Shown: piece by piece, positions 1-64,000 of the stretch | How the letters are laid out: every line of letters begins with the position of its first letter | How positions within the stretch are numbered: position 1 is the stretch's first letter | DNA from: a virus | Length of the DNA: 64,000 nt | Reading direction: 5' to 3' (one strand) | IMG/VR virus record: IMGVR_UViG_3300028197_001952 | Location: 13,602-77,601 of that record | Position numbers and translations under genes: made by a program | The notes under the pieces: model-generated | What the model was told of the DNA's origin: nothing | Databases searched by the model: none | What the model saw: only the letters and a program-made list of their open reading frames with translations

Positions 1-369
1 TTTTAATAATTTACCATATCCAAACGCAGGTATTGAGTATCCAGATAGTTTCAAATTATCATAACCCAATGAATTAAAATATTCTGTGTGTCTTGGTGTG
101 AATAATGTAGTCATAGATTCTACATCATGTTCCTTACATTTATCTATAAAGAATTTTTCATCTTCCCATGATAATTCAATACCCTTTAATCTTTGGTACT
201 CTTCCTTATATGGTCTAAACTCTTCATACTCTTCTCTCTTAGTAAACGTATCTGCTTTAATGGATTGTATTTTTAATATATCACTATCCACAGCTGCAAA
301 CTCTATCATAGATTCTAAAATAGCTCTATCACCATTGTGATTTTGACATAACTCTGAAATTATTTTCAT
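1..369 (-). CDS. neuB: NeuB-family nonulosonic acid synthase (3' end outside window)
   Basis: Not in ORF track. Manual translation from ATG at 369 gives MKIISELCQNHNGD...ILKIQSIKADT..., matching the NeuB N-terminal IxExxxNHNGD motif. Frame is open to the window edge. Confidence 0.85.
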   Translation of the reverse strand, partial: MKIISELCQNHNGDRAILESMIEFAAVDSDILKIQSIKADTFTKREEYEEFRPYKEEYQRLKGIELSWEDEKFFIDKCKEHDVESMTTLFTPRHTEYFNSLGYDNLKLSGYSIPAFGYGKLLK

Positions 370-371
370 AA

Positions 372-1196
372 CTAATTCATTTTTTCGATTACTCTATTAT
401 ATGCTTTTTCTTGAGATTCCAATGCAGTACCCCCAACATGTGGTGTTATTATAATTTTATTATTTTTTATTGATAATAAAATAGAATTTTTAACACTATG
501 TTCATTTTGGATAACATCAGTTGCATATCCTTTTATTTTATCTTCATCTATTAGAGTTAAAATATCCAATTCATTGATAATCTCTCCTCTACTTGTATTT
601 ACTATATATATTTCTTTTTGGAATTTTGATATATATTTTGAATCTATCATACCAATATTTTCATCACGCAAATCTACATTTATACTTAAGAAATCAGTTT
701 CATTAAAAAATTGACTATCTGTATAATTTATATCTGATGTGTATACATTTTTAAATATTGGTTTACAGATGTGTTCAATCATTTTTCCTAATCTACCATA
801 TCCAAGAATACCAAGAGTTTTTTCATGTAACTCTACAATATTTTTTGTATTTCTTGGTAGTGATAACATTAAATATAAATTGTGTTCGGCAGTTGACCAT
901 ATGTTTTCCAAAACCTTATCATTTTTAATTGAAATAACAGGTATTGATACATCTATATGATTTGTTCCAGTTGATGGGGATACTACCATAGATATTTTTG
1001 TATTTTTTATAAAATCATCTGTTATTTGAAACTTTTGGTAATTTGGTGCAGAAAACAAATAATCACTAGTTTGTATACTATACTTTTGTTCCAATTCTGT
1101 TAAGTCTGATAAATCTAAACACTTGTATTTAGATTCAACATTTTTTTTAAAATTTGGTAAGTGTTTGTATGGTGTTAAAAATGCAATTCGTTTCAT
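372..1196 (-). CDS. D-isomer-specific 2-hydroxyacid dehydrogenase (SerA-like)
   Basis: TLGILGYGRLG, IVNTSRGEII and ITPHVGG motifs. Start placed at 1196 because of the ATGA overlap with the upstream gene. Confidence 0.85.
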   Translation of the reverse strand: MKRIAFLTPYKHLPNFKKNVESKYKCLDLSDLTELEQKYSIQTSDYLFSAPNYQKFQITDDFIKNTKISMVVSPSTGTNHIDVSIPVISIKNDKVLENIWSTAEHNLYLMLSLPRNTKNIVELHEKTLGILGYGRLGKMIEHICKPIFKNVYTSDINYTDSQFFNETDFLSINVDLRDENIGMIDSKYISKFQKEIYIVNTSRGEIINELDILTLIDEDKIKGYATDVIQNEHSVKNSILLSIKNNKIIITPHVGGTALESQEKAYNRVIEKMN

Positions 1197-2605
1197 GGTG
1201 TGTAAAATGATTTTGGTAAAATCCATTCTTTATAGTTTTTACCAGTTTTCCAATATTCATGCTCACAATTTATTATTGCAATTTTATTATCATCACTTCG
1301 TGTCATAGATACTTCAGAATTTATACAAAATAAAAATTCATGTATATCTCTATCATTTATTCCAATTACATGCGTTTCCATATACATACAAATTCCACTA
1401 AAATTATTTTTTGTTACCAACTCTTTCCAACTATCAACGGAAGGTCTAATAAAACATTCATCAAGTGGTGAGTAGTGAGGTTGAAAGATAAAAGTTTTAG
1501 AATTAGAAAATACTTCTTTCAGTAATTTTTTATTTTCATATAAAAAATTGTAATATTTTTGTACTAATTTATATTCATCGGAATTCCATTGATCAGTTTG
1601 ATTAGAAATACCCAAATTATTTAAGTTCTGACCAGTGGAAATTATTTCATTATAACTATTATATAAATCTGATATATTTGATTTGTATTTTATGTGATTT
1701 GGATATCCTTTCTTGTGTTTATTATGGTTATAGTATAAATGTTGTTGGTTTATTTTATTTTTATTATCTAACAAGTGTACGTTACTCGTGTATATGTTAA
1801 ATCTGTTATTTGATAATAATTTATAAAAGGAATTTATAGATTTTAGTGATTTAGATTTATATGAATCAGATGAATGGTGGCTACGATATACTCCTCCCAA
1901 AAAAGATTTACCTTTAATACTAAAACACTTTAGTATAGTAATATCAAATTCTTTGTGTTTTTTAAATCCCCTATCATAGTCAATACCCTCAATACTTGGT
2001 GTTGAGAAAGTGGCTACTATATTATTTTTATCTACATTAGAATTTGGTCTATAAACTTTAAGTAACTGCTCAATTGTTTCAATTTTTGTAATATAGTTAC
2101 TGACATTCATTTTGACATTATGTTCCTTCTTTACATAAATTAATACGTTTTTTAAATTGGTTCGTGTAAAAACACTACCTTGTGCTCTTGTTTGACCTGG
2201 ATGAATTATAAATTCATAATTATCGATTGAATCATCATTAAGATTTATTATTGTATTGTAATGTGATTCATCATTTGGTTTAAAACTTACATGTAGTGGC
2301 AAATTTGTATCGAAATCACAATCAAGTAGTTCATTTACTATATTAATTCGTTGCCTTAATGTATATGGTGCATCACCACGTTCAAAATATTCATCTATAC
2401 GTTTGAATGCATTTGAGTAATCATCAAGTGATTTAAATAATCCTGTATTATCATACATCCAATTATTTCTTACATCGGTATTTGTTGAAGTTTGTGCTCC
2501 ACAATCTTTAGCTGCAACTGCCCATGGTAATGATGTAACATGATATATATCTTGTTTTGATAAAATTTCATTTATCATAGATTTATCATACTCTGATATA
2601 ATCAT
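1193..2605 (-). CDS. hypothetical protein (470 aa), possible ParB/Srx-like motif
   Basis: Long ORF inside the operon. IIHPGQTR loosely resembles the ParB-like GxxR motif. Confidence 0.5.
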   Translation of the reverse strand: MIISEYDKSMINEILSKQDIYHVTSLPWAVAAKDCGAQTSTNTDVRNNWMYDNTGLFKSLDDYSNAFKRIDEYFERGDAPYTLRQRINIVNELLDCDFDTNLPLHVSFKPNDESHYNTIINLNDDSIDNYEFIIHPGQTRAQGSVFTRTNLKNVLIYVKKEHNVKMNVSNYITKIETIEQLLKVYRPNSNVDKNNIVATFSTPSIEGIDYDRGFKKHKEFDITILKCFSIKGKSFLGGVYRSHHSSDSYKSKSLKSINSFYKLLSNNRFNIYTSNVHLLDNKNKINQQHLYYNHNKHKKGYPNHIKYKSNISDLYNSYNEIISTGQNLNNLGISNQTDQWNSDEYKLVQKYYNFLYENKKLLKEVFSNSKTFIFQPHYSPLDECFIRPSVDSWKELVTKNNFSGICMYMETHVIGINDRDIHEFLFCINSEVSMTRSDDNKIAIINCEHEYWKTGKNYKEWILPKSFYTP

Positions 2606-2614
2606 AATTTATAT

Positions 2615-3541
2615 TTAGTTACTAGTTTTTATATTTTCTAACATTGGTACAAGTTCTTTATATGAACAATTTTTACAATGAGATGTTGGATTGTTTGTAT
2701 TACATCCATTTTGTACATTTTGAAAATCTTCTGAACTTCGTATATCATCTAAACTTTCTTCAAATAGATTTCCGAATGGTTCAGCTGCGGTATTTAAACA
2801 ACACATCTTTACATTACCCTCTACGGTTGTATATAATCCTTCATTAACCCAATAACAATCTTCATAATCCCATTTAGATTTTCCTTTTACATTATCACCC
2901 CAAGATTTTAAATACTGTAGTTGTTCATTGGTATATCCACCTGGCATACTCTTATCTTCACTCCAATCTTGTGCAATATTTAAACGAAGTTCTTCTAAAC
3001 CATATCCATCTACGATTTCATCACTTACTCTCTGTATATCACTTACGTTTTGAGGATTGACAACATAATTACAAGTTACCCTACATCCTCTTCTATCCAT
3101 TTCTTTAAAATCACCTAGAAATGATAATAATCTACTCCACTTTGCAGGAGAACGATCTCTTTCGTAACTTTTATCATACCCATCAATTGAAAAGTACAAT
3201 AAATCAATATATTGTAATGCATCTTGAAAGCGGTCTCTCAATGGCCTTCCTTCACCAATATTATATTGACAATTGGTTGCAACTATTAAGAAAGCATCTG
3301 GAAAATATTCTTTAAATATTTTACATACTTCATTAAATTTTGGATGTAACATTGGCTCACCCATACCCATTAGTTTAGCTTCAGTTATTGGATGATGTTT
3401 TATACTTTCCATTAATGTTCTAAACTTTTCGATAGGCATATGTTTCAATGCACCGATTACTTCATCTCTATTACAAAATGAACAAGCAAGATTACAATAG
3501 TTTGTAGTTTCTAAGTAAACATATGTGATTGGTTTATTCAT
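2615..3541 (-). CDS. radical SAM / SPASM-domain protein
   Basis: CNLACSFC, GMGEPMLHP, and C-terminal Cys residues (C...GNVKMCC...CKNC). Confidence 0.9.
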   Translation of the reverse strand: MNKPITYVYLETTNYCNLACSFCNRDEVIGALKHMPIEKFRTLMESIKHHPITEAKLMGMGEPMLHPKFNEVCKIFKEYFPDAFLIVATNCQYNIGEGRPLRDRFQDALQYIDLLYFSIDGYDKSYERDRSPAKWSRLLSFLGDFKEMDRRGCRVTCNYVVNPQNVSDIQRVSDEIVDGYGLEELRLNIAQDWSEDKSMPGGYTNEQLQYLKSWGDNVKGKSKWDYEDCYWVNEGLYTTVEGNVKMCCLNTAAEPFGNLFEESLDDIRSSEDFQNVQNGCNTNNPTSHCKNCSYKELVPMLENIKTSN

Positions 3542-4196
3542 TATATATAAGTTTTGCTAATTTAAAATCCAATTCAGTATCTACATCAATCAGTTCATTT
3601 TCACTCCAATCTATTACAAGTGGAAATGGATTATCTTTTGTATTTGGAAACAATTCCCATTCAGATAACATATGACTTTTTTCATAAAATACTAAAGAGT
3701 GTGTGGCTGAATAAACCCAAGGTCCTGCAGTTGTAGATAATCTATCATTAGCTTTAAAATTTATTGGATTTTTTATTTTATCCCAAAAAAAGTTTCTTTC
3801 TTTCTGAACCGTTATTGCACTTTTGCAATCAGATTGTTTAAACCAATCTATTAATTTCTGCAACTCTTCTACTTTAACAAAAGGTTGACATGGATTATAA
3901 TTAATGATATAATCAGACTTCACTTTATTAAGATGATCATACATTATAGAATGGGGTGCATTTCCAGGTTTAACTGATTCATAACTTCTATGTAATATAT
4001 CAACACCATCTATGATGTGTTCTTTGAGTTCTTCATCATATGCTGCTAGATACTTTTCATCTACATTATTTAATTCAGATAAGTTTGATAATGCAATATC
4101 AATTAAAGTATTACCATCTCCCAAATTACGTAAATGTTTATTAGGACAACGAGTACTATCTTTTCTAGCGTGTATTATAATTGCTATTGTTTTCAT
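3534..4196 (-). CDS. neuA: acylneuraminate cytidylyltransferase (CMP-nonulosonate synthetase)
   Basis: IIHARKDSTRCPNKH and IDVDTELDF motifs; lies near neuB. Confidence 0.8.
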   Translation of the reverse strand: MKTIAIIIHARKDSTRCPNKHLRNLGDGNTLIDIALSNLSELNNVDEKYLAAYDEELKEHIIDGVDILHRSYESVKPGNAPHSIMYDHLNKVKSDYIINYNPCQPFVKVEELQKLIDWFKQSDCKSAITVQKERNFFWDKIKNPINFKANDRLSTTAGPWVYSATHSLVFYEKSHMLSEWELFPNTKDNPFPLVIDWSENELIDVDTELDFKLAKLIYNE

Positions 4197-5060
4197 TTAA
4201 TATGTTTCTATTAATTTATTATTAATATAAAATTGTAATTTTTTATTCTGTTTATCTATAATCATTTTTGCGTTACCTTCACCAAAATAATTACCCAATT
4301 TCATTTCCCATTGTTTGTTTGATAAATCATCAATAGTAATATAGTTACTGAATTTCTTATATGGGGATTGTACAAATATTGGAACTGCACTACCCAATGA
4401 TGATAAAAATAACATCCTATGAGTACCCCTATCTAACATAGAACTTGTACTATTATAACAAATTGGATATATTATTCCATTTTTTTTCATATTAACATAT
4501 TGCCTTTCATCCAAATCAATTCTCCATGCAAATTCTTCATACGTTCTAAAGAAGTTTGTTATTGAAATTTTAGTAGGATATTTTATATCAAAAAGTGCAG
4601 ATACTTCATCTATCGATTCTTTACTTAAATCTGTTTTATCAATCTCTTTTATAAATTCCCTATATATTTCTATATTTGGATTTGAATGTACGGCTTTCTG
4701 ATATTTATCAAAGAATATACTTGGAATTTCTAAATACATAAAAGAATCCCATGTTTTATTCAACCCAGTCATATCCATTGATACCACATCTGATTTAGTT
4801 ACAGTTTCCGTATTATCATCATTTCGTATCCAATGACATTTAGGAGGATATCCCCACCAAAATCCACCATCATCCTTTTTATCAATATCGGAATTAAATG
4901 GAACTGTATTAGTTCCATCATTTTCTTCTGATTCTAAATTATTTTGTATTCTAAGCTCTGTTTCATTATACAAATCAATAACCTTCTGATATGGTATAAT
5001 ATCAAATGGTTCAAGGTGTTCAAATACATCAAATAAATATTTTACTTTACTTTTCTTCAT
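4197..5060 (-). CDS. hypothetical protein with ParB/sulfiredoxin-like motif
   Basis: GIIYPI...LDRGTHRM resembles the ParB-N PI...DGxHR signature. Confidence 0.5.
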   Translation of the reverse strand: MKKSKVKYLFDVFEHLEPFDIIPYQKVIDLYNETELRIQNNLESEENDGTNTVPFNSDIDKKDDGGFWWGYPPKCHWIRNDDNTETVTKSDVVSMDMTGLNKTWDSFMYLEIPSIFFDKYQKAVHSNPNIEIYREFIKEIDKTDLSKESIDEVSALFDIKYPTKISITNFFRTYEEFAWRIDLDERQYVNMKKNGIIYPICYNSTSSMLDRGTHRMLFLSSLGSAVPIFVQSPYKKFSNYITIDDLSNKQWEMKLGNYFGEGNAKMIIDKQNKKLQFYINNKLIETY

Positions 5061-5847
5061 TTATATATCTATATAATTCGTTTGCAAATAATACATGCCC
5101 AGCTCTACTTGGATGTGCAGGTGTATTTTTATTTGATTTCCATTTATCTTTTTCAAATAATGATTTATCATTAAATTCATGTAAAAATGATGAAATATTT
5201 TTTAAATCAAATCCCCAATATTTAGTTTTATCTATTAAATCAATTTTATCATATTCTTTAGAATATACCATAGATTCAAATGCATCAACCATTATATAAT
5301 TTATATTATTATGTTCTAAATACTTTTGAAGTATCATTATAATATTTTGATTGTACATCGAATAATAATAATCATCATACATATCTGTTATGTAAAACTT
5401 TATATACCCATCCATGAAGGATTGTAGCTCAGTATTTTCTGGATGTTCTAATCCAGGTATTAAACTTTGTTTGATTTCGATTCTACTATCTGCGATACCG
5501 TTTATTCTATCTCTTTTCTTAAAATTAGAGGGAAAGAACGATGGAGTATCTCGTAACGAAGAAGTAAATGATATTAATACAAAATCATCAGAAGTTATTG
5601 ATTCGCTGAATACCTTATTAAGTATATCAATATTAGAACAACCATTTTCTCCTAAATTTAGATAATCACAATTAAACTTATCTGCTAGTAATTTTGTGAA
5701 AGAATTACTTCTTCTAAATTTATTACAAATCTTTCTAGCCTCTGTCTTATCATCTCCAACAGAATTATCAAATATTTGTTGTTCGTATTCTCTATCAGTT
5801 CCCAATCCTACTGTAAAACTATCTCCAAATGATACTATTCGTTTCAT
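5047..5847 (-). CDS. SGNH/GDSL hydrolase-fold protein
   Basis: FGDSFTVG, NLGENGCSN and a C-terminal HPSRAGH. Confidence 0.75.
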   Translation of the reverse strand: MKRIVSFGDSFTVGLGTDREYEQQIFDNSVGDDKTEARKICNKFRRSNSFTKLLADKFNCDYLNLGENGCSNIDILNKVFSESITSDDFVLISFTSSLRDTPSFFPSNFKKRDRINGIADSRIEIKQSLIPGLEHPENTELQSFMDGYIKFYITDMYDDYYYSMYNQNIIMILQKYLEHNNINYIMVDAFESMVYSKEYDKIDLIDKTKYWGFDLKNISSFLHEFNDKSLFEKDKWKSNKNTPAHPSRAGHVLFANELYRYINEEK

Positions 5848-6692
5848 ATTTCTAAATATTTTGCAAAATTATCAAAATCTAATAAATTATAATTAGACCA
5901 GTCAGCTGATTCGTATACTCCATCCAAGTCAGATAATTTAAACGCGTTCCAATCATCTACTAGTACTATAGGAAATAATTTAGCAAAATGCTCAGTAACT
6001 ACGTTTCTATGGCATATTGGAACTATTTTAAGATATAAACACTCCCACATCCTATGACAATCTATTCCGTTTCCTTCTGGACTTAAACAGAACTTATATC
6101 TAGCTAAATCTTTAACGTACTCTTTAAACTTTAACCGTTTACTTTCATTTAAATTTAATCTAACTCCGGCTGCATAACATAACGGTCTCCAGTATTTTCT
6201 CTGTCCTCCTATAATTTCAAAGTTAAAATACACCAATTCTGTTTTAGGTATATCGTTACTAATTACTGAATTAAAGTAATCCAAATCTCCCCACTCCCAT
6301 CTACTATTAGCTAATCCTATAGGAATAGGAATTAATCTCTCATGAGTAGTATTTACATTTTGACTATATATTTTTTTAATATTGGGTATATCAAAAAGGA
6401 TTTTATGAGCTTCATCAAAAGAATCATCAGACTGATGTAGTATTAAATCAAAAGGGTTTTTGAATTTTTTAAGTTTATCAATGAACTCACTTTCAAGCAA
6501 TTTAGGTTTAAATCTATTCAAAAGAGAACTATTTGCGTATACTAAAGAAGGGTTATTATAATTCTCAAAATCAAATTCATCGATATCCAACCATAAACTA
6601 TCTGCATTACTACTTTCGAAAGTTGTATGTTCTTTTTTACTAATCCCTACATGACAAATATCTTGCCATTTTTCTCCTGATATTATATTCAT
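5844..6692 (-). CDS. exostosin-like (GT47-related) glycosyltransferase
   Basis: YKFCLSPEGNGIDCHRMWECLYLKIVPI matches the exostosin FCLxPxG...R..E.L...VP pattern. Confidence 0.75.
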   Translation of the reverse strand: MNIISGEKWQDICHVGISKKEHTTFESSNADSLWLDIDEFDFENYNNPSLVYANSSLLNRFKPKLLESEFIDKLKKFKNPFDLILHQSDDSFDEAHKILFDIPNIKKIYSQNVNTTHERLIPIPIGLANSRWEWGDLDYFNSVISNDIPKTELVYFNFEIIGGQRKYWRPLCYAAGVRLNLNESKRLKFKEYVKDLARYKFCLSPEGNGIDCHRMWECLYLKIVPICHRNVVTEHFAKLFPIVLVDDWNAFKLSDLDGVYESADWSNYNLLDFDNFAKYLEI

Positions 6693-7462
6693 TTTTGAAT
6701 TCTTTTATTTTCATCTATAATAAACTTAAAAATATTTAGATTCAGTTTTTCTTTTTCTACAAATGATGATAGGGCAGATACATCTTTTGGTAAACACGAA
6801 CCACCAAATCCCTTAAACTCTTTACTATAACCCAAATATTCATCTTCACCTACGTTTTCTAATAAAAATGCATTTAGTACTTGATTATAATCTACACCTA
6901 AATGGTTACTAAGTTCTCCATATGTAGTTGAAAAGATAGTTCTTAAAGCTTTATAAGAATTAGAATAATATTTAGCGAGTTCTGATTCTGATGGTTTTAC
7001 TTGTGTAACTGTTTTAGGATAATGTCCATGAGAATTAACTACATCTAAATATGCTGATTTATGAGTAGTTCCTACGATAAGTACATTGTGGTTTTTTGTA
7101 AAATCTTCATATCCACATCGTTCTCTTAAAAATTCAGGTACATGTGCTAGCTTTAAATCTTTATACTCTTCTTGTAGTTTTGTAGTAGTACCTGGTTGTG
7201 TTGTGGATTTAATGGCTACTGTTCCTTTATATTCATACTCTGATAATTTCCTTATTAGTTGTTCTACTATTGAAACATCACACGAACCATCTTTATTTTG
7301 TTTTGTAGGAACACATATATAAATTATATCACTATTTAGAGTACCCTCTAATGAAGATTCAGGTATTTTAATATCATAAACATATACCGAATGGTTTAGT
7401 TCCTTAAATGCTTTTGTAATTGCAGTACCAACCATTCCATAACCTATAACCCCTACATTCAT
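6689..7462 (-). CDS. ugd: UDP-glucose/GDP-mannose dehydrogenase family protein (short form)
   Basis: GYGMVG, ICVPT, IKST, PEFLRE and GFGGSCLPKD motifs. Confidence 0.85.
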   Translation of the reverse strand: MNVGVIGYGMVGTAITKAFKELNHSVYVYDIKIPESSLEGTLNSDIIYICVPTKQNKDGSCDVSIVEQLIRKLSEYEYKGTVAIKSTTQPGTTTKLQEEYKDLKLAHVPEFLRERCGYEDFTKNHNVLIVGTTHKSAYLDVVNSHGHYPKTVTQVKPSESELAKYYSNSYKALRTIFSTTYGELSNHLGVDYNQVLNAFLLENVGEDEYLGYSKEFKGFGGSCLPKDVSALSSFVEKEKLNLNIFKFIIDENKRIQK

Positions 7463-8409
7463 ATAACCTTTTTTAAGTAATCAGATATTTTTTCATACGC
7501 ATTAAATTCGTATGTTTTTCTTTTATATAAATATATATCTAAGATATTTTGGATATTTTTTAATGAGAGTTCATCACTAATATTATGAGAAATACCAAGT
7601 CCCATTTTTTCTATTAATTTTGCAGTTTCTATTATTTCAGATGAATCTGTTTTATCATAAACACAGATTGGAAATGTACCGTTTTCTATACAATGAGTTA
7701 ACATTCCTATTCCAGGTCTGATTATGAATATAGAATCGTTATCACTATCACGTAAGTCATTGGAAATCAGATACTTATCTTTATATTTGTTAGAAATTTT
7801 GTTAAAAAAGTTTGTATAATTATCTAAGTACGATAAACTTGGCTTTACAATTACAATTTTTTTAAAATTTTTAGTTTCTTTTACTATCTTATATTCACAC
7901 CCCCACCCAAATTGTATTTTATTTGAATGTGTTTGTAATGTGCCAGTTTCTACATACTTGTTGGTAATTATTCTTGGTGTGGTTTCTTGAATTAAATTAG
8001 AATCAAATGTACTTAGTTCATTTATACCGAATTTATTTAAATACACATCATGCCATAAAAAAGAGCCCATTAAAATTATATCTTTTCTATGAAGTAAAAG
8101 TCCTGCTACATTATCACTCACAACAATATCATAATCAAACAAATGAGTTTTGTTTTCATTTATCCAATCCATGTATTGTTTAAAATAAATTTTATTATTT
8201 TCAAGTACTTTATCCCATCTTATATTTTCAATATTATAAAATTTAAAACTTATAGAAAGTTCAGATATTTCTTTATTAAATTTATCGTATTGGTATTTTT
8301 CACAGAATATAGTTACATGAAAGTCTTCTAATAAATTCTTAGAAACTTCTATAACTCTTTTTAAGTGACCATATCCATTTGAACATGTAAAAAATGCTAT
8401 TGTTTTCAT
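7459..8409 (-). CDS. GT-B glycosyltransferase / PseG-like protein
   Basis: N-terminal CSNGYGHLKR (GxGHxxR) and RPGIGML. Confidence 0.6.
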   Translation of the reverse strand: MKTIAFFTCSNGYGHLKRVIEVSKNLLEDFHVTIFCEKYQYDKFNKEISELSISFKFYNIENIRWDKVLENNKIYFKQYMDWINENKTHLFDYDIVVSDNVAGLLLHRKDIILMGSFLWHDVYLNKFGINELSTFDSNLIQETTPRIITNKYVETGTLQTHSNKIQFGWGCEYKIVKETKNFKKIVIVKPSLSYLDNYTNFFNKISNKYKDKYLISNDLRDSDNDSIFIIRPGIGMLTHCIENGTFPICVYDKTDSSEIIETAKLIEKMGLGISHNISDELSLKNIQNILDIYLYKRKTYEFNAYEKISDYLKKVI

Positions 8410-9185
8410 TATAGTTTATCAATATTCCAAACCTTCATCATTTCGCCAACAATTGGCTCATAATAGTCAACATAGTTTTTAGAATGATATCTAGTCTTTA
8501 CTATTGTTTTGATAAGTTTATCAATCAAATTAGAATCAGATGAGTCTTTAAAATATTTATCTTTAAACTGAATCATTTTTTCTTTAGATTCAAATTCTTC
8601 ATAATAAACATGTGTTAGTTGATATTCCTTTTGTATAGAGTGTATCATCTGTATTTCGTATGTAAAGATACGTAATATGGTGTTCATCCATTCGATTGAA
8701 GGAGATACTGCTATTGGTAAATGTGTTCCTAAATATATATGTTCTGCCTCTATCTTGTTCAACATCTTATCATGGAATATTTTCATGTTTTCAGGCGTTT
8801 GTGATTCTACATCTACAAACAATCCCTCGTTTATTAAATGTTGCCACAATGGAAGTGATAATAAAACATTTTCTTTATTTTTACGTTCTAACATTATGAT
8901 ATTGTACTCTTCTTTTAATTTTTCAAACCGATTGGTAGAATATAAAAATGATATAACAACAGGATTGTTTAATAGAATGATATCATAAATTCCATCTTCA
9001 TGTAGCATCTGTGATTCAAATTGTTCTATTAAATTATTTTGTGTTTCATCAAAATTAATTTCTCCAATATAGTTATGTGGAAATTCATCACCAATTACAT
9101 TTAATATAATGCTTTTTAATTGTGTACCACCTGATCTATAATGTGATAGTATTATAGTTCCTTTTTTGTTTTTATCTATTATCAT
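8409..9185 (-). CDS. sulfotransferase-like protein (Stf0-like)
   Basis: ILSHYRSGGTQL resembles the 5'PSB loop, LERKNKENVLLS the 3'PB motif; also VYYEEF. Confidence 0.6.
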   Translation of the reverse strand: MIIDKNKKGTIILSHYRSGGTQLKSIILNVIGDEFPHNYIGEINFDETQNNLIEQFESQMLHEDGIYDIILLNNPVVISFLYSTNRFEKLKEEYNIIMLERKNKENVLLSLPLWQHLINEGLFVDVESQTPENMKIFHDKMLNKIEAEHIYLGTHLPIAVSPSIEWMNTILRIFTYEIQMIHSIQKEYQLTHVYYEEFESKEKMIQFKDKYFKDSSDSNLIDKLIKTIVKTRYHSKNYVDYYEPIVGEMMKVWNIDKL

Positions 9186-9188
9186 AAT

Positions 9189-10019
9189 TTAAATTAGTTT
9201 TGGTTCATACCATTCTCTAAAATATTTATTCATAGCTCTATGCCCCTTTGGGGTTAGCAAATCTAAATCAGTAGGACAGCCATCTTTTATTAGTGTTTCA
9301 AGAAAGTCAGTTCCAACAATGGGAGTTATACCATAAAGATTACAATATTCACCTATCAAAACACCTGGTCCCATTATTTGGTAATTTTTGTAATTTGGTA
9401 TTTTTTTATTTATTTTTTGTTGTCTATAAAAATATATGTTTATCATTAAATCCATAGTATATGAGTTTGATAAAAATACACAATCGTTTATATTAAACAT
9501 ACCAAATTCATGAGGCATACTACTACCATGTGTTGTAAATAATTTATTATTTGAATATGTTTCTTTAAAATAATCAAGCTTTTCTAAATTATTTTTTTCT
9601 TCTTCTAGTGTAGGCCATGATGGTCCAAAGTGGGGATTAAAAATAACATCAGGTCTAGATTTAACAACTATATCATATTCAAAATTATTTTCTAGTTCAT
9701 ATTCACGTTTTAATAATATAGATTGTGAAAATCCATAAAACAAAGAACTCCAATGGTCGTTATCATAAAAAAAATATTGTTTTTTAGAATCGAATATTGA
9801 TTTTTTAGGTTTGTAAGTTTGAATAAATCTATCATATTCTTCTTTATCTATATCTCTATTTACATAATCAGCGCTGATATGTGTTCTATCACCGCTATAA
9901 TTCCACGTGTGAGTGAAGTAATCTACTTGATGTCCACCATACAACCAATGGTTTATTTGATTGGAGTAGGCGAGTTCCCAGTTACGTAACTGGCCACTTA
10001 AACAAACTGCTATTCTCAT
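9189..10019 (-). CDS. putative glycosyltransferase-like protein ('IAxxLSGQLR' family)
   Basis: MRIAVCLSGQLR, YDIVVKSRPD and INDCVF; paralog of 10424-11308. Confidence 0.55.
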   Translation of the reverse strand: MRIAVCLSGQLRNWELAYSNQINHWLYGGHQVDYFTHTWNYSGDRTHISADYVNRDIDKEEYDRFIQTYKPKKSIFDSKKQYFFYDNDHWSSLFYGFSQSILLKREYELENNFEYDIVVKSRPDVIFNPHFGPSWPTLEEEKNNLEKLDYFKETYSNNKLFTTHGSSMPHEFGMFNINDCVFLSNSYTMDLMINIYFYRQQKINKKIPNYKNYQIMGPGVLIGEYCNLYGITPIVGTDFLETLIKDGCPTDLDLLTPKGHRAMNKYFREWYEPKLI

Positions 10020-10443
10020 TGTTAAAAGTTTTTAATTCAATTCTATGACCGATACAATCCCCATAGATGTTATTATTAGTTCTACTAGCATTTGCAACAA
10101 TCGCAAATACAAATGAATTACAATACATAATATCTTCATTAAGATAACATTTATTATTGTGACCACTGTGGTTTATTTCTTGAGTAAATAGTACATTGTA
10201 GGTTACATCAATATTATTAAAATATTTTGTGAATATCAACTCTTTTAAATTTTTAAACAATGGTATATTGTTTAATATTAAATGACCATTGTAGAATTCA
10301 TCATTATCTAATTCATATCTCTTAATTTTAGTATAACATTCTTCTATAGTACCAACATATAAATCAACATGTGGTGGAAATGAGTAATCTAGTTCCTCTG
10401 AAACTATTAATGTTATCTTTTGATTATAAAAATTGTTGTTCAT
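9982..10443 (-). CDS. hypothetical protein
   Basis: 153-aa ORF overlapping both neighbours. Confidence 0.45.
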   Translation of the reverse strand: MNNNFYNQKITLIVSEELDYSFPPHVDLYVGTIEECYTKIKRYELDNDEFYNGHLILNNIPLFKNLKELIFTKYFNNIDVTYNVLFTQEINHSGHNNKCYLNEDIMYCNSFVFAIVANASRTNNNIYGDCIGHRIELKTFNNENSSLFKWPVT

Positions 10444-11308
10444 TTTTAGGTTTTATGTATTGTCCGTAACGATGTTTATCGTAGTTATTTGATAATTTGT
10501 GCATATCTGATTTGAATTTATCACTTAGTAATGTACCATGTTTTATATTATACATATTTTTTAATTTTCCGGTTTTGTGTAAATTAATAAAATAATCAAC
10601 ATGAGAATATCTTATAATACTGATAAAGTAAGTAACTGGTCTACAATTTAATTTATTATTTATTATATGTTCAGCGGGTGTTATATGTACTCCCACGTTT
10701 GGTTGTATTTTTTTAACATACATATCATCATATATATTAGCGTGTATGTTTATAGCATTTTCATGACCGAATACGCACCAATCATTCATATAAAAATGAG
10801 GTTCATTTATATAACTCTTTGGTTTTGTGGTTAGTTTTTCAGTAATTCCATTTTGAGAATATATTGTATTTGGAGTAATTTGATCGGAGGTGGTATTATT
10901 TATTATGATATTTACACGATGTAACATCTCCAAACTTAAAAATATATCAGGTCTGGTTGATATTACACAATCGTATTTTATATCATATTCATTTTGATAA
11001 TCATTTTTCAATTGATTAACTTTTTTTAATAAATAGGGATATTTTACATAATCTTCATCATGGTTTCCGATTATAGAAGTGCCAATTACCTCATATGCAT
11101 TAAGAAATGAAAAGTTAGATTCTATAACTTTTGTATTTGCATACGAATCATCCCACGTTGATAAGAAAAAATCATATTGCACATCTGGATGTATATCATT
11201 ATACATCTGGAATATTTTAGAAGTAATATCCCAATGACGTAATTGTCCTGCGAGTATTATGGCTATTTTTATTTTCTTTTGTGTAAATTCCCAATTACCC
11301 ATTTCCAT
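10424..11308 (-). CDS. putative glycosyltransferase-like protein ('IAxxLAGQLR' family)
   Basis: KIAIILAGQLR, YDCVISTRPD and MNDWCVFG. Confidence 0.55.
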   Translation of the reverse strand: MEMGNWEFTQKKIKIAIILAGQLRHWDITSKIFQMYNDIHPDVQYDFFLSTWDDSYANTKVIESNFSFLNAYEVIGTSIIGNHDEDYVKYPYLLKKVNQLKNDYQNEYDIKYDCVISTRPDIFLSLEMLHRVNIIINNTTSDQITPNTIYSQNGITEKLTTKPKSYINEPHFYMNDWCVFGHENAINIHANIYDDMYVKKIQPNVGVHITPAEHIINNKLNCRPVTYFISIIRYSHVDYFINLHKTGKLKNMYNIKHGTLLSDKFKSDMHKLSNNYDKHRYGQYIKPKNEQQFL

Positions 11309-12578
11309 ATTTAAATATTTTTTTAATTAAATTATCATTTACACTATAATTATTAATTAAATCAGAATTGTGTTGTAATACCTCCTTCATATCTACAATC
11401 ATATCAAACACCGTTTCAATACTCATCTTTGAAATACTATCTGATATATCCATTATCATTTTTAATCTACGCGTGCCATCAATTTCATCATCGTAAGATT
11501 CATCCCACCATTTTGAAAATGTTTTAAACCCATTTTTTTTCATTTCTTTTAAATGTTGATATGGTCCAAATTGAATTACAGGATGTCCACAAAACATTGG
11601 ATTATATGTAGAACTATGTAAATGACATGCATTTTCTTGAAATGGAAATGCACACATTACCAAACTTATAAGAGAGTTCTTATAATGTATTGGGTCAAAC
11701 GGCAAATCTGCATTAAACGTACCGACTTTATGACCAGGTACACCAACGTTTGTTTCATCCGTAACATCTATGTGAAATGGCATCTTTGATTTTAATGAGT
11801 TTATATTATCGGTTGTTGTTAAATTCTGAAAAGAGTTTCCATAATGCATATCCTGGAATTGTGGGAAACTTACTAAACTATTTTCTAATATATTGTTTTT
11901 ATTCATATGTAACATAAATACATTACGCTCCCATCTATCAGTTCTGTTAACTTTTAGGAAATGTTTTATATTATGTAAGTTATCCTTCTTGTATTTTAAT
12001 TCATCTTCTATAACTATACTATCAGGTAAACATGGTATTTTTTTTAACCTTTGAATATCGTGAACATTATACATAAATGAAAATAGGTTTATATATTTTC
12101 TAATATTATTACTACTCTTCCATTTTTCATGAGTTGATTCTGCTAATAAATTATTAGTTATAAAATATAACTTATCTGCTGGTAGATTTAAATCATCAAT
12201 TGATTTATATATTATATTTAAAAACTCAGTATACGGTGCACCTTCCATTGTATCATCGAATACTAATTTACCATTTCCATTACGAACATTATTTAATATA
12301 ATTTCTGGAATTTTATTTATATGCTTAGCCCATAAATTTGTATTATGATGAACACATACACAATATAAAAATGGCTCTTTAAAATCAAATTCCTTCACAT
12401 GTACTGCATCTGTACCTAATGTATATGGTAAACTTGAATGAGAAAATAAAGGTCTGTTTATCAAAATTCCCCTATTATCAAGTTCTTTAATTTCACTTAC
12501 ATCATCATATAGTTTTAAAATAGAATCAGAAGCATCATGCATACTACATTGATTAAATGTATCAATTAAGTGTTTCAT
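11295..12578 (-). CDS. putative GT-B (GT10-like) glycosyltransferase
   Basis: C-terminal TYNPM..GHP....G....L......GFKTFSKWWDESYD pattern recalls phage glycan-island proteins. Confidence 0.45.
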   Translation of the reverse strand: MKHLIDTFNQCSMHDASDSILKLYDDVSEIKELDNRGILINRPLFSHSSLPYTLGTDAVHVKEFDFKEPFLYCVCVHHNTNLWAKHINKIPEIILNNVRNGNGKLVFDDTMEGAPYTEFLNIIYKSIDDLNLPADKLYFITNNLLAESTHEKWKSSNNIRKYINLFSFMYNVHDIQRLKKIPCLPDSIVIEDELKYKKDNLHNIKHFLKVNRTDRWERNVFMLHMNKNNILENSLVSFPQFQDMHYGNSFQNLTTTDNINSLKSKMPFHIDVTDETNVGVPGHKVGTFNADLPFDPIHYKNSLISLVMCAFPFQENACHLHSSTYNPMFCGHPVIQFGPYQHLKEMKKNGFKTFSKWWDESYDDEIDGTRRLKMIMDISDSISKMSIETVFDMIVDMKEVLQHNSDLINNYSVNDNLIKKIFKYGNG

Positions 12579-13335
12579 CTGATTTTATTTTTTTATTAAT
12601 TACCTTTGCTATATCTATACATTGTTTAATATCTGGATGACCTGTATAATCCCTATATTGTATTTTATAATTTATAACTTTACTAAAATCTATTTTATTA
12701 TATAGAGGTAATAGTTTTTTATTATCTATTATGATGCCTTTTTCCATACTAGTTAACATTGAGTCCCACTCTACAAATCTATACTCAAACCCTTGTTCTT
12801 TTAAGTAAGATTGTAGTAAAACTATGTTAGTAAGATATTTTGTAACTAAATCTAATTCTAAATTTAAATCTAAGTCAACTAATGCTTTGTAGTAGTTAGA
12901 AAAATGCTCTAATACCAAATAGTGCTTATCTGTATCTTTAATAAAACTTTCATAGGAAACATCGAGGATTTCTTTATCATCCATACTTAAGGGAGATTTA
13001 CCCCTTCTCCATGTACTAAATTTAGGTTTAAAATATTCTCCTCTTTCTCCTATATCTCCTGGAGTTATATTAACTGTACTTCTATTAATTAAAAAACCAA
13101 ATCGTTCTTTCCAAGTCAACCCAATTACCACTAAAGTATTACTTGAGTCTAGTTCAGTAAGGTTTACTACTGAGTTCAGTATTATAGATTCCATAGACTG
13201 TCCATTTGCAGCCATGTTTATATGTTCGATATTTAATAGTTTAGAAAGGTGCACAGTCCACCTTTCTTCATCTTTAAGCTTGTCTCCTGCGGTAAAACTA
13301 CATCCATTTGTATATAAATTTTTATATTTATTCAT
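12562..13335 (-). CDS. SGNH-fold protein
   Basis: YTNGCSFTAG, NMAANGQS and a C-terminal GHP. Confidence 0.65.
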   Translation of the reverse strand: MNKYKNLYTNGCSFTAGDKLKDEERWTVHLSKLLNIEHINMAANGQSMESIILNSVVNLTELDSSNTLVVIGLTWKERFGFLINRSTVNITPGDIGERGEYFKPKFSTWRRGKSPLSMDDKEILDVSYESFIKDTDKHYLVLEHFSNYYKALVDLDLNLELDLVTKYLTNIVLLQSYLKEQGFEYRFVEWDSMLTSMEKGIIIDNKKLLPLYNKIDFSKVINYKIQYRDYTGHPDIKQCIDIAKVINKKIKSDETLN

Positions 13336-14158
13336 TTAAATGTTCTTTTAAATAAGTTGCCCACTTCTGATGTGATAGTTCGGTTGGGTGATGATTATCA
13401 AATAAATCATCTTGTTTATTTTCATTTAGTGTTGTAAGTATAAATTCTTTAAATGTTATATCTAGGAAATTGCTTTTACGTAATTTTATGTATTGTTTTT
13501 TTATTTGAAGATTTTCCGATGAGAATGGTATTCTTTTAATTGCTTTTATTAAATTAACACTATCTAATATACCATGCTTTTGTGGGTCGTTTGTTGCTTC
13601 AAATGTTTCATAAAATGCATCAAAAAATATATGTTTTATATTATGTGAATTTAAGTAAGTATGTATATTGATATTTTGAATTAAGTATCTCATAATATAC
13701 TCTTCTTGATTCCAAAAATAAGTAGTATATAATTTGGTAAATTCTTCAAATCCATTAGATGGTGTATGGATAGCAGGTGATGCTGGATATATAGTTTCCC
13801 ACCTACCTGAATCAGATTCATTCATTATATCTTTATAATAGAAATCCTTTCTTTCAGGAGAAGTCCATCCTACTATTACAAAAATTTCATCTGCATTATA
13901 TTTTTCTAATAAATTTCCAACTTGTGATATTACTCTTTTTTCTATACCATCATTAGATGAACCTGCATGTGAAGTATTACGTACCTCAATATTAGTTAGT
14001 TTTGATAACTTATCCGGCCATACTTTTGGTAATCGGTATGCATCATTATCTCTGTGGTCAATATTTGTGATACCACGTGCTTCTAATTTAGGATCTAAAA
14101 TATCACCTGCTGTCCAACTATCTCCCTCTGTTAGTATTATTTTTATATTATTAGTCAT
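13328..14158 (-). CDS. SGNH-fold protein
   Basis: EGDSWTAG, AGSSN, VGWTSPER and HHPTELSH. Start placed at MTNNIK (ORF track extends to 14200). Confidence 0.7.
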   Translation of the reverse strand: MTNNIKIILTEGDSWTAGDILDPKLEARGITNIDHRDNDAYRLPKVWPDKLSKLTNIEVRNTSHAGSSNDGIEKRVISQVGNLLEKYNADEIFVIVGWTSPERKDFYYKDIMNESDSGRWETIYPASPAIHTPSNGFEEFTKLYTTYFWNQEEYIMRYLIQNINIHTYLNSHNIKHIFFDAFYETFEATNDPQKHGILDSVNLIKAIKRIPFSSENLQIKKQYIKLRKSNFLDITFKEFILTTLNENKQDDLFDNHHPTELSHQKWATYLKEHLNE

Positions 14159-14918
14159 TCCCAACCCATTCGTTTTTGAATAAAACAGGATGATTTCCAT
14201 TACCAGACATATCCATTAACTTATAATAGGTTCGTTTTGAAAAATCACTACAAAATACATTTCTTAAACTAGTCATATATCCCTGTGCTTTTTCTAACCA
14301 AGAATTATAATCAGTAAAGAATTCATTCCAACTCAGCTCATCTGCCTCACTACGTTGAATACTTATTTTTGAAATATCTCCATGAAATATTGATCTGTGG
14401 GTTTCTGCTATTAATGTTGCACAACCTATCCATGTGTAAGAATTTGAATAATCAATTATATTATCATAGTTCATTTTTACAGAATTCTCAGAGGTAGTTT
14501 CTATTAATGTAAATTCTTTTTTATTCACGTTGTGATTTAAAACAACATCATAATATCTGTCTAGTTCATCACCATTAGTACCGAAATCCCAATTTAAATC
14601 GAACTCCATGCGTTTTTCTACATCCGTTCCTGTTTCGATATCGTGTGACCAAAAAACCCATCCTATTTTTTTGTGTACATTACCTCCTTCTCCCTTATAT
14701 CCGTTATGAAATATTCCAGCATGTTTACCATTCTTTGCAATTATTGCTCCATTGTATACACCTGTTTCTTCTATAATTTTATTTATTTTTTTTACATCTG
14801 GTTTAAATCTACAATATATAGAAAAATCTCCCTTAAGCAAATCTTGCATTTCATGGTTAACTAAATTATACTTATCTCCGTTTGTAAAGAAAAATATTTT
14901 GTTTTCATCTATTATCAT
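14151..14918 (-). CDS. stand-alone LamG/concanavalin A-like domain protein
   Basis: FSIYCRFKP, FHGDISKISI and DMSGNGNH are typical of LamG-like jelly rolls. Confidence 0.6.
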   Translation of the reverse strand: MIIDENKIFFFTNGDKYNLVNHEMQDLLKGDFSIYCRFKPDVKKINKIIEETGVYNGAIIAKNGKHAGIFHNGYKGEGGNVHKKIGWVFWSHDIETGTDVEKRMEFDLNWDFGTNGDELDRYYDVVLNHNVNKKEFTLIETTSENSVKMNYDNIIDYSNSYTWIGCATLIAETHRSIFHGDISKISIQRSEADELSWNEFFTDYNSWLEKAQGYMTSLRNVFCSDFSKRTYYKLMDMSGNGNHPVLFKNEWVGND

Positions 14919-16348
14919 AATTTTATAGTTTGTGTTTGTTCGTAAAAATCTGCCAGTTCTGGATAAACTTCTTTAAAATTAGTTTCTCTACGTCTATCAT
15001 GTTCTTTAAAAAACACTCCAAAATCACGTCTTTGTTTTAATAACTCTTCTTCATTTCTATCGGTAAGCATCCAATCATATGTTCTTTTTACTTTTTGTAT
15101 CTCAACATCAGAATATCCAACGTGTTGATGTTCAAATTTTGGAATACCGAGATAATTCATATGACTTGCTGCATCTTTTATTTTTATAGCCCATTCTTCT
15201 GGTAAAATCTTTACAGTTTGGTGTTTAGGATATCGTAAATAAGATGTATCTAAAAATACTGCAGAGTTCCAATATCTATCACTTGAAGTGTATTTCATCT
15301 TTAAACCATAAATATAATCTATTAATTCTTTATAACTTGGTACTGATAGTGCATTAAAAGTTGACATTACTGTGATACTAATTCGTTTACAACTTGAAAG
15401 AATTTTATTTACATTTTTATCAAACTGTTCCCAATTTAATCCGTTTCTAATGTACTCTGCTTGTTCTCCATACCCATCAACTGATGTGAATATAATAAAT
15501 TCTTCTACAAGTTCCTTTTCTTCAATTGCTTGAATCTTTTCTATTAATCTATCAACTAATTTATCAGGAATTCCTAAATTAGAATTTATTGCTAATCTTA
15601 ATTTTTTATTTGGGTTAGGTTCGTTTATAATATAATCTAAAACTCCCCAAGTATCTTTACTCATAAGTGGTTCTCCACCTGTGATTCTAAAAGTATGTAA
15701 ATCTCTATATAAATCTGGCCACCATCTCCAAAATGCTTCTACATAAGGATTTTCTTCTGTATGTAATATAGGAACTTTACCCTCTCCAATCAAACCTTCC
15801 AAATCATTAAATTTATCAAGTGTTGGATATGCTCCTTCTGCTTTTATTTCTTGCATCCATGCTGATGAAAACGAAGGTCCACAATATGAACATTTAAAGT
15901 TACAAGCATTTGAGAAAGCAACTTCTACATATTTTGGATTATAATCTCCTCTCCAGCCCAAATCTTTAATTTCTTGCATATGAGGAAGTGACCAAGATTC
16001 TGCTGATTTAAATACTCTATCTGAAAACTGAGGTGATGCATCTTCAACATCCCAACAATAATGACACTCTTCAGGCCTTCCACCTTCTAACATTTCTTTA
16101 CGAATACGTTTTTTAAAACGTGTGTTGTGTAGTGCAGAAGGATTTCGTTTTATCTCACTTTCATTTATCTTATGTGTTGTTGGGTGATGACAAGAATGAG
16201 TATGTCCCATTTGTAAGTGAATTGTAACTTGTGTCCATTTAGCTAAACAGAATCCACATCCTTGTGCATCAAGTTCTTTTTTGGTATTCACATATATTGG
16301 ATTGTTAGCAAAAGCTAAAGAAGGATCTAATTTTGGAGTTTCACTCAT
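14915..16348 (-). CDS. radical SAM protein with N-terminal twitch/SPASM-like cluster
   Basis: CLAKW..SCHH..ECHYCW, then CNFKCSYC and TGGEPL. Confidence 0.9.
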   Translation of the reverse strand: MSETPKLDPSLAFANNPIYVNTKKELDAQGCGFCLAKWTQVTIHLQMGHTHSCHHPTTHKINESEIKRNPSALHNTRFKKRIRKEMLEGGRPEECHYCWDVEDASPQFSDRVFKSAESWSLPHMQEIKDLGWRGDYNPKYVEVAFSNACNFKCSYCGPSFSSAWMQEIKAEGAYPTLDKFNDLEGLIGEGKVPILHTEENPYVEAFWRWWPDLYRDLHTFRITGGEPLMSKDTWGVLDYIINEPNPNKKLRLAINSNLGIPDKLVDRLIEKIQAIEEKELVEEFIIFTSVDGYGEQAEYIRNGLNWEQFDKNVNKILSSCKRISITVMSTFNALSVPSYKELIDYIYGLKMKYTSSDRYWNSAVFLDTSYLRYPKHQTVKILPEEWAIKIKDAASHMNYLGIPKFEHQHVGYSDVEIQKVKRTYDWMLTDRNEEELLKQRRDFGVFFKEHDRRRETNFKEVYPELADFYEQTQTIKL

Positions 16349-17820
16349 AATTTTACGTTTATTAATTTTGCTTTTGTTGATATTTCTTCAATATCTAATA
16401 ACTCATATTTCAATTGTTTGATACCATCTGATTTATAATCCCATGTTCCTTGTTGCATCTCGTGGATGTATCTTTTCTCGTTTCGAGCAGTAGTTTCTCC
16501 CTTTGCCCATACATCGTTTCCACTTGAATCTTTAATCATTCCTTCATCTTGATGTGGTAAACAATTCATTTTACCATCTTTACGATGAGGTATAATAGTA
16601 TGTGGAATTTTAATTTTTTCTTTATTAAACATTCCTCTTGTTATTTTACCATTTATACCATTACCACTTAAATCAATGGCCATTCTCGTTGAATTAACTT
16701 GTTCTTTGTTGTTAAAATCATAATGTAACACGAGTTTATCAGTTGAGATTTCCTTATGTAATTTTGAAATTTCATTAGAATCTAAACATCGATTCCACAT
16801 CATTACTTTAGCTATATCACCCTTAAACCATTTGTTTGGTTCTGTTCTAGCAGTTGAGGTTGTTGTTCCTAAATAATAATCATCTAATCCATATGATTTT
16901 AATCTATCTTCATATTTAAGTGGTGATTGTGTGCCATGACCATGTCTTGCATCTGATTCTTTTCCATTTAAATAGAAATGTATATTTTGTTTAGATGTAT
17001 CAACACTTAGTGTAATCCATGCCCATTGGTTTTCATATCTTTTTATCCATTGATATAAATGATTCTGAGTACTATCCCATAATTGAGCAGTATATGCTCT
17101 TGAATTATTATAACTCAATCCATAATCATATCCTGGTCTTCTTAGAATTGGATATTCACAAAATCTTCTATCTTCATCACCTATTAACCAAATTGGAACT
17201 TTTTCTTCTTGTTGATTTGCTCTTACTAAAACGGAAATTGTATGTGAACGAGATGTTAATGATTTTAATTTTTTATGTTTTGGTATTTTTACAAAACTGT
17301 TTTTACCATTAAATGATAAGTAGTTATTTAATGTACCTGAGTAATCAAGATAAGTATTATTTGCATATCCCTCTAAATTACATCTCCAAAATAAATCATC
17401 ATCTTCCATTCCCCAATCCCAATAATCATTTGAATAACCATTAGTTTTTTCTACTTGTTCTTTTGAAAATAAAACTGCTCCTCCAAAGTATTCTTCATAC
17501 TTTAGATTATAATCCATTTGAGATATTGAAGTTGCAATATGTATTGGAGTTGTTTTAGGAAACGAATAATCAGCACCTCCCCCGTCTTCAGGTATCATAT
17601 CGATATCATGCCAAACAATATAATCACACCCATCTTCAAACGCATGTTTAGCAGCAACATTTTTCATAGCTCCCCTATTAAAAAGTTTATCATCACATTG
17701 ATGACCAAAGTACATACAATACTCTATTCCTTTAGAGTCCAAATATGCTCCTACTTTTGGTACAAACTCTTTTAAATGAGCTTCTCTGTTTCTATAAGGA
17801 ACACAAACTCCTAGTTTCAT
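16345..17820 (-). CDS. GT7 (beta-1,4-galactosyltransferase family) with internal LamG domain
   Basis: VPYRNR, FNRG, HDID, YFGG and NGYSNDYWDWGMEDDD, then a LamG segment (FYLNG, FKGDI, DLSGNG), then the GT7 tail (SDGIKQLKY). Confidence 0.85.
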   Translation of the reverse strand: MKLGVCVPYRNREAHLKEFVPKVGAYLDSKGIEYCMYFGHQCDDKLFNRGAMKNVAAKHAFEDGCDYIVWHDIDMIPEDGGGADYSFPKTTPIHIATSISQMDYNLKYEEYFGGAVLFSKEQVEKTNGYSNDYWDWGMEDDDLFWRCNLEGYANNTYLDYSGTLNNYLSFNGKNSFVKIPKHKKLKSLTSRSHTISVLVRANQQEEKVPIWLIGDEDRRFCEYPILRRPGYDYGLSYNNSRAYTAQLWDSTQNHLYQWIKRYENQWAWITLSVDTSKQNIHFYLNGKESDARHGHGTQSPLKYEDRLKSYGLDDYYLGTTTSTARTEPNKWFKGDIAKVMMWNRCLDSNEISKLHKEISTDKLVLHYDFNNKEQVNSTRMAIDLSGNGINGKITRGMFNKEKIKIPHTIIPHRKDGKMNCLPHQDEGMIKDSSGNDVWAKGETTARNEKRYIHEMQQGTWDYKSDGIKQLKYELLDIEEISTKAKLINVKL

Positions 17821-18230
17821 ATTGTATCTGATATTAGCTTTTTAAACTTGGTTGTACTCCAACCATGTGAACGGTCTATCCAATGAATAAGTATACCCAA
17901 ATCTTTTCCTGTATATGGATTATCTATATAATCCTCTCCTAAAAATCTTACATCAGGATTAATTGATTTTAATAAAAAATATAACTCTTCTTCGGTATCA
18001 TAAGTTAAGAAAGTAGGATTGGTAAAAAAATATTTTAACATACTCTTACGTTCTTCTGTATTTAAGATTGGTTTTAATTTTTCAGGTCTTTGTATTTGTG
18101 GATTATCATGTAACAAAATATATTGGTTCGTACATTTATTATTCATCTCTTCAAATAGCTGGATATAACCTGGATGTATCACATCAAAGTTTCCACAAAT
18201 TACTCCTATTTCTAATTTACTTACTTCCAT
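17817..18230 (-). CDS. cytidylyltransferase (TagD/RfaE-like)
   Basis: GNFDVIHPGY, EER, LGEDY and RSHGWSTT. Confidence 0.85.
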   Translation of the reverse strand: MEVSKLEIGVICGNFDVIHPGYIQLFEEMNNKCTNQYILLHDNPQIQRPEKLKPILNTEERKSMLKYFFTNPTFLTYDTEEELYFLLKSINPDVRFLGEDYIDNPYTGKDLGILIHWIDRSHGWSTTKFKKLISDTI

Positions 18231-19660
18231 AGTTCTACTGATATAAAATAATAATTATCCATTTTTGTATCTGATAATAATTTAAATCTAACATTATCAA
18301 TTCCATCTCGTTTATAATCAGATTTTCCGTTTAATACTTTGTTATAAAAATGTAATTGATTTTTTCTTGTATCTGTCCAAGTCCATTTGTTTTCATAGAA
18401 TCCATTTTCTTTATGATATAACAATTCAAAGGTAGAATCTCTTCTCCATGGTATTGGTATTGACATAAAATCATTAACTTGTTGAATTGGTACTTTACCA
18501 CAATCCATAACTTCGGCAGTTCTACCTTTTCGGTTTCCACTTAAGTCAGGAATACTAGAATAAGTTGCAGTTTTCATATCATAACATACTTCAAGAGTAT
18601 GTGGTACAATATAATCACCAAATGCTTCTGTAAGACCCATTGATTTGTTTGTAGATATTTCCTTAATTTGAGCTTCCTCTAGTGAATGATTAAACATTGC
18701 GAAATAATCAACTGTTCCACCGAAAGGTCTTCTATTATTAAATTCCAATGAAGGAGAATCACCCAAGTACATCTTCTTTTCAGAAGCATAGTTTAATAAC
18801 TTACCAGGAAATTCAATTAAATCTATTAGTTCACCATCTTGATAAAATTTAATAACATTATCATCTTGATTTACAGTAACACATAATGTAGTTTGCTTTG
18901 GAGGAGATATGTTTGATTTTAAACTTATACACTCTTTATCGGTATTAAATACTTCAAATTTATATCTTTTATATGAATTATAAGAAAAACTTAAATCATA
19001 TCCAGGAATACAGAAAAGATTATACTCATCTGATGGGAATCCTTCGTTACATTGAATTTCATTTGGTTCAAAAGAACATAATATAGTGTAGTTTTTTAAC
19101 CTAAAAGGTTTAGGCATAGTAACCTTACTAGTATATCCATTGAGTTCTAATGCAGCTGAAGAGTGTGAATTTAATGGTAGTTCTTTTGTGTTAAAATCAG
19201 TAAAGTTTTCCTTACATCTCCAAAGTAAATCATCATCCTCATAACCCCATCCCCAATATTTGTTAGAATACCCATTTATATGATAATAATCATTTATTGG
19301 AAACATAGTAACACCACCAAAATATTCATCAAAAACAATACGTTTCTGCTTTTTGTAGTGGTTTGATGTGAAATCAGTTGCAAGATGTGTAGGTCTATCT
19401 ACTATCGAATAATCGACCTCTGAACTTGGTATCATGTCAACATCATGTAGTACTACATAGTTACACCCAAGTTCCTTAGCTTTATTCACACCTATGTTTA
19501 ATAGAGAACCTCGATTGAACGGAAGTTCATCGGATTGTTCTACTATAATCAATTCATAATCTATCTTAGATTTATTGAAATGATTTTTTATAGATGTTGT
19601 AAAGTGATTTAGGTGCGTTCTACGATTCCTATATGGTACAATGATACCAAGTTTATTCAT
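18221..19660 (-). CDS. GT7 glycosyltransferase with internal LamG domain (paralog)
   Basis: IVPYRNR, FNRG, HDVD, YFGG and YWGWGYEDDD; LamG segment (FYQDG, DLSGN); RDGIDNVRF tail. Confidence 0.85.
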   Translation of the reverse strand: MNKLGIIVPYRNRRTHLNHFTTSIKNHFNKSKIDYELIIVEQSDELPFNRGSLLNIGVNKAKELGCNYVVLHDVDMIPSSEVDYSIVDRPTHLATDFTSNHYKKQKRIVFDEYFGGVTMFPINDYYHINGYSNKYWGWGYEDDDLLWRCKENFTDFNTKELPLNSHSSAALELNGYTSKVTMPKPFRLKNYTILCSFEPNEIQCNEGFPSDEYNLFCIPGYDLSFSYNSYKRYKFEVFNTDKECISLKSNISPPKQTTLCVTVNQDDNVIKFYQDGELIDLIEFPGKLLNYASEKKMYLGDSPSLEFNNRRPFGGTVDYFAMFNHSLEEAQIKEISTNKSMGLTEAFGDYIVPHTLEVCYDMKTATYSSIPDLSGNRKGRTAEVMDCGKVPIQQVNDFMSIPIPWRRDSTFELLYHKENGFYENKWTWTDTRKNQLHFYNKVLNGKSDYKRDGIDNVRFKLLSDTKMDNYYFISVELWK

Positions 19661-19670
19661 CGATACTTAT

Positions 19671-19856
19671 TTATTTTTTTAGAGGTTTGATTGTACTCTC
19701 ATACCACTCAGACATGTACCACTCTAATCTGGGACCCCATGCTTCTTTATCAATCTCTTCTACCCACAATGTAAGTGCATCTAAGGAATTACCGATTTTT
19801 TCAAGTGCTTTTACTTTTCTTTCTTCTAAAATTTGTGAAGTTTCATCTTTTGCCAT
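19671..19856 (-). CDS. small hypothetical protein
   Basis: 61-aa ORF downstream of a late-type motif. Confidence 0.55.
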   Translation of the reverse strand: MAKDETSQILEERKVKALEKIGNSLDALTLWVEEIDKEAWGPRLEWYMSEWYESTIKPLKK

Positions 19857-19913
19857 AACGTAAATTAATTAATTGTTTTTGTTTTTGTTTGTTGTATATA
19901 AATATATAAATTA

Positions 19914-20762
19914 CTAAATTTTAATAATTTTTCTTGCTAATCTATTCCACTTTGAGTAATCGAAATGAAAATTACTTTCCATTTTTTCTAGCATAAATTC
20001 AGGATTGTTAATATCAATTTTCCAATCGTTAATCTGAATAGCCTTGTACATCTTTTTATACTCTTCCCAAAAGGAATATTTTTCTTCAGTTTCAGAAACT
20101 TCTTTTAATCGTTCTAAAACGGTTGAATCCCACTTAAAGTGATGAACTTGTATAAATCCTTCACCTCTACCAATTGGGTATCTGAGAGGATGTTTAAATC
20201 CCTTCTTACCCCATACATGAGATTTGTTTATGATTGCATAATGTTGACCAGGTGTTACATCCACCGAACCTTTCATTATACAAACTTTATTTGGACAAGC
20301 ACCACTCATTGGATATCTAAAAAATCCAGCGAGTGGAAACTCACTCCATATATTAGTTTCTTTTGTCACCAAAGGAAACTCTCCGTTCTCTCCTATCCTA
20401 TCGAGAAAACCTCCTGTAATGAATTCCCATCCACCCTTTTCACAATCAGAAATCATTTCTCTGATTGGTTTGGGGTAAATATGGAATTCATCATCATCCG
20501 AAACCACCCACCATTCAAGGGGCTTGGTTCGTTTAATTTCGTTATATAATTGAGTTACTCTTTCCCAATTAAATTTTTCTTCTGTTACTACTTTATGTGG
20601 GGTTATTCCGAGGGATTTTATTTCATCTAAAATGCCATCGTTTTCATGTTGTCTATAAACAACAACATAAATTTCATCAACAATGTTTTTGTAGTGTTCC
20701 AACATATGTGGAAGCATTGTGATGTTATGACCAACAACTGTTACAAGATTTATCCTTTGCAT
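19914..20762 (-). CDS. GT2-like glycosyltransferase
   Basis: LEHY, WWVVSDDDEF, PGQH and HHFKW. Confidence 0.7.
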   Translation of the reverse strand: MQRINLVTVVGHNITMLPHMLEHYKNIVDEIYVVVYRQHENDGILDEIKSLGITPHKVVTEEKFNWERVTQLYNEIKRTKPLEWWVVSDDDEFHIYPKPIREMISDCEKGGWEFITGGFLDRIGENGEFPLVTKETNIWSEFPLAGFFRYPMSGACPNKVCIMKGSVDVTPGQHYAIINKSHVWGKKGFKHPLRYPIGRGEGFIQVHHFKWDSTVLERLKEVSETEEKYSFWEEYKKMYKAIQINDWKIDINNPEFMLEKMESNFHFDYSKWNRLARKIIKI

Positions 20763-21529
20763 TTCTGAATAAATGTTATTCCAGTTGATGATGGTCTATT
20801 TCTAAGTATACCATTATTAAAAAAGTTGAAAATTTCCCACTCTTTACTTTCTTTTAATTCGGTTATAAGTTTAGAAGGTCCGTTTGAATACTCTTGGTGA
20901 AAATCATCAAGAATATCATCTGAAATAATATGTTCTTTTTCATATGATGAGTCGGTATCGTGAATTGTTATTATACCATGTGGTGAAAGTAGTGTTGAAT
21001 ATAAGTCAAAATCATTCTTTACATCTTCATAAGTATGACCTGCATCAATATGTAAAAAATCTATTTTAATATCTTCTTTTACAAAAAAGTTATAGTATGC
21101 ATTTTCTGTTGTATCTAATATAAATCTACAGGGAAACTTTTTTCTAAAATATGAATTTTTATCAATCCAATCTGTAAATCCACCAACTCCATTGGATGCA
21201 TCTACTAATATAGTTGTTCCACTATCACCCCATTCCATTGATTTATTACCATCAAATATTTCTTGCTCATGTAAATCAATTCTAGCTTGGGATATAATTC
21301 TTGGAATAAATCCCCCACCACTTCCTAAACATACACAAGTTTTTGCTCTCATATATTGTATGGCAGTATATATTAACATACCATCTCCTAGATGTTTATC
21401 AGTAGCTCCATGAGTCCATCGATATTTAACAGGAGTTAATTCATCATATATCTTACCATTAACATCAATAGATTCTATTCTATTATTGGTAAAGTATTCT
21501 TTTATAAGATTGTAGTTGATTATACTCAT
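20750..21529 (-). CDS. class I SAM-dependent methyltransferase (Methyltransf_24-like)
   Basis: CLGSGGG, IDFLHIDAGHTYEDVKNDF and GIITIHD. Confidence 0.8.
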   Translation of the reverse strand: MSIINYNLIKEYFTNNRIESIDVNGKIYDELTPVKYRWTHGATDKHLGDGMLIYTAIQYMRAKTCVCLGSGGGFIPRIISQARIDLHEQEIFDGNKSMEWGDSGTTILVDASNGVGGFTDWIDKNSYFRKKFPCRFILDTTENAYYNFFVKEDIKIDFLHIDAGHTYEDVKNDFDLYSTLLSPHGIITIHDTDSSYEKEHIISDDILDDFHQEYSNGPSKLITELKESKEWEIFNFFNNGILRNRPSSTGITFIQKCKG

Positions 21530-21569
21530 TATATATAAGTATATATAAATATATTAAACAATAAATTAA

Positions 21570-22784
21570 TTACGAAATATATGAATTAATATTTTTTATC
21601 CAAGTTTCTCTATTATCAAAAGTAAGCATATACGTTTTTAGTTTAGCAAACTCGGTATATCTTTGTTGGTGTGTATCTTTACGTATCTGTTTAATACAAA
21701 TATCAAATTCATTTTTTGTTGATGCTCTATATTTGTAATCAACATCCTTTGCCCAATCTGTGTGAATGATTGGTAACTTACCATAATCTATTGCTTGAAA
21801 TATTGAATAACCAAATGGTTCTTTGAAGTATGCCCCATGGAAGATACCAAAATCCTTTCTCATGAAAGAATCAAGAATTTGTGGAGACCATTGATAAAAT
21901 TTAATATTAGGAAACGTATAACTAGTAGTATCTCTTAAATTAACAAAATCATATTTACCAGATAAAATAAATCCACCATGTCCATGCATCCAATGCATAC
22001 ATTTTCTTGTTTCAGCTCTAGAAGCAAATCCTATGTTTTTAAAATTTAGATTTTCGTTAAATGAAATATTGTGTTTAAATTCATAAAAATTAGGAACGGA
22101 ATAGGTGTAATTTGGAAAATCATCTGTAAGTTGTGTTGGGTTATTTCCTACCCAAATTCTTTTGTCAAATGATTGTACAAATTCTTTATAGAAAGCAGAA
22201 TCAACTTTTGTATTAAATTGTAATCTTTTTAATTCTGGCATATGTGTTAGAACTTCTTCCATTTCACTTGGATATGCATGAACAAATAATAATTTAAATT
22301 TGTTTTCATATTTCCAAATGTGTTCTCTTTTATGATAATGTGAATGCAAATAATATATCTCTGAACATTCTTCTAACAAATCAGTTGTTATTTCATGGTC
22401 ATCTCCATGAAAATGCCAATCCAAATCCTCTGGTAAAGATGATGGGTCAAAGTCAACAGGTCTTTTTGAATCAATTAATAATTTCCAATGTTTTCTCCAT
22501 TTAATTCCTTTCCAAATATTTTTTATAAAATGATTTGTCCAAATATCAGCACCACCTTCTATAGTATTACCACAACCAGTAGTAATCATTAGTTTCTTAC
22601 CCATTTTTTTACCATCGGTTGGATTTCTTAATCTTTCTTCAAATGGAAGTTCATTATTAATTTTTGAAACCAACACATCAGTATCTATAAATTCATCTGA
22701 GTTTATTAGGTAATTTACTAACGAAGATGTTAGTTCTTTTTTTTCTTTTTTATATAACTTCATTAATTTTGTTTTTAACCACAA
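21570..22784 (-). CDS. GT4-like glycosyltransferase
   Basis: EGGADIW and EPFGYSIFQAIDYGKLPI. Start is uncertain. Confidence 0.65.
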   Translation of the reverse strand: MWLKTKLMKLYKKEKKELTSSLVNYLINSDEFIDTDVLVSKINNELPFEERLRNPTDGKKMGKKLMITTGCGNTIEGGADIWTNHFIKNIWKGIKWRKHWKLLIDSKRPVDFDPSSLPEDLDWHFHGDDHEITTDLLEECSEIYYLHSHYHKREHIWKYENKFKLLFVHAYPSEMEEVLTHMPELKRLQFNTKVDSAFYKEFVQSFDKRIWVGNNPTQLTDDFPNYTYSVPNFYEFKHNISFNENLNFKNIGFASRAETRKCMHWMHGHGGFILSGKYDFVNLRDTTSYTFPNIKFYQWSPQILDSFMRKDFGIFHGAYFKEPFGYSIFQAIDYGKLPIIHTDWAKDVDYKYRASTKNEFDICIKQIRKDTHQQRYTEFAKLKTYMLTFDNRETWIKNINSYIS

Positions 22785-25700
22785 TATAGAAAACCATATA
22801 CTCCTTCTGATTTTCCTTCTGAATCAAATGTTACATCTTCCATTGCTTTTGCAACAGTATAAGAACATTGTGATTGTCTTTCTTCGTACTGAGGATTATT
22901 ATCTCCATCAAATGAAGTAATTACAAATTCTGATGGTTGTTTCATTAAATATCCTTCAGTATCAGAAGAACATAATAAATCACCTCTTGAAACATTCCCA
23001 CCTTGGTTACATACTTTAAATCCTTCTAAATCTTTAGAGTAACTATCCCCAATCGATGCAACTTTCCAAATTGTTTTTGTATCTCTCTCATTTTCTGGTA
23101 AAGTATTACCAAATGAATCCTTATATTCATCGATAGAACCACTTTCAGTTGTTTTCCATAAAATACCAAGAACATCAGTATCTTTTAAACTTGTTGTTTT
23201 TATTATTTGATTATTAGAATCGAATTTAACTAAATCACCTACTGATATACTTACACTATTTAATTTTAAATACTGGTGACCTCCTGTAAATTGTTGTATT
23301 AAACCAATGTCAGTTGCGTTGGATGCAACTGCTGTTCTAGTTGTAGCAATCGAGTCTGAACCAAATCTAGTTGATTCTTTAAATTTCGCGCCATTTCCAT
23401 CAATTTCAAAAATAGTACTAAATGCACTACTACGTGTACCATCATAAAATTTAATACTAGATTTTATCCTCAAACCATCAGTTGCATCAGGGGAGAATAC
23501 ATCACTAAAAGGTGAACCACCAACTTTAGCAGTAGTACCAAATGATGCAACACCTGAAGAACTTATATTAAAATCTGGTGCTGATATGAATCCACCATTA
23601 TTAATTGTCATACCAGTAGTTGTATTAGCTCCATCACTCCCACCATCTAGATTGGAGGTCGATAATGCACTTGCACTAAGTGTCCATCCACCAATTGTTC
23701 CTCCGGTTGATGTTATATTACCAGTAGAAGCAACTTTGAATACAGGCGTTTGTCCACCGAACTCTATTGTACCATTAGATAAATCAATTCTACCAAGTGC
23801 AACACCTTTATCATCAACATTAGCACTACTAATAGTTCCTGTTGTTATTGCACTACCATTGATTGCAGTTGTATTAAAAGAACCACTTGCTCCATCACTC
23901 AGAGTAGAACCGCTGAACGTTACTAATCCGCTAAATCCTATTGCTTGAGTAGCTGAACCAAATGAAACACTTGCTACTCCACTTCCAGCTGAAGTTTCAG
24001 TTGCGGTATAATCAGCGTACCAATATACATTAGAATTACCCGCTTCATATAATGGTGTTGCTGTACTCCAATTACTTGTAAGTCCTGTAAAGGTATTTGG
24101 AAATGTCATTGATGTTGCACTTACAATACCTGGACTAGTAGCCGAAGAAAGGGTGTAATTAACTCTACCTGTTGCGGTTCTTAATCCATTATCACCAGGA
24201 TCACCATCATCACCAGGATCTCCATCATCTCCTTTTGCTCCATCTTCTGCAAAGTTAGCAAATAACGCAGGTGTTGAGAAATTTCCAAACGTTCCATTTA
24301 CAGAAGTTCTTTGACTAACCCATACATATTTTTGAGTAGCTGAAGTTGTACCCGGAGTAGCAGCCCAACTATCTGTTCCGATTGCAGTTGGTGTATTTGG
24401 AGCTGATGCTGAATTATTAAGTAAGTATGCAAATTGAATACCACCACCTTCTTCACCAGCTTTTGATTTACTTAATGTTTGTGTTTTAGTGAAACTGAAA
24501 CTAGTTCCATTTAAAGTCTTACCACTAATAGTATATGTGATGGTTACAGAATCAGTTCCATCTACCATTGCTGAATGATTTGCAACAAGTGCATTATTTG
24601 ATGAATCTGTTATACCACCAATTGTAATTGTTGTAGATGGAGATTGTGCCGCTGAAACTGTAAAATGACCAGCAGTTGTACCACTTGCATCATAATCCAA
24701 TGCAGTAGCTCCTTCGAATACACTTATTGTAGTTCCACTACCACCATAATCAGAAACAACACCTGCATCAGAAGCAGGTAATACATGAGCTTCGTTGGAT
24801 ACTATTGCTGCTACATTTCCACTTCCTACATCTAATTGTTTTAAAGTAAAACTATCTGCAACACTACCATCAACCGAAGCTGCGGTATAAGTTACAACCA
24901 TTCCATCTACAAAGTTTGCACTTGTAACAGTTGCAGAACCACCACTTGAACTAACTGTTTCATCTGTTAGTGTTCCAGCTGTTTCGGTGAACGCACCATT
25001 TGCCGTTAAGTTTTGTCCATTTGCGGTTAATACAATTGATGATGGAGTTAGTGTACCATCTTGTGCTTTTGTAAATATATTAGATGTTCCACTAAGTACT
25101 ACTGTTTTAGCATTATCTCCAGCAACTCCTTCTACTCCTTCTTTTGCTTTACTTATTGCTTGTGTTTTAGTGAAACTGAAACTAGTTCCATTTAAAGTCT
25201 TACCACTAATAGTATATGTTAATACAACATTAGCTACAGAATTTGACATTGCTGAGTGGTCACCTACAACAGCGAAATCTGTATCTTGTGTTATAGTTCC
25301 AATTGTTAATGTTGAACTTGGAGATTGTGTAACAGAAACATCCCAATGACCGGCAGTTGTTCCTGCTTCATCATAATCTAAAGCAGTTGCTCCCTCGAAT
25401 ACACTTATTGTAGTCCCACTACCTGCGTAGGAAGAAACAACACCTGCTGCATTTGCTGGAAGTACATGAGCTTCATTCGCTAATATTGCGGTTACATTTC
25501 CACTACCTTCATCTAATTGGTTTAATGTTACAGTATCTGCAATTGAGCTATCATCAGAATGTGCAGTATATGTTACAGTCATTCCATCTACGAAGTTTGC
25601 ACTTGTTACAGTTGCAGAACCACCAGAAGTGTTTTCTGTTTTATTTGTAAGTGTTACTGAAGGTGAAGTGGTAAATGAACCTTTTTTAGTTAAGTTTTGA

Positions 25701-28700
25701 CCATTTGCAGTTATTACGATTGATGTTGGACTTAAAACACCAGCTCTATTTTTTCTAAATATTGGTGATGCTGAAGTTAAGGTTATTGTTTTGGCATTTG
25801 TACCAACTACTCCTTCCCTTGCTTTTGAAAAACTTTGAGTTGTTGTACGTGTGAACGCTTCCCCTCCAAGTCTTTTTCCTGATATTGTATAAGTTAAAAC
25901 AACAGAATCAACACTCATTGCTGATGGAGCTGATATTGTTGCAAGTGTTGTTCCGTTACCGCTAATCGTTCCTTCTGTTAGTCCCCCAACATCTTCTATA
26001 GTAATACTAAACTCTCCGTTTGTAGGTGTTCCTGTTGTAAACGTGAGAATATTACCTCCTTCATACACTTCTATTAGAGTTCCCCCTCCAGTAAAAGAAC
26101 TTATGGCTCCAGTTGCAGTTGCAGGATATGTGTGAGATGAATTAGAATTAGTTATTTGTATTGCATCTTGTCCTGCTCTACCCTTGGTAATACTTTGTTG
26201 AAATGAACCACTAAATAATTCTCCATTTAGTTTTTTACCTGCATATGGATATGAAATATTAACTGCATCAGTATCAAGTGCCATTGCCGTATGGTCTGCA
26301 ACTACTGCGTGTTGTCCACCATCAGTTATAGTACCAACTGTTACCTTACCAGTAGGAGTAACTACGGTTGTTAATAAATCCCACTCACCATCTCCGGTTC
26401 CTGATGGTACATATGAAAGTAATTGTGCTCCTTCAAATATACTTAAATCTGCTCCACTATTAGAAAAATCTGTAACTGAACCGGATGCATCTGCTGGAAA
26501 CATATGTGATTGGTTTGTATTTAAAACAGTCAAACCATCTGTTCCTGTATCTACCCTAACGATTGATACATCATCTTGAAATGTAGTACCATTTTCAGAA
26601 CCACTTACACTAATTACGGTTTGAACCGTATCTGACATTTCTGAAGATGCTATGGTTCGTGTTGCACCACTTCCACCTAATGTAATACCATTTGTTGCAT
26701 GAAACGATAATGATCCTGAAATATTATCTTTAGCTGCAGTAATGGTTATACTAGATGGAGTAATATTACCATCTTTTCCTTTTATAAAAACTTGTCCTGA
26801 TGATTGTAGTGAAACCGTTTTTGCACTAACCCCATCTTCTCCATCAGAAATAATATACCAAGTTTCGTTAATTGTATTTTTTTGTTGAGTTCCTGGGTCT
26901 GTAAATACTGCAGTTACATTTATATCTTTGGATGCATAAGCATTTCCAAATGGTATATTTGTTGAATCACCATCTGCCGCTGTCATTACTATATGACCAT
27001 TTCCACTTTGTCCAGCAGCAGGACTTGCAATTGTTAAGTTATCTAAAGGGTCATTAAAACTAGGTGTAATTGTTGTGGATAATCTATACTCACTACCAGT
27101 TGTATCAAAAAATATTGCGGTTGCGGTTAAGGATGCTGGATCATATGATGAACTTCCTACCAATCTTCTTGTAACTTTACCATTAGATGCTACAAACGAA
27201 CCTCCACCAAGACCATCGGTAACATCTACCAATGCTATAGTATCAAGCAATGTTCCATCATCTTTTCGTAAATGATATGTTGCTTGTCCATTTATTGCAC
27301 TACTATTAAGAACTGGATTATAAGTTACTCCATTTCCACCATCACTTGTTCCTAATAATGAAGTAGTAAGAAGAGTACTTCCACTATAAATTTGAGCATC
27401 TCCTTGAGAAGAACCACTCACATCAAATGAACCAGTTCCATCAATACCTTGTACTTGTAATTCTAAAGTAGCCGTAGGTATATGTGATCCCAACGAAGGT
27501 TTATTACTTCTTCCTGCATTTTTTATTTGTGTACCTCTTAATGGTCTAATAAAAAATGTTGGTTTTACATCTTCTCCAGGTTTTACAAATATAATACTTT
27601 CAGTATCCGATGCTATTTCTGTTGTATTATCAAGTGCCTCAGAAACACCAACCCTAAATGAAAGTGGTGTACTTATAAAATTAGCTGGTGGTGTAAATGT
27701 TGTAGTTTTACTATTAGCAGTAGTTCCATCAGAAAATGATGTTTCATCGGTAAAATGTGATCCTCCACCTGTAAATTTAAAATGTGCATTTCTAAAATTA
27801 GTAGAACTTGCAGATATAGTTACAGAAGATGGTGATGGGTTTGTTCCATTTGCATCATACATAATAGAATTATCACTAAATGATAAACCTACTTTTTTTG
27901 ATGGTGAACCCTCTGAAGCAACCCCAACTAAAAAATTAATTGTTTTTCCTGTAAACTCAGTTCCTTCTGAATTTGTTAGAGATAATGTGATAACTCCACT
28001 TACTGCAGTTCCAGATGTTGGTGTATTTGGAGTAATTGTTCCATTATTATTATTTGTTCCATTTGTTACACCAGTAATTTTAAATTTATTAGCAGTGACT
28101 GTTCCTGTTGTGTGTGTGAAATCTGTAGAACCTTGGTTTACACTAACACTTACATTCGATGGTGTAGTAAATGTAAGAAAATCGTACTCAGAACTTACAT
28201 TTTGAGTTTGTGGATTTGCTATTATTGTTGTAATAGGTTTTGCTTCTCTAATACGAGATATACTTGCAACAATATTTTTAGTACCAGATGTTCCCTCACC
28301 ATCTGTAAAGTTTACTGGAATAGTAATGGTTTCTGTATCAGATAACATATCATCCGCAGTATCACTAAATGTAATAGTATTTGATGATACCGTTCCACTC
28401 AATCCTCCACTAAAAGTAGGAGTTGAAATTGAAGTAAATCTATTAGTTCCACCCTCTGTTGCTTTTACTTCAATAGTTTTAGGTGATTCAGAACCACTTC
28501 CTACTGAATTTGCATTTATTCCTTGTGATTGTAAGTTTACACTTACCTCTACATTTGGAACTGCTTTTTTAGATTTTGTATAAGATACAATTTTTTGAAA
28601 TGATTGGGATGTTGCATTATCACCTGCAAGATATTCTATGTTTAAACTTAATGAACCACTATCGTGTTGATTTGGAAATGCAGATATACCATACTCTGAT

Positions 28701-31252
28701 GTTGTTGGTGATGTCGATATTGCAGTTACATTTGTTTCTGTTATCGAAGTAATATCAAATGTGTTTTTATTTCTTCCTCCACTAATATCATCGTGTGTTA
28801 TTTGAGTACCACCGATAAACATTTGTACATTTCCTTTACTTGAACCGAAACCACCAGGTACATCTCCTGTTGATTTTGCTGGAAATGAAGTTGATTCATT
28901 TGAAAGAACAAGTGAAACTGCATCAAAGTTTATAACAGGTGATATTGTTATCTCATCTGAAAATGGTAAATCAAATTGATCAGAACCAGTAAATGAATAT
29001 GTTGTTTCTGGAAATGATGAACCAGCGAATGATGAAGAATATGCTAAAGCTGATATTGTGTATGTATCAATACCTGTTCCATTATCAGTTACAGGTCCAA
29101 CTAATGGTGGAGCTCCACTTCCTGAGTTTACTTCAATTGGAGTTGATAATGAAAATAAGTTTTTACGTTGAGCTCTTATAGTTGCACTCTGTCCACCTGG
29201 TTTTGGTGAAAGAGTTGTTGGTTCATATATAAATTGATTTACATTTGATGTTACAATAAGTTGTGGTGCATTATCACCATCTTCTAATCTATATACGGTT
29301 TCAAATTCCGTCTGTTCTTCTAACGATGCAGTATAAACAATAGAACCTACTGTAATAGAATCATCACTACCACTAAAATCTGCAATTTTTATGATTGCAC
29401 CAGCTGGTGTTACATTTGTAAGAGTTCCAGGATAAGTACCGGTATATGATGATGGAATTATGTATGCACCATTTTCATCAAAGGCAGCTGATGCGTAAGT
29501 TACAGAACCTGTTAAGTTATTTCCACGAGTTTTAAATTGTATTTGTTGAAATGGTGGATTACCTATCGAACCACTTGTAAACCTAAATGCATTTCTATCA
29601 GATTCAAAAGTAAGTAGTTTATCACTTCCTGGGAAATCGTTACCACCTGTAAATGCTTTTGTTGTAGTTACATCAACAGGTATATAATTGTTATTTATAT
29701 CATAAAACTCAAATTTGAAATCAAATGTTTCTATTGCGAGTTTTCTTGGAATATCTTGTATTAGAGTAAATTCATCTGGTGAGAATGAAGTATCTTGTGC
29801 GTTCTTAAGAGATACATTAGAAATGTACCAATCACCACCATTTATATCAAATTTTAAAAAAGTATCTGCTGTAGTATCAGTTGCTAGTATATTTTGAGAT
29901 ACGGTTTGTCTTGTATTGTATATATCAGAACCTTCTATTGTTAAAAAATTCTGTTCATAATTAGAACCACTAAAATATGCACGTATTGATGGAGTTCCCA
30001 CCGAACCACTTTTTAAAGTTCTGAAATTAAGAGTATATTCAACTCCACTTGATATTTCAAAACTACCACTTGTAGATAATGTTTGAATACCACCTTCAGA
30101 TTCATCATAATCTATTTTAACAGATGCATTTAATATATCCGAATTAATTGTAACAGGATGGTCATCAGATGAGGTTACCCAATAGTTACTTAAATTGGTT
30201 TCATCAAATCTACCATATGATAATTCAGTATCAGATGTTGTTGTTATATCTTTTAATAGTTCTGATGATTCTAGTTTGGATTCTTGTACAAATTGAAAAT
30301 CTCCAATTGTGTTTCTTGATTTTCTAAATACTTTTACTCTGGCAACATCACCAACAAATGTTTTTAGGTTATTGAAGTTTATTTTTGCAAAAGAACCTGT
30401 TAATGCAGAATCTGTTATTGTTTGTCCTTCTACGAATTCAAAGGTTGTTGTGTATGGATTTGGAAAGAAATCACTAACCGAACCATCACTTGAAGTAAAT
30501 GGAGTATCAACCATCACTTCCTTATTACTTAATACTTCAATTACATTTGAAGAGTAATTTAAAGAAGGAACTGAAATTGTATTATCATCTACCGAAGATG
30601 TCCAATTAGTAATTCCATCCTCTATTTTTAATTTATAATTTACACCAGCTCTCCAATTAGATAAATCAGTTCCACTTGGTGGATTTTGTGATATACCTGA
30701 TAAACTACCTGTTTGTGTAATTTGGGGGATATTTTTTGTAAATATGGGTTTTACTAGTTCATCTACTTTTACTGTTGGTCTTCTGTAAAATCTAACAATA
30801 GTTTCATTAGAAACGTTTTTATTTATCTGTATAGATTTTTCCCACTTTACATTATAAACACCTGCCCACTCATTTGGTATATTAACTATTTCACCAATAT
30901 CACTTAGATAGGTTTTTAATTCACCAAGAATGGTAATTTTACCAATACCAATAGATACATCATCATAAACATGTATTGCTATTAATTTAGAATTCCCTTC
31001 ATAATATTCAGGAACTCCATCACCAGGCTCAAAATATATTGGATTACCATCCACATCAAGAATTTCTATCTTGATTTCAGTAGATTCCTTTAAGTGCTCA
31101 GAACCTTCAATTAAGAATCCATTCTTACCACCTGTTAAGGTTTCATTTAATTCTGTAATTCTAAAGTACTCTGAATTTGGTGACTCATCATCCTCAAATA
31201 CTTGAAAATTTGATAAGTTCAGAAAAGGAGCGTATGATTTAATTATTGCCAT
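22775..31252 (-). CDS. giant modular tail fibre / receptor-binding protein (~2825 aa)
   Basis: S/T/G-rich beta modules with internal repeats, a short collagen-like stretch, GTIGGWTL, and a C-terminal GDLLCSS..GYLMKQ..YTVAKA domain. Start placed at ATG 31252, downstream of a late motif. Confidence 0.75.
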   Translation of the reverse strand: MAIIKSYAPFLNLSNFQVFEDDESPNSEYFRITELNETLTGGKNGFLIEGSEHLKESTEIKIEILDVDGNPIYFEPGDGVPEYYEGNSKLIAIHVYDDVSIGIGKITILGELKTYLSDIGEIVNIPNEWAGVYNVKWEKSIQINKNVSNETIVRFYRRPTVKVDELVKPIFTKNIPQITQTGSLSGISQNPPSGTDLSNWRAGVNYKLKIEDGITNWTSSVDDNTISVPSLNYSSNVIEVLSNKEVMVDTPFTSSDGSVSDFFPNPYTTTFEFVEGQTITDSALTGSFAKINFNNLKTFVGDVARVKVFRKSRNTIGDFQFVQESKLESSELLKDITTTSDTELSYGRFDETNLSNYWVTSSDDHPVTINSDILNASVKIDYDESEGGIQTLSTSGSFEISSGVEYTLNFRTLKSGSVGTPSIRAYFSGSNYEQNFLTIEGSDIYNTRQTVSQNILATDTTADTFLKFDINGGDWYISNVSLKNAQDTSFSPDEFTLIQDIPRKLAIETFDFKFEFYDINNNYIPVDVTTTKAFTGGNDFPGSDKLLTFESDRNAFRFTSGSIGNPPFQQIQFKTRGNNLTGSVTYASAAFDENGAYIIPSSYTGTYPGTLTNVTPAGAIIKIADFSGSDDSITVGSIVYTASLEEQTEFETVYRLEDGDNAPQLIVTSNVNQFIYEPTTLSPKPGGQSATIRAQRKNLFSLSTPIEVNSGSGAPPLVGPVTDNGTGIDTYTISALAYSSSFAGSSFPETTYSFTGSDQFDLPFSDEITISPVINFDAVSLVLSNESTSFPAKSTGDVPGGFGSSKGNVQMFIGGTQITHDDISGGRNKNTFDITSITETNVTAISTSPTTSEYGISAFPNQHDSGSLSLNIEYLAGDNATSQSFQKIVSYTKSKKAVPNVEVSVNLQSQGINANSVGSGSESPKTIEVKATEGGTNRFTSISTPTFSGGLSGTVSSNTITFSDTADDMLSDTETITIPVNFTDGEGTSGTKNIVASISRIREAKPITTIIANPQTQNVSSEYDFLTFTTPSNVSVSVNQGSTDFTHTTGTVTANKFKITGVTNGTNNNNGTITPNTPTSGTAVSGVITLSLTNSEGTEFTGKTINFLVGVASEGSPSKKVGLSFSDNSIMYDANGTNPSPSSVTISASSTNFRNAHFKFTGGGSHFTDETSFSDGTTANSKTTTFTPPANFISTPLSFRVGVSEALDNTTEIASDTESIIFVKPGEDVKPTFFIRPLRGTQIKNAGRSNKPSLGSHIPTATLELQVQGIDGTGSFDVSGSSQGDAQIYSGSTLLTTSLLGTSDGGNGVTYNPVLNSSAINGQATYHLRKDDGTLLDTIALVDVTDGLGGGSFVASNGKVTRRLVGSSSYDPASLTATAIFFDTTGSEYRLSTTITPSFNDPLDNLTIASPAAGQSGNGHIVMTAADGDSTNIPFGNAYASKDINVTAVFTDPGTQQKNTINETWYIISDGEDGVSAKTVSLQSSGQVFIKGKDGNITPSSITITAAKDNISGSLSFHATNGITLGGSGATRTIASSEMSDTVQTVISVSGSENGTTFQDDVSIVRVDTGTDGLTVLNTNQSHMFPADASGSVTDFSNSGADLSIFEGAQLLSYVPSGTGDGEWDLLTTVVTPTGKVTVGTITDGGQHAVVADHTAMALDTDAVNISYPYAGKKLNGELFSGSFQQSITKGRAGQDAIQITNSNSSHTYPATATGAISSFTGGGTLIEVYEGGNILTFTTGTPTNGEFSITIEDVGGLTEGTISGNGTTLATISAPSAMSVDSVVLTYTISGKRLGGEAFTRTTTQSFSKAREGVVGTNAKTITLTSASPIFRKNRAGVLSPTSIVITANGQNLTKKGSFTTSPSVTLTNKTENTSGGSATVTSANFVDGMTVTYTAHSDDSSIADTVTLNQLDEGSGNVTAILANEAHVLPANAAGVVSSYAGSGTTISVFEGATALDYDEAGTTAGHWDVSVTQSPSSTLTIGTITQDTDFAVVGDHSAMSNSVANVVLTYTISGKTLNGTSFSFTKTQAISKAKEGVEGVAGDNAKTVVLSGTSNIFTKAQDGTLTPSSIVLTANGQNLTANGAFTETAGTLTDETVSSSGGSATVTSANFVDGMVVTYTAASVDGSVADSFTLKQLDVGSGNVAAIVSNEAHVLPASDAGVVSDYGGSGTTISVFEGATALDYDASGTTAGHFTVSAAQSPSTTITIGGITDSSNNALVANHSAMVDGTDSVTITYTISGKTLNGTSFSFTKTQTLSKSKAGEEGGGIQFAYLLNNSASAPNTPTAIGTDSWAATPGTTSATQKYVWVSQRTSVNGTFGNFSTPALFANFAEDGAKGDDGDPGDDGDPGDNGLRTATGRVNYTLSSATSPGIVSATSMTFPNTFTGLTSNWSTATPLYEAGNSNVYWYADYTATETSAGSGVASVSFGSATQAIGFSGLVTFSGSTLSDGASGSFNTTAINGSAITTGTISSANVDDKGVALGRIDLSNGTIEFGGQTPVFKVASTGNITSTGGTIGGWTLSASALSTSNLDGGSDGANTTTGMTINNGGFISAPDFNISSSGVASFGTTAKVGGSPFSDVFSPDATDGLRIKSSIKFYDGTRSSAFSTIFEIDGNGAKFKESTRFGSDSIATTRTAVASNATDIGLIQQFTGGHQYLKLNSVSISVGDLVKFDSNNQIIKTTSLKDTDVLGILWKTTESGSIDEYKDSFGNTLPENERDTKTIWKVASIGDSYSKDLEGFKVCNQGGNVSRGDLLCSSDTEGYLMKQPSEFVITSFDGDNNPQYEERQSQCSYTVAKAMEDVTFDSEGKSEGVYGFLYCG
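24190..24243 (-). repeat. short collagen-like Gly-X-Y run (GAKGDDGDPGDDGDPGDN)
   Basis: Direct translation. Confidence 0.7.
24479..25219. repeat. identical 60-bp direct repeat (24479-24538 and 25160-25219) within 681-bp duplicated fibre modules
   Basis: ttgtgttttagtgaaactg...agtatatgt occurs twice at an offset of 681 nt (227 aa). Confidence 0.9.
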
Positions 31253-31305
31253 AGAAATATATCTTTCCAATATAAATATTTAGAAAAAATATTTACTCAT
31301 ATATA

Positions 31306-31323
31306 TCTATAGAAATCTATAGA
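31306..31323. promoter_or_regulatory. tandem palindromes TCTATAGA-aa-TCTATAGA, candidate RHH operator
   Basis: Two perfect 8-bp palindromes at 10-bp spacing, ending 2 nt before the RHH ATG. Confidence 0.5.
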
Positions 31324-31325
31324 TA

Positions 31326-31487
31326 ATGGGAAAATATACTACAATACAAATAAAGAAAGAGCTGTACTCTGAACTGAAAACTTATTGTTCTGAGAATGGT
31401 TATACTAAAAGTGGGCTAATTGAACAATTAATAAGACAAAAAATTGGCCAACCTAAGTTGACCAATATATTAAGAGTATCTAATTAA
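31326..31487 (+). CDS. ribbon-helix-helix (CopG/Arc-like) DNA-binding protein, 53 aa
   Basis: Below the ORF-track cutoff. MGKYTTIQIKKELYSELKTYCSENGYTKSGLIEQLIRQKI... shows the strand-helix-G-x-T/S-x-S-helix pattern. Confidence 0.75.
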   Translation: MGKYTTIQIKKELYSELKTYCSENGYTKSGLIEQLIRQKIGQPKLTNILRVSN

Positions 31488-31499
31488 TTACGTATATAT

Positions 31500-34400
31500 C
31501 TAATATTTTACGTTAGAGAATCCTTTTTCTTTTTTGATTGTCATCAAGTCATCTACTACATCTCTCATAGAATCTATGTGTGAGATAATCATTACGAAAT
31601 CAAATTGAGTTTTAAGGTATGTGAACAACATAAATAAAGATTGTAAGTTCTCACTATCTAAAGTACCAAATCCTTCATCTATAACGAGGAAATTAGGTCT
31701 AGGAAGGTTACATACATTTATAAGTGCAACTCGAATTGCCAATCCACTAATGAATCTTTCCATTCCACTACACATTTCTAAACTCCATCTCTGATCTGAG
31801 TATACCAAATAGGCATTAATATTCTTACCATCAATTTCTAATTGCATTCCGAAATCAACTATTTGACCTAGTATATTGTTTACTTCACCTTCAATCATTG
31901 GAAGTGCTTTTTCAATAAGTTCATACGAAACTCCATCTCTACCAAGAGCATTTAAATAATAATCAAATAATTTAGATTGAGATTCTAATTCTTTAACCTC
32001 AGTTACTCTATCTTCAATTGTTTCTTTTTGGTTTTGTAATGCTGATATTTTACCATTTAATGAAAGAATTTCTGAATTAGAGTTTTTAATCTGTTGTTTG
32101 ATTTTTTCCCAATCATGTCTAACATCTACAATCTCATCTCTGTATTCTCTATTCTTGTTAATTTGAGTTTCGTTCTTATAATATTCTTCAATAAGTTGCT
32201 CTTGTTGAGTCAATTGAGTAGAATTACGTAATTCTTCGGTTTCAATTGTTGATAACTTGTTAATAAGTCCTGATATTTCTCTATCAATTTTATCTTCTTT
32301 AGATTTTGCTTCTTGAAAATTAGCCCATTCTTTTTCATATGGAACTAAAGAATCAATTGATAATGTTACTTCAAGGTGTTGTTGGTTAAATTCATGTAAC
32401 TGAGATTCACCCTCTTTTATGTTAGAATCCACCTTTGCCTTCTGTTCTCTAATTGTTTGAGAGTTATCCATACAAACATCACATTCTTCATCATATTTGT
32501 GTGAATCTAAATGCTCTTTCCTTTCATACAAAGAATCTAATTTAATCTTAGTTTTTTCAACATCTGATTTTAAAGTCCTTTGTTTAACTCTAGATTCCTT
32601 TAATTTAGTAATTCCTTCTTCCAAATCATCCTCATCAAATTTATCTAAAATTTCATCAAGAGTAATTTGCAACTCTTCTCTATGTGTGATTCTATCTTGA
32701 ATAGAGTTTTTGGATACTTTTAAATCGTTCTGTTTACTTGAAAGTAGTTTTTTTCTTTTTTCTAATTCTTCAATAGAAACACCACTATCTGCATTTAACT
32801 TGACAATTTTTTCATTTAATTTAATTATTTCTTTGTTAAGTTTTTCCTCTTCTACTTTTGCAGAATCTTGTTGAATATCTAAGAGTTTATATTCTGATTT
32901 CTTTTCTTTTAATTCAATTGCAATATCTGCTAATTTCTGAGTGAAATCATCTTGCTTGAATTTTCTAATTAATGAAGCATTATCTCTATTTTCATCACCT
33001 GCTTGTTGATATAGTTTATCAAAAATATCTACACCAATAAATTGTGATAGAACTTCTTTTCGTTCACTTTGAGATTTATCAATAAATAATGCATTGTTTC
33101 CTTGTAAAGAAAGTGTAGTTAAAACAAAATCTTCAAACTTACCTAAATACCTTTCTATCTCTTTATTTGTATCTTTTCGTTGCTCTCCGTTTAGTGATTG
33201 AATAACCCCACCATCTTCTTTCCAAAAGTTTACATCCACTTTAACAGATGTACCTCTTCTAACATATTTTGCAACTCTTTCAATATAATAATCAACACCA
33301 TCTATCTCAAAGTTAAACTTACAATAAAACTTATCCTTTCGGTTGTTTAAGATGTTCTTAGAAACGTTTGTACGTGAAGTCTTATCATATATACAAAATG
33401 ATAATGCATCGAACAGAGAGGATTTACCAGAGGCATTAGGAGCGAAAATACCAACGATACCTTGGGCTCTATCAAATCTAATTAAATTATCTTCTCCATA
33501 TGAAAACATATTAGAAAACTGAAAATCCTTTGGTGTCCATAGAATATTCTCCGCTATCTTAGAATCATCTATTAAACCGTTCATTTGTTTGTTTATATCT
33601 GTTATCTGATTTAATTCATCATCACCTAACAAATATCTTCTTTCTAAATAATCTCGTATTAATTGGTTCTGAAATGTTTCTTCTTTAACATTACCAACTA
33701 TGTTTTTATTTAGTTTACTATTCTGTTTAAGTTGACCCATTGTATCAGTTCGTGTAACTGTTACTTCTGCAACTTTAAATATTTTCTTTAATTCTGTAAT
33801 ACGAAGTTTCATTTCTGCTCCTCCTGTATTTGTAAATCTCAATCTTAATCTTGGATTCTTTGGAAGTTTAGTACCAACCTCATCATACACCCATTGTGGT
33901 ATTTTTCCATCAACTACATCAACGGTAAGGAATCCATAATCATTGTGTATATGGTGTTCGGTAAATGTTCTTGTGGGAATATCCCAAAGTAGATAACCAT
34001 GATTCTCCAACATCTCCCCATGATTCTGCTGAACCATAGAACCTGCATATGCGATGTGTTCATATCCCTTACCAAAAGTTTGTCTTTTGTGAATATCACC
34101 CAACATAGCCATATCGAATCCATCAAACATATCTACTTGGAATGAGTTAGAAGAAACTACATATCCTATATCAGTTTGTGCTTTATTTACTGGTCCATGA
34201 AAAAGACAGATTGTATTTTCTTCTTTAATATCCTTACCCTTTGGCCAATTCTCCTTATCATCCAATATGGAATAGACAACAAAATTAAGATTGTAAATAG
34301 GATATACACCAGTATCACGAAGATAGTGGATACGAGGGTTGTTAAGATTTTGGACAATTGGTGTGAGTACATCAAGTCTGTGTGAATTATTTAAGTTACA

Positions 34401-34658
34401 ATCGTGGTTACCTGTAATTAATACAGTTTCTCTTAACTTCGCACACTCGGTGAGAAACCAAGATATTTCGTGTATAAGTTCAGGTGACATCTCAGTTTTA
34501 GCATGAGCAATATCACCAGCAATATAAATGAGGGAATCCTCAATTTTATCTTCTTTAACTTTTTTTAGGAATTTTTTGAATACCAATCTGTATTCTTTGT
34601 GCCTTTGTAGATTTCTAATGTGTAAATCCGCAAGGTGGTAAACCTTATTTATTATCAT
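31500..34658 (-). CDS. fused Mre11(SbcD/gp47)-Rad50(SbcC/gp46) nuclease-ATPase
   Basis: ADLH, AGD, GNHD and GDIH phosphoesterase motifs; Walker A PNASGKSS; CDVC zinc hook; CSGME; Walker B IDEGFGTLD; ISH. Confidence 0.92.
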   Translation of the reverse strand: MIINKVYHLADLHIRNLQRHKEYRLVFKKFLKKVKEDKIEDSLIYIAGDIAHAKTEMSPELIHEISWFLTECAKLRETVLITGNHDCNLNNSHRLDVLTPIVQNLNNPRIHYLRDTGVYPIYNLNFVVYSILDDKENWPKGKDIKEENTICLFHGPVNKAQTDIGYVVSSNSFQVDMFDGFDMAMLGDIHKRQTFGKGYEHIAYAGSMVQQNHGEMLENHGYLLWDIPTRTFTEHHIHNDYGFLTVDVVDGKIPQWVYDEVGTKLPKNPRLRLRFTNTGGAEMKLRITELKKIFKVAEVTVTRTDTMGQLKQNSKLNKNIVGNVKEETFQNQLIRDYLERRYLLGDDELNQITDINKQMNGLIDDSKIAENILWTPKDFQFSNMFSYGEDNLIRFDRAQGIVGIFAPNASGKSSLFDALSFCIYDKTSRTNVSKNILNNRKDKFYCKFNFEIDGVDYYIERVAKYVRRGTSVKVDVNFWKEDGGVIQSLNGEQRKDTNKEIERYLGKFEDFVLTTLSLQGNNALFIDKSQSERKEVLSQFIGVDIFDKLYQQAGDENRDNASLIRKFKQDDFTQKLADIAIELKEKKSEYKLLDIQQDSAKVEEEKLNKEIIKLNEKIVKLNADSGVSIEELEKRKKLLSSKQNDLKVSKNSIQDRITHREELQITLDEILDKFDEDDLEEGITKLKESRVKQRTLKSDVEKTKIKLDSLYERKEHLDSHKYDEECDVCMDNSQTIREQKAKVDSNIKEGESQLHEFNQQHLEVTLSIDSLVPYEKEWANFQEAKSKEDKIDREISGLINKLSTIETEELRNSTQLTQQEQLIEEYYKNETQINKNREYRDEIVDVRHDWEKIKQQIKNSNSEILSLNGKISALQNQKETIEDRVTEVKELESQSKLFDYYLNALGRDGVSYELIEKALPMIEGEVNNILGQIVDFGMQLEIDGKNINAYLVYSDQRWSLEMCSGMERFISGLAIRVALINVCNLPRPNFLVIDEGFGTLDSENLQSLFMLFTYLKTQFDFVMIISHIDSMRDVVDDLMTIKKEKGFSNVKY

Positions 34659-35596
34659 AAACCTTTTAATTTTTGTGATATTATATCACTAAATCCTGTT
34701 TGTTTGGATTCTTTTAATTTATTATTAACTTCTGAGAATCCCATATCAGATGCATCTTTACCGATTGGGATAATGTTTTTTGTATTAATACCTTGATTTG
34801 CAAATTGCATTGTATAGTGCAATGCTTGTCCTTGAGCATCTTCATCTAAAAATATATTTATAGATTTTACTCCTTTTTTATATATTTTTTCGTTTAGTTT
34901 TTTTGGTATGAATTTACCAAGTATAGGAATTGCATTTCGTTTAACTGCCATAGCATCAAATACTCCTTCTACTAAAGTTATAGGTTCATCCCAATTAATT
35001 TGATTTTCAAACATTATAACATTTTTAGAAACAGGTGGATTTTTGTATTTAAACGATTCATCAGGAAATACTGAACGTGCGATGAAGTAATTAATTCTGT
35101 TATCAGAATCATAAGATGGAATGATAATACGACCAGCGTAGTGTCCTCCATCACAATAACCAATGTTATATCTTCTAATATCTTGAGTGGTAAGGTTACG
35201 TTGTTTTGCATATTCAACTACCTTCTTGAACGTGGGATTAAACCCATTTGGTACTTTTAACAATGATTTAAATTCACTTGGTAAACGTAGTTCTACCTTT
35301 TCATCTTCGGTTTCTTTAGAATAAATTACATAATCATCTCCATAAATTTCATATATTTTTTTTAACTTATGTGTATTTACATTCAGTCGTTTTAATAATC
35401 TTTGTATTCGTTTTCCTTTTGCATCACATACCCAACAATGCCATTGTTGTGTCTTTAAGTTAATTTGTAACTTTTTCTTATGATGATGACAAAAAGGACA
35501 ATAGTGGGCTTGTTCATCATTTTTCATAGATGTACCAATCCCCAAAGTATCATTTAATATATTAATAACCTCTTGTCTTTCGTGATGGGAAAGCAT
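34655..35596 (-). CDS. DNA primase (Zn-ribbon + TOPRIM)
   Basis: CPFC...CWVC, RIIIP, KYKNP, VEGVFDA and DED. Confidence 0.88.
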   Translation of the reverse strand: MLSHHERQEVINILNDTLGIGTSMKNDEQAHYCPFCHHHKKKLQINLKTQQWHCWVCDAKGKRIQRLLKRLNVNTHKLKKIYEIYGDDYVIYSKETEDEKVELRLPSEFKSLLKVPNGFNPTFKKVVEYAKQRNLTTQDIRRYNIGYCDGGHYAGRIIIPSYDSDNRINYFIARSVFPDESFKYKNPPVSKNVIMFENQINWDEPITLVEGVFDAMAVKRNAIPILGKFIPKKLNEKIYKKGVKSINIFLDEDAQGQALHYTMQFANQGINTKNIIPIGKDASDMGFSEVNNKLKESKQTGFSDIISQKLKGL

Positions 35597-35614
35597 ATTT
35601 TATCTTTTAATAGT

Positions 35615-35740
35615 GTAAATATACGAAATTAAATCCACATATCCTAATTTTATTAATAATTTTTCGTCAATGGTCTTAAGACATGTTAAAATGTTTTTAC
35701 CCATATGATGTAATATACGAAATTATTCTGATATATCCAA
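35615..35740 (-). promoter_or_regulatory. two tandem host-type promoters upstream of primase
   Basis: TTGG-atatatcagaataattt-CGTATATTAC and TAGG-atatgtggatttaattt-CGTATATTTAC. Confidence 0.65.
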
Positions 35741-36187
35741 GTCTTTTCTGAAAAACTTTCCTAAAAGGTTATCGTTTAATGATAACTCATCAGCTAATAC
35801 GTTACTTGAAAACTGTTCTTGTAGTTCATAGTAAGTTAATGATTTCTTATTTGAACAAAATTTAAGTATTTTTAATTCAAGTCTATCATTAGAAGGTGGA
35901 TTTGCTCTTCCATCTTTATCAAACCAACCACTAACGATTTTGTTTGAAGAACGATAATCTACCCAATTGGATTCTTTGGTAACCATTTCATATCGTTTCA
36001 TTCTCTTATCTGTTAATTTAGCAATCTCTTTTTTACCAAACTTTCTCTTACGAGTAGATTGTACTTGTTTTTTACCGATGTAATATTCACCAGTTAATCC
36101 ATTTGTTATTTTGTATATAAACCCATGTGTGCCTTCTGGCATATCATGTAGTTCGTTTATTACTTTACCTTGGTAGGTCCATGTCAT
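35723..36187 (-). CDS. GIY-YIG family endonuclease
   Basis: GFIYKITN..YYIGKK..ESNWVDYRSS. Start placed at MTWTY. Confidence 0.7.
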   Translation of the reverse strand: MTWTYQGKVINELHDMPEGTHGFIYKITNGLTGEYYIGKKQVQSTRKRKFGKKEIAKLTDKRMKRYEMVTKESNWVDYRSSNKIVSGWFDKDGRANPPSNDRLELKILKFCSNKKSLTYYELQEQFSSNVLADELSLNDNLLGKFFRKDLDISE

Positions 36188-36743
36188 AGTTAAATATTTT
36201 GAAATCATCTTTGTACCTTTCTTTGACCCAATCTATCATCCATTCTTCTGTAAAGAAGTTTCTATAATAATTTTCTTGATTTAAAGTAGGATGTGTATCG
36301 TAAATTGGATTACGGTTAAGATGCGGAATAGTTGAAGTACAATTTAATTTATTTAGTATATGTGCTACATCTTTCCCATAATTTTCATAATGAGCCACAT
36401 ATGTTATTTTTCTGTGTTTTGTCTTTCCCGCATTAATGTAGTAACTTTGGGGGAGAATCCATTGATGAAATGGATTAGATTTTTCTAAAAACTCACCAAA
36501 TGAATAGTTGTGTGTTTTTTTTCTAAGTTCATGATTATACGCTGAGGCAATTCGTGTGTACGGATTTCTTACTATTGTAAAAATGTAATAATCCGGTGAA
36601 TCATCTACCCATCTAATTGAATCATGACCTGTTATTTGATTCGTACCACCTATGTTTCGTATGATGGAAGATAATGATGTTCCACCAGTTTTAGGTATAT
36701 GAATAAATGCCCATTTTTCAGAACTATTTATCAGTAAACTCAA
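36165..36743 (-). CDS. carbohydrate sulfotransferase (Sulfotransfer_2; CHST/HNK-1-like)
   Basis: FIHIPKTGGTS, FTIVRNPYTRIASAY and YKDDFKIFNY. Confidence 0.85.
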   Translation of the reverse strand: MSLLINSSEKWAFIHIPKTGGTSLSSIIRNIGGTNQITGHDSIRWVDDSPDYYIFTIVRNPYTRIASAYNHELRKKTHNYSFGEFLEKSNPFHQWILPQSYYINAGKTKHRKITYVAHYENYGKDVAHILNKLNCTSTIPHLNRNPIYDTHPTLNQENYYRNFFTEEWMIDWVKERYKDDFKIFNYDMDLPR

Positions 36744-36752
36744 ATTATTGGC

Positions 36753-36935
36753 TTATCGTTCTACTGAGTCAGAATATTTTGCTTGGTTTAGTTTACCACC
36801 ACGAGCTGTTGCTAAAGCTTTATCGTCTTTATGTAGTTTATTAACCATATCAGCTGAAGTTGGTGTCTTATCCGCATTCGAACCATTTAACTTTGCAAAT
36901 TCTGATTTGCTATACATGTCTTGTATTGATCCCAT
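36753..36935 (-). CDS. small hypothetical late protein
   Basis: 60-aa ORF downstream of a late motif. Confidence 0.5.
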   Translation of the reverse strand: MGSIQDMYSKSEFAKLNGSNADKTPTSADMVNKLHKDDKALATARGGKLNQAKYSDSVER

Positions 36936-37023
36936 AATATTGTTTTATTTTTATTTGTAAGATATATTAAAACCTTCTCATATAAATATGGTAAATTTAA
37001 TTAAACCGATTTATGAATTACCT

Positions 37024-38178
37024 TTATGTATCTAAACGAACAAGGAAATTCAAATCATAATCTGGTAGGTTCTTAATTGGTTGTGGTAATTTAGCTATTG
37101 CAATCATATCACCATCTTCATCATAAATTCCTATTGTTGATATAAATGGAGTTAAATACGAACCAGTTGGGTCGTATGATGCAGATGCATCATAATCATC
37201 CCATGAACCACTTACTGATGGATTTACAGAACCACTAATATATTCAACTTGTTCTATTCTATCAATTACTGTTATTTTCTGTGATCCTGAAATTATTCCT
37301 GTATCTGCAGTTATTTCAGTTTCATATGAACCACTAATATCCATTACTACCGCAGATGGAGATTGTGAAAAATTAAACTCTCCTGATTTAGCAGTTAGTA
37401 ATATTTCTAGTTCACTAATAGTTTTAGTTGATTTAAAATCCATTGTATAACTACTAAATTGTGTTGCAGCATCATTAAGTATAACTAATCCTTCAGAGTA
37501 TATCACATTACCAAATCGTATTTGATCAATATCTTGTCCATCAAAATCAAGAGCTAATTCAAACTGAATACTACCTTCTTCCAAATCTATACTCATTAAA
37601 TATATAGTATCAGTATCATTACCGAAGGTCATCTTTACGAGTCCAGATTCTAAATCAAGTGCAGCTGCATCATTTAAAGAGAATAATGTTCCTGTAAATG
37701 TTTCACCCTCCGAGTCTACTATAATAATTTCACCAGTTTCTAAATTAATTGATGATATTACATATTTTGCAAATCTAGAAGTTATATTTCCATTTCCATC
37801 ATCAGAATATTCAGTTTCATTTGTTAAATCTTTTATAGTAAGAGAGTTTGGTTGTATACCTTCTCCATATTTTTTCTGAGGTATTATTATCACATATCCT
37901 GTTGTGCCAATTATTCTTTCCTGTTTTTCACCAATGTTTTCCATCCTACCATGTAGTAAAAATGGATTAGATATCTCAGTATAATATTTAGATTTTATTG
38001 ATTGGAATAAAGGATATGTATATAATCCTTCTTGTTGAGTTGCAGTTTCTTTATCAAAGTTAGCTGATTTGATTAATGAACCTGATATTATAGGATATTC
38101 TGCGCTTGAAACTGTCCAAGCTTTATTAACTTGAAATGCCCTTTTGGAAATACTTGATTTTGGTATTGTCTTTAACAT
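37024..38178 (-). CDS. virion structural protein (baseplate/tail)
   Basis: C-terminal TIGIYD..GDMIAIAKLPQPI is shared with the next gene; SGS-rich. Confidence 0.65.
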   Translation of the reverse strand: MLKTIPKSSISKRAFQVNKAWTVSSAEYPIISGSLIKSANFDKETATQQEGLYTYPLFQSIKSKYYTEISNPFLLHGRMENIGEKQERIIGTTGYVIIIPQKKYGEGIQPNSLTIKDLTNETEYSDDGNGNITSRFAKYVISSINLETGEIIIVDSEGETFTGTLFSLNDAAALDLESGLVKMTFGNDTDTIYLMSIDLEEGSIQFELALDFDGQDIDQIRFGNVIYSEGLVILNDAATQFSSYTMDFKSTKTISELEILLTAKSGEFNFSQSPSAVVMDISGSYETEITADTGIISGSQKITVIDRIEQVEYISGSVNPSVSGSWDDYDASASYDPTGSYLTPFISTIGIYDEDGDMIAIAKLPQPIKNLPDYDLNFLVRLDT

Positions 38179-38214
38179 ATAGATTTAACTCCTCTATATA
38201 AATATACTAAAACA

Positions 38215-38241
38215 AAAAACCCCACTTTATAGGTGAGGTCT
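38215..38241 (-). terminator. intrinsic terminator
   Basis: Minus strand ACCTCAC-ctataaa-GTGGGGT followed by a T-tract. Confidence 0.7.
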
Positions 38242-38264
38242 TTATTGATTAAGGGGTATTATTT

Positions 38265-39488
38265 TTAAAAATCTAATTTAACTTTTATTAGTACTTCTTT
38301 ATCGTATGATTTAGGAATCGGTTGTGATGTTTTAGCCACCGCAATAATTTCATTAGCATCATTCATCAATCCAATTGTTGTAATAAATGTTCTTGGGTCT
38401 TTTTCAAATGTTGATTCAACAAATGAATTATCAGAACCAGTTACAAATGTAGGATTGTTTGAGAAGTTAAACTCTCTGTTTGTAGCTCTTACAAAGAAAT
38501 GAGAAGTAGAAACATTTTCTGTTCTTCTTGCTTGGAAATCACCACCACCTTTAAGTGCGTTATGTAGAAGGTAATGATTTTGCCCTTCATATGCAGTTCC
38601 TGCATATAGAGATGCTCCTCTATTTGAACCACTGTCTATTGATGTTCCGATTAAAGAATGAACAGCAACAGGATTAAGTACAACCAACCCTTGGTCTGGA
38701 TAAAATCTACCTAAACCAGCTCCGTTTGAAGCAGTTATAGAGTTAATTGTTGCTTCGTTTTCAGTTCCTAAGTTTAATGAACCACTTGCTACATTAAATA
38801 CTCTACCTGATTTTCCTACATCATCTGAGAATTTCTTTCCACTATCATCAATTAGAGTGTGTGTTCCTGTAGAACCACTTAAAATCATTGACCAGTTTCC
38901 AGCATCCATTTTTTCCTTATAACGAGCACGAGAAACATTTACAACATAAATATCATTTGCATTAGTTTCTGCACCAAGGTTATCTGTGAATGTGAAAAAC
39001 TCTTCACCAGCATCTAATAATATAGATTTGTATTGTGCGTAAGTTGCTTTACTTGCTAACGTTGATGAATCAGATGTTGTTAAATCAACAGAACCACTTG
39101 CAAATTTATGTCCATATGCAACTGCATATTGTACAGCTGCTGAACTTATAGTAGCAGGGTCTTTATCATATACATTAACATAGTAGTTTTTACTAGCAGC
39201 GGTTTGTGCTGATGATGTGTTGAAAGTACTTAAACTTCCAGTATCACCACTCCAAAGACCTGTTGTTACAACTTCTATCTTTCCGTTTACTTGATCAAAT
39301 TCACCAAATCTTTTATAGATACCATTAGAGATAGAACCTCCAGTTGCACCTAATTTATCTCCACCTGATAGGTATTGATTGGTGATTTTCATTATTTGCT
39401 CAGAGGTCAAATTACCTTGATTAGCATCTAGATAGTTTGCTAATTCCTGTGATAAATTTGTTCCAGCTTGTCCGTTTATTTGTGCCAT
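38265..39488 (-). CDS. virion structural protein (paralog of 37024-38178)
   Basis: EFNFSNNP and TTIGLMND..EIIAVAKTSQPI. Confidence 0.65.
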   Translation of the reverse strand: MAQINGQAGTNLSQELANYLDANQGNLTSEQIMKITNQYLSGGDKLGATGGSISNGIYKRFGEFDQVNGKIEVVTTGLWSGDTGSLSTFNTSSAQTAASKNYYVNVYDKDPATISSAAVQYAVAYGHKFASGSVDLTTSDSSTLASKATYAQYKSILLDAGEEFFTFTDNLGAETNANDIYVVNVSRARYKEKMDAGNWSMILSGSTGTHTLIDDSGKKFSDDVGKSGRVFNVASGSLNLGTENEATINSITASNGAGLGRFYPDQGLVVLNPVAVHSLIGTSIDSGSNRGASLYAGTAYEGQNHYLLHNALKGGGDFQARRTENVSTSHFFVRATNREFNFSNNPTFVTGSDNSFVESTFEKDPRTFITTIGLMNDANEIIAVAKTSQPIPKSYDKEVLIKVKLDF

Positions 39489-39533
39489 GTTTCTTTTTTC
39501 TCTCTATTAGTTTATTTTATTACCATCTAAAAA

Positions 39534-40181
39534 TTATAATCTTCTATCCCTTACAAAAGGTTGTTTTAGAATTACTTCTACCGGTATAGTTTGTGAACCA
39601 CCAGTTTCGTTTCCGTAAACGGTAATAGTTGTTTTGATACTTTGTGTTAAATTTGGGTTTGGAATAAAAACAAAATTTAATCCAGTTTCAATAGCCGCAG
39701 TTGCAGTTAATTCATCACCTAAAAATGTTGGTGTTGTTCCTGCTCCAGCTGCTAATCCTTGTCCAACTATAGAACCTGCGTTCTTGTTAGCTAATATCAT
39801 AGTATATCCACTTTGTGTGTTACCACTAGGTGAAGTTGTTGGGGAAAGTGCTACTTTACCAGATTCAGGTCCTACCTTTAAACTTGGAATACCAAATTCT
39901 ACTTTAGGAATCTTAACAGTTCCTTTTGGTAAAGTTACCAATTTATATTTTAATACTTGTGTTTCATCTGGAGAAGCTTCCGTAATTGGAATTGCTTTGA
40001 TTGCTGCATCATAAAATGCACTACCCTTTGGGTGTGCTGGTTCATATAATGTGTAATCTACCTCATCATCACCTAATGCGAATTTTGAGATACTAAGTCC
40101 TTCACCTGCTGCTAGCTTTTCTCTACCCTTTTTGGTAAGAATAGCATCAACTGTTATTTCTGCGTTATTTAAATAAGCCAT
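39534..40181 (-). CDS. baseplate / fibre-attachment structural protein
   Basis: VDAILTKKGREKLA...KFALGDDEVDY resembles the N-terminus of tail-collar/fibre-anchoring proteins. Confidence 0.6.
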   Translation of the reverse strand: MAYLNNAEITVDAILTKKGREKLAAGEGLSISKFALGDDEVDYTLYEPAHPKGSAFYDAAIKAIPITEASPDETQVLKYKLVTLPKGTVKIPKVEFGIPSLKVGPESGKVALSPTTSPSGNTQSGYTMILANKNAGSIVGQGLAAGAGTTPTFLGDELTATAAIETGLNFVFIPNPNLTQSIKTTITVYGNETGGSQTIPVEVILKQPFVRDRRL

Positions 40182-40262
40182 AATGTAATTTTCCCTTTGT
40201 TATTCAATATATAAATATAAGGATTTAATAAAATCATTTAATTTATAAATTATTTTTTGTTA

Positions 40263-43200
40263 TTAATCTACTTCTAAGATAGGTTCACCACTTCCTCTAC
40301 CACTATCAGATACTCTTAATGTATTCGGATTAGTTGTAAATGTTTGTACAGGAGAACCACCATCTAAAGTAGTTTTACTTGTTTGTTTAGAACCATTTGA
40401 GAATGAATTTTCCAATCCACTTGTTAAATCGCCAACGTTTCTATAATGATATGGTACATAACCATCTAATGGTACAACACTAACAATATTATTACCTGTT
40501 ATTGAACCAGAATCTGCAAAATTTCTAAAACTTATTTTTTTTCTTTCGAATGTTTGTGTTACAAAATGTCTTCCCATCGATGAATCTGATGAATTTATGT
40601 TTTCTGGAACATCTACCGTATAACTTTCTGTTATAACGTCAACTCTCTTTCTTACTTTGTAGAAATTATTATCTTTATCTAGTTTAGTAATAATAGCATG
40701 TCCGTTTTCACCATATAAACCAAAACCAGCTACTGTTAGTGAATCGGGATCCATACCCACTTGATTAAAAATAGTTCCATCAAACTCACCTTGAATAGAA
40801 CCAGTAATAGATGCATCTATATTAAATGATATTCCTGCCATATCAGAACCACTATTTCTTGTAATAAACCCTTGTTCTTTTGTTAAGTTATTTATATCCA
40901 ATGTTGCATTAATAGTTTGATATGAACCTACTAAGTTAGTTGAAGTTGTTGAATCTACCAATCCATTAAAGTCATTTTTATTACCTTTTAACTTAGTATC
41001 ATCTTGTGCAGATAATTTACCCGATACAACATTATCTGTAGATTTAATGGTGTGCTCTACCTTTACTACTCCTGCATGGTTATGAGGTGATGCCGTTGTA
41101 GGTCTTTGTTCTATCTTACTTCTTTCAAGAATGTGAGGAGATATTAGTATACCAGTTGCTACTTTTGCTCTTGCTGGTACAAGTGATTCTAATACATCGA
41201 ATAAAGATTTATCTATATATCTAACTAATTGAATATATTCTCCAATATTTAAATTAAATCTTTTAAAGTAATAATTTCTTAATTTAGATAGTTCACCATA
41301 TTCTGTTTTAAATGCATCACCAGGATCTCCAATGTAATTATCTATTTCAAAACCACCAAGTGATTTCATAATATCTAAATTAATTTCTTTGGTAGGTGAG
41401 AAAAACAATCCTAATTTATCAGAATCAAGTGGTGCTTGGTCTAATGATTTTTTAGTAGCTCTACTTCTGTATGATAAATCTGTTATTTTAGTTTGGGTTT
41501 CAAATCTTACTTTATTACCAGGTGCAAATCCACTAGATGGTACTTGTGCAGTTACACTTCTATCATACACAACATATTGATGTGGATAATCGGTAATTGA
41601 TGTAAAGTTAGAAGCAGTTACAAATGAACTATATGTTGTATCTATTGAAACATTCTTAATAGATGTATCTCCCGCTGAACTTCTATCCTTTGGATATTCA
41701 AAATCTAATCTAAGTAATAAATCTTCAGTAGATGATGATATGTGATTTCCATTAATAGCTTCTGGCATTAATGTATGGTCTTTAATTACAGATTCACTCA
41801 AAGGAGCAGACCATAATCTAAATTCATCGATAGAACCAGTTAACGTAGAACCACCAAGTGTTAATACATTTCCAGATTCCCATCCACTACTTCCACTTGG
41901 AGTTGATATCGCAGTAAAAGCAGTATTTCGTATTCTTCCATCTACTCCCTCCTTCAAATAAACATTAAATGTATCTTCTGTACTTCCTGTAATTCTATTT
42001 ACATTAATCTGTGCGTACTCATCATTAAATACTACAACTTGTTCTGTTGAAGATGATACATAAGTAGCTCCATTTAATATGTTAAATGTTAATTTAGCAA
42101 GTGAACCAGAATCAAGATAATCAAGATCTAAACTCCATCCATTTGCACTTATTAATCTTTGGTCTTTTTTCTGATTTGTATTTAATCTAAATTCTACTGA
42201 GTTTGGATAATATTCTTTATGAGATTTCCATGGTACTACTATAGAATTACTTCCACTAATATTAATTGAAGATGTTCTATCGTCATATGTAAATGTACTA
42301 GTTCCATTCCCAGGTTGAGGTCCTCCAAATTCCATTACAGTCAACATTGACTGTGGGATTCCATAACAACTTAATGCAGCTGATATAGCTCTTCGTGTAC
42401 CTTTATTTTTTTGTAGATATGGTAAGTTATTAAGCAATCTTCTCCATATTTCATTTTGCCTATCCTTACCACTCATTGTGGTTGCAGTAGAACCATCTGA
42501 ATTCTTACCAAATGCATATTCCCAAAGTGTTTGAGATTGTGCACCCATATCAGCATCCCATCCTAGGGATTCTAACATGTGATAAATTAACTTATCATTA
42601 ATTCCGTTTTCAAACTTATGTTCTAATTGTTTTGTTTGAGATATTCCCTTTATATGTAACCACAACACATCAAAGTGTTGTCCTACCATATCAAAGAATA
42701 ATGGGAAAGTAGATCCTTCTGGATCATTTTTTATATGTAGTGGTAAGTTATTAACTAACCTAGAACTATTATCTGCATCGAAATTAGAAGCACTTACAAT
42801 CGTATTTTCATACCAGTTTAATGATGCTTGATGTGTTGATGCTGATAATGCATTCTGTCCTGCTCCTGGATATGTAATATTACTTATAGATGAACTTGTG
42901 AATAAGAATTTTTCAAAAGAATCAAATCCTTTTTTTACTTCACTTATCTTACCAAGTGTTCTTTGTGCTTCATTTGTTACTGCAACTGAACTTGATGCGG
43001 CTCCTGTGATATTACTTGATACTCCACCAAATTCAATAGAACTTCCGGATACCAATCCACCATATCGTTCTTCATATGATTGAATTAGTTTAACCTTATA
43101 AACAAAGTTTTCAACTCTCTCTACAGCAGATGAATATTTTACAAAATTACCAAAATCGATTGACCTACTAGGGTGTTCTAAGGAATATGTTCCTGTTGAA

Positions 43201-45659
43201 CCTTCCCCTTCTACTAACTTTAAATCAGATGTAACAAAATTTATGTTTAAATGGTCTAATGCGAAATCTGAAGATGATACAAATTGGTTAACAACATCGG
43301 TTGATGATTGAGAACCACTTGAAATTAAATCATCTAAAATTTGATAACCAATTACATCATTTGTTTCTAATGCAAAATTAGGAGTTAATGGTATACAATT
43401 TTTTGAAATATCATCAACTATTGTGATTTGGTCAATTATAGGTATTGCCTGTAATTTTGATATCCAAAGAGAATCATTTAAATTAACACTAGCAGGAAGT
43501 GGTTCATATAGTTTTAAAACAAGTGATTTCTCTATATTAGTATATTCTACATCATTTGTTTCAGGATTGGTAACTTTATCTGAGAAAGTTGTTTCATCAA
43601 TTCCCCATGTTGCGATTAACTTATTATTACCTTCTCCTAAATGTAGATAGTGAGTTAAGAATGGAGAAATTGAATCTTGAAATATTGAGGAATCAAAACG
43701 ATTTACAAATGCATTTCTAATATCTGCAACAACATCTCCTCTTCTAAGATTTAAATCTCCAGCTTCGAATGAAATACTTATTTTTTCAGTTTTACCTGCA
43801 GTTAATGAATCTCCTTCTGAGTTATATGGTATTAATACTAAATCAAATTGTATTACTCCTTTAACTTCAACAGGTTTTATTTTTAAAGAGTTTAATTTTT
43901 GTAAAACATCTTTTACATTAAATGATGATACACCTGATTCTGAAAACCGTCCTAGTGATGATGTATTACTTTCACGTCCGGCATAAATCTTAATATAGTT
44001 AGTATTAATAGATTGCCAACTAATTTGAAATGGAACATTATTTCCCTTAAAATCTGCTCCTATAATGTTTTGTGGGTATTCTATGTTTGTAATATCAGGA
44101 CCAGGTATAAAAGCTCTACTTTCAACCGTTACTGATACTTTTGCGTTCTGGCTACTACCTCCTTTGTTAGAAAGTGCTTGTAAGTAAATAGTGTAATTAC
44201 CTACTCCATTATAGAAATCAGCATTACTTAGTACTAAACTACCATTTGTTTCAATTTCTCTTCTTGTTTTACCAAGAGTATAAATTACTTTATCTGCATT
44301 AACACTTCTATATGGTATTTTGACCGTTTCTTTATCAGCTAAATTTAGTTTAACTCTACTGATATCAACCGCTATACTTGGTTCGAGTGGAGATTCTTCT
44401 ACTGCAACTTTTGTAGCATTAACTACAATGTTAGTTTGTCCTGCAACTAAATCAAGAGTAAGTTCTTTAGTTCTATTAGTTTGATTTTGTCTATTACTAG
44501 GTGTATTGTATTTAAAAGATACCGTATGTGTAAAATCAGAAATACCAACAGAAGAAAATGTTATAGATGGAATTTTTTTAGCTCCTGCTATTGGGGTGTG
44601 TTCTAAATCAATTTCCCCATCAGATAATAAAAATCCACCCTGTCCCCATGATGTTTTATATTGTATTATATTATCAGAAGAAACGAAGCTTTCTATATTT
44701 ACTTCAATTGGAGTATTAACAATAGGATCTTCTTTCGGGTCTTCATTTATAATTACCTTTGTTAAATCAAATGGTAGATTAGCAAACTGAGATTTGTTAA
44801 TTGTATCTGTTATTGTATTTATTTGATTTAATAGAGGAACTTCCTTTCCATTCTTTTCTAATCTAAATTCATAGTAATCAAATTCTACTGTACTAACTGG
44901 TCTTGGTGCTTTAGGAATTCTATCTTTAGTAGGTGCAGAGTAACCTAAACTTCCTTGAGCAGAACTAAATCCACCTGTGCCTCTTCCTATATTATCGTTA
45001 AATTCAATACCTCTACCTCTAGTTTGAAGACCAAAATCATCAAAATCATTATTTCCAATAGGTATTAAATTTGGATTTACATTATCATCAAATCCCGGAC
45101 CTCTAACATTTATATCAAGTTGGTTATCAAATAAATCAAATAAATCAACTACAGGAGCTACTGTTTTAGTGAATTTTTTCTTTGTAGAATATAGTTTGTA
45201 TTCATCTTCTGAAGTAAAACCTGCTTTTACTATCTTGAAATACTGTGGTGTTAGTAGTTGTTTTCCAGTATAGTTGTATACCTTAGCTGGTGTTGATAAT
45301 GTATCCTTACCATTTAACATGATACTACCACCATTAGTAGAAGTAACATTAACTTGTATAGTTCTACTTTCTGATAATACTGTTGGTGGTTTTGATGGAT
45401 ATTTACAAGTACCATTATTAACAGTAGCTGCTTGGTTATAGTTTGTTGCATTTCTATCAGTACATCCACTTATGACAGATACAGTTCTTCCACCTCCGCC
45501 TCCACCAGAACCACGTCCTCCTCCACCAAGGTTTTGGACAAAATCTATACCTTCACCACCACCATTGAGGTTACTTCCATCTCCGAATCCGTCTCTTGAT
45601 CCTAGATTTTCGTTTCGGTTGTTACTACCTCCATCTAAATATTGATTTCCTCTAGCCAT
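40263..45659 (-). CDS. large baseplate wedge-type protein with LamG-like domain (1798 aa)
   Basis: WRRLLNNLPYL..NKGTRRAI (P2 gpI/gp7-like), TGSIDEFRLW (LamG) and one GCTD repeat. Confidence 0.65.
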   Translation of the reverse strand: MARGNQYLDGGSNNRNENLGSRDGFGDGSNLNGGGEGIDFVQNLGGGGRGSGGGGGGRTVSVISGCTDRNATNYNQAATVNNGTCKYPSKPPTVLSESRTIQVNVTSTNGGSIMLNGKDTLSTPAKVYNYTGKQLLTPQYFKIVKAGFTSEDEYKLYSTKKKFTKTVAPVVDLFDLFDNQLDINVRGPGFDDNVNPNLIPIGNNDFDDFGLQTRGRGIEFNDNIGRGTGGFSSAQGSLGYSAPTKDRIPKAPRPVSTVEFDYYEFRLEKNGKEVPLLNQINTITDTINKSQFANLPFDLTKVIINEDPKEDPIVNTPIEVNIESFVSSDNIIQYKTSWGQGGFLLSDGEIDLEHTPIAGAKKIPSITFSSVGISDFTHTVSFKYNTPSNRQNQTNRTKELTLDLVAGQTNIVVNATKVAVEESPLEPSIAVDISRVKLNLADKETVKIPYRSVNADKVIYTLGKTRREIETNGSLVLSNADFYNGVGNYTIYLQALSNKGGSSQNAKVSVTVESRAFIPGPDITNIEYPQNIIGADFKGNNVPFQISWQSINTNYIKIYAGRESNTSSLGRFSESGVSSFNVKDVLQKLNSLKIKPVEVKGVIQFDLVLIPYNSEGDSLTAGKTEKISISFEAGDLNLRRGDVVADIRNAFVNRFDSSIFQDSISPFLTHYLHLGEGNNKLIATWGIDETTFSDKVTNPETNDVEYTNIEKSLVLKLYEPLPASVNLNDSLWISKLQAIPIIDQITIVDDISKNCIPLTPNFALETNDVIGYQILDDLISSGSQSSTDVVNQFVSSSDFALDHLNINFVTSDLKLVEGEGSTGTYSLEHPSRSIDFGNFVKYSSAVERVENFVYKVKLIQSYEERYGGLVSGSSIEFGGVSSNITGAASSSVAVTNEAQRTLGKISEVKKGFDSFEKFLFTSSSISNITYPGAGQNALSASTHQASLNWYENTIVSASNFDADNSSRLVNNLPLHIKNDPEGSTFPLFFDMVGQHFDVLWLHIKGISQTKQLEHKFENGINDKLIYHMLESLGWDADMGAQSQTLWEYAFGKNSDGSTATTMSGKDRQNEIWRRLLNNLPYLQKNKGTRRAISAALSCYGIPQSMLTVMEFGGPQPGNGTSTFTYDDRTSSINISGSNSIVVPWKSHKEYYPNSVEFRLNTNQKKDQRLISANGWSLDLDYLDSGSLAKLTFNILNGATYVSSSTEQVVVFNDEYAQINVNRITGSTEDTFNVYLKEGVDGRIRNTAFTAISTPSGSSGWESGNVLTLGGSTLTGSIDEFRLWSAPLSESVIKDHTLMPEAINGNHISSSTEDLLLRLDFEYPKDRSSAGDTSIKNVSIDTTYSSFVTASNFTSITDYPHQYVVYDRSVTAQVPSSGFAPGNKVRFETQTKITDLSYRSRATKKSLDQAPLDSDKLGLFFSPTKEINLDIMKSLGGFEIDNYIGDPGDAFKTEYGELSKLRNYYFKRFNLNIGEYIQLVRYIDKSLFDVLESLVPARAKVATGILISPHILERSKIEQRPTTASPHNHAGVVKVEHTIKSTDNVVSGKLSAQDDTKLKGNKNDFNGLVDSTTSTNLVGSYQTINATLDINNLTKEQGFITRNSGSDMAGISFNIDASITGSIQGEFDGTIFNQVGMDPDSLTVAGFGLYGENGHAIITKLDKDNNFYKVRKRVDVITESYTVDVPENINSSDSSMGRHFVTQTFERKKISFRNFADSGSITGNNIVSVVPLDGYVPYHYRNVGDLTSGLENSFSNGSKQTSKTTLDGGSPVQTFTTNPNTLRVSDSGRGSGEPILEVD

Positions 45660-45662
45660 GTA

Positions 45663-45671
45663 TATAAATAT
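45663..45671 (-). promoter_or_regulatory. putative late promoter ATATTTATA (representative copy)
   Basis: The same 9-mer occurs on the coding strand at + coordinates 7526, 19897, 21544, 31271, 36981, 38197, 40210, 45663, 53267, 56363 and 58688, each shortly upstream of a start codon. Confidence 0.75.
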
Positions 45672-45686
45672 CTTTATTTAACATTG

Positions 45687-47723
45687 TTATAACTCTCTTG
45701 GGGTTCGTGGTCTTTTCAAAACAACTTCATCTCCTCTACCACGAGAAAGATCTAAATTTTCTTCAAGATTAAATTCAAAATTATCTGCATATCCTGTTCC
45801 TGTTCCTCTTCCTCCAGTTTGTGTACCTGTTCCAATAACTATTGGTGTTGATATAGGAGTTGTTGGTGGTTTCACTACCGGTTTTGGTTGTGGTGGCAAA
45901 GGTGGTGGATTTGGATTAGGTTTTGGTGATGGAGGTGGTGTTGGTTTTATAACAACAACTGGCGGTGTTGGTTTAGGTTGTTGTGTAACACAAGGTCCTA
46001 ACTCAATACATACAATACCAGGTCCTTTTGATATAGAACCTTTTTGAGCACATATAGTTGTTGTATCACCAGGTAGTAAATTACTCGATGTTTTGGTATT
46101 ACCCACTGCATCTTTATATGTTACTGATAATGGAACTGTTACTACACCACGTCCAGGTTTTTGGAAAAATCTATTTCTTTCAAAACCACCCATTCCACGA
46201 TTACCTTTGTTTTGGTTCATTGAACGATTATCAGCTCCAGGTCCATAATTATTCATATAATCTTCATTTATTCCACCCGCAGGAGATAGTAGATTTGGGA
46301 AGTTGTTACTATTTCTAACACTATACATACGAGTTGATACTGTTTTAACTGGTTTAGGCGTTTCCCTAACATCTCCACTAAACTTAATAGTGGCTTTATC
46401 ATATGTGATGTTAAATGAATCATACTCAACTCCGTTAACAATCTTTGAATTTCCATTTTGCTTATATTTGATAGTTCCGGTTGCTGACCATACATAATAG
46501 TTTTTAGTAATTGTATCAACTCTACCTTTATATTTACACGTACCATCATCCTTAGTAGCATTTCTATTATAATTAAGTGCAGCTGGATCGGTACATCCTT
46601 TGATTGCTGGTTCTTCTTCTTCAACTTCTTCAACTTCTTCAACTACTTTATACCTACAACTACCATCATTATCTTGTGCCAATGAATTGTAATTTTCAGC
46701 TTTGGGGTCAGTACATCCCCTTACTCGTGCATTAACTTTATCTGGAACAGTTGAAGTAAATGATGAATTAGCTGTAACAGATTTCAATATCTGTGAAACT
46801 TTGTCAAATGTTATTTGTTCTTCTTTACTTAAAATACTATCTCTTTGTATATCTCTTTTTGGTAAATAAAAATCAATAATATTAATTAAAGATTGTTGTG
46901 CATCTCTTTCTAGTTGTGGTATTGATAAATCAATACAATCCGATTTGTCTCCCAATGCATTACCATAATTTACATCATTAATACTCCAATTTCTATTTGA
47001 AGCATAATAATTCATTGATTCAATAAATTTTGTTTTGATTCTGTTTATTAATATTTCAAAACTAGGTATATTGAATTCTGTTTTAATTGTATTTATATAT
47101 TCAACTCCATCACTTTCTGTTCCTTTTGACATTAAGAAATCTTGAAGTATTTTTTCTAAATCTAAATTTTCAATAAAAACGTTAATATAATAAATTACAT
47201 CATCTCTAAATGTTGTATTATCAAGAAATACATTTAATCTTTTTTCTAAATCTTTGTTTGCTCCCTTTGCTCTATTCGGTAAAATTCTAATCTCAGTTCT
47301 TGATGCGGATATCTCATGTACCCATAAATTATTTTCATCAGGAACATCTGTACCCAATCTTCTATTTAAAAGAGTTACTTGAGTTTTGAATATTCCATTA
47401 GAATATCCCGCTTCTCTAATTAATTTTTCAATATCTACTATAAATTCAGGAGTTCCGTTTGATTTTTTAGTAAATTCATTATCTGAAATTATAAAGTAAT
47501 CGTTAATATTTACATCATCAATATAAATGTATCTTACTAACTTACCATCATCTCCTTGTGGTAGTTGGTTTTCACTTGAATCAAATAATATAAATTCGAT
47601 CATATCAGAACAACCTAACCCAAAGTTAGATTTAGATATTTCTTTTTCAAATACCTTTCTATCTTCAGAGTCAACCTTGTACCCTTTTCTATCAATAATC
47701 TCTTTAAATCCCTCTATCGCCAT
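45687..47723 (-). CDS. putative virion protein with two GCTDP repeats and a Pro-rich tail
   Basis: EISASRTEIR, two GCTDP..NYN..DG.C.Y units and a PKPTPP region. Confidence 0.55.
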   Translation of the reverse strand: MAIEGFKEIIDRKGYKVDSEDRKVFEKEISKSNFGLGCSDMIEFILFDSSENQLPQGDDGKLVRYIYIDDVNINDYFIISDNEFTKKSNGTPEFIVDIEKLIREAGYSNGIFKTQVTLLNRRLGTDVPDENNLWVHEISASRTEIRILPNRAKGANKDLEKRLNVFLDNTTFRDDVIYYINVFIENLDLEKILQDFLMSKGTESDGVEYINTIKTEFNIPSFEILINRIKTKFIESMNYYASNRNWSINDVNYGNALGDKSDCIDLSIPQLERDAQQSLINIIDFYLPKRDIQRDSILSKEEQITFDKVSQILKSVTANSSFTSTVPDKVNARVRGCTDPKAENYNSLAQDNDGSCRYKVVEEVEEVEEEEPAIKGCTDPAALNYNRNATKDDGTCKYKGRVDTITKNYYVWSATGTIKYKQNGNSKIVNGVEYDSFNITYDKATIKFSGDVRETPKPVKTVSTRMYSVRNSNNFPNLLSPAGGINEDYMNNYGPGADNRSMNQNKGNRGMGGFERNRFFQKPGRGVVTVPLSVTYKDAVGNTKTSSNLLPGDTTTICAQKGSISKGPGIVCIELGPCVTQQPKPTPPVVVIKPTPPPSPKPNPNPPPLPPQPKPVVKPPTTPISTPIVIGTGTQTGGRGTGTGYADNFEFNLEENLDLSRGRGDEVVLKRPRTPREL

Positions 47724-49063
47724 TATCCTTTTTTATTTTTTCTAACCTTCCAAGTAAGGTCTTCTATTTTTACATTACCAGTACCATCTTCAAATTCAAT
47801 TTCTATTTTAAATTTACCACTATAATCTCTCGCTTTGTTAGTCCATGATTTTGGTTTTGGTTTATTCTTTCCACCAATTGATTTTCTAAAGTAAAATGGT
47901 TCTGAATATTCTTGTCCTTGTTCAATATTTACATTTACTGATTGTTTCATTCCACTACTATCATTACCAAGACCTATTACTTTTCCTTCAATACCTCCAC
48001 CAGATGTTTGTATTAATTTAATCTTAGTTATTTTCTTCCCATCATCTCTAAGATTCTTTACCTTTATTACACCAGCTTTACCACTAGATTTTGCTTTTTT
48101 CCTTGCAGTTGTCCATTTTGCACCGTTTTCTTCACCAGGATCCTGGTCACTTACAACGGCAAAATAAACTTCATTACCAGCAGTTGGTGTTAATCCACTT
48201 GCTGCCGCCGCACTTTCTGCAGCTGCTCCTGATACTTGACTTTCCAGTTGTGATACAATACCTTTTTGTACTTCAAGGAGTTCTTTTAAGGTAGCTTTTT
48301 GTGCTTGTAATCCTCGAACTTGTGCAGTAAGAGAAACTCTCTCTATACCTTCCTTAGTACCTTTAATAAGAGACTGTTGGAAATCTGATAATAGTTTTGT
48401 AAACCTATCATTTGCAACTTCGGTCTCATCTTCAGCAGCTGCTCTTTGTAGTAATGCAGAATCTTCTGAGATTTCTAGTTGTGCTACAATGCTTCTTAAT
48501 TCTTCACTAATTGCTATTTGTTCATTTAACTCTACTACCTTTTCTTGTAATTCTCCTACTTTGGAATCAAACCTTGCTTGAAGTTTATCATATTTTTCCT
48601 TAAGTATAAAAGGACCTTTTTTAGGTTTTTGTTTTTTTATTAACTCATCAACCTTAACATCTAAAGATTTTTGTAGTTCCTGTTCGTTATATTTTGGCTT
48701 TTCAATGTATCCAGATGTTTCTCCACTAAATCTTTCTTGTTCTTCTTGTATAGTATCAAATTCATCGGTATCTATCCAATCTGATTTATATTTTACAGAA
48801 TTTGGATTTTTTGTATCTCGTATTGGTTTCATACCATACTTAACAAATGGTCTTTTCTCTTTTAACCAACTAACAGATTTACCTCTTTTTTTGAACTTAA
48901 CAAATTGTTTTGCATCTTCTTTAGATAATTTATTTGGGACATTTCTCCCATCCATTTTGCGCACCATGATAGAACCAGTTTTTTTATCTCTAGTTTTATC
49001 TATTTCTTTAGAACCTTTTTTTAAAAGTTCACTAACTCTATAATCTTCAGGTTTAGCTGCCAT
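47723..49063 (-). CDS. coiled-coil hypothetical protein
   Basis: Heptad-rich centre; lies in the structural operon. Confidence 0.5.
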   Translation of the reverse strand: MAAKPEDYRVSELLKKGSKEIDKTRDKKTGSIMVRKMDGRNVPNKLSKEDAKQFVKFKKRGKSVSWLKEKRPFVKYGMKPIRDTKNPNSVKYKSDWIDTDEFDTIQEEQERFSGETSGYIEKPKYNEQELQKSLDVKVDELIKKQKPKKGPFILKEKYDKLQARFDSKVGELQEKVVELNEQIAISEELRSIVAQLEISEDSALLQRAAAEDETEVANDRFTKLLSDFQQSLIKGTKEGIERVSLTAQVRGLQAQKATLKELLEVQKGIVSQLESQVSGAAAESAAAASGLTPTAGNEVYFAVVSDQDPGEENGAKWTTARKKAKSSGKAGVIKVKNLRDDGKKITKIKLIQTSGGGIEGKVIGLGNDSSGMKQSVNVNIEQGQEYSEPFYFRKSIGGKNKPKPKSWTNKARDYSGKFKIEIEFEDGTGNVKIEDLTWKVRKNKKG

Positions 49064-49064
49064 T

Positions 49065-50126
49065 TTACAATTCTACGGTGAATGTCAAATCTTTATCTTC
49101 AAAGTATTCTATTACACCATTTCTATTTATCTTTGTTTCAATATAATAATCTCTATTAATTTCCCAATTTGTTAAATTTAATTTAAAGAAGTGTCCGTTT
49201 GCATCACAACTAACTTTAGTATAGGTATCATCAAATGGAACAACTACTTCACCAGTTACTATATCTTTAATTTGATAATAAACGGTTGATGGTAAGTATT
49301 TAACATCTTTATAAGAATATGTGTTGGCGTAAGTCTTAAGAGGATATTTTTCTCTTGCAAAAACTCTTATTGTTGGTTTACTTCCTCTCTTATATGTAGT
49401 TTTTAATCTTTTGAATGTTACATGTATATCATCTGATGTAAGTTCTGTGAGAGAACCAGTATTATACGTAGAATCATCCCAACCAATTCTTAATTTAGGT
49501 TGGTAAATAGTATTTGTTTCTTTTGAAAAGAATTTTAACTGTCCATAATCTTCAGTATCATTTTCTAATGCAGAATCATGCATTAGGATTAATCCATTAT
49601 TTGGGAATGTACCTGCCACCCACTTATTAATTGGTTCTAATATGTTCATTGCCATATCAGCTGATTGATATTCAAATGATTGAGATACTGCAGAACCAGT
49701 TAGCCACATTCCTCCCTTACCATTATGTGAACCTGAACTCTCTAATGAAGCTGAACCGATTAACCAATTAGAAGAAGATGTTCTCTTGTTCCAAGTACAA
49801 CCATCGGTTGATATTTTATCAAATCTAGTACCAATACCACCATCCCATGATTGAGAAATTGCATATCCGTATATTGTGTAATCTGTTGGAATCTCTACAG
49901 ATTCACATTCTCTAAGTACTAAATCTGCGGATGATGCCGTGATTTCTCCACTTGCGATTGAAGAAGATATTTCATTTGTATTAAATTGAATTAATGTATG
50001 TGCAATATCTTTTAAATTACCATAATATGTTTTAGATATTTCCAATATCTCATCTCTACCAGTATTTTGAGATGGTTGTTGTAAATAAATTGTTGAATCT
50101 TTTGATGCTGTTACGAAATAATACAT
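49065..50126 (-). CDS. virion structural protein
   Basis: KDSTIY..NTGRDEILEI, NNGLIL and FFSKET..IYQPKL; directly follows the gp6-like gene. Confidence 0.6.
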   Translation of the reverse strand: MYYFVTASKDSTIYLQQPSQNTGRDEILEISKTYYGNLKDIAHTLIQFNTNEISSSIASGEITASSADLVLRECESVEIPTDYTIYGYAISQSWDGGIGTRFDKISTDGCTWNKRTSSSNWLIGSASLESSGSHNGKGGMWLTGSAVSQSFEYQSADMAMNILEPINKWVAGTFPNNGLILMHDSALENDTEDYGQLKFFSKETNTIYQPKLRIGWDDSTYNTGSLTELTSDDIHVTFKRLKTTYKRGSKPTIRVFAREKYPLKTYANTYSYKDVKYLPSTVYYQIKDIVTGEVVVPFDDTYTKVSCDANGHFFKLNLTNWEINRDYYIETKINRNGVIEYFEDKDLTFTVEL

Positions 50127-52141
50127 TATACCACCCTCCCTTTTAAATCTTTGTTAGGAAACTTAACTTCAAATACTGATGGGTCTAAAGATGGGTAAAC
50201 CATTTTACCTTTAGTTGCATCTGATATATTATATGAATGAGATGAGTAACTTCCTAAACATTTATTTACTATCTCACACTTTGGTACGGATTGAACTCCC
50301 TCAACACCTGCGATTAATAACTCTATTTCAGAGATATTAATAGCCATGTTAAATGTCCAATTATCTATATTAAAGTAATTTGCTAAGGATTGTTGAACCT
50401 TAACTAATACTTCTCTTTTATTATATCCTCCATAAACTCTTATTTCAAAATCACATCCAATGTTTATAACATAACCATCAATTAAATTAATACCATCTGT
50501 TAACATTCTGTATTCACTAATGTATGTTTTTAGGTTTTCTTTAACTGCTTGGTTTAATGTTGATATATTTTTATTATTATCATATCCAAGTAAATATAGG
50601 TTAATTGCAAGTGGATTGTTTTTCTCAGTTACATTACTCTTTTTACTACCTAAGAACTTAGTTACTTCTGTTTTTATTTCATCTTCAGTCTTATTAGAAC
50701 CACCAAGTGATTGAACTAATCCTGTAAATTCTTCAAGTGAATTTGGATTACTTAAAATTGAAGCTGGAGAATTATTATCTAACTCACCATCAGGTGCACA
50801 ATAAGCTTTCGCGATACCACCAAATTTAGGTGGTAAAGATAATGCTCTTACTTGGTAATCTTTACGAGTTACTGCTCTGTTTTGAGCTCCGAAGTTTGCT
50901 AGTGCATTTTCTCTAATCTCTTCAATTGTATCTCCTCCTCTTCCTCCAGTTCCAGGTTCTTCATTATCACAAGCTACTGAACTCTTAGATGTGTTATATA
51001 ATGCCAGTTCAGATGGTTGAAATGATATACCATCATCATCAAAAGTAATTGTTTCAATATTATTTAATTCACCAACACCACAATTTGATTTAACTCCACC
51101 TCCTACTAAATAAGATACGGTAAATACACCTTTGGGAGCTTGTCCATATGATTGTGTTTTTAGAAAGTTTGAAGGATCATAAAATGCACCCATTTTATCA
51201 ATAGAAGAATTAAGACCTAATCCTACATTTTTAAAAGTAGGAACTAATTGTTCATCTGATGAGGTTGAATTACCTGAACCGAATATAATTGATGTTGTAT
51301 TATTTTGATTTACTTTTGTTGTAAATCGTCTTGATGTTTTTAAAACTTTAAGAACATTTGGTACAGATTCTTTGAATTGAGCTAAATCTTTATCATTTTG
51401 TTCTGTGTTTGCATAATCAACATATACCATCTCTTGTGCTAGATATGGAACTTGATACCATTTATTACCATTAGAATCCCTTACATCGTAAATATCAATT
51501 ACATTTCTATCACCAATCATTATTTTAGAAAATTGTTGAGGTGATGCTCCAAAATCATATTCAATAGTTTTTAATTCCGCCGATTGTGCATTTACATATT
51601 TTTTCAATAAGTATGTTGTAGGTGTTCCAGCATCAGTTTGATATATTGAAATTTCTCTATTATCTTCTACATTAAAATCTAATAACTCTGTTGTTCTAAA
51701 TCTGGTACCTGTTTTTGATGCTACAACTACCATTCCTTCTCTAATTCTTAAACAATATTCTAAATCAGGTCTAACATTTTCTCCTATCCCAATTGCAGGT
51801 ACTGTTTGATATACTGCAAGATTAACAATAGATGCTGATGTTACTCTTGGTTTATATCCAAGGTATTCAGCAAGTGCAACTACATTCTGTTTATCTTCAG
51901 AATATAACATTAATGATTCTTTCAATGAATCATCTGTATAATAAGATAATACATCACCAAGATATGATGCCATTTCTATGAACATCATTCCTGGAGAAGA
52001 TTCGTTAAAATCAGAATAGGTTTGTGGGAAATATGTTTTTGCGTAATCAATTAAGTTTTCTCTAAATTTTGAGAAATCTTTATTAAGGTACTTTATATCC
52101 CTACCTGAATTTGATTTTTTTGTTACTTGATTTAATGCCAT
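50126..52141 (-). CDS. baseplate wedge protein, T4 gp6-like
   Basis: DFNESSPGMMFIEMASYLGDVLSYY and AQNRAVTRKDY. Confidence 0.85.
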   Translation of the reverse strand: MALNQVTKKSNSGRDIKYLNKDFSKFRENLIDYAKTYFPQTYSDFNESSPGMMFIEMASYLGDVLSYYTDDSLKESLMLYSEDKQNVVALAEYLGYKPRVTSASIVNLAVYQTVPAIGIGENVRPDLEYCLRIREGMVVVASKTGTRFRTTELLDFNVEDNREISIYQTDAGTPTTYLLKKYVNAQSAELKTIEYDFGASPQQFSKIMIGDRNVIDIYDVRDSNGNKWYQVPYLAQEMVYVDYANTEQNDKDLAQFKESVPNVLKVLKTSRRFTTKVNQNNTTSIIFGSGNSTSSDEQLVPTFKNVGLGLNSSIDKMGAFYDPSNFLKTQSYGQAPKGVFTVSYLVGGGVKSNCGVGELNNIETITFDDDGISFQPSELALYNTSKSSVACDNEEPGTGGRGGDTIEEIRENALANFGAQNRAVTRKDYQVRALSLPPKFGGIAKAYCAPDGELDNNSPASILSNPNSLEEFTGLVQSLGGSNKTEDEIKTEVTKFLGSKKSNVTEKNNPLAINLYLLGYDNNKNISTLNQAVKENLKTYISEYRMLTDGINLIDGYVINIGCDFEIRVYGGYNKREVLVKVQQSLANYFNIDNWTFNMAINISEIELLIAGVEGVQSVPKCEIVNKCLGSYSSHSYNISDATKGKMVYPSLDPSVFEVKFPNKDLKGRVV

Positions 52142-52147
52142 CTCTTT

Positions 52148-52582
52148 TTATGCCTCTATGTTGAATGTTATTTCTTGTTCTTTAAATTGCCCACCAACTG
52201 AAAACTTTAGTTTTACTATCGCTCTATTTAAATCCTTCATTTCATCGGTCATCTGTACTTCTATTTCATCAATATCAATATATGGTAACCAATAATTAAC
52301 ACTAGTTGTTATTGCATCTTCAATTTTATCTTCTAATACCCCATCAGTAAGTGGTTCGAATAATAAAGCTGCTAGACCAGTTCCAAAATCAGGTTGAAAA
52401 GGTCTTTCTCCTTTTCTAGTTAATAGTAAATTTTTTAAATTACTTTTTGCCGCTTCAAACGAGGAATATGATTGAGAAAACATAGTACCATTTCCTGGTT
52501 GTAGAGGTAAAGTAATTCCATACGCGGAGTTCGAAAACTCTTCGGTATCTTTTACTATTTTCTTATCTAGAATGTAAGCCAT
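52148..52582 (-). CDS. baseplate wedge / sheath initiator, T4 gp25-like
   Basis: NLKNLLLTRKGERPFQPDFGTGL..LLFEP. Confidence 0.9.
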   Translation of the reverse strand: MAYILDKKIVKDTEEFSNSAYGITLPLQPGNGTMFSQSYSSFEAAKSNLKNLLLTRKGERPFQPDFGTGLAALLFEPLTDGVLEDKIEDAITTSVNYWLPYIDIDEIEVQMTDEMKDLNRAIVKLKFSVGGQFKEQEITFNIEA

Positions 52583-52591
52583 CTTTTTTTA

Positions 52592-53245
52592 CTATCTTGT
52601 TTTAAACTTTTTAACTAATGCAGAATTATCTCTGTTTAGAATTCTATCTAAACCAGGTAATCCTGTTTGTACACCCAATCCTGTTTTACTTGGTTGAGTT
52701 CCAACTGATTGATATCCCATTTTATGAGCCATCTGAGCTCTCATTGCTTCTGGTCCACCCGCTCCTAATGATGTACTCATATTAACTGTTTGGTCAATAT
52801 CTGGTTCTGCATCCATATAAGAAGGTATATGAGTATTTTCTTGAACTTGTTGTGTTTGTGTTGGCAAATTATCTAATACAGATGCTCCACCTCCTGGTGT
52901 TCCTCCACCTGCTCTTTGAGCTTTTGAAAATGGAGTTGTTTGGTTTAAAACTTGATTTAAAACCGCGTTCTTTGAAAATGTTCTTTGTGTTGTTTGTATG
53001 TTTTCTTGTATTGGAACAACCGTTGCTGATTGTTCTACTCGAAGAGCTTCATTTGCCATATCAAATGGATCTTGTACTTTCTTCTTTAATACTTTTTTTG
53101 GTACATTTGTAACTTCCAATAATCTTTTACTAACTTCAGCTTCTAAGATTTTCGGAAATGTTTTAGACAAAAATAGTGTTTGCTTTTTAGCAACTTCTAC
53201 TTCAACTAGTGCCTTTATTACTTTAATTAATTGTTTGTTATTCAT
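52592..53245 (-). CDS. hypothetical late protein
   Basis: 217-aa ORF with a late motif upstream. Confidence 0.5.
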   Translation of the reverse strand: MNNKQLIKVIKALVEVEVAKKQTLFLSKTFPKILEAEVSKRLLEVTNVPKKVLKKKVQDPFDMANEALRVEQSATVVPIQENIQTTQRTFSKNAVLNQVLNQTTPFSKAQRAGGGTPGGGASVLDNLPTQTQQVQENTHIPSYMDAEPDIDQTVNMSTSLGAGGPEAMRAQMAHKMGYQSVGTQPSKTGLGVQTGLPGLDRILNRDNSALVKKFKTR

Positions 53246-53297
53246 TTCTAATTCTTGTTATCTTACTATAAATATATCTTTGTTGATTTTATGGTTC

Positions 53298-54692
53298 TTA
53301 TACACACGATGGTGGTATCACAAATCCCAAATATCTTTTAGGAACTTTTTGAAATACACCACACCCATTCCTACTAAATCCTCCACCACCAGTATTTCCT
53401 TCTATTGTAATGACTCCTCCGGTTGGGGTTACTGCTGCAACAATACCAATGTGATGTGCATCAGATGGCTTACCATATAATACAGCAGCTCCTATCTTGG
53501 GCGTTGATGACCAGTATCCTTTTTGTTTTCCCCAACTCATCCAATTATCACAACTTGCTCCACCACTTGGAGTTTCCAATCCAGCTTCTTGCCACCAAGT
53601 AGCAACCGCAGCTGCACACCAATAGTATCCACTTCCTTTTCTTCTAACTTTAGCTTGGTTATCCAATCCAACGTTATCAAACATATCATCAATTCTACCT
53701 CTTTGTTTCTTTTGAACTCCACCAGGAAATCCTCCATAGTTTAAACCCGGTGGTGTACCTGTTTCTAAAATACCAATATCTCTTTTTGCAATTGCAACTA
53801 TTTTAGTTCCAACTTCACATTTATATGCATCTGGTGTACTTTCTTCAATTGCTTTCAATTCTTCTTCTGTTAATTCAACAGGAGTTGCATTTAATTGACC
53901 GGATGAAAGTTCAGCTGCTTTTAAATTAGAATATTCTTTTGCACTTGACCTACCAGATGCAGGTAATGATGTATCATTAGCAACTGCATCAGCTTCTGCT
54001 TTTTCTGCAGTAAACAATGCCCTATCTGCACCTGTTAATGTAGCTGCTACATCTTCTCCAACTGCTTTAAGGACATTAAGAACAGCACTAAATATTGAAT
54101 TAGATGGTATTTTCCCTGGACTTACTCCTGCAGGTGGAACGGTGAACCCAGTCCATGGTAATACACCCGGTGCAACGAATGGAGGTGCACCAGGATATAA
54201 AGATATTGTCATATACAATCCTGAAGTTGTTGGTAAATGTGATACCATTGATGCGATAAGTTTATCTAAAAATACACCACTATCATCAGTTGGACTAAGT
54301 GGTCCTACTGGTGTCCAAGTTCCTGGTGATGATACAAATGCTGCAGTTGTAGTTAAATTTAACATAGAACCAGGAGCAGGAATAATTGGTGGGATTCCTG
54401 TTACTAATGTTGCACCTGTCCAATAACCAACAACTCCCTTACCAATATCATCAGCAAAAGTATGTTTACCTTTTTGTTTTGAAAGTGCAATTGTACATGC
54501 AAGTTCAACAAACCTTTGCATTAATGCAATATTTGGCGTTTGTATTGGAATGTTATTTACAGTTTGTAACCCTCTTCTAATACACATATCATATTCTGAA
54601 GTAATCTTCTGAGCGAATTCAGGAAATGCCTTTATACCATCCTGATTTTTCATGTAGCTCATCATATTTGATTTGAATATTGCGAAAGACAT
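53298..54692 (-). CDS. virion-associated protein with C-terminal CHAP peptidoglycan hydrolase
   Basis: WCAAAV, HHIGIV and TIEGNT; adjacent to the spike gene. Confidence 0.8.
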   Translation of the reverse strand: MSFAIFKSNMMSYMKNQDGIKAFPEFAQKITSEYDMCIRRGLQTVNNIPIQTPNIALMQRFVELACTIALSKQKGKHTFADDIGKGVVGYWTGATLVTGIPPIIPAPGSMLNLTTTAAFVSSPGTWTPVGPLSPTDDSGVFLDKLIASMVSHLPTTSGLYMTISLYPGAPPFVAPGVLPWTGFTVPPAGVSPGKIPSNSIFSAVLNVLKAVGEDVAATLTGADRALFTAEKAEADAVANDTSLPASGRSSAKEYSNLKAAELSSGQLNATPVELTEEELKAIEESTPDAYKCEVGTKIVAIAKRDIGILETGTPPGLNYGGFPGGVQKKQRGRIDDMFDNVGLDNQAKVRRKGSGYYWCAAAVATWWQEAGLETPSGGASCDNWMSWGKQKGYWSSTPKIGAAVLYGKPSDAHHIGIVAAVTPTGGVITIEGNTGGGGFSRNGCGVFQKVPKRYLGFVIPPSCV

Positions 54693-54695
54693 GAG

Positions 54696-55925
54696 TTATT
54701 CTGTATAATTAAGTGTGGATAGTATAGTATCTAATTTGGATTTAATCTTGTTGAAATCACCACGATTGTTCGGTCCCATCATTGTAGGTCCAGCTGGTGT
54801 TGAAAATATTTGAGCATTTATGGCATCACACAATTCAGCCAAGATATCGATTAGAGTTTGACCTCTTGAAAGTGGTTCTGCAGATGATTCAGTATTTAAA
54901 TATATTTCACCAGCTCCTCCTAGGAAGTACATGTTGTTATCATTAGTAGTAGTTCTATACTCTCCATTTAAATCTATTTCTGCACCATCCAACCCATTAT
55001 CTATTGTAAGTTTACCATCTGATATAAATGAGTAATTTCCTTTTGAGTAAAATAACATTTCAGAATCTTTAGATGATAAAATAATTCTACCACTATTGAT
55101 AAGAACTTGATCAGTTCCTTTTAATTCAGGTTCTTCTGCATAAATTGGAGTAGTTTCTAATGGTGTATCAATCTGACCAGGAGAAAATTCTAATAAATGT
55201 TCTCCACTTGTCATTACAATAGTTGAACCATCATCAACGATATCTTCATAAGTAGGTGTTCCGATTTTTAGTTCTTCTAAAGATTTAGAACCTTGTCTGT
55301 TTCTTATTACGATTGTTGGAGCTAAAACATTATCTATATTGTTATATCCACTAAAACGAATTGATTGACCGAAACGTGATTGTATAACCTTATCTCCTTC
55401 AAAAAAGTTTAAATGATTTACTTGAGTTTCTTTAAAGTATTCATTTTCTGGAGAATCAGCTGCTCCTCCTGCTCCATTTGGTGTACCTGTTTGTGATGTT
55501 GTTGAATACTCACCAGCTCCTCCATCACTTGCAGGTTCTTTATTAGGGTTCATTATCTCATTTACACCTTCAACATAATTTCCGGTATTAAGAGTACTAC
55601 TAGTAATTCTCTTATAAATAAGTTCTCCGTTTCCACGTTTAAGTATTTCAACGGATTCGCCAATAAGAGGTAATTCTAAATTTGCATAATCATGCGGTGC
55701 ATAAAATCTAAGTTGTTCTATTGGAGACTGATTATCATCCAATCTTCTAATTTTAGCAAAACCAATTTCGTATGTATTTCTTGTATCATTTTTACCAACA
55801 CCTAAATCGATTATAGCTTCATGCTCATCGTTGGTAATCACATCAAGTACAATCCCCATAAGGACGGGTGTCTTTGATCTCTGTGTTCTACCTCCAACTG
55901 CAGTTGCTTGTGATGTTCTACTCAT
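54696..55925 (-). CDS. baseplate hub/spike protein (gp5/gpV-like)
   Basis: LPLIGESV (OB-fold-like), EGD..IQSRFGQSIRF and QVLINSGRIIL beta-repeats. Confidence 0.65.
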   Translation of the reverse strand: MSRTSQATAVGGRTQRSKTPVLMGIVLDVITNDEHEAIIDLGVGKNDTRNTYEIGFAKIRRLDDNQSPIEQLRFYAPHDYANLELPLIGESVEILKRGNGELIYKRITSSTLNTGNYVEGVNEIMNPNKEPASDGGAGEYSTTSQTGTPNGAGGAADSPENEYFKETQVNHLNFFEGDKVIQSRFGQSIRFSGYNNIDNVLAPTIVIRNRQGSKSLEELKIGTPTYEDIVDDGSTIVMTSGEHLLEFSPGQIDTPLETTPIYAEEPELKGTDQVLINSGRIILSSKDSEMLFYSKGNYSFISDGKLTIDNGLDGAEIDLNGEYRTTTNDNNMYFLGGAGEIYLNTESSAEPLSRGQTLIDILAELCDAINAQIFSTPAGPTMMGPNNRGDFNKIKSKLDTILSTLNYTE

Positions 55926-56340
55926 TGTTTTTTACTTTTACTTTTTGTTTTAACTCCTCAACTTCATTAGTAAGATCATCTACTTTAATATCATGTTCAT
56001 TACTAACTTGTGTTATTGTTTCATCAAATTGTTGTAGTAATTGTTCTTTTTCTTTATCTGATAAAAAACCTGTATCTCCATCTGAAGCTTGAGCTGCTCC
56101 TATAATCCTTTGAGCGATAGCTGCCATTTTAATAAGTGAATCATCGTTCTTAACCGCTGAATCGATTAAATCTCTTATAATCGGTCCCATTGCCATCATA
56201 TCAGGTGCATGACGGACAAGTTTTCTCATCTCAGCAATTAATTCTGATATTCGTTGTTTCTTAACTTGTTGGTTATCGTAGATATCCTTGAACAAGCCAC
56301 CTAAGTTCTTTCCTGGAAATAATTCAAATTCTGTACTCAT
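55918..56340 (-). CDS. hypothetical helical late protein
   Basis: 140-aa ORF with a late motif upstream. Confidence 0.5.
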   Translation of the reverse strand: MSTEFELFPGKNLGGLFKDIYDNQQVKKQRISELIAEMRKLVRHAPDMMAMGPIIRDLIDSAVKNDDSLIKMAAIAQRIIGAAQASDGDTGFLSDKEKEQLLQQFDETITQVSNEHDIKVDDLTNEVEELKQKVKVKNNE

Positions 56341-56378
56341 GATTTTACCACATTATCTTGTATATAAATATGATAAAC

Positions 56379-56408
56379 AAAAAAACCTCACTTTTTAAGG
56401 TGAGGTTC
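56379..56408 (-). terminator. intrinsic terminator
   Basis: Minus strand AACCTCAC-cttaaaaa-GTGAGGTT followed by a T-tract. Confidence 0.75.
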
Positions 56409-56438
56409 TTTATAATGTACATTCTTAGAAAGTATATA

Positions 56439-56675
56439 TTATGCTTTCTTTTTTAGGATGTGGTATATAACTCCAGCCCCTACTAATCCTAGTAAGCCTT
56501 CGTTACTTAATGAACCTATAATACCCATAATGTTATCCACTACTGATACTTCAGGCCAAAAAGGAATCGCTGCACCTTTGAATAATACTTCTAATACTAC
56601 TCCAAGAGCAATGATACTAATACCGATTTCAGTAAGTGATTTTGCCCAATCACCCATTTTATTTAGAAATTCCAT
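56439..56675 (-). CDS. small membrane protein (2 hydrophobic segments; possibly holin-like)
   Basis: Two hydrophobic stretches and a basic KKKA C-terminus. Confidence 0.55.
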   Translation of the reverse strand: MEFLNKMGDWAKSLTEIGISIIALGVVLEVLFKGAAIPFWPEVSVVDNIMGIIGSLSNEGLLGLVGAGVIYHILKKKA

Positions 56676-56836
56676 ATTGTTGTTCTCCTCTGTTTTTGTT
56701 AGAAATATATAACCTCTTCCTTCTCTAAAACATCGGACATGTCAAGAATAACTATAGTATATATTACAAAAAAAGTTACGATATATATTTTATACCGAAT
56801 TAAAGAAGTGTATTGGGGGTTTATATATTTATGTAT

Positions 56837-56944
56837 AAAAAAACCCCGCCGATTGGAGGGGCATTTTGTACTAACCACTTTGTTATACGATTAGAGATTT
56901 TCGAGGGAATTTATAACCTATTATTAGTATCCTCTATCTTACAA
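56837..56944 (-). ncRNA. candidate structured RNA (three-way junction plus loop-loop pairing) ending in a terminator
   Basis: ORF-free. Pairings UUGUA/UACAA, AGAU/AUCU, GAGG/CCUC, CUAAUC/GGUUAG and loop-loop GUUAUA/UAUAAC; terminator CCCCUCC-AAUC-GGCGGGG-U7. Confidence 0.5.
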
Positions 56945-56970
56945 TAAGTATAATGTAATTAATTGAAAAT

Positions 56971-58674
56971 TTAAATTATTTTCTTTTTTACAATATAATT
57001 ATTAAGTATTAAAGTATCCATCTCACAATTTAAAAATGTTTTAATTGCATCAAGTGGTGTTAGAACCATTGTTTGGTCTTTTAAATTAAAAGAAGTATTG
57101 ATTACCATTGGATATTCATTTATTTCTCTCAATCGTTCAAGTAAATTATACATTCTCCTATGTTGTCTTTTATTAACTGTCTGTATTCGTGCAGAATTAT
57201 CTATATGAGTTATTGCAGGTAAATGTGTTGCGTGTTCTTTTTTTACTTTTACTACCTGATTCATATACGGTACTTTATCTTCATATTCAAAATATGTTGA
57301 AGATGATTGCTCGGATACCATTGGTGCAAAAGGTCTAAACCCTTCTCTTTTTTTAATAACCCTATTCAAACGAGATTTCATTTGAGGATCTCTTGGATTT
57401 GCTAGTATAGAACGATTACCCAATGCTCTTGCACCAAACTCCATTCTACCTTCTACCCAACCAAGAACATTTCCTTCTACAATTTCTTCTGCAACTATAT
57501 CACATATTTGCTCATAAAGTTTTTTTTCAAACCAAACATCTTTATCATATATCTTAAGTGCATTTAGTATATCCTCAGTAGTGAATGATGGTCCTAAGTA
57601 TGGACTTGAGTTATCAACTCTTTGTTTTGATTTACTATAATAGTAATGTAATGCACACCCAATGGATGAACCTGCATCTGATGGAGCTGGTGGAATGTAT
57701 AGGTTTTTGAACTTTGTTCTTTTTAAAATTTTACCATTTGCTGTACCATTATAAGCACAACCTCCACTCAAGCATAAGTTCTCTGATTTTGTTTGTTTAT
57801 ATAATGCATCCAATAATCTAAAAAATAAGAACTCATACATTTGTTGTAAACCTGCTGCAATATCTTTGTGTTTTTGTGTTAGTTCATCTTCAGGTAATCT
57901 ATTTGGTAATTCAAATAGTTCTGATAATTTTTCATTGAACATACTAGTTGTTGAATACTCATACGTAAAGTAATCCATATTTAATTCAAATTTACCATCT
58001 TTGGTAGTGGTATATAGTTTTTTGAATTTTTTTAAATATTTTGATGAATCTCCATATGGAGCTAATCCCATTACTTTATATTCACCTTCATTTGGTTTAA
58101 ATCCCAAAAAGGCAGTAAATGTAGAATACAACATTCCTAAAGAATGTGGAAACTTAATAGAACCTATTTTTTTAATATCATTAGTTGCATATGCAAGTGC
58201 AGTAGTTTCCCACTCTCCTACTCCATCAACAGATAATAAAGCAGCTTCGTTAAATGGAGATGTGTAATAAGAATATGCTAAATGAGATAAATGATGGTCA
58301 CAATAAATTAATTGAGTCTTGCTTCCTCTTAAGCTTTCTAATTGTGATATTGTATCTTCATATACTTTTTTATTTTTAGATATTATTTTTAATCTACTGA
58401 AGAAGTTTGTCCATCCTCCTTTTTTTGTAGATGTTTCAATTCTATCTAATTTTAATTTTGGGTTTTCATAAAAACAAATTGCTTCTAAATCATTAGATGT
58501 AATTTTGAATTCACTAATTAACCAATTAATAGTGTTAATTGGAAAAGATGAATCATGTTTGATTCCTGTAAACCTTTCTTCTTCACATGCGCCTAATACT
58601 CTACCATCCTTTATTAAAGAGGCAGCCGAATCGTGATATCCACAACTTATTCCTAAAATATAACCATTAACCAT
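56971..58674 (-). CDS. O-carbamoyltransferase (NodU/CmcH/TobZ family)
   Basis: YHDSAA, EEERF, HHLSH, DGVGE, EGEYKVMGLAPYG, SGGCAYN, EFGARALGNRSIL and NTSFN. Confidence 0.92.
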   Translation of the reverse strand: MVNGYILGISCGYHDSAASLIKDGRVLGACEEERFTGIKHDSSFPINTINWLISEFKITSNDLEAICFYENPKLKLDRIETSTKKGGWTNFFSRLKIISKNKKVYEDTISQLESLRGSKTQLIYCDHHLSHLAYSYYTSPFNEAALLSVDGVGEWETTALAYATNDIKKIGSIKFPHSLGMLYSTFTAFLGFKPNEGEYKVMGLAPYGDSSKYLKKFKKLYTTTKDGKFELNMDYFTYEYSTTSMFNEKLSELFELPNRLPEDELTQKHKDIAAGLQQMYEFLFFRLLDALYKQTKSENLCLSGGCAYNGTANGKILKRTKFKNLYIPPAPSDAGSSIGCALHYYYSKSKQRVDNSSPYLGPSFTTEDILNALKIYDKDVWFEKKLYEQICDIVAEEIVEGNVLGWVEGRMEFGARALGNRSILANPRDPQMKSRLNRVIKKREGFRPFAPMVSEQSSSTYFEYEDKVPYMNQVVKVKKEHATHLPAITHIDNSARIQTVNKRQHRRMYNLLERLREINEYPMVINTSFNLKDQTMVLTPLDAIKTFLNCEMDTLILNNYIVKKKII

Positions 58675-58695
58675 TTATATCTTTATATATAAATA

Positions 58696-59475
58696 TTACA
58701 AAAAATCATTATCTATATATGGATTCGAATCAACATCGTTGGTATCCTCTTCCTTAGATGACCAGAAATCTTTTTTTCTTGGTTCTCTGAATTCACCATA
58801 CTCGTGATAATCGTTTAACATTTTTTTCTGATGGGTTTTCATTACATTAACCACTTTAGTAATATAGTGTGTTTTACAATCTGTCATTTCTCTTATTAAA
58901 AGATATAAATGTTTTTTGTTAAAGTTTTCTATATACTCACTTCTACGAAATAATTCTAATATAGCATCTGCTATTTGTAAATCTCTTTTCTTAGTAAAAA
59001 TAATATTAAGATTTTTATCCCAATACTTTAACATTATATTTTTAAATTCTTTAAACTCATTATTTTCAGATTCTTCATTAAAATCATTTTCAGGATTCCA
59101 AGTTTCTGGCATTGCTGATAAAAGAGAATTTTGTTTCCATCTTTTATAGTTACCATTGTTTTTTAAAATTAAATGATTCTTTGCTATAATAGTAAAGTAA
59201 GAAAATGCTCTTCCTTTATCTGCTTTAAACATATGTATCTTTTCTACCATAGTAGAAACTACTTCAGTTTGGATATCTTTTTTTGAAACATCAAAATATG
59301 AAAACCTGAAAGTATTAAGAACATTTTCTGCTAGTTTTTCAAATGGAAACTTTATTCGTTCTTCATATATTTTAGAACGAACTACTGAATCGGTTGAGTT
59401 ATTATATTCTATTATTGCTTCTTGAGCAGGAGAACCAAAGTATATCTTTGATTTTTTTCTTCTTGGTTTTGGCAT
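58696..59475 (-). CDS. putative phage late sigma factor (T4 gp55-like)
   Basis: FKADKGRAFSYFTIIAKN resembles the gp55/sigma region 2 F(A/S)YFT.I motif. Confidence 0.6.
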   Translation of the reverse strand: MPKPRRKKSKIYFGSPAQEAIIEYNNSTDSVVRSKIYEERIKFPFEKLAENVLNTFRFSYFDVSKKDIQTEVVSTMVEKIHMFKADKGRAFSYFTIIAKNHLILKNNGNYKRWKQNSLLSAMPETWNPENDFNEESENNEFKEFKNIMLKYWDKNLNIIFTKKRDLQIADAILELFRRSEYIENFNKKHLYLLIREMTDCKTHYITKVVNVMKTHQKKMLNDYHEYGEFREPRKKDFWSSKEEDTNDVDSNPYIDNDFL

Positions 59476-59479
59476 ATTT

Positions 59480-59746
59480 TTATATTTCGTTGTTAAGGTC
59501 TTCGGTTAACTTTTTAAGTTCTGAGAAGGTTACTCCCACTTCATCATCTTTTTCAAAAACTTGTCTATTATCAAGTTCTCTCATTTTAGTTAAAGCATTT
59601 GCAATACGTCCTCTAACTTCGGTTAGATTATCTTCGAATTGTTCATTTTGTTTTAATAAGTTTCTTACACCTATTAACAAAATAATATTAAACAAAAACG
59701 ATACCAATAGTATAATATTAGTTGTATTTGATAAAAATTCTATCAT
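59480..59746 (-). CDS. small membrane-anchored coiled-coil protein
   Basis: N-terminal TM segment followed by a charged helix. Confidence 0.5.
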   Translation of the reverse strand: MIEFLSNTTNIILLVSFLFNIILLIGVRNLLKQNEQFEDNLTEVRGRIANALTKMRELDNRQVFEKDDEVGVTFSELKKLTEDLNNEI

Positions 59747-60342
59747 GATTGTAATTTTAAATTTATATCGTACCCACTAAAAGTTTTCATGTACGATGTT
59801 ATTTTAGTTCCATTTCCATCTCTAAAAACTTTTCCGTTTTTAAAGTATCTTTTTACAGAACCTTGTCCTCCAAGATGTGCAGCTGCTAATATTCCACTTT
59901 CAGTAATCAACATACCATTAATTGTTTTACCATCAAAGGTATCAATATAAAGTTGTAGTTTTTCTTTGTTGTGTAATAATAAAGCCATCATTGCTTCTTC
60001 TTGTAGTTGTGGGTTATTTAGGAATTCTTTTCTAGTTACTTCAAATCCTAATCCTTTTAGAGTTCTTTTTCCAAATTGATACTTACCCATGTATCCCCAT
60101 TTGTTTACAACATCATATCTGTTTGTTGATTCTCTATGTCCAATAGCATCTAAGAATTTTTCTAGTTCAAAATTGTGATGCTCTATAATAGAATCTTTTG
60201 TAGCTTGTTGTTTTTTAAGTTCTATAAGTTTTTCTGTTTTTAAATCATCCAATGTAGTTTTAGTATCGATTGATTTAGCGGAATCTATCATTCCAAACGA
60301 ACATAGTGTAACTATGGTCGTTAATATTATTTGTTTTCTCAT
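59743..60342 (-). CDS. secreted lysozyme-fold / transglycosylase-like protein
   Basis: Signal-like N-terminus; RES..RY..VN..GYMGKYQFG and ESGILAAAHLGG. Confidence 0.65.
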   Translation of the reverse strand: MRKQIILTTIVTLCSFGMIDSAKSIDTKTTLDDLKTEKLIELKKQQATKDSIIEHHNFELEKFLDAIGHRESTNRYDVVNKWGYMGKYQFGKRTLKGLGFEVTRKEFLNNPQLQEEAMMALLLHNKEKLQLYIDTFDGKTINGMLITESGILAAAHLGGQGSVKRYFKNGKVFRDGNGTKITSYMKTFSGYDINLKLQS

Positions 60343-60372
60343 AAAGTTTTTCCTCTTGATTAAACTATACTA

Positions 60373-60403
60373 CTAATATACGGAAAAAAATCCATATATC
60401 CAA
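60373..60403 (-). promoter_or_regulatory. host-type promoter upstream of the hydrolase/sigma operon
   Basis: TTGG-atatatggatttttttc-CGTATATTAG. Confidence 0.65.
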
Positions 60404-60419
60404 GCTTTTTCATATATTT

Positions 60420-60713
60420 TTAAGCTTCTCCCATAGGACCGTAATACATTTCACTCATAACCAATTCTTCGTCCAATTCTTGTTTTGAATTGAAATCATC
60501 TTCTAAGAAACTGTTGCTATTAAAAATTAAATCAGAATTCTCTATAACGGTATCTTCCATGGCTATTATGGAATCTCTTAAAGCATTATCAATTTCTTCA
60601 GAAGTACAAACTCCTTTATCTATTAACAAATTTATAATACTCTGTGTTAGTAATGTTTGTGTAAGTAATTTACTTGTTAGTTCTTTTATTCTCTTTTTTG
60701 ATTCCAAGTTCAT
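60420..60713 (-). CDS. hypothetical protein
   Basis: 97-aa ORF in the operon. Confidence 0.45.
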   Translation of the reverse strand: MNLESKKRIKELTSKLLTQTLLTQSIINLLIDKGVCTSEEIDNALRDSIIAMEDTVIENSDLIFNSNSFLEDDFNSKQELDEELVMSEMYYGPMGEA

Positions 60714-60939
60714 CTAATAAATCTTTTAAGTTATGTCTATCTTCTTCTCCGTAAATCAAATCACCAAATCCTTTAGTGATACTTTTTTCACCATAACCCA
60801 TAGAGGCTGCTAATCTAATACACACTACTTTAAATTCGTGAATATTCATATCATTAGGAACATCAAGTTCTACTGATTTTGCTTCTCTAATTTCTTCGAT
60901 GAGGTCTTCATCTGTATATCTAAATATAAGTTTTGCCAT
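60670..60939 (-). CDS. hypothetical protein
   Basis: 89-aa ORF in the operon. Confidence 0.5.
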   Translation of the reverse strand: MAKLIFRYTDEDLIEEIREAKSVELDVPNDMNIHEFKVVCIRLAASMGYGEKSITKGFGDLIYGEEDRHNLKDLLDELGIKKENKRTNK

Positions 60940-60952
60940 GTTTTGTATAATT

Positions 60953-61573
60953 TTATAAGATTTCAGCTCCTTGTGCGATTAGTGGTTCTGCTTTTTTATA
61001 CTTCATAAATTCAGTAGTACCATCAGATAATTTAACCATCACTCTATCATTTCTACCATATTTTTTTGGTGCAATAAACGTAGTAGAATATTTTCTTTTA
61101 GAATCTGTTATAAGAATTCCATTAAGATGGTCTATCTCGTGTTGAGCACAAACACATTCTAATAATCCTGCATCTGCATAAAATTCTTCTGAATCTTTCC
61201 ATTGTTCTCCTCCTTTTTTATCAGGTGAAAATATAACTGTTCCTAGATTATCACACTCTACTGTAAATGATTCATGTCTTAGTGTTCTTACCGGCTTTGC
61301 CATTGTTTTATCTAAAGATAAACATTGTTCTATGTATACAACAGTTTCTTTTGATGCTTGGGTAACTTTGGGGTTAACTAGTATCAATGGGTCTTTTACG
61401 TTTATTAAACAAACTCTATCGGTTAATCCTATCTGATTCGCTGATAATCCCAATCCACCATGTTTGGTTAGCTCGGTTGTTAGTTTTTCTGTAATTGAAT
61501 CAACATCTGATTGAGACATTGGTCTTGGTAAAAGAGGTTCTCTTAGTTTACCTATATCTTTAATTAATTTCAT
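60953..61573 (-). CDS. def: peptide deformylase
   Basis: GLGLSANQIG, EQCLS and QHEIDHLNG. Confidence 0.9.
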   Translation of the reverse strand: MKLIKDIGKLREPLLPRPMSQSDVDSITEKLTTELTKHGGLGLSANQIGLTDRVCLINVKDPLILVNPKVTQASKETVVYIEQCLSLDKTMAKPVRTLRHESFTVECDNLGTVIFSPDKKGGEQWKDSEEFYADAGLLECVCAQHEIDHLNGILITDSKRKYSTTFIAPKKYGRNDRVMVKLSDGTTEFMKYKKAEPLIAQGAEIL

Positions 61574-61787
61574 CGAATAAATTTAATTGGTTTGTTTCTA
61601 ATTTTCTTTCAGATATATCTCCACCAAATGGTCTAGAGTATATGGTATTTCCCTTATCTGGTGATTCGTATATTTTTACATCAGGATGTTTTCTAAAATA
61701 AGATTCTTCCTTTCTGCATAACTCTCGTATCACTCTTCCTAATTCCATATCATTTGGGTTGTCTTTTACTAATTGTTCTATGTTCAT
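61560..61787 (-). CDS. small hypothetical early protein
   Basis: Start reassigned to MNIEQ, downstream of the host-type promoter. Confidence 0.55.
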   Translation of the reverse strand: MNIEQLVKDNPNDMELGRVIRELCRKEESYFRKHPDVKIYESPDKGNTIYSRPFGGDISERKLETNQLNLFDEIN

Positions 61788-61812
61788 TATTGTATTATAT
61801 CTATTTGTTATA

Positions 61813-61843
61813 CAAATATACGAAATATATTTGATTATTCCTA
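61813..61843 (-). promoter_or_regulatory. host-type (Bacteroidota-like) promoter
   Basis: TTAGG-aataatcaaatatattt-CGTATATTTG contains TAnnTTTG. Confidence 0.7.
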
Positions 61844-61857
61844 ATTTTATTAAACTT

Positions 61858-62823
61858 TTATTTCCAAGTGAATCCTGCACCCATATGTCCAAACCCAGCA
61901 CTTTTACCAAATATTGGTTTTCTGAGTTCTAAGAAATCTATTATTCCTTTAGGTGATAAATCATATCCTTTGATAAATTCGTGTTCTCCATCAACGATTG
62001 CAGTTGCTTGAAGAGGTTGGTCATATCCAATTGCATATGCAAGTTGAATCATAACTTCTTTTACCTCTGGTCTTTGTTCTAAAATATCTACTGCGATTCT
62101 TCTTCCCATATAAGCTGCACTTCTATCAACCTTAGTACAATCTTTACCACTAAATGCTCCACCACCAAGTGGAACTCTCGGTCCGTAATTATCTACTGCA
62201 AGTTTTCTACCAGTTAATCCAGCATCAGCAGTAAACCCACCAATGTTCCAATCTCCTGCAGGATTACAATGTAATGATTCAATAAAGTAATCAGGATAAT
62301 CTTCAAAATATTCCATTACTAATTTCTGTAATTCTTTTCCTGGTGCATTCTGAAATGAACATACAACTCTTAATGAGTTTCCATTCATAGTAACTTGAGT
62401 TTTACCATCATAAGGATATTTATCAAATACAAACTTATTTAATTCTCTTGATAAGAAATATTCTTGTGGTAGAAATTCTTTATTATCTCTACAAGCATAA
62501 CCAATCATTATTCCTTGGTCACCTGCTCCACCAGTATCAACTCCATTTGCAATCTCTGGCGATTGTGAGTTGATGTTAATAATAACTTCAATCGTATCAT
62601 CGGTAGTTACATCATGTACTACCTTTACAATATTTTCTTTTGTTACTACTGCGGTTGAAGTAACTTCTCCTGTTACATAAACCAATCCATTCCCTCCACA
62701 AGTTTCAATTGCTACTCGTGAGTTTGGATCTTGTTGTAAATGTAAATCTAATAATGTGTCTGATATTCTATCACACATTTTGTCTGGGTGCATCGGAGAT
62801 ACACATTCTGCTGTTCTAATCAT
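61858..62823 (-). CDS. metK: S-adenosylmethionine synthetase
   Basis: HPDKMCD, GAGDQG, DAGLTGRK and GGGAFSGKD.TKVDRSAAY. Confidence 0.95.
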   Translation of the reverse strand: MIRTAECVSPMHPDKMCDRISDTLLDLHLQQDPNSRVAIETCGGNGLVYVTGEVTSTAVVTKENIVKVVHDVTTDDTIEVIININSQSPEIANGVDTGGAGDQGIMIGYACRDNKEFLPQEYFLSRELNKFVFDKYPYDGKTQVTMNGNSLRVVCSFQNAPGKELQKLVMEYFEDYPDYFIESLHCNPAGDWNIGGFTADAGLTGRKLAVDNYGPRVPLGGGAFSGKDCTKVDRSAAYMGRRIAVDILEQRPEVKEVMIQLAYAIGYDQPLQATAIVDGEHEFIKGYDLSPKGIIDFLELRKPIFGKSAGFGHMGAGFTWK

Positions 62824-62840
62824 CTATTCTGATTTTGTTA

Positions 62841-63461
62841 TTAAGTAATTTTTGGTTTATCTTTACGATATATTTCTACTGTTGAGGCTTTACCTGTGGT
62901 ATCTCCATTAAACTCTGCATCTAACTCTGTACCTTTGAAAAAGAATTTATCTATTATATCCCAATCACCGTCATTAGTTTCTATACAACCATTAGTATAA
63001 TAGAAATCTTTGGCGGTTGGTATTGTATCTGATTCAAATTCGTATTCTTGAAGACAACCCTTATTCTCATCAAATGAACATAATATATTATCAACACCTT
63101 TTATATATTCAGGCATAGCACAATGTACTGAACTTAATTCATCTGCCTTATCATCTCCTATGATTTCCCATGCATGAGGAATATCGTGAAATTGCCATTT
63201 TGTTATCTCTACATCATCCTCATATAGATAACAATAAAGTGCTGAGTTATCTAGTGGCGATGTTTCGTGAAACAAATCCGGACTCCACCAATCGTTTAAT
63301 CCAAGTTCTTCATTTTCTTCTATATCCCATCTAGCTTCCCATAGTTCACCATATTCTTTTTCTTTCATTAAAGATTGAATACCTTCTACTTGTTTATCTG
63401 TTAAGGAATGACCTACTGCTTCAACTTCCCAACCATATAATTCTAATCTATATTTTTTCAT
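62841..63461 (-). CDS. acidic hypothetical protein
   Basis: 206-aa ORF between thyA and metK. Confidence 0.5.
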   Translation of the reverse strand: MKKYRLELYGWEVEAVGHSLTDKQVEGIQSLMKEKEYGELWEARWDIEENEELGLNDWWSPDLFHETSPLDNSALYCYLYEDDVEITKWQFHDIPHAWEIIGDDKADELSSVHCAMPEYIKGVDNILCSFDENKGCLQEYEFESDTIPTAKDFYYTNGCIETNDGDWDIIDKFFFKGTELDAEFNGDTTGKASTVEIYRKDKPKIT

Positions 63462-63470
63462 AATTTCTGT

Positions 63471-64000
63471 TTAATTACTTAATGGTGCTTTTATTGTTGG
63501 ATGATATTCATAATCTTTAATTTCATAATCCCATTCTCCATTTAAGATATCTACATTAGTTAGTTTAATTGTAGGTAATTTAAATGATGTTCTTTGTATT
63601 TGTTCTTCGGCTTGTTTTAAATGATTACTATATAAATGAGTATCACCTAAGTTTCCAATCAGTTCACCTGGTTTTAAATTTGTTTCTTCACATAGTAAAA
63701 GTAATAGAGTACCATAAGATGCGATATTAAATGGTAACCCTAAGAAAGTATCAACTGAACGTTGATTCCACATTAGAGATAACTTACCATCGTTTACATA
63801 ACATTGGAATCCATAATGACAAGGAGGTAGAACTACCTTATCTAATTCCCCCACATTCCAAGCTGATACCATCAATCTTCTACTATCAGGATTCTCTTTT
63901 ATGTTTTGTATTAGTTCTTTGATTTGGTCTACACAATATGGATTAACCTTGTCATCATATCCAAACCAATTTCTCCATTGTTTACCATATATTGGTCCGA
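63471..64000 (-). CDS. thyA: thymidylate synthase (5' part outside window)
   Basis: GPIYGKQWR, PDSRR, LPPCH, QRSVD.FLGLPFNIASY and GDTHLYSNH. Confidence 0.95.
   Translation of the reverse strand, partial: GPIYGKQWRNWFGYDDKVNPYCVDQIKELIQNIKENPDSRRLMVSAWNVGELDKVVLPPCHYGFQCYVNDGKLSLMWNQRSVDTFLGLPFNIASYGTLLLLLCEETNLKPGELIGNLGDTHLYSNHLKQAEEQIQRTSFKLPTIKLTNVDILNGEWDYEIKDYEYHPTIKAPLSN

Follow-up and report, generated by a model that had tools for sequence, protein, structure and literature searches.

A phage-encoded glycan-building island with a conserved core and a swappable cassette, a candidate system for virion-protein glycosylation in an uncultured marine T4-like phage

The stretch of DNA analysed here (the window; 64,000 nucleotides, positions 13,602 to 77,601 of IMG/VR record IMGVR_UViG_3300028197_001952) belongs to an abundant uncultured marine T4-like phage, whose TerL is 55% identical to those of Mel-JY01 and immuto and about 32% identical to those of cyanomyophages. 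The contig represents only about 41% of a genome, and every ORF in the window lies on the minus strand. Downstream of a giant fibre-like gene, from position 22784 to 1, 26 co-oriented genes abut or overlap, in agreement with the roughly 26 of the original prediction, and just two intergenic gaps, 21530-21569 and 19857-19913, are longer than 30 nt. The block runs on for 3.4 kb beyond the left window edge, an extension that was missed earlier and that adds four genes, giving an island of 30 genes and 26.2 kb. This extension encodes the remainder of a NeuB-family protein, an aminotransferase, a kinase, an NTP-transferase and a cupin epimerase. The island is flanked by the fibre-like gene on one side and by packaging genes (a 1853-aa nucleotidyltransferase/terminase block) on the other. 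It contains seven glycosyltransferase candidates alongside activation and tailoring enzymes, and no membrane or hydrophobic segment was found in any protein of the 30 genes.

Relatives of the second GT7 gene (GT7b) number 204 in IMG/VR, at 58-92% identity, and 80 of these loci were fetched for comparison. In these loci the island always follows a fibre-like gene and precedes packaging genes, and its structure is mosaic, joining a core that is conserved widely to a cassette exchanged between relatives, an architecture that the original prediction had missed. The core consists of p404, a methyltransferase, a GT2, s61, two GT7-LamG proteins and a twitch radical SAM enzyme, in the same order in 64-80 of the 80 loci. 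The fibre-like gene and the core region are arranged as follows.

22775..31270, minus: 2831-aa fibre-like virion protein (composition and repeat matches)
21570..22784, minus: p404, GT-B glycosyltransferase of GT4 type, core (AF2 pLDDT 86.8 and Foldseek)
20750..21529, minus: class I SAM methyltransferase (Methyltransf_24), core (Pfam 3.4e-11; 74/80 loci)
19914..20762, minus: GT2-type glycosyltransferase (Glyco_tranf_2_4), core (Pfam 3.7e-6, barely above cut-off; 76/80 loci)
19671..19856, minus: s61, 61-aa helical Trp-rich protein, core (75/80 loci; duplicated in some)
18221..19660, minus: GT7a, LamG inserted in the catalytic domain, core (Pfam 7N 7e-19, 7C 4e-16, Laminin_G_3 8e-9)
17817..18230, minus: 137-aa cytidylyl/adenylyl-transferase (CTP_transf_like; RfaE domain II-like; Pfam 3.5e-9)
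16345..17820, minus: GT7b, second GT7 with LamG insert, core (Pfam 7C 5e-19, 7N 6e-15, Laminin_G_3 1.4e-10)
14915..16348, minus: 477-aa twitch-domain radical SAM enzyme, core (NCBIfam NF033640 6e-106, above cut-off)
14151..14918, minus: p255, free LamG-like protein, weak (hhalign against the LamG part of GT7)

The 2831-aa protein gave no Pfam, PHROG or PDB sequence match, so that its earlier designation as a tail fibre finds no HMM support; what stands is a Ser/Thr-rich protein (S+T 26%, G 10%, three repeats of about 200 aa and a short collagen-like run) whose repeats match 'tail protein/peripheral baseplate component' sequences of Bacillus phages (E 1e-12 to 1e-15). Five tail proteins show enrichment (z 3-7) of [ST][GA]S, a candidate sequon. 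These sites are also conserved in the homologues from immuto and Mel-JY01, phages without GT7-LamG, and the enrichment therefore gives no specific support.

Sequence searches of Pfam and PDB with p404, present in 64 of the 80 loci, found no match; its best Foldseek matches are GlgM, PimA, BshA and WaaG (E 3e-9 to 1e-7). The GT7 assignment was confirmed for two genes, in which both Pfam halves (7N and 7C) score above cut-offs, a likeness to the animal beta-1,4-galactosyltransferases of CAZy family GT7 that extends to the DxD-type HD.DM, FGG and W.WG.EDDDL motifs, invariant in 21 aligned sequences. Unlike the animal enzymes, the phage proteins have an entire LamG domain (about 200 aa) inserted after the EDDD motif and ahead of the C-terminal segment, are soluble without a signal anchor, and occur almost only on phage contigs. 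GT7-LamG appears to be phage-specific, because in GTDB it was found in only 3 of 185,579 species genomes, all three on MAG contigs. The twitch radical SAM enzyme is present in 79 of the 80 loci, with one to seven tandem paralogues in relatives. Besides the core genes, the 137-aa transferase (24/80 loci) has NCBIfam matches under cut-off, and p255, found in 26 loci, aligns to the GT7 LamG part over 196 columns with a probability of 39% and an E of 3e-4.

The remainder of the island, a cassette of about 17 kb, is common only to the closest relative, L004. In other relatives its place is taken by different cassettes, with genes for SDR, cupin, ThDP and reductase enzymes or with as many as seven radical SAM paralogues. 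Within the window the cassette comprises the following genes.

13328..14200, minus: DUF6071 protein, GDSWT motif (Pfam DUF6071 4e-13; start of the cassette common only to L004)
12562..13335, minus: DUF6071-like protein, weak (Pfam 1e-3, under cut-off; NGCSFTAGD motif)
11295..12578, minus: p427, GT-B-like glycosyltransferase, moderate (AF2 pLDDT 72; Foldseek OtsA/Tps1 E 2e-4)
10424..11308, minus: p294, faint DUF7796 likeness (Pfam E 0.25; N-terminal AGQLRHW motif resembling p276)
9982..10443, minus: p153, no match in profile searches
9189..10019, minus: p276, DUF7796-like protein (Pfam E 0.011; Atlas neighbours viral DUF7796 clusters, 0.98)
8409..9185, minus: p258, candidate Stf0-type sulfotransferase (RSGGT near the N-terminus; Atlas neighbours)
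7459..8409, minus: 316-aa GT-B glycosyltransferase, MJ1255/VC2487-like, weak (TIGR00661 9e-7, far under cut-off; GYGH motif)
6689..7462, minus: 257-aa UDP-Glc/GDP-Man dehydrogenase-like protein (Pfam N domain 2e-18, central 2e-14)
5844..6692, minus: p282, candidate GT47/RXYLT1-like transferase, sub-threshold (residues 171-232; FCLSPEGNGIDCHR motif)
5047..5847, minus: DUF6071-like protein, GDSFT, SGNH-like by reading (Pfam 8e-4, under cut-off)
4197..5060, minus: p287, no match in profile searches
3534..4196, minus: 220-aa CMP-sugar synthetase family protein, NeuA/KdsB/PseF-like (Pfam CTP_transf_3 7e-11)
2615..3541, minus: 308-aa radical SAM/SPASM enzyme (Pfam Radical_SAM 7e-14, SPASM 4e-8)
1193..2605, minus: p470, chance-level matches only
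372..1226, minus: 284-aa D-2-hydroxyacid dehydrogenase family protein (Pfam 2-Hacid_dh_C 9e-29)
1..369, minus: NeuB-family synthase, N-terminal 123 of 277 aa, running off the window (Pfam NeuB 1.2e-31 for the whole protein)

Several of these genes had been read as a system for glycosaminoglycan-like and nonulosonate chemistry. The UDP-glucose dehydrogenase belongs to the predicted family and retains GGSCLPKD but is not a full-length form, having N-terminal and central domains without the C-terminal one. The exostosin/GT47 assignment has sub-threshold matches only: residues 171-232 of p282 match RXYLT1_C (E 0.004) and Exostosin_GT47 (E 0.058). With this match, the truncated Ugd-like protein and no polymerising synthase found in the island, the term 'GAG-like' reduces to family names. 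Nonulosonate chemistry is partly supported: Pfam confirms NeuB and a CMP-transferase family, and neither an upstream hexosamine pathway nor a recognisable nonulosonate transferase was found. The NeuB-family protein matches NeuB/PseI in the PDB (4e-11) and has no SAF domain, and every NCBIfam KdsB and PseF match of the 220-aa synthetase falls under its cut-off. The cupin epimerase best matches GDP-D-glycero-4-keto-D-lyxo-heptose 3,5-epimerases of the Campylobacter capsule (6e-31). This protein and the NeuB-like synthase match single steps of the C. jejuni capsule heptose and nonulosonate pathways, whose partner enzymes were not found. NCBIfam matches of the 284-aa dehydrogenase lie under equivalog cut-offs, and the 308-aa radical SAM/SPASM enzyme has no NCBIfam match above cut-off. 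From its GDSWT motif the first DUF6071 protein may be read as an SGNH-like esterase or acyltransferase. Weak relatives of p427 occur twice per locus in 60 loci.

Of the sulfotransferases predicted for the island, one candidate stands, p258, which has Stf0 sulfotransferase clusters among its Atlas neighbours (0.95) and no HMM or PDB match; the Pfam-supported Sulfotransfer_2 protein lies outside the island, as does a carbamoyltransferase.

36165..36743, minus: Sulfotransfer_2 protein (Pfam 4.7e-14; beside a SegE-like GIY-YIG gene)
56971..58674, minus: NodU/Nol-type carbamoyltransferase (phrog_1601 2e-118; baseplate region)

Both genes are located among baseplate and tail genes behind the promoter-like element ATATTTATA: a copy at 36981, heading a gene string that runs into primase and SbcC genes, lies upstream of the Sulfotransfer_2 gene, and the carbamoyltransferase gene begins 13 nt downstream of another. 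In three relatives (L044, L047 and L049) a carbamoyltransferase homologue adjoins the glycan module. The two proteins are probably accessory tailoring enzymes of the glycan system.

The same element is present on the minus strand at all three island positions predicted.

21544..21552, minus: ATATTTATA copy, 14 nt ahead of the methyltransferase start
19897..19905, minus: ATATTTATA copy, 40 nt ahead of s61
7526..7534, minus: ATATTTATA copy, within the upstream gene's 3' end and 63 nt ahead of the Ugd-like gene

The window holds 12 copies versus 6.5 expected, a number reached in 1 of 100 shuffles. Strand bias and placement are a stronger signal than this excess: of the 15 copies on the contig, 14 share the strand of the genes, with a start codon following 3-63 nt further on. 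Against a background of 2.6%, the copy ahead of the methyltransferase keeps its position in 31 of 70 relatives and that ahead of s61 in 18 of 75; the 7526 copy is retained in L004, and none of 80 relatives has the motif ahead of GT7b. A further copy, at 31271, makes an ATG about 18 nt past it the likely true start of the fibre-like gene. In immuto and Mel-JY01, which are cultured relatives, the element lies ahead of TerL, portal, tail tube and post-capsid genes, consistent with the earlier proposal that the island shares its motif with structural genes. It differs from the T4 late consensus, and its copy at 36981, with primase and SbcC genes in the string behind it, weighs against reading it as late only. 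Going by the motif, the island may be expressed late. The core and the fibre gene are also represented among contigs from four metatranscriptome studies of marine samples, which indicates presence only.

Gene content and position support the proposal of a phage-encoded glycan-building island beside a fibre-like gene. The best reading, to which we give about an even chance, is that the island glycosylates a virion protein, and it is the genomic context that points to the virion. The islands of relatives contain PF11397, the family of the Skp1 hydroxyproline GlcNAc-transferase (3.5e-36), an HPAT hydroxyproline arabinosyltransferase (6e-10) and seven clusters of P4H-type 2OG oxygenases, together with collagen, Peptidase_S74 and tail-chaperone genes; these polypeptide-directed families come from the relatives' cassettes and are absent from the source contig itself. 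Precedents exist. Chlorovirus capsid and mimivirus fibril glycans are built by virus-encoded sugar-nucleotide pathways, transferases and methyl/acyl tailoring that bypass the host secretory route. As proposed here, giant viruses decorate particle proteins with their own machinery; they infect eukaryotes, and a chlorovirus transferase is among the distant Foldseek fold matches of p427. Virion glycosylation in mycobacteriophages is the subject of Freeman et al. 2023 (Cell Host Microbe 31:1216; cited in PMC12582341), and glycans have reportedly been demonstrated there on the particle proteins of tailed phages. There too, soluble phage-encoded glycosyltransferases are located with structural genes, but those systems rely on a few transferases and on host sugar nucleotides, whereas the source island has about seven transferase candidates and about 20 activation and tailoring genes and comprises other enzyme families in a phage of another host phylum.

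Fibre-linked glycan islands have already been published as "host recognition clusters" (HRC), hypervariable and rich in glycosyltransferases, in pelagimyophages and cyanomyophages (Zaragoza-Solas et al. 2020, mSystems, PMC7029224). Their content of glycosyltransferases, rfaE, UDP-glucose dehydrogenase and radical SAM cassettes led to a proposal of O-chain modification (PMC7029224). The source island resembles an HRC in being large and hypervariable, in lying with tail fibres in the structural region of a marine T4-like phage, in its many glycosyltransferases, rfaE-like, UDP-glucose dehydrogenase and radical SAM cassettes, and in diverging through gradual cassette exchange. It differs in phage lineage (by TerL), in position (between the fibre gene and the nucleotidyltransferase/terminase block rather than between VrlC and gp14) and in its defined conserved core centred on GT7-LamG. 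The host O-chain reading and our virion reading are both drawn from genes.

Remodelling of the host surface, in which soluble transferases would peripherally modify lipid-linked O-chain or capsule precursors for export by host flippase and ligase, blocking superinfection or preventing progeny from re-adsorbing to lysing cells, seems to us unlikely. Beyond the published reading of the similar pelagimyophage islands (PMC7029224), it is favoured by the resemblance of p404 to WaaG and PimA, enzymes of lipid acceptors, by the cupin's similarity to capsule heptose epimerases, and by a cassette turnover like that of O-antigen loci; solubility is compatible with a host target because peripheral GT-A/GT-B enzymes can act on host lipid-linked glycans. 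However, the 30 genes include no flippase, polymerase or initiating polyprenyl-phosphate transferase, since no protein has a hydrophobic segment, nor any ligase or Gtr-type membrane protein; motif and placement link them to particle genes, not early takeover genes; relatives' islands carry the polypeptide-directed transferases and fibre chaperones; and a new surface polymer late in the lytic cycle would have little time to act.

It is improbable that the acceptor is some other cytoplasmic molecule, such as a non-virion phage or host protein, a free glycoconjugate or a small molecule, with s61 perhaps a carrier or adaptor. The conservation of s61 in 75 of the 80 loci, the motif copy of its own, the solubility of all island enzymes, and the fact that peptides or small molecules are frequent substrates of twitch and SPASM radical SAM enzymes accord with this idea, but s61 is helical and Ser/Thr-poor in its conserved part, unlike a glycosylation substrate or RiPP core, the island has no exporter, and the constant link to fibre genes is left unexplained. 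Most improbable is DNA hypermodification, a mono- or oligosaccharide on a modified phage base evading restriction as in T4, RB69 and DLP3: T4 alpha-glucosyltransferase is among the p404 Foldseek matches (E ~5e-8), cytosine-arabinosylating phages encode sugar-nucleotide pathways and several transferases (PMC13326640), and GT-A/GT-B enzymes are paired with base-modifying enzymes on many IMG/VR contigs (bioRxiv 10.1101/2023.12.21.572611), but the T4 AGT match is no better than those to dozens of GT-B enzymes, the module neither contains nor adjoins a thymidylate-synthase homologue, a C5-methyltransferase or a TET/JBP-type oxygenase (no Tet_JBP match, in a search without positive control), the complete 198-kb relative G004 has the core without any ThyA-family gene, ThyA in the others is canonical-scoring and far from the module, and seven transferases, together with acyl, sulfo, methyl and carbamoyl tailoring, are far more than any known DNA glycan involves.

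Under virion-protein glycosylation, the island would be a phage-encoded, two-layer cytoplasmic assembly line for glycans. The conserved core, directly behind the giant fibre-like gene, would form the first layer; the second, the swappable cassette, would supply and tailor unusual activated sugars, here through a NeuB-like ulosonic-acid synthase and CMP-transferase, the short Ugd-like dehydrogenase, a kinase, an NTP-transferase, a HisC-like aminotransferase, a heptose-type 3,5-epimerase, three SGNH-like proteins, the Stf0-like sulfotransferase candidate, the second radical SAM enzyme and further transferases. Transcription would proceed in long polycistronic units from the ATATTTATA element that also precedes particle genes. 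As to chemistry and role, we infer from the enzyme set a glycan that would fit the acidic, methylated and acylated one originally predicted, in which sulfation is only possible and carbamoylation possible too. Working in the cytoplasm, the soluble enzymes would attach an oligosaccharide that is strain-variable, acidic and decorated to a protein of the phage. The most likely acceptor would be the giant fibre, which is rich in Ser and Thr, or else further proteins of the distal tail, modified before or during assembly.

The contig is a 77.6-kb IMG/VR record (the window being bases 13602-77601) whose completeness is put at 41% by CheckV, and its backbone is that of a distant T4-like myovirus, with T4-type portal and large terminase, baseplate wedge, hub/lysozyme pieces, primase and an SbcC-like nuclease. 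Terminase identity is 55-56% with Microcystis phage Mel-JY01 and Flavobacterium phage immuto and drops to about 32% with cyanomyophages, and near-identical DNA is contained in at least 11 marine metagenome studies. Every gene of the window lies on the minus strand, and GC content ranges from 26 to 38%. A peptide deformylase gene (60953-61573; phrog_2890, 1e-18) is found among the baseplate-side genes; peptide deformylase is a core gene in pelagimyophages (PMC7029224).

The original prediction counted about 26 contiguous, co-oriented genes behind the tail fibre, and within the window this number is exact: abutting or overlapping ORFs extend from the stop of a 2831-aa ORF (22775-31270) to base 1, and only two intergenic gaps exceed 30 nt. 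Past the window edge the block runs on through the remainder of a NeuB-like gene and four more genes, which brings it to 30 genes in 26.2 kb. After a gap of 186 nt come the gene for an 1853-aa multidomain nucleotidyltransferase, two small genes and those for terminase and portal, so that the block is flanked by the SbcC and fibre genes at one end and by the genes for the 1853-aa protein and TerL at the other. The possibility that the block is bacterial DNA misbinned as viral was rejected, as phage genes flank it on one contig and over 200 viral contigs carry it, some of them complete genomes with terminal repeats. The 1853-aa protein, encoded between island and terminase at contig bases 4412-9973 (L001:4412-9973; 3.6-9.2 kb left of the window), combines a CTP_transf_like nucleotidyltransferase, an HD domain and a poly(A)/CCA-polymerase head domain, and immuto and Mel-JY01 carry shorter NadR-like or cytidylyltransferase-like genes where its gene sits. 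The genes of the island, and two tailoring genes outside it, are as follows.

Genes of the island and related tailoring genes (genes of the window are on the minus strand)
Core, in order of transcription:
p404 (404 aa), GT-B transferase of GT4 type, as predicted by fold
Methyltransf_24 enzyme
GT2-type enzyme
s61, 61-aa protein (19671-19856)
GT7a, GT7-family enzyme with LamG
137-aa cytidylyl/adenylyl-transferase
GT7b-LamG
477-aa twitch-domain radical SAM enzyme (NF033640, 6e-106)
p255, 255-aa protein following the radical SAM gene, weakly LamG-like
Cassette:
three DUF6071 proteins with GDS(F/W)T-type motifs, by our reading putatively SGNH-like
p427 (427 aa), GT-B-like
two DUF7796-like proteins, one of them p276
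p258 (258 aa), candidate Stf0-type sulfotransferase
MJ1255-like GT-B enzyme
257-aa UDP-Glc/GDP-Man dehydrogenase-like protein, with N-terminal and central domains and the catalytic Cys motif
p282 (282 aa), sub-threshold C-terminal similarity to exostosin GT47/RXYLT1
CMP-sugar synthetase family protein
radical SAM/SPASM enzyme
2-hydroxyacid dehydrogenase
277-aa NeuB-family synthase, its remainder lying beyond the window edge
HisC-like aminotransferase, APH-like kinase and NTP-transferase, beyond the window edge
cupin epimerase, beyond the window edge, nearest to Campylobacter GDP-heptose 3,5-epimerases (6e-31)
Outside the island:
56971-58674, NodU/Nol-type carbamoyltransferase, baseplate region
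36165-36743, Sulfotransfer_2 protein

Both GT7 paralogues exceed the Pfam gathering scores in each half of the catalytic domain (GT7b, 68.1 bits for 7C against a cut-off of 23 and 55.5 for 7N against 27; GT7a, 68.2 for 7N and 58.8 for 7C). Residues H71, D72, D74, M75, W134, W136, G137, E139, D140, D141 and D142 are invariant in 21 GT7 sequences and fall in the motifs HD.DM and W.WG.EDDDL; FGG is likewise invariant. We take HD.DM and the EDDD segment to be the metal-binding DxD and the W-G-x-E-D-D-D catalytic segment of animal GT7 enzymes. The catalytic domain is not contiguous; a Laminin_G_3 domain (residues 172-352) stands between the EDDD segment and the conserved C-terminal segment YK.DGI..L.Y. 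This GT7-LamG architecture occurs in only 3 of 185,579 GTDB species genomes, in each case on a contig of a metagenome-assembled genome (L087, L088 and L089), the labels being Pelagibacterales, Anaeromicropila and Flavobacteriaceae (the last contig 248 kb long). These contigs are probably phage DNA binned with possible hosts, and their labels constitute a weak host lead. A tblastn search of 50,697 cultured-phage records with GT7b gave zero matches.

The modelled structure of p404 (pLDDT 86.8) finds GlgM, PimA, BshA and WaaG in Foldseek at 3e-9 to 1e-7, and on this GT-B transferase fold an assignment as fibre chaperone was rejected. Profile and sequence searches against the PDB yielded nothing useful for p404, p427, p276 or p258, and a per-member Pfam scan of 22 aligned p427 homologues returned only noise. 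The small protein s61 is helical and Trp-rich, with a core, LEERKVKALEKIANSLDALTLWFEEIDK.EWGPR.EWYL, that is kept in 75 of 80 loci between variable ends; its gene has its own copy of the motif described below and is duplicated in some relatives. A RiPP precursor beside many radical SAM enzymes was considered and dropped, because the alignment reveals a conserved helical, Trp-rich protein without a Cys/Ser/Thr-rich core.

Homologues of GT7b with 58-92% identity were found in 204 IMG/VR relatives, on contigs of up to 288 kb, some of them complete with terminal repeats. Conservation of the island beside fibre genes in related phages, which had been proposed as a check, was seen in 80 fetched loci, in which the order is kept: optionally SbcC, then the fibre-like gene, 3-4 kb of variable sequence, p404, methyltransferase, GT2, s61, GT7a, in some cases the 137-aa transferase, GT7b and radical SAM. 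Individual core genes occur in 64-80 of these loci. A third GT7 paralogue is seen in many of them, and the radical SAM paralogues, arranged in tandem, number from one to seven. Most relatives differ from this phage farther downstream, where they have an SDR dehydratase/epimerase, a cupin, a ThDP E1-alpha-like protein, a GDP-fucose-synthase-like reductase and two p427-like GT-B proteins. This phage instead has about 17 kb of other genes separating p255 from the cupin, and only its closest relative (L004, GT7b 92% identical) has them too. Because core order is kept across loci and the 17-kb segment is so restricted, the island consists of a conserved transferase core and an exchangeable supply-and-tailoring cassette, as in the pattern of a glycan under diversifying selection. 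At five loci (L034, L043, L071, L082 and L083), 5-7 tandem NF033640 twitch radical SAM paralogues replace the SDR/cupin cassette. A marine T4-like genome with 12 radical SAM genes has been published (PMC5332604) and may belong to this multi-paralogue group.

The genes around the core in relatives were surveyed by Pfam, using one representative from each of 147 flanking gene clusters. Radical SAM enzymes account for 9 clusters, SDR epimerases/dehydratases for 7, P4H-type 2OG oxygenases for 7, Peptidase_S74 fibre chaperones for 4 and LamG for 3. Two clusters each encode PF11397 GlcNAc-transferases (the family of the Skp1 hydroxyproline GlcNAc-transferase), HPAT hydroxyproline arabinosyltransferases and tail assembly chaperones, and one each collagen and a carbamoyltransferase. 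In one group of loci (L054-L058) one of the PF11397 genes directly precedes p404; this family was absent from the complete relatives and from the present contig, and was matched in 1 of 47 further records.

The chemistry of the glycan had been described as GAG-like and nonulosonate. The first description is not supported: no polymerising synthase was found, with no GT64, HAS-type or KfiC-type match among its proteins; the dehydrogenase is a short form without the C-terminal UDP-binding domain; and the similarity of p282 to Exostosin_GT47 (E 0.058, 13 bits against a cut-off of 33) and RXYLT1_C (E 0.004) covers 60 residues and is sub-threshold. The second is supported in part. The island encodes a NeuB-family synthase (Pfam NeuB 1.2e-31, 110 bits; PDB NeuB 4e-11 and PseI 9e-11) along with a member of a CMP-transferase family. 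Upstream hexosamine steps and a nonulosonate transferase were not found; NeuC, PseB/C/H/G, the Leg enzymes and a nonulosonate transferase are absent from the Pfam and NCBIfam matches of the 30 genes, 4-5 of whose proteins have no family. The 277-aa synthase has no C-terminal SAF/antifreeze-like domain, its match stopping at profile position 226 of 241; since the PDB holds a 290-aa NeuB (6ncs), the short form need not be defective. The CMP-transferase matches Pfam CTP_transf_3 (7e-11) and, far under the cut-offs, the KdsB subfamilies and PseF as best NCBIfam models, and it could not be assigned to NeuA, PseF or KdsB. Judged by family membership alone, methylation, O-acylation, sulfation and carbamoylation of the glycan are plausible. 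The sole sulfotransferase candidate inside the island, p258, was recognised by its motif and by Atlas neighbours at 0.95 and has no HMM match; the Pfam-supported Sulfotransfer_2 gene lies 13 kb away. The latter is directly followed and overlapped by a SegE-like GIY-YIG homing endonuclease gene (35723-36208, 2e-18), and the position of the pair between tail genes and primase suggests a mobile insertion. A literature search on nonulosonate-bearing phage virions and on glycosyltransferase/radical SAM islands of jumbo phages returned nothing relevant.

The island and the genes of the particle have a short upstream element in common. The window has 12 copies of the sequence ATATTTATA where 6.5 would be expected, and 14 of its 15 copies in the contig lie on the coding strand, 3-63 nt (mostly 13-28) before a start codon and usually followed by TA, so that the coding strand reads (A)TATTTATA(TA). 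The T4-type late promoter, TATAAATA, is not matched, the element here being TATTTATA; the two are alike in being short, AT-rich and strand-specific (14:1 here) and in standing a few tens of nucleotides before particle genes. Copies head the carbamoyltransferase gene, several baseplate and tail operons and the genes for the 1798-aa and 2831-aa proteins; within the island, the methyltransferase, s61 and Ugd-like genes (the last from an intragenic copy); and, beyond it, the gene for the 1853-aa protein, the operon that ends in terminase and the gene before portal. The copy at 45663-45671 leaves only 3 nt to the ATG annotated for the 1798-aa protein, which has either a true start further downstream or a leaderless transcript.

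In immuto and Mel-JY01 this 9-mer or its 8-mer core precedes the terminase, portal, tail tube and tail-fibre-like genes and the gene after major capsid, and in the same stretch the motif is not found before primase, exonuclease or nucleotide-metabolism genes. Among island relatives, 31 of 70 loci have the 9-mer within 160 nt upstream of the methyltransferase gene and 18 of 75 have it so placed before s61, as against 0 of 74 for GT2 and 0 of 80 for GT7b and a background, determined for the 8-mer core, of 2.6% per window. All three island sites are kept in the closest relative. By its distribution, the element is real and common to the particle genes of this lineage. One copy stands at the head of a run of genes extending as far as primase and SbcC, and the late timing that had been ascribed to the island is something we infer. 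Scans of the island for sigma-70 promoters (135 versus 152 in shuffles) and intrinsic terminators (6 versus 3.9) did not rise above chance, which fits long polycistronic units. Contigs from RNA libraries of four studies cover the core and the fibre gene; they speak to presence only, as depth cannot rank genes and uncovered parts carry no evidential weight.

The 2831-aa fibre-like protein is 26% Ser plus Thr and has repeats that match Bacillus phage tail and baseplate proteins; profile and sequence searches against the PDB gave it no useful match. In five tail and fibre proteins (22775-31270, 37024-38178, 38265-39488, 40263-45659 and 49065-50126) the tripeptide [ST][GA]S, above all SGS, is over-represented relative to composition (z 3-7), and it is nearly missing from the other ~55 scored proteins, with stray single or double occurrences only. 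Its sites keep their position in the homologues of immuto and Mel-JY01, both of which are without GT7-LamG. The tripeptide, tried as a glycosylation sequon, accordingly adds no specific support to modification of these proteins; it may instead be a structural turn motif.

Three acceptors of the glycan come into question. The enzymes are soluble, with no hydrophobic segment in any of the 30 island proteins (maximum Kyte-Doolittle 19-residue mean below 1.3), and export or lipid-carrier machinery is absent; assembly would therefore take place in the cytoplasm. We favour a phage protein as the acceptor. This reading draws on the fixed position of the island behind the fibre gene, the promoter-like element common to island and particle genes, the further tailoring genes scattered among baseplate genes, and the polypeptide-directed transferases, hydroxylases and fibre chaperones in the cassettes of relatives. 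Transfer to lipid-linked surface glycans of the host would be a less likely alternative. It is the published reading of similar islands (PMC7029224); GT4-type enzymes act peripherally on lipid acceptors, and solubility alone is thus compatible with a host acceptor. Phage DNA is the least likely acceptor. The module and its surroundings contain no base-activating enzyme (a ThyA homologue, or a C5-MT with 5mYOX/TET), and G004, a complete relative, is without any ThyA-family match; in three others (G001-G003) canonical-scoring ThyA genes are located elsewhere, and a search run without a positive control gave no Tet_JBP match. In addition to the canonical ThyA, two of these genomes have another ThyA-like ORF, highly divergent and 233-238 aa long (20-27 bits; G001:203325-203660 and G003:186869-187219).

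Virion glycosylation was reportedly established in mycobacteriophages by Freeman and colleagues in 2023, and here, as in that type of system, transferases are placed with structural genes, after the fibre-like gene and before terminase and portal. The island likewise resembles the host recognition cluster of pelagi- and cyanomyophages, which is hypervariable and contains tail fibres and glycosyltransferases inside the structural region (PMC7029224); that cluster, however, lies between VrlC and the neck gene gp14, and both lineage and flanks differ here. Fibre-linked hypervariable glycan islands in marine T4-like phages have been published as genomic features (PMC7029224). To these the present analysis adds the core/cassette anatomy in this lineage, the predicted, fold-based assignment of p404 and p427 as transferases, the comparison of promoter motifs, and a census that points to protein-directed chemistry.

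We put forward only tentatively a fuller scheme, which we consider somewhat unlikely to hold in full: that an abundant marine phage lineage builds on its giant fibre a strain-variable, acidic, O-acylated/methylated and possibly sulfated and carbamoylated oligosaccharide, here with a CMP-activated ulosonic acid, through phage-specific GT7 enzymes that read the acceptor by means of LamG. If true, a complex glycan coat of nonulosonate type would be described for the first time on a tailed-phage particle, and cassette exchange would amount to a glycan "serotype switch" for the virus itself. Were the host surface the target, the island would be a serotype-conversion system of a lytic phage, unusual in size. 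The core (GT7-LamG, GT4-like, GT2, methyltransferase and twitch radical SAM), present in more than 200 viral contigs, amounts to a defined set of enzymes open to expression and assay without phage culture. If the particle is the target, as we favour, open-ocean tailed phages would spend about 15% of their genome on their own sugar coat, one that would diversify by cassette exchange as bacterial O-antigens do; this would bear on how phages adsorb, stick to marine particles, are grazed and decay, and on the determinants of host range that the "host recognition clusters" of marine phages conceal.

Follow-up and report, generated by a model that had tools for sequence, protein, structure and literature searches.

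A LamG-like domain inserted within the GT7 catalytic fold of two tandem glycosyltransferase paralogs from an uncultured marine phage

Glycosyltransferases of family GT7 are textbook enzymes of the animal Golgi, and their lid mechanism is well studied. An earlier note on the DNA considered here described GT7 as best characterised in eukaryotes, which is true, though compact GT7 genes also occur on large bacterial contigs. It further proposed that two GT7 paralogs of a phage carry a LamG domain within the catalytic fold, and the locus therefore raises the question of whether such an insertion is real and, if so, what the inserted domain might do. The stretch that we analysed (the window) comprises 64,000 nt from an uncultured marine phage, corresponding to positions 13,602–77,601 of IMG/VR record IMGVR_UViG_3300028197_001952. 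The two neighbouring genes and their parts are:

16345–17820, minus strand: GT7-LamG paralog 1 (clade A, 491 aa; stop codon included), an ORF with Pfam Glyco_transf_7N, Glyco_transf_7C and Laminin_G_3 matches, adjoining a radical SAM (rSAM) gene
17356–17820, minus strand: GT7 N-terminal part of paralog 1 (residues 1–155), with the PYRNR, FNR, HDID and WDWGMEDDD motifs and the next helix, from phmmer, Foldseek and a residue table
16573–17355, minus strand: inserted LamG/ConA-like jelly roll and tail of paralog 1 (residues ~156–416), missing from compact relatives, from VIA and Laminin_G_3
16348–16572, minus strand: resumed GT7 C-terminal part of paralog 1 (residues 417–491), with the His423 strand, lid region and DG466 strand, from the compact-GT7 alignment and VIA
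18221–19660, minus strand: GT7-LamG paralog 2 (clade B, 479 aa; stop codon included), an ORF with the same three Pfam matches, and by identity to paralog 1
18434–19189, minus strand: inserted LamG-like segment of paralog 2 (residues ~158–409), from alignments, with Laminin_G_3 at 214–333

The paralogs align over their full length with 30% identity (E 5e-54). In paralog 1, Pfam places Glyco_transf_7N at residues 2–79 (55.5 bits, cut-off 27), Glyco_transf_7C at residues 94–153 (68.1 bits, cut-off 23) and Laminin_G_3 at residues 172–352 (41.9 bits, cut-off 27.6); the corresponding scores for paralog 2 are 68.2, 58.8 and 36.3 bits, all above the cut-offs. The Glyco_transf_7C match of paralog 1 covers only profile positions 2–61 of 78, and in both paralogs it ends at profile position 58–61, where the insert starts. 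Relative to compact relatives of ~215–235 aa, the insert amounts to ~260 aa. It lies between the helix that follows WGxEDDD and the strand with the invariant metal-binding His that leads into the lid, where it takes the place of a short surface loop of the GT7 fold. Thus, the idea of a LamG segment of ~250 aa directly after the WxWGxEDDD motif was right as to an internal insert, and needs correction as to its start, which is ~13 residues past the motif, after the helix EDDDLFWRCNLEGY.

The GT7 sequence resumes on the far side of the LamG segment, as had been proposed. When aligned with compact relatives, it restarts at GKMNCLPH423 in paralog 1, and the C-terminal residues that are invariant in the family are P411, R413, H423, N447 and G466, with H423 and G466 also invariant in the alignment with compact GT7s. 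At the sequence level, residues 2–153 match beta4GalT1 with an E-value of 1e-26 (phmmer), and a weak phmmer stretch pairs residues 462–479 with the SDGLNSLTYQVLDV region of the same enzyme. The N-terminal part superposes with an rmsd of 1.3–1.8 Å over ~152 columns (Foldseek). The AlphaFold2 (AF2) model of paralog 1 (pLDDT 94.5, pTM 0.89) aligns with beta4GalT1 over 214 residues (VIA-align Z 27.9, rmsd 2.0 Å; model residues 1–491 against chain residues 180–398). Since this structural alignment needs both flanks of the LamG domain, it argues for an insertion and not a C-terminal fusion. Two outcomes had been named beforehand as fatal to the proposed design, a simple C-terminal fusion and the lack of a LamG fold; the structure prediction showed a LamG fold and excluded a simple fusion, such that neither appeared. 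Pfam architecture, compact-relative alignment and AF2 model therefore agree that LamG is inserted within the GT7 catalytic fold of both paralogs.

Does the interrupted enzyme retain what it needs for catalysis? Equivalents of D252/D254, W314, E317, D318, Y289 and H347, together with the UDP-contacting PxR/R, are conserved in the two paralogs, as they are in nearly all of the 170 ORFs compared. The DxD motif (D72/D74) is found in 170/170 and the catalytic Asp of WGxEDDD (D140) in 165/170, both being present in the window paralogs. The metal-binding His (bovine H347) corresponds to H423 in paralog 1 and H416 in paralog 2, that is, downstream of the insert, and is kept in 165/170 ORFs; the Tyr289 equivalent is kept in 161/170. 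Two positions vary: the R228 equivalent is Tyr in 24 ORFs, a number that matches the size of clade C, and Cys, Ser or Leu takes the place of Met344 in the GT7-LamG family. By family sequence, predicted GT-A fold, DxD and WGxEDDD motifs and lid-hinge His, both paralogs belong with GT7. No TM-like segment or signal-like N-terminus was detected in the glycosyltransferases or in any of the 24 products of the surrounding gene cluster. From these sequence features, we infer for both gene products a soluble, cytoplasmic enzyme of the beta4GalT (GT7, GT-A) type, an inverting hexosyltransferase that depends on metal. Read from residue conservation, the donor and linkage would be Gal or GalNAc from a UDP-sugar, in beta-1,4 linkage.

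The closest structural counterparts are the animal beta-1,4-galactosyltransferases 1 and 7 (GT7; PDB 1TVY, 1NF5, 2AE7, 4IRQ, and 3LW6), which have the same GT-A fold (Z 25–28, rmsd ~2 Å over 205–214 residues, ~30% identity). The animal and phage enzymes have in common the DxD and WGxEDDD motifs, the Tyr289 equivalent and the metal-binding His, which makes a shared Mn-dependent, inverting mechanism probable, with a predicted lid after the His. In contrast to the animal enzymes, the phage paralogs are viral and by prediction cytoplasmic, have neither TM anchor nor stem, lack ~50 residues at the start of the catalytic domain (alignment of the paralog 1 model sets in at bovine residue 180, that of the 7N profile at position 48), differ at Met344 as described above, and carry the ~260-aa LamG domain where an animal beta4GalT has an 8-residue loop before the Met344/His347 strand. 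The compact prokaryotic and viral GT7s (~215–235 aa; for example P0240, P0245, P0267–P0269, and the MAG loci L009 and L010) are built on the same core with 30–38% identity, start at the same PYRNR strand and end with the same C-terminal His and DG elements, but have no insert.

What is the inserted domain? Residues 163–406 of the paralog 1 model find 4dqa (Z 21.5), the LamG domain of PAPP-A (Z 21.4) and pentraxins (Z 18–19) as structural neighbours (VIA), and by Pfam score and modelled jelly-roll fold, the insert belongs to the Laminin_G_3/ConA-like clan. For a chain of two domains, a pTM of 0.89 is high and suggests that the LamG domain is rigid and integrated, rather than a loosely tethered targeting module. 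Within clade A, the insert is well conserved (57% mean identity, 66 positions at least 90% conserved) and has its own aromatic-rich patch at 248–268, whereas identity between clades is 18–24%. No ligand-binding residues are common to the inserts of all clades, which share only structural Gly and Leu residues (G230, G318, G334, and L346). The earlier suggestion that the insert is a lectin or docking module is plausible, and its conservation within clades, divergence between them and clade A aromatic patch would fit a role in specificity.

A second LamG-like protein was said to be encoded nearby, and we located it at the following position:

14151–14918, minus strand: stand-alone insert homolog (255 aa, LamG/ConA-like fold), from homologs, AF2, VIA, and hhalign

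This ORF has 17 homologs with 47–87% identity. It has no Pfam LamG match at E ≤ 0.01, no NCBIfam match and no PHROG match, and its BLASTP comparison with paralog 1 is insignificant (E 0.12), such that the homology is visible only by profile–profile comparison, in which residues 7–245 align with residues 170–385 of the GT7-LamG family (hhalign probability 98%, E 1.1e-13). Its AF2 model is of moderate quality (pLDDT 75.7), and its best structural neighbours are those of the insert (PAPP-A LamG Z 16.3, 4dqa Z 15.3, CBM40 Z 14.3 by VIA). The label of a free LamG gene is thus borne out by modelled fold and profile match to the insert, and not by Pfam; we take the ORF to be a homolog of the GT7 insert with a predicted jelly-roll fold. 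The PAPP-A N-terminal LamG, BACOVA_03559 (4DQA), pentraxins and CBM40 are all beta-sandwich jelly rolls, to which the insert aligns with Z 18–21.5 and the free ORF with Z 13–16; the phage domains have only 5–16% sequence identity to them, and none of their ligand sites is transferable. Unlike these known modules, the phage LamG domain occurs either within an enzyme or as a stand-alone 255-aa protein.

The further claim of a LamG-like domain in the baseplate protein is the least well supported. The gp6-like wedge protein (50126–52141) has no Pfam match, and only its neighbour, a 1798-aa protein (40263–45659), gives a sub-threshold Laminin_G_3 match (E 2.6e-4, 21.6 bits, cut-off 27.6). The giant fibre, the wedge and the other structural ORFs have no Pfam LamG matches above the cut-off. 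We also considered a LamG domain common to the insert family and the baseplate, and rejected it, as hhalign with the free-LamG profile found no relation to the 1798-aa or the wedge protein.

The GT7-LamG family falls into three positional ortholog clades (A, B, and C), of which this phage has A and B, while clade C occurs in some relatives. The paralogs are always found in tandem, two to three at a time, with clade A adjoining rSAM, and ~80 viral loci have the same module order: methyltransferase, GT2-like, GT7-B, GT7-A, twitch radical SAM. In the window, the other genes around the two paralogs are:

14915–16348, minus strand: twitch-domain radical SAM enzyme, directly downstream of paralog 1, a conserved partner (NF033640 N_Twi_rSAM, E 6e-106)
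17817–18230, minus strand: small nucleotidyltransferase (cytidylyltransferase-like, RfaE domain II-like), between the paralogs, optional (PF01467, E 3.5e-9; phrog_7878, E 2.5e-23)
19914–21529, minus strand: GT2-like (Glyco_tranf_2_4) and Methyltransf_24 genes, upstream, conserved module members (Pfam)
21570–22784, minus strand: conserved 404-aa protein of unknown function, first gene of the module, from ORF coordinates and its presence in 60 loci

The twitch radical SAM gene accompanies 82 of 100 loci with a GT7 match, including nearly all of the viral ones, and directly follows clade A; GT2-like and Methyltransf_24 genes are present in 77 and 74 loci, respectively, with their order unchanged. 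The small nucleotidyltransferase gene is found in only 17 related loci, and the stand-alone LamG gene follows rSAM in 31. A distant locus (L005) has two GT7-LamG genes beside rSAM, methyltransferase and carbamoyltransferase genes. In the window, the gene for the 404-aa protein overlaps the end of a giant fibre-like gene by 10 nt, the module and fibre gene having one direction of transcription; of the ~60 loci with this first gene of the module, 19 have fibre-like sequence upstream. The module is part of a 22-kb cluster whose genes are of the sugar-nucleotide and glycan-tailoring kinds (CTP_transf_3, UDP-sugar dehydrogenase-like, rSAM/SPASM, and GT2-like).

Based on this setting, we favour a reading in which the rigid LamG domain selects the acceptor, although we judge its chances to be about even. 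Packed against the catalytic core, LamG would act as a built-in acceptor-selecting wall or lectin, and if so, each paralog would recognise a different glycan intermediate through its own LamG domain. The paralogs may then act in succession and, with the GT2-like, methyltransferase and twitch radical SAM enzymes, assemble in the host cytoplasm a glycan specified by the phage. Its likeliest acceptor would be a phage protein, for which the giant fibre gene immediately upstream offers a candidate. The free LamG protein would be a diverged copy of the insert module, which probably binds the same class of ligand. An analogy comes from the GT27 polypeptide GalNAc-transferases, whose ricin-type lectin domain steers the choice of acceptor and which likewise combine a GT-A transferase and a lectin-like domain in one chain. 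However, GT27 is another glycosyltransferase family with another lectin fold, and its lectin is C-terminal on a flexible linker, whereas the phage LamG is internal and predicted to be rigid; neither paralog matches Glycos_transf_2 or Ricin_B_lectin in Pfam, and the analogy with GT27 is therefore functional and not one of membership.

If the insert does set acceptor specificity, the enzymes would represent a compact, natural form of lectin-guided glycosyltransfer that is testable and engineerable, glycosylation of virions or host surfaces might prove widespread in abundant uncultured marine phages, and the locus would be a clean case of domain insertion with a donor-like free domain still encoded next door. 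A bolder version is a fully virus-encoded, soluble protein-glycosylation system, in which LamG, beside the lid, serves as an intramolecular specifier, much as alpha-lactalbumin retunes beta4GalT1. By reading a certain fibre repeat or the previous sugar, it would let two or three paralogs add a defined glycan to the giant fibre of the phage itself. We consider this distinctly unlikely; were it true, bacterial viruses would be seen for the first time to glycosylate their virions with GT7-based enzymes, in which a lectin is coupled in a new way to a GT-A active site.

Among the alternatives, the one that survives best sees the host envelope as the target: during infection, the enzymes would alter its LPS, capsule or S-layer glycan, for instance to keep out superinfecting phages, and LamG would bind the lipid-linked or nascent host glycan. 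Serotype-converting phage glycosyltransferases are well known, as is the peripheral nature of many glycosyltransferases that act on lipid-linked glycans. Because of the latter, a cluster devoid of membrane proteins would still allow such targets. Examples of serotype conversion are cited in PMC12619734. The location of the genes in the 22-kb cluster and the carbohydrate-binding modules among the structural neighbours of the insert and free ORF (4dqa and CBM40) are in keeping with this idea. Nevertheless, the 24 cluster products include no flippase, polymerase, polyprenyl-phosphate transferase or TM protein, the phage has the look of a large lytic one, and the module is co-directional with, and overlaps, the fibre gene, all of which leads us to regard a host target as tentative and rather less probable than a phage protein.

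Alternatively, the insert might serve mainly as a protein–protein scaffold that binds no sugar, mediating A-B (or A-B-C) hetero-oligomers, pairing with free LamG or docking to the virion. Protein contacts and oligomers often form through LamG and pentraxin domains, and the structural neighbours of the insert include pentraxins. The constant tandem arrangement, the free homolog encoded nearby in 31 loci and the few insert residues conserved across all clades could be explained in this way. However, free LamG is found in only 31 of ~100 loci and so is no obligate partner, and clade-specific conservation is equally compatible with ligand specificity; a pure scaffold thus seems to us unlikely. Far less credible still is glycosylation of phage DNA (base hypermodification): DNA modification is common among phage glycosyltransferases (PMC13326640, and papers cited in PMC12619734), but the enzyme tables of PMC13326640 list no GT7-type or LamG-bearing enzyme, cluster scans found no hydroxymethylase or thymidylate-synthase-like gene, and the surroundings consist of sugar-nucleotide synthesis and structural genes.

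We see a negligible chance that the design is spurious, whether through a LamG domain simply fused at the C terminus, an ORF wrongly joined or a motif matched by chance. Despite the truncated Glyco_transf_7C match and weak phmmer detection of the C-terminal part, that part can be aligned with compact GT7s and has their invariant His, the fold alignment uses both flanks, and the same architecture recurs in more than 1,600 database proteins and on at least 446 viral contigs. The GT7-LamG design is therefore common in uncultured phages. The inserted form is found almost only on viral contigs and compact GT7 on large bacterial contigs. A tblastn search with paralog 1 against 50,697 records of cultured or deposited phages, a set from which close relatives of the window may be missing, gave no match, and the cultured phages whose baseplate wedge is closest (Microcystis phage Mel-JY01 and the Flavobacterium 'immuto' phages, ~38–40% identity) thus give no experimental handle. 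Our literature search found no paper naming both Pfam families of the design, and searches of the GT7 and phage literature found nothing relevant to it; the 'moraphage' paper describes four core glycosyltransferase families and does not mention GT7-LamG. New here are the three positional clades, the conserved module, the near-exclusive viral occurrence and a single insertion that is not rejected. They define a large, almost exclusively viral family that has kept the whole catalytic apparatus with a lectin-like domain just before the lid hinge.

With respect to origin, a core-only FastTree did not resolve at depth and had a few compact forms interspersed, and a single clade of inserted forms was not rejected by an AU test from which two short clade A members (P0155 and P0187) and three proteins longer than 600 aa were excluded. 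Taken together, one insertion event is compatible with the data, but no more than that. The compact GT7s are the likely ancestors of the inserted form.

The window derives from a 77.6-kb IMG/VR viral contig that is estimated to be ~41% complete. It has a GC content of ~30%, and genes for a primase, an SbcC-like nuclease, and a baseplate wedge protein resembling gp6 are among those present. Every gene of interest is located on the minus strand, including the two GT7 (β4GalT family) paralogs and the genes beside them:

14151-14918, minus strand: stand-alone LamG-like ORF, 255 aa
14915-16348, minus strand: radical SAM protein, 477 aa (NF033640, E 6e-106, N-terminal twitch domain)
16345-17820, minus strand: GT7 paralog 1, 491 aa
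17817-18230, minus strand: nucleotidyltransferase, 137 aa
18221-19660, minus strand: GT7 paralog 2, 479 aa

The paralogs share 30% identity over their entire length and, in each, Glyco_transf_7N, Glyco_transf_7C, and Laminin_G_3 all score over the Pfam cut-offs, with the Glyco_transf_7C match ending at profile position 58-61 of 78. When PDB sequences were searched with phmmer, residues 2-153 of paralog 1 matched animal β-1,4-galactosyltransferase 1 (β4GalT1; E 1e-26), and residues 462-479 paired weakly with its C-terminal SDGLNSLTYQVLDV region. An exhaustive search of representative sequences returned 4,764 relatives at E ≤ 1e-3, among them many full-length forms (450-510 aa, identity down to ~29%), as well as compact proteins of ~215-235 aa that each match as two stretches. 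Aligning compact with long forms leaves a single clean gap of ~260 residues (~156-416 of paralog 1), bordered by the helix after WDWGMEDDD and by the strand GKMNCLPH. The earlier note had placed a LamG segment inside both paralogs, and the three Pfam families together with this gap bear that out. The insert does lie downstream of the WxWGxEDDD motif, but not right after it as the note had it, since a helix intervenes. The GT7 C-terminal segment resumes as described, in that the GKMNCLPH strand aligns with the compact forms and His423 and Gly466 (paralog 1 numbering) are invariant in compact and long proteins alike. In the phmmer alignment, the insert replaces an eight-residue loop of β4GalT1 between bovine residues ~331 and 340 (numbering as established for β4GalT1). 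This loop directly precedes the metal-binding strand with Met344 and His347, and the lid, which is long and flexible.

An AlphaFold2 model of paralog 1, built from a 52-sequence alignment, had a mean pLDDT of 94.5 and a pTM of 0.89. Local Foldseek alignments to β4GalT1 and β4GalT7 covered just the first ~152 residues (rmsd 1.3-1.8 Å). The gap-tolerant VIA comparison, in contrast, superimposed 214 residues on β4GalT1 (Z 27.9, rmsd 2.0 Å; model residues 1-491, chain residues 180-398), so that both flanks of the insert are needed for the match. Model residues 163-406 matched LamG/ConA-like domains, including BACOVA_03559 (Z 21.5), the PAPP-A LamG domain (Z 21.4), and pentraxins (Z 18-19). On the predicted structure, these two results exclude both a simple C-terminal fusion and the absence of a LamG fold. 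So high a pTM in a chain with two domains suggests that the packing of the GT7 core against LamG is fixed.

The stand-alone ORF has 17 database homologs (47-87% identity), and had no match in Pfam, PHROG, or NCBIfam. Its model (pLDDT 75.7) resembles the PAPP-A LamG domain (Z 16.3), 4dqa (Z 15.3), CBM40 (Z 14.3), and pentraxins (Z ~13-14), and shares structural neighbours with the GT7 insert. A stand-alone LamG gene is therefore present nearby, as previously claimed, albeit without a Pfam match. In a profile-profile comparison with the GT7-LamG family, its residues 7-245 aligned with positions 170-385 (probability 98%, E 1.1e-13), and because the match extends into the post-core tail with its D(L/M)SGNG motif, the profiles identify the ORF as a diverged free copy of the inserted module, rather than any LamG protein. 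As it overlaps both neighbouring genes, there is no space for GT7 remnants.

A word-indexed search found 1,617 relatives, and each of the best 120 showed the three-domain architecture; the relatives came from marine and other metagenomes and were named at most "β-1,4-galactosyltransferase 1" or "hypothetical". At least 446 IMG/VR contigs carry relatives, the best 80 of which are all full length, on contigs of ≤276 kb, and ~30 ESM Atlas clusters of this architecture are labelled 100% viral. Among 185,579 prokaryotic species (one genome each), full-length matches occurred in just three loci, all in MAGs; the remaining matches span residues ~2-150 only and represent plain GT7. Two of the three, L003 (Pelagibacterales MAG, 23-kb contig) and L004 (Flavobacteriaceae MAG, 248-kb contig), contain the entire phage module with its gene order kept. 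Both probably represent phage sequence that was binned with bacterial contigs, but could still hint at SAR11 or Flavobacteriaceae as hosts. In the third, L005, two GT7-LamG genes adjoin radical SAM, FkbM-methyltransferase, and carbamoyltransferase genes. No match to paralog 1 was found by tblastn in 50,697 cultured or deposited phage records, and our literature search found no paper describing the architecture. The proteins represent a variant of a known enzyme family, and their structural assignment is well supported.

Comparison of the window proteins with ~100 loci by tblastn revealed a conserved order of unknown-404, Methyltransf_24, GT2-like, GT7 (B), nucleotidyltransferase, GT7 (A), twitch radical SAM, and free LamG. 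The nucleotidyltransferase (17 loci) and free LamG (31 loci) are optional, and the radical SAM gene (82 loci) is the tightest-linked partner of the clade A gene. A tree of 170 GT7-LamG ORFs from related loci resolved three positional ortholog clades: A, which adjoins the radical SAM gene and includes paralog 1; B, which includes paralog 2; and C, sister to A, a third upstream tandem copy that is present in 22 viral loci and absent from the window. In loci such as L039, L040, L044-L049, L058, and L061-L063, the clade C ORF lies ~1.4-3 kb upstream of the clade B gene. Mean pairwise identity is 0.78 within clade A and 0.41-0.46 between clades for the GT7 N-terminal core, 0.57 and 0.18-0.24 for the insert core, and 0.63 and 0.22-0.26 for the GT7 C-terminal part. 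Sixty-six positions of the clade A insert are ≥90% conserved; among them is a stretch rich in aromatic residues (248-268), whose sequence is different in clade B. The free tree of a core-only alignment required three changes between inserted and compact states; a single clade of inserted forms was not rejected by the AU test (p 0.75), and the constrained tree was better by 22.9 lnL, which is compatible with a single insertion event. In two proteins from the representative search, P0155 (239 aa) and P0187 (294 aa), which are nested in clade A on the core tree, the insert region is just 61-115 residues long; each is either a fragment or chimera of metagenomic origin, or a form from which the insert was secondarily deleted.

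Equivalents of D252/D254, W314, E317, D318, D320, Y289, and H347, and of the UDP-contacting Pro/Arg, are near-universal in the 170 ORFs and present in both window paralogs, and that of Met344 is variable (Cys, Ser, or Leu). Tyr takes the place of Arg228 in exactly 24 of the 170, which is the size of clade C and hints at a different donor specificity there.

The module lies downstream of a giant fibre-like gene (2831 aa), whose end its first gene overlaps by 10 nt, and in 19 related loci fibre-like sequence precedes the module. Over the 22.8 kb that follow the fibre gene, all encoded products are soluble: among the 24 consecutive products (372-22784, minus strand), the maximum 19-residue Kyte-Doolittle mean is 1.26, and there is no TM-like segment, flippase, polymerase, or initiating transferase. 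The glycan pathway is wholly soluble. Since they lack a TM-like segment and their chain has nothing ahead of the fold's first strand, the GT7-LamG proteins should be soluble cytoplasmic enzymes. The cluster also encodes a CMP-sugar-type cytidylyltransferase, radical SAM/SPASM proteins, dehydrogenases, and DUF6071 proteins (13328-14200, 12562-13335, and 5047-5847, minus strand; one over the cut-off and two weak).

The best reading is that a phage-specified glycan would be assembled stepwise in the cytoplasm, where the LamG inserts would determine which acceptor is used at each step; the glycan may be built on the fibre or on a different protein of the virion. Two serious rivals are that the enzymes remodel host envelope glycans, and that the insert is purely a scaffold; a role in DNA modification is unlikely. 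The glycan may be O-carbamoylated. A Nol-like carbamoyltransferase (56971-58674, minus strand) lies ~37 kb from the module, and in the distant locus L005 a carbamoyltransferase gene (3-1331, minus strand) directly adjoins a GT7-LamG gene.

The suggestion of a further LamG-like domain in the baseplate protein fared less well. The wedge has no Pfam match, and its 1798-aa neighbour in the structural region (40263-45659, minus strand) matches Laminin_G_3 only below the threshold (21.6 bits, cut-off 27.6; E 2.6e-4 when residues ~1156-1292 were scanned alone) and has no relation to the GT7 insert family detectable by hhalign. Elsewhere in the window, a 1052-aa ORF (31500-34658, minus strand) matches the SbcC-like phrog_77 at residues 285-1052. 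It has an additional region at its N terminus and a match to an "exonuclease" PHROG at 405-476, and may be a fused nuclease-ATPase.

What the first reader, a model, noticed from the sequence alone, without database searches (positions are those of the whole stretch)
22775..50126. [S/T]-[G/A]-S tripeptide enriched in virion proteins: candidate phage O-glycosylation sequon
Seen (counted by eye): the 384-aa protein 37024-38178 has SGS x5, SAS and TGS, including YISGSVNPSVSGSWDDYDASASYDPTGSY. The 407-aa protein has SGS x4, TGS x2 and TAS. The 353-aa protein has five such sites. The fibre and the 1798-aa protein have many. I found none in the 1052-aa Mre11-Rad50 or in MetK. Sites are scattered rather than tandem, often after a hydrophobic residue. 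Known: Ser-Gly is the eukaryotic GAG attachment dipeptide. Inference: these are selected acceptor sites for the neighbouring glycosylation machinery.
Basis: partly seen in the sequence, partly recalled or inferred. Interest (0 to 1): 0.85.

Follow-up and report, generated by a model that had tools for sequence, protein, structure and literature searches.

The report
Serine tripeptide tag on phage tail proteins
The outer baseplate and fibre proteins of this uncultured marine phage and about 100 relatives carry Ser/Thr-Gly/Ala-Ser five to eight times too often while neighbouring proteins avoid it, so it looks like a tag read by another factor, most plausibly a sugar-attachment site, though no attached sugar has been shown.

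Summary
[ST][GA]S, with SGS as its core, is 4-8x over composition-shuffled expectation in five proteins: 384, 407, 353, 1798 and 2831 aa. The other 45 proteins have SGS 0 vs 3.7 expected. GSS, SSG and SGT are not enriched, and codons vary, so the signal is in the protein. The same orthologous families are enriched in Microcystis phage Mel-JY01, the Flavobacterium immuto phages and every related metagenomic locus examined (about 100). The 215-aa, 678-aa, gp6 and primase families are depleted (0.08-0.34x). Motif residues are more conserved than other Ser/Thr. About half the sites turn over in position, and a few homologues fold without them. T4 shows no excess. Pelagiphage HTVC008M shows only about 2x.

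A trans-read modification tag, most likely O-glycosylation, fits best, but nothing shows a glycan. The neighbouring island is not the conserved reader. Relatives with the motif carry non-homologous GT clusters, and the clade-conserved GT-B pair is absent from this contig and from a 128-kb sister contig.

Earlier agents of this scan already reported the same motif on other genomes of this phage group. I found no published description.

The parts
37024..38178 (-). 384-aa outer baseplate/fibre-attachment protein, paralogue of the 407-aa protein; 7 motif sites
   Evidence: 7 vs 1.02 expected; its family across loci has [ST]GS 305 vs 38.6, 7.9x
37159..37335 (-). Cluster of six sites (SGS x4, SAS, TGS), largely within a segment that aligns to gaps in the orthologues and paralogues
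   Evidence: a lineage-specific insertion studded with sites
38265..39488 (-). 407-aa protein, member of a very large phage family (1735 representatives at 50% clustering); 7 sites. Family-conserved sites lie at 39090-39098, 38778-38786 and 38433-38441
   Evidence: AF2 model pLDDT 82.7, with sites at strand exits, a hairpin turn and loops
39534..40181 (-). 215-aa conserved module protein that avoids the motif
   Evidence: 0 sites here; its family across 94 orthologues has [ST]GS 2 vs 24.1 expected, 0.08x
40263..45659 (-). 1798-aa baseplate/fibre protein with a weak LamG-like segment. All 14 sites lie in residues 781-1719 (window 40503-43319); none in the first 780 residues
   Evidence: family 624 vs 122.6, 5.1x
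45687..49063 (-). 678-aa and 446-aa module proteins with one site each, at expectation
   Evidence: the 678-aa family is at 0.14x across loci
49065..50126 (-). 353-aa protein directly downstream of gp6; 6 sites. The TGS at 49452-49460 is conserved in three cultured or published relatives
   Evidence: 6 vs 0.71; WDDS.Y.TGSL is conserved; family 6.5x
50126..52582 (-). gp6-like baseplate wedge (671 aa) and gp25-like protein (144 aa); motif-poor inner baseplate
   Evidence: PHROG and Pfam hits; the gp6 family is at 0.34x
22775..31270 (-). 2831-aa giant distal fibre; 28 sites with no periodic spacing
   Evidence: SGS 17 vs 4.7, p=9e-6; site gaps of 6-454 residues; family 5.5x
1..22784 (-). Glycan-biosynthesis island that continues upstream of the window. 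It is the candidate elaborating machinery, but it is specific to this sublineage
   Evidence: Two GT7+LamG proteins (16345-17820, 18221-19660), a GT2, a Ugd-like protein, two cytidylyltransferases, two radical SAM enzymes and a methyltransferase. GT7-LamG orthologues occur only in sister contigs G001, G012 and G014, with a weak hit in G006
36165..36743 (-). Sulfotransfer_2-family gene next to the fibre genes
   Evidence: Pfam E=4.7e-14

Best explanation
Phi-Phi-[S/T]-[G>A]-S-Phi, with no Pro after it and few charged residues nearby, is a short linear motif under selection on the outward-facing baseplate and fibre proteins of a large clade of aquatic myoviruses. It is most likely read in trans by a soluble enzyme in the infected cell, and the leading candidate is a glycosyltransferase that O-glycosylates one of the two hydroxyl residues. 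Lineage-specific enzymes would then extend the glycan; in this phage that would be the GT7-LamG, UDP-sugar dehydrogenase, nonulosonate, methyl-, sulfo- and carbamoyl-transferase island, giving a probably anionic coat. Shown: the enrichment, its specificity, its conservation, the avoidance in neighbouring proteins, and that the fold tolerates its loss. Inferred: that it is modified, that the modification is a sugar, which residue is the acceptor, and which enzyme initiates.
For: Order-specific enrichment that composition cannot explain. Pooled over all 27 module proteins of three phages: SGS 96 vs 18.4, TGS 59 vs 15.3, SAS 32 vs 13.5, TAS 28 vs 11.2, but SGT 18 vs 15.4, so position 3 is strictly Ser. 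Selection acts on the protein: AGTGGTTC occurs 19 times on the coding strand, all in frame 0 and all in the five enriched genes. Five families are enriched 5-8x and neighbouring families are depleted to 0.08-0.34x across about 100 loci. Motif Ser is conserved at 0.94 vs 0.73 for other Ser, and substitutions stay within the class, SGS<->TGS and TGS<->TAS. About half the sites in 150 diverse homologues lie outside conserved columns. Motif-poor homologues carry unrelated residues at the conserved columns. Sites lie in coil, at strand exits and in an insertion. T4 baseplate and fibres show no excess, 5 vs 4.9. Every complete motif-rich genome has a GT cluster. The related 484-kb phage, where the motif fades, lacks the RfaG-like GT. 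Nucleoside analysis of immuto DNA found only three canonical nucleosides plus fdPreQ1 and reports no glycosylated base, so its GTs probably have a non-DNA target (PMC10516641).
Against: There is no chemical evidence of any modification. No enzyme is shared between this contig and the relatives' GT clusters. The clade-conserved GT480 and RfaG-like pair is undetectable on this 77.6-kb contig and on the 128-kb sister contig G001, although the motif is at full strength there. The GT co-occurrence test has only one negative lineage, and that lineage still has a GT480 homologue. About half the sites in the 407-aa family sit in a few conserved columns at strand ends, which a structural role could also explain. 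HTVC008M fibres show a mild 2.5-3x excess.
Confidence: 0.5

Rival explanations
1. A structural motif. [ST]-G-S caps beta-strand C-termini or forms tight turns that these beta-rich baseplate and fibre folds need for folding, trimer packing or avoiding aggregation. No enzyme reads it.
For: In the 407-aa family, positions 131, 235 and 350 keep the motif in 56-72% of diverse homologues. Sites are twice as frequent in the last two residues of strands and almost never occur at strand starts. Hydrophobic flanks fit strand context. The motif persists in a sublineage where the conserved GT pair is undetectable.
Against: Thr is not accepted at position 3, and SGT, GSS and SSG are not enriched. The motif is shared by at least four families that show no detectable similarity to each other. 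Strong avoidance in neighbouring proteins is not expected from a fold element. Motif-poor homologues replace the conserved columns with unrelated residues. Half the sites turn over in position. T4 fibres show no excess.
Confidence: 0.25
2. A tag for a different trans-acting factor or chemistry: phosphoglycosylation or glycerol-phosphate addition (a TagD-like cytidylyltransferase lies at 17817-18230), phosphorylation, acylation, or recognition by an assembly chaperone.
For: The same selection signatures as the best explanation. The initiating glycosyltransferase cannot be identified. The island encodes cytidylyltransferases, radical SAM enzymes, a methyltransferase and a sulfotransferase.
Against: No kinase or dedicated chaperone was identified. 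Glycosyltransferases are the most consistent accompanying genes across the clade.
Confidence: 0.15
3. An artefact of composition, low complexity, internal repeats or a DNA-level word.
For: The proteins are rich in Ser, Gly and Thr. HTVC008M's S/T/G-rich fibres show about 2-3x by the same test.
Against: Per-protein shuffles, flat permutation controls, no periodic spacing, varied codons, and an 8-mer that occurs only in frame. The enrichment is replicated in about 100 loci at 35-77% identity.
Confidence: 0.03

Closest known systems
Mycobacteriophage virion O-glycosylation (Che8, Corndog, Myrna; Freeman et al. 2023, as cited in PMC12619734; the paper itself is not held, so details are from memory)
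   Same: Phage-encoded glycosyltransferases are proposed to decorate the phage's own structural proteins in the host cytoplasm.
   Different: There the glycans sit on C-terminal tails of capsid and tail-tube subunits and were shown by mass spectrometry. Here the candidate sites are a defined tripeptide scattered over outer baseplate and fibre proteins, nothing has been shown chemically, and the GT sets are unrelated.
Bacterial autotransporter heptosyltransferases (TibC/TibA, AAH/AIDA-I; PMC4358343)
   Same: A cytoplasmic GT-B enzyme modifies many serines, but not threonines, on loops of a beta-rich surface protein. The modified Ser often precedes a small residue.
   Different: No Glyco_transf_9 or BAHT-type domain was found among the proteins scanned. 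The donor there is ADP-heptose. The substrates there are 19-residue-repeat beta-helices, not phage fibres. No defined tripeptide sequon is reported.
Maf-type flagellin O-glycosylation with nonulosonic acids (PMC11339370)
   Same: Cytoplasmic modification of surface-exposed Ser/Thr set among small apolar and hydrophobic residues. This island has a CMP-nonulosonate-synthetase-like gene.
   Different: Flagellins have no conserved sequon, and no Maf domain was detected here.
Eukaryotic glycosaminoglycan attachment at Ser-Gly
   Same: Ser-Gly lies at the core of the site, and GT7, UDP-glucose dehydrogenase and Sulfotransfer_2 family genes lie nearby.
   Different: Acidic flanks are depleted, not enriched. 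No GT14 domain was found. Motif-bearing relatives lack GT7 and have ordinary bacterial-type GT clusters.
Bacteroidota general O-glycosylation sequon D-(S/T)-(A/I/L/V/M/T)
   Same: A three-residue O-glycosylation sequon centred on Ser/Thr.
   Different: It requires Asp before the acceptor and acts in the periplasm. Here position -1 is hydrophobic, and the proteins assemble in the cytoplasm.

Membership tests
Phage virion O-glycosylation (mycobacteriophage type) | Phage-encoded glycosyltransferases in the same genome | tested here: met
   Two GT7, a GT2 and weak GT-B/GT47-like hits in the island; GT clusters in the relatives
Phage virion O-glycosylation (mycobacteriophage type) | Glycan demonstrated on structural proteins | not testable with these tools
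   Needs mass spectrometry or glycan staining of virions
Phage virion O-glycosylation (mycobacteriophage type) | Sites on C-terminal tails of capsid and tail-tube subunits | tested here: not met
   Sites are internal and lie in baseplate and fibre proteins. Capsid and tube genes are not on this contig
BAHT autotransporter heptosylation | TibC/AAH-type heptosyltransferase (Glyco_transf_9-like GT-B) | tested here: not met
   No such Pfam or NCBIfam hit among the 52 distinct proteins scanned, 42 from the window and 10 from relatives. The contig is partial
BAHT autotransporter heptosylation | Ser-only acceptor specificity at many sites on a beta-rich surface protein | tested here: inconclusive
   Position 3 is strictly Ser, with SGT not enriched, but the acceptor residue is unknown
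Eukaryote-type GAG attachment (xylosyltransferase sequon) | Acidic residues flanking Ser-Gly | tested here: not met
   E is at 0.4-0.7x and D at 0.4-0.8x around the sites
Eukaryote-type GAG attachment (xylosyltransferase sequon) | GT14 xylosyltransferase initiating enzyme | tested here: not met
   Not detected by Pfam in the island proteins
Eukaryote-type GAG attachment (xylosyltransferase sequon) | GT7, UDP-Glc dehydrogenase and carbohydrate sulfotransferase families present | tested here: met
Maf flagellin glycosylation | Maf (MAF_flag10) transferase | tested here: not met
   No hit in the Pfam scans
Maf flagellin glycosylation | Hydrophobic or small neighbourhood of glycosites, and a CMP-nonulosonate pathway | tested here: met
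   Hydrophobic residues at 51% at -1 and +1; CTP_transf_3 gene at 3534-4196
Bacteroidota D-(S/T)-(A/I/L/V/M/T) sequon | Asp immediately before the acceptor | tested here: not met
   Position -1 is enriched for V, L, W, I and F. DGS is enriched only in immuto
Serine-rich-repeat GtfA/GtfB system | GtfA/GtfB equivalog pair | tested here: not met
   The clade-conserved GT480 and RfaG-like pair match no named NCBIfam model above its cut-off

The most novel reading that the evidence does not exclude
A large, globally abundant clade of aquatic myoviruses, infecting hosts as distant as Cyanobacteria and Bacteroidota, uses a defined tripeptide sequon, Phi-[S/T]-[G/A]-S-Phi, to direct cytoplasmic O-glycosylation of its outer baseplate and fibres. 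The attachment code stays conserved while the glycan-building genes are swapped wholesale between lineages, here for a eukaryote-like GT7, sulfotransferase and nonulosonate island. It would be the first sequon-directed protein glycosylation system described for phages.
Probability: 0.35. Interest if true: 0.85.

Novelty: new variant of a known kind. Interest (0 to 1): 0.62.

Why it matters
If the motif is a glycosylation sequon, phage receptor-binding machinery in a dominant group of ocean and lake phages is sugar-coated according to a readable code. That would affect host recognition, protease and grazing resistance, particle stickiness and antigenicity. It would also provide a compact cytoplasmic O-glycosylation tag for glycoengineering. 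The idea is directly testable because two relatives are cultured (Flavobacterium immuto phages and Microcystis phage Mel-JY01). If the motif is structural instead, it is still a strong family-spanning sequence rule for a set of unsolved baseplate and fibre folds.

Tried and rejected
I did not retype it. I enumerated all tripeptides programmatically instead.
- The AF2 model of the 353-aa protein, built from a shallow alignment, was unusable (pLDDT 49.7).
- The good 407-aa model found no fold match: Foldseek against PDB gave no hit at E<=0.001, and the best VIA-align Z was 4.7, to phage baseplate parts.
- I looked for more motif-poor lineages. P0263, P0300 and P0333 in IMG/VR and two metagenome scans gave no close relatives that are motif-poor.
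- BLAST, phmmer and hhalign of the clade-conserved GTs against every ORF on this contig found nothing.
- NCBIfam and relaxed Pfam scans named no initiating transferase.
- Freeman et al. 2023 is not held, and no paper on Mel-JY01 was found.
- A DNA-level motif and internal repeats were rejected.
- The HTVC008M control was not fully clean, at 1.9x overall.
Full report
**Context.** All long ORFs in the window lie on the minus strand of a low-GC (about 30%) contig. The contig is a 77.6-kb fragment of a virus record. The region contains the following genes:
- a gp25-like protein and a gp6-like baseplate wedge at 50126-52582;
- then, downstream on the minus strand, proteins of 353, 446, 678, 1798, 215, 407 and 384 aa;
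- a Sulfotransfer_2 gene, a GIY-YIG endonuclease, a primase and a fused Mre11-Rad50;
- a 2831-aa fibre;
- a glycan island holding two GT7+LamG proteins, a GT2, a Ugd-like dehydrogenase, two cytidylyltransferases, two radical SAM enzymes and a methyltransferase.

| Protein | Observed | Expected |
|---|---|---|
| 384 aa | 7 | 1.0 |
| 407 aa | 7 | 1.7 |
| 353 aa | 6 | 0.7 |
| 1798 aa | 14 | 4.7 |
| 2831 aa | 28 | 15.9 |

- A scan of all 8000 tripeptides singles out SGS: 17 vs 2.7 in the four smaller proteins and 17 vs 4.5 in the fibre. GSS, SSG and SGT sit at expectation.
- The other 45 proteins are depleted: SGS 0 vs 3.7, and the broad motif 3 vs 12.0, P=2e-3.
- Ser codons vary. The commonest DNA word for the motif, AGTGGTTC, occurs 19 times on the coding strand, always in frame 0 and only in the five enriched genes. 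The signal is therefore in the protein.
- Site spacing in the fibre is irregular, with gaps of 6-454 residues, so this is not a repeat unit.

**Specificity.** I pooled all 27 proteins of the module in this phage, Mel-JY01 and immuto, without selecting by motif count:

| Tripeptide | Observed | Expected |
|---|---|---|
| SGS | 96 | 18.4 |
| TGS | 59 | 15.3 |
| SAS | 32 | 13.5 |
| TAS | 28 | 11.2 |
| SGT | 18 | 15.4 |

Position 1 is therefore Ser or Thr, position 2 is Gly more often than Ala, and position 3 is strictly Ser. From 1632 unique contexts, hydrophobic residues are enriched at -2, -1 and +1 (about 51% at -1 and +1, vs 33% background). Pro is almost excluded at +1 (0.1x), and K, R and E are depleted throughout ±6.

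**Distribution across relatives.**
- The syntenic module of Microcystis phage Mel-JY01 and of Flavobacterium phage immuto shows the same enrichment in the orthologous proteins. So do all 80 IMG/VR loci retrieved with the 407-aa family, and a further, more distant set of loci.
- Summed by orthologous family over about 100 loci, [ST]GS splits into two groups:

| Family (window protein) | Ratio observed/expected |
|---|---|
| 384 aa | 7.9x |
| 407 aa | 6.7x |
| 353 aa | 6.5x |
| 2831-aa fibre | 5.5x |
| 1798 aa | 5.1x |
| Mre11-Rad50 | 0.68x |
| gp6 | 0.34x |
| primase | 0.31x |
| 678 aa | 0.14x |
| 215 aa | 0.08x (2 vs 24.1) |

- These sums are not phylogenetically independent.
- T4 baseplate and fibre proteins show no excess: SGS 5 vs 4.9, and the broad motif 11 vs 17.6.
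- The unrelated low-GC marine myovirus HTVC008M shows 1.9x overall and 2.5-3x in three giant distal proteins. This control is not fully clean, but it is well below the clade's values.

**Signs of selection.**
- Among 120 close homologues of each of the 407- and 353-aa proteins, motif Ser and Thr are more conserved than other Ser and Thr (0.94 vs 0.73, and 0.86-0.97 vs about 0.67). Substitutions stay within the class, for example SGS/TGS at 65/55 at one site.
- In 150 diverse representatives of the 407-aa family (1735 representatives at 50% clustering), [ST]GS is 666 vs 103 expected. Roughly half the occurrences lie in six conserved columns and half are scattered.
- Eight of the 150 have at most one site. 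In the four of these that were aligned, the otherwise conserved columns hold unrelated residues, so the fold does not need the motif.
- Orthologue alignments show both fixed sites and turnover. A lineage-specific insertion in the 384-aa protein carries four SGS.

**Structure.** The 407-aa protein gives a good AF2 model (pLDDT 82.7, pTM 0.70) with no recognisable fold match in the PDB. Its seven sites lie at strand C-termini, at one hairpin turn, and in loops, one of them disordered. Across the 134-sequence alignment, motif starts are about 2x enriched in the last two residues of strands and 1.4x in coil, and they almost never occur at strand starts. This pattern fits exposed loops, but it also fits a strand-capping role. 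Exposure could not be computed.

**Which enzymes?**
- Both cultured relatives carry GT clusters. These share a syntenic core: a 480-aa GT-B, an RfaG-like 436-aa GT-B and a small GT2.
- The RfaG-like gene is present in 3 of 3 IMG/VR genomes that are at least 90% complete, and in a 75%-complete one. It is absent from the 484-kb uncultured phage LR756508, where the motif fades to about 2x and the orthologue of the 353-aa protein has no site. That phage does keep a GT480 homologue.
- Nucleoside analysis of immuto DNA found only three canonical nucleosides plus fdPreQ1 (PMC10516641). This argues that its GTs do not act on DNA.
- No ORF on this contig resembles any of these GTs by BLAST, phmmer or hhalign.
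- In Mel-JY01 the GT cluster sits between MetK and the deformylase gene. Here those two genes are separated only by a 116-aa ORF.
- The 128-kb sister contig G001 has MetK, the fibre module and GT7-LamG genes, but neither conserved GT.
- GT7-LamG genes mark only this sublineage: G001, G012 and G014.
- The robust statement is therefore that motif-rich genomes always carry some multi-GT cluster. It is not that one conserved GT always accompanies the motif, and not that the neighbouring island selects the sites.

**Verdict.** The best-supported reading is a motif read in trans on exposed parts of the outer baseplate and fibres, most plausibly an O-glycosylation acceptor whose glycan is elaborated by lineage-specific genes (confidence about 0.5). 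A structural strand-capping motif is the main rival (about 0.25). Another modification or binding factor comes next (about 0.15), and an artefact is effectively excluded.

**Comparison with known systems.**
- In function it most resembles cytoplasmic multi-site Ser glycosylation of beta-rich surface proteins, as in the BAHT enzymes (PMC4358343), and Maf-type flagellin glycosylation with its hydrophobic neighbourhood (PMC11339370).
- As a phage phenomenon it most resembles mycobacteriophage virion glycosylation.
- It fails the membership features of each of these systems.
- The eukaryotic GAG sequon analogy fails on flanking residues.

**Earlier work in this scan.** Earlier agents reported the same motif on other genomes of this phage group and reached similar conclusions. 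I treated those notes as leads only. My data agree on the enrichment and on selection. They add that in this window's sublineage the conserved GT pair is not detectable on the available contigs. I found no published description.

Noticed in passing
window 22775-50126 (the five enriched genes): The first Ser of SGS uses AGY codons in 25 of 34 sites, vs 30% of all Ser codons in these genes. The third Ser uses TCN in 27 of 34. AGT is one step from ACT (Thr), which fits S/T toggling at position 1.
   Followed up: partly
window + strand, whole window: AGTGGTTC also occurs 5 times on the non-coding (+) strand, more than a naive base-composition estimate of about 0.5. No codon-aware expectation was computed.
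   Followed up: no
window 60953-62823 vs Mel-JY01 78.8-92.9 kb (L017): MetK and the peptide deformylase gene are separated only by a 116-aa ORF here. In Mel-JY01 about 12 kb lies between them, including a PD-(D/E)XK nuclease, GuaB and the GT cluster.
   Followed up: partly
L017 11442-12933 (Mel-JY01 83441-84932): The Mel-JY01 orthologue of the conserved 480-aa GT is annotated as two ORFs and reads through one TGA. It may be a split gene, a broken gene or a sequencing error.
   Followed up: no
window 40263-45659: All 14 sites of the 1798-aa protein lie in residues 781-1719 and none in the first 780 (0 vs 1.4 expected). This suggests a buried N-terminal part and an exposed C-terminal part, the latter with a weak LamG-like hit at residues 1156-1292.
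   Followed up: partly
window 56971-58674; HTVC008M 1306-2751 (L128): A Nol-like carbamoyltransferase lies inside the baseplate gene region. The unrelated pelagiphage HTVC008M encodes one too, and its giant distal proteins show a mild 2.5-3x [ST]GS excess.
   Followed up: no
G006 (IMG/VR, 218 kb, direct terminal repeats) about 197-201 kb: This complete relative has a weak GT7-like N-terminal hit about 2 kb from its conserved RfaG-like GT, so GT7 genes can coexist with the conserved GTs.
   Followed up: no
window 22775-22784: The 2831-aa fibre ORF overlaps the start of the following 404-aa ORF (21570-22784; no family hit) by 10 nt, which suggests translational coupling. The 404-aa protein could be a fibre chaperone or an unrecognised enzyme.
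   Followed up: partly
window 38265-39488 and 37024-38178, C-termini: The last 70 or so residues are the most conserved part of the 407/384-aa family: four invariant positions (N341, N345, A383, K386) across 134 sequences. An earlier scan note reads this as the C-half of a split P2 gpH-type collar domain; that was not tested here.
   Followed up: no

Follow-up and report, generated by a model that had tools for sequence, protein, structure and literature searches.

Does a stretch of about 108 nt on the minus strand of a marine phage, bordered by a carbamoyltransferase gene and a membrane protein gene, encode a structured RNA held together by a loop-loop contact, or is it something else? The original prediction for this interval (positions 56837-56951) was a closing stem around two abutting arms with perfectly complementary loops, preceded by a late-promoter variant and followed by a GC-rich terminator, and it was read either as a late sRNA or as a riboswitch-like attenuator for the membrane protein encoded downstream. 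To our knowledge, the regulatory RNAs of marine phages, notably those infecting Bacteroidota, are almost unknown.

The locus and its relatives

The window, i.e. the whole stretch of 64,000 nucleotides that was analysed, belongs to an IMG/VR record of 77.6 kb, which represents an uncultured T4-like phage of marine origin, and almost all of its genes lie on the minus strand. The genes and elements of the locus are as follows:

58696-59475, minus strand: gene of a 259-aa protein, upstream of the carbamoyltransferase gene
56971-58674, minus strand: NodU/CmcH-type carbamoyltransferase gene, the upstream neighbour of the interval, which is bordered by its stop codon
56943-56952, minus strand: late-promoter variant TATACTTAT(T) (nonamer 56952-56944), which aligns to the late motif ATATTTATA
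56935-56940, minus strand: AAGATA, a putative start-region element of late promoters, overlapping AGAU, the 5' strand of arm 1
56895-56940, minus strand: arm 1 (AGAU/AUCU plus GAGG/CCUC, 24-nt loop), which the comparison below indicates to be the remnant of the 3' end of a gene called here gene X
56871-56894, minus strand: arm 2 hairpin, CUAAUC-GUAUAACAAAGU-GGUUAG, with a 6-bp stem and a conserved 12-nt loop
56863-56870, minus strand: A-rich linker, which joins the hairpin to the terminator and includes the 3' strand of the predicted closing stem (56866-56870)
56837-56862, minus strand: intrinsic terminator, a GC-rich hairpin followed by U7
56439-56675, minus strand: gene of a 78-aa membrane protein, the downstream neighbour of the interval

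The nearest cultured relative, found through the 259-aa protein, is Flavobacterium phage immuto (38% identity), which fits a host belonging to the Bacteroidota, probably the host phylum of the present phage. The only cultured-phage relatives of the 259-aa protein occur in immuto and in Microcystis phage Mel-JY01, where they are annotated as hypothetical, and the protein has no Pfam or PHROG match. DNA and protein searches of cultured phages with the interval region and the 78-aa protein gave no match.

The relatives to be compared were collected with two kinds of query. Searching with the 78-aa protein, 80 IMG/VR loci were kept out of 191 confirmed contigs, and pattern scans for the hairpin of arm 2 in viral and metagenome collections yielded about 180 further loci, some of which lack the hairpin; the conserved hairpin occurs in about 100 metagenomic contigs. 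Alignment A1 comprises the 33 distinct sequences with the window-type arrangement, and the divergences reported below are mean pairwise values over 36 window-type sequences. The individual loci are designated by L numbers.

The predicted junction with kissing loops

The pairings of the predicted fold, all of which are present in the window, are the following:

56944-56940 with 56870-56866, minus strand: closing stem, UUGUA with UACAA
56939-56936 with 56898-56895, minus strand: arm 1 outer stem, AGAU with AUCU
56934-56931 with 56906-56903, minus strand: arm 1 inner stem, GAGG with CCUC
56894-56889 with 56876-56871, minus strand: arm 2 stem, CUAAUC with GGUUAG
56917-56912 with 56887-56882, minus strand: complementary loop segments, GUUAUA with UAUAAC

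The existence of every listed pair at its place is the main point in favour of an RNA of about 108 nt, in which the closing stem would surround two arms joined by their loops. The following lines of evidence make such an RNA very improbable. First, the RNAfold z-score against shuffled sequences is -0.84 for 56837-56951 with the terminator and +0.68 without it, and the nested fold as claimed has an energy of -6.4 kcal/mol, compared with -9.0 kcal/mol for the minimum free energy structure, which is another fold. In the ensemble, the closing stem has a pair probability of 0.02, the two stems of arm 1 reach 0.06 and 0.13, arm 2 reaches 0.42 and the terminator 1.0. Second, the closing stem, which taken alone has an energy of +1.5 kcal/mol, is paired in 68% of the cells of the 33 distinct relatives, and its inner three pairs are broken in 9-14 of 27-33 sequences, i.e. 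in about 40-50% of the relatives. Its 5' strand (56940-56944, minus strand) abuts the promoter and is probably upstream of the transcription start, since a start within AAGATA would leave this strand outside the RNA.

Third, the stems of arm 1 are invariant in alignment A1 and thus show zero covariation. Their nucleotides are the most conserved of arm 1 (divergence of 0.05 vs 0.15 in the loop), which is in favour of the predicted arm, yet the invariant AGAU can be accounted for by the promoter architecture, to which it belongs as part of AAGATA. Fourth, a C to U change in the kissing pairs, tolerated in 9 sequences of A1, does keep a G-U pair, but no kissing pair is changed on both sides in this alignment; four sequence types are disruptive, the pairs being broken by C to A in one sequence type and by U to G in three sequences, and the kissing segment is absent in three sequences. 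Moreover, a perfect 6-nt Watson-Crick match between the two loops arises in 8.3% of loop shuffles. Fifth, the RNAalifold consensus retains arm 2 alone and predicts neither the closing stem nor arm 1, and there are relatives that bear the hairpin of arm 2 with no arm 1, an 11-nt spacer occupying its place. Conservation and covariation, which the original prediction had proposed as a check, speak for arm 2 and do not support the closing stem, arm 1 or the kissing loops as paired elements. What was read as a three-way junction with kissing loops is put down here to chance in an AU-rich sequence, and the caveat attached to it, namely that short AU-rich stems might pair by chance, was borne out for most of the listed structure.

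The view that the interval holds no meaningful ORF was upheld. The segment is 54-58 nt long in the relatives, and of 36 sequences no more than 4 keep the 44-aa antisense frame open; this variable length and the breakage of the frame by indels indicate that the interval is non-coding.

Arm 2 is a conserved hairpin

The comparison of arm 2 was based on 23 distinct 24-nt variants representing all sequence groups. In this set, 94% of the cells are paired, and four of the six pairs display double changes (C-G/U-A, U-A/C-G, A-U/G-C and A-U/G-C), a score that was reached by none of 500 shuffles, while shifted registers of the same sequences are 10-45% paired. The U-G and G-U wobbles are compatible with the minus strand only. 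In the 12-nt loop, G1, A3 and A8-A10 are invariant and U2 is nearly so. These covariation data indicate that arm 2 is a real conserved RNA element, previously undescribed, which is coupled to a terminator and a late promoter.

A covariance model built on arm 2 found one copy in the 77.6-kb record of the window, one copy in a complete 214-kb relative and no match in Flavobacterium phage immuto. The Rfam scan that had been suggested for the interval returned no family: Rfam 15 gave zero matches over the whole window at gathering thresholds, and the best sub-threshold matches of an E-value scan of 56400-57100 were terminator look-alikes only, with E-values of at least 1. The possibility that the hairpin is copied from the host or mimics a host element, such as a CRISPR repeat, was considered for the GUAAUU loop type only, and rejected: this pattern has a single match, probably due to chance, in 185,579 prokaryote genomes.

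The terminator and the late promoter

The terminator announced for the 3' end is a genuine intrinsic one by sequence, with a GC-rich stem (56861-56844, -10.2 kcal/mol) and a U-tract; a simple consensus scan had overlooked it because of one internal mismatch. In the relatives, GC stems of other sequence take its place, each with a T-run behind it. The A-rich linker varies in both sequence and length (divergence of 0.29), and the hairpin is always found 4-14 nt upstream of the terminator, the sequence of which differs between groups.

The late-motif variant announced for the 5' end was likewise recovered. In the window it is two positions off the consensus, its divergence among the relatives is 0.013, and it is followed by AAGATA, the interval reading ATACTTATT-GT-AAGATA. 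The consensus ATATTTATA has 12 copies in the window, 11 of which closely precede gene starts on the coding strand, and AAGATA occurs at most 12 nt downstream at 4 of these 11 sites. In the relatives, AAGATA follows the late motif in 34% of 151 distinct contexts, vs 0.7% in control flanks. From these frequencies, AAGATA looks like an extended late-promoter or start-site element. On the minus strand of the window, where ATATTTATA is found at 53267, 56363, 58688, 31271 and other positions, AAGATA often lies 2-5 nt after the motif.

The link between promoter and hairpin extends beyond the window-type arrangement. Of 52 contexts that are not of the window type, 46 have a late-type motif in the 110 nt that precede the hairpin, as compared with a chance expectation of about 5% estimated from base composition, an association that comes from a few independent lineages only. 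The spacers between motif and hairpin cluster at 11, 25, 36-37, 57 and 66-78 nt, and in 13 contexts the spacer is exactly 11 nt with no ORF in between.

Gene X and the origin of arm 1

In many relatives, the region between the carbamoyltransferase gene and the hairpin is occupied by gene X, which encodes a protein of about 115-125 aa with a signal peptide and matched no Pfam or PHROG family. Its product (e.g. L016 2453-2797 and L045 2409-2783) has a C-terminal coiled coil, and the gene is present or absent among close relatives; sometimes, as in L052, the hairpin has a paralog of the gene on its downstream side. Gene X usually has its stop codon within the 5' arm of the hairpin. A late motif (TATATTTATA or TATACTTATA) and a Shine-Dalgarno site precede the gene, TATACTTATA standing at its promoter position in relatives, and TATACTTAT recurs inside the gene, as Y-T-Y codons, about 70 nt before the hairpin.

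Alignments of the interval with this gene indicate that arm 1 is the remnant of the 3' end of a lost gene X. First, the first 25 nt of the window interval align to the gene X codons R-Y-T-Y-x-x-I-E (p of about 0.002-0.01 vs shuffles). Second, non-coding remnants in two other groups align over their full length to the gene X tails of sister lineages, with scores of 47-67 vs 14.5 +/- 2.3 for the null. Third, direct repeats of 9-11 nt (TATACTTATA[A]) border the deleted part in the loci L016, L026 and L032, the two copies being identical over 10-11 nt in three loci, and what precedes the nonamer in window-type loci is similar to the gene X promoter region (TTCTTAAC...). Fourth, there are further deletion end points, some loci keeping 18 nt of gene X and others only 11 nt from motif to hairpin. 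A deletion between the two copies of the promoter nonamer would lead to the layout of the window. We propose that gene X would have been lost in this manner, thereby leaving the promoter, the tail, the hairpin and the terminator in place, and that the same deletion may have occurred independently in several lineages. If so, the locus offers a worked example of how repeats of a promoter sequence delete cassette genes of T4-like phages while sparing an overlapping non-coding unit. It also carries a caution, namely that short stems and loop complementarities that look designed can arise in AU-rich phage DNA through gene decay.

The internal copy of the motif accompanies the hairpin. It is present in 24 of the 25 gene X homologs that are followed by the hairpin, the lone exception (L224) being provided with another late motif, 11 nt upstream of the hairpin, and it is lacking in 9 of the 10 homologs scored as hairpin-less, the tenth (L142) carrying a divergent hairpin; these counts represent a few independent lineages only. 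The hairpin of L142 is a second, divergent copy located after gene X, with the loop AUAAUCCAAAGA. In intact gene X, Y-T-Y, I-E and the next conserved E form six consecutive scored columns with a single codon each, and this is the sole such run longer than two among the 67 scored codons of the gene.

In one gene X group and its remnants, UAGAGyw and wrCUCUA form a candidate long-range stem of 5-7 bp, which encloses 30-42 nt and stops 5-15 nt short of the hairpin; it shows one compensatory pair in the remnant L185 and one G-U change in the remnant L022. The equivalent in the window, UAGAGG/UCUCUA, would extend into the 5' arm of arm 2 and be in competition with arm 1, and its nucleotides are invariant in window-type sequences. 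The MAFFT alignment of gene X tails and remnants (A3) misaligned the remnants and was left out of the pair counts.

Evolutionary constraint on the interval

The mean pairwise divergences of the different parts of the locus are as follows:

Promoter nonamer: 0.013
Arm 1 stems: 0.05
Arm 1, whole: 0.127
Arm 1 loop: 0.146
Membrane gene, third codon positions: 0.277
Terminator stem: 0.33
Carbamoyltransferase gene, third codon positions: 0.348
Spacer from stop codon to promoter: 0.47

Arm 1 evolves more slowly than the third codon positions of the carbamoyltransferase gene (0.127 vs 0.348, p = 1.6e-9), and this rate indicates that the arm 1 remnant is still under non-coding constraint. These values bear on the idea that the interval is a non-functional fossil, i.e. 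the decaying remnant of a deleted gene, the transcription of which would be inconsequential and of which the terminator alone would matter. Such a fossil would agree with the homology of arm 1 to a coding 3' end, with the lack of a thermodynamic signal and with the absence of the whole unit from some relatives. We nevertheless regard it as improbable, since the promoter and arm 1 lag 3-25-fold behind third codon positions and adjacent spacers in their rate of change, and since arm 2 displays compensatory changes across deep divergence.

The genomic context of the module

The genes that surround the promoter-hairpin-terminator module differ from phage to phage. Upstream, one finds the 259-aa gene, the carbamoyltransferase gene, gene X or other cassettes, and downstream the membrane gene, a 137-aa gene, gene X, a lipoprotein gene or others, which have their own promoters there. 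Cassettes, including gene X, the carbamoyltransferase gene, the membrane protein gene and others, thus come and go around the module, and one contig harbours two modules, with an inserted lipoprotein gene and gene X lying between them. The promoter, the hairpin and the terminator are all lost in L014, L015 and L017, which implies that the unit is dispensable. In L142 (1788-3840), L112 and L092, extra cassettes, encoding a 391-aa lipoprotein, a 308-aa membrane protein and a 141-aa protein, are located between a window-type unit and the membrane gene.

This variety weighs heavily on the second reading of the original prediction, that of a leader or attenuator, possibly a riboswitch, which would govern late read-through into the gene of the 78-aa membrane protein. 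In the window, the unit does lie upstream of the membrane gene, which has no ATATTTATA of its own. However, other genes follow the module in relatives (those of the 137-aa protein and the lipoprotein, gene X and others), and some relatives, e.g. L014, keep the membrane gene and its conserved upstream region with the module absent, which argues that the module is not the leader of that gene. Furthermore, there is no conserved alternative pairing with the terminator, since the pairing of GAGG with CCUC of the terminator arm that had been envisaged is possible in just 7 of 33 relatives. Finally, and as weak evidence, the RNA contigs of the membrane gene in two studies begin within 56722-56731, their ends at 56722 and 56731 lying downstream of the terminator. 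An attenuator of the membrane gene is therefore a most doubtful explanation.

The main rival to the short late unit described below is a cis-acting 3'-end module, in which the hairpin and the terminator would end or stabilise the mRNAs arriving from upstream (those of the carbamoyltransferase gene, of gene X or of the gene before them), the promoter and the gene tail being mere leftovers. In favour of such a module are the constant position of the hairpin 4-14 nt before a strong terminator, the change of upstream neighbour from one relative to another (259-aa gene, carbamoyltransferase gene, gene X or others) and the stop codon of gene X that is often placed inside the hairpin. Against these points, a generic helper of termination would be expected at many terminators, whereas the hairpin is single-copy in the complete 214-kb genome, and one gene X lineage retains the terminator next to a degenerate hairpin. 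In addition, a cis-acting role leaves unexplained both the near-invariant late promoter after the loss of the gene and the exact 11-nt spacing of the motif in the 13 ORF-less contexts. On balance, we consider this explanation rather unlikely.

Expression and candidate targets

Four marine metatranscriptomes yielded contigs that span the membrane gene, the carbamoyltransferase gene and a 140-aa gene. The region 56742-57013 is uncovered by these contigs, which has little weight because such contigs capture short RNAs poorly. As to possible partners, complements of the arm 2 loop with at most two mismatches are not enriched in the window (10 found vs 16 expected), and duplexes with the 5' UTR of the membrane gene were not significant (z of 0 to -2, with inconsistent sites).

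A probable short late transcription unit

Taken with slightly better than even confidence, the interval would be a short, self-contained late transcription unit, which probably produces a small late RNA with arm 2 as its core. The late sRNA that was one of the two original readings is accordingly plausible as a transcript, and the comparative data strengthen it (promoter divergence, AAGATA and the motif upstream of 46 of 52 hairpins); the architecture proposed for that RNA did not stand. We propose that the unit would consist, in this order, of the late-promoter variant TATACTTAT with AAGATA, about 45 nt of gene X tail, arm 2 and the terminator, its functional core being a late promoter that feeds the hairpin and the terminator. 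The predicted RNA would be about 100 nt long, from about 56940 to about 56838, and its exposed loop would most likely operate as a recognition surface. In this scheme we infer the transcription start site, the accumulation of the RNA and its action in trans. What the comparison defines is a testable element, in which a late promoter and a terminator bracket a single-copy hairpin of 24 nt, the loop of which is conserved.

More tentatively, and with less than even confidence, we suggest that the unit could be a single-copy sRNA gene under a phage late promoter, conserved across many uncultured marine T4-like phages (probably infecting Flavobacteriia), which is sometimes nested in the 3' end of a protein gene, with its promoter kept at synonymous sites, and which has repeatedly outlived the deletion of that gene. 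If true, such an sRNA gene would be to phages what the sRNAs derived from mRNA 3' ends are to bacteria. Among these bacterial sRNAs, MicL is a Type I 3'-end-derived sRNA, the promoter of which lies within the coding sequence of cutC (PMC4102768; review, PMC9438474). Similarly to Type I sRNAs, a putative promoter motif is located inside the 3' part of gene X, where the nonamer is kept at synonymous sites in the Y-T-Y codons of 24 of 25 homologs, and the short unit shares the terminator of the mRNA and can stand alone after the loss of the gene. Unlike MicL, the present unit has a phage late motif in place of a promoter for a host sigma factor, its host gene has been repeatedly deleted while the short unit persists, and the phylum infected is probably the Bacteroidota.

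By analogy with another known system, the module can be compared to PeSLs, composite motifs of promoter and terminator through which T4-like phages shuffle their modules (PMC2839356, PMC4122927). Both are elements of T4-like phages that combine a promoter with a stem-loop or terminator at the borders of variable cassettes, and in both a short repeated regulatory sequence is an apparent site of insertion or deletion. However, PeSLs comprise an early promoter and a stem-loop and occur in many copies per genome, in the hyperplastic regions, whereas the present hairpin, with its conserved loop of 12 nt, is single-copy and goes together with a late motif; furthermore, the repeat involved in the deletion is the late-promoter nonamer and not the hairpin. 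The module also resembles intrinsic (Rho-independent) terminators equipped with an accessory hairpin, in that a GC-rich stem with a U-tract has a second hairpin a few nt upstream. Unlike these, the loop is conserved and the stem covaries across phages with unrelated terminator sequences, which suggests a role beyond termination.

Other elements flanking the interval

Just past the terminator, a second hairpin (56792-56820, minus strand; about 1390-1430 in L001) has a degenerate stem in the window; in relatives, it forms perfect 9-12-bp stems of differing sequences, e.g. TTTCACACCCAA...TTGGGTGTGAAA and ACACCTAAT...ATTGGGTGT. Further downstream, a strongly conserved box, AATATATACTATAGTTATT (56747-56765, minus strand), is followed by a short palindrome, GACATGTC (56735-56745), the halves of which covary, being GGACAGTCC or GGATATCC in relatives. 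The box and the palindrome are found upstream of the gene of the 78-aa membrane protein in nearly all relatives, and together they could represent a promoter of a non-late type, accompanied by an operator or a 5' hairpin. The 78-aa protein itself has no Pfam or PHROG match and is 77-97% identical across the 80 contigs kept. Its gene has terminators on both sides, and the RNA contigs that contain it reach a depth of 7-37 in three metatranscriptome studies.
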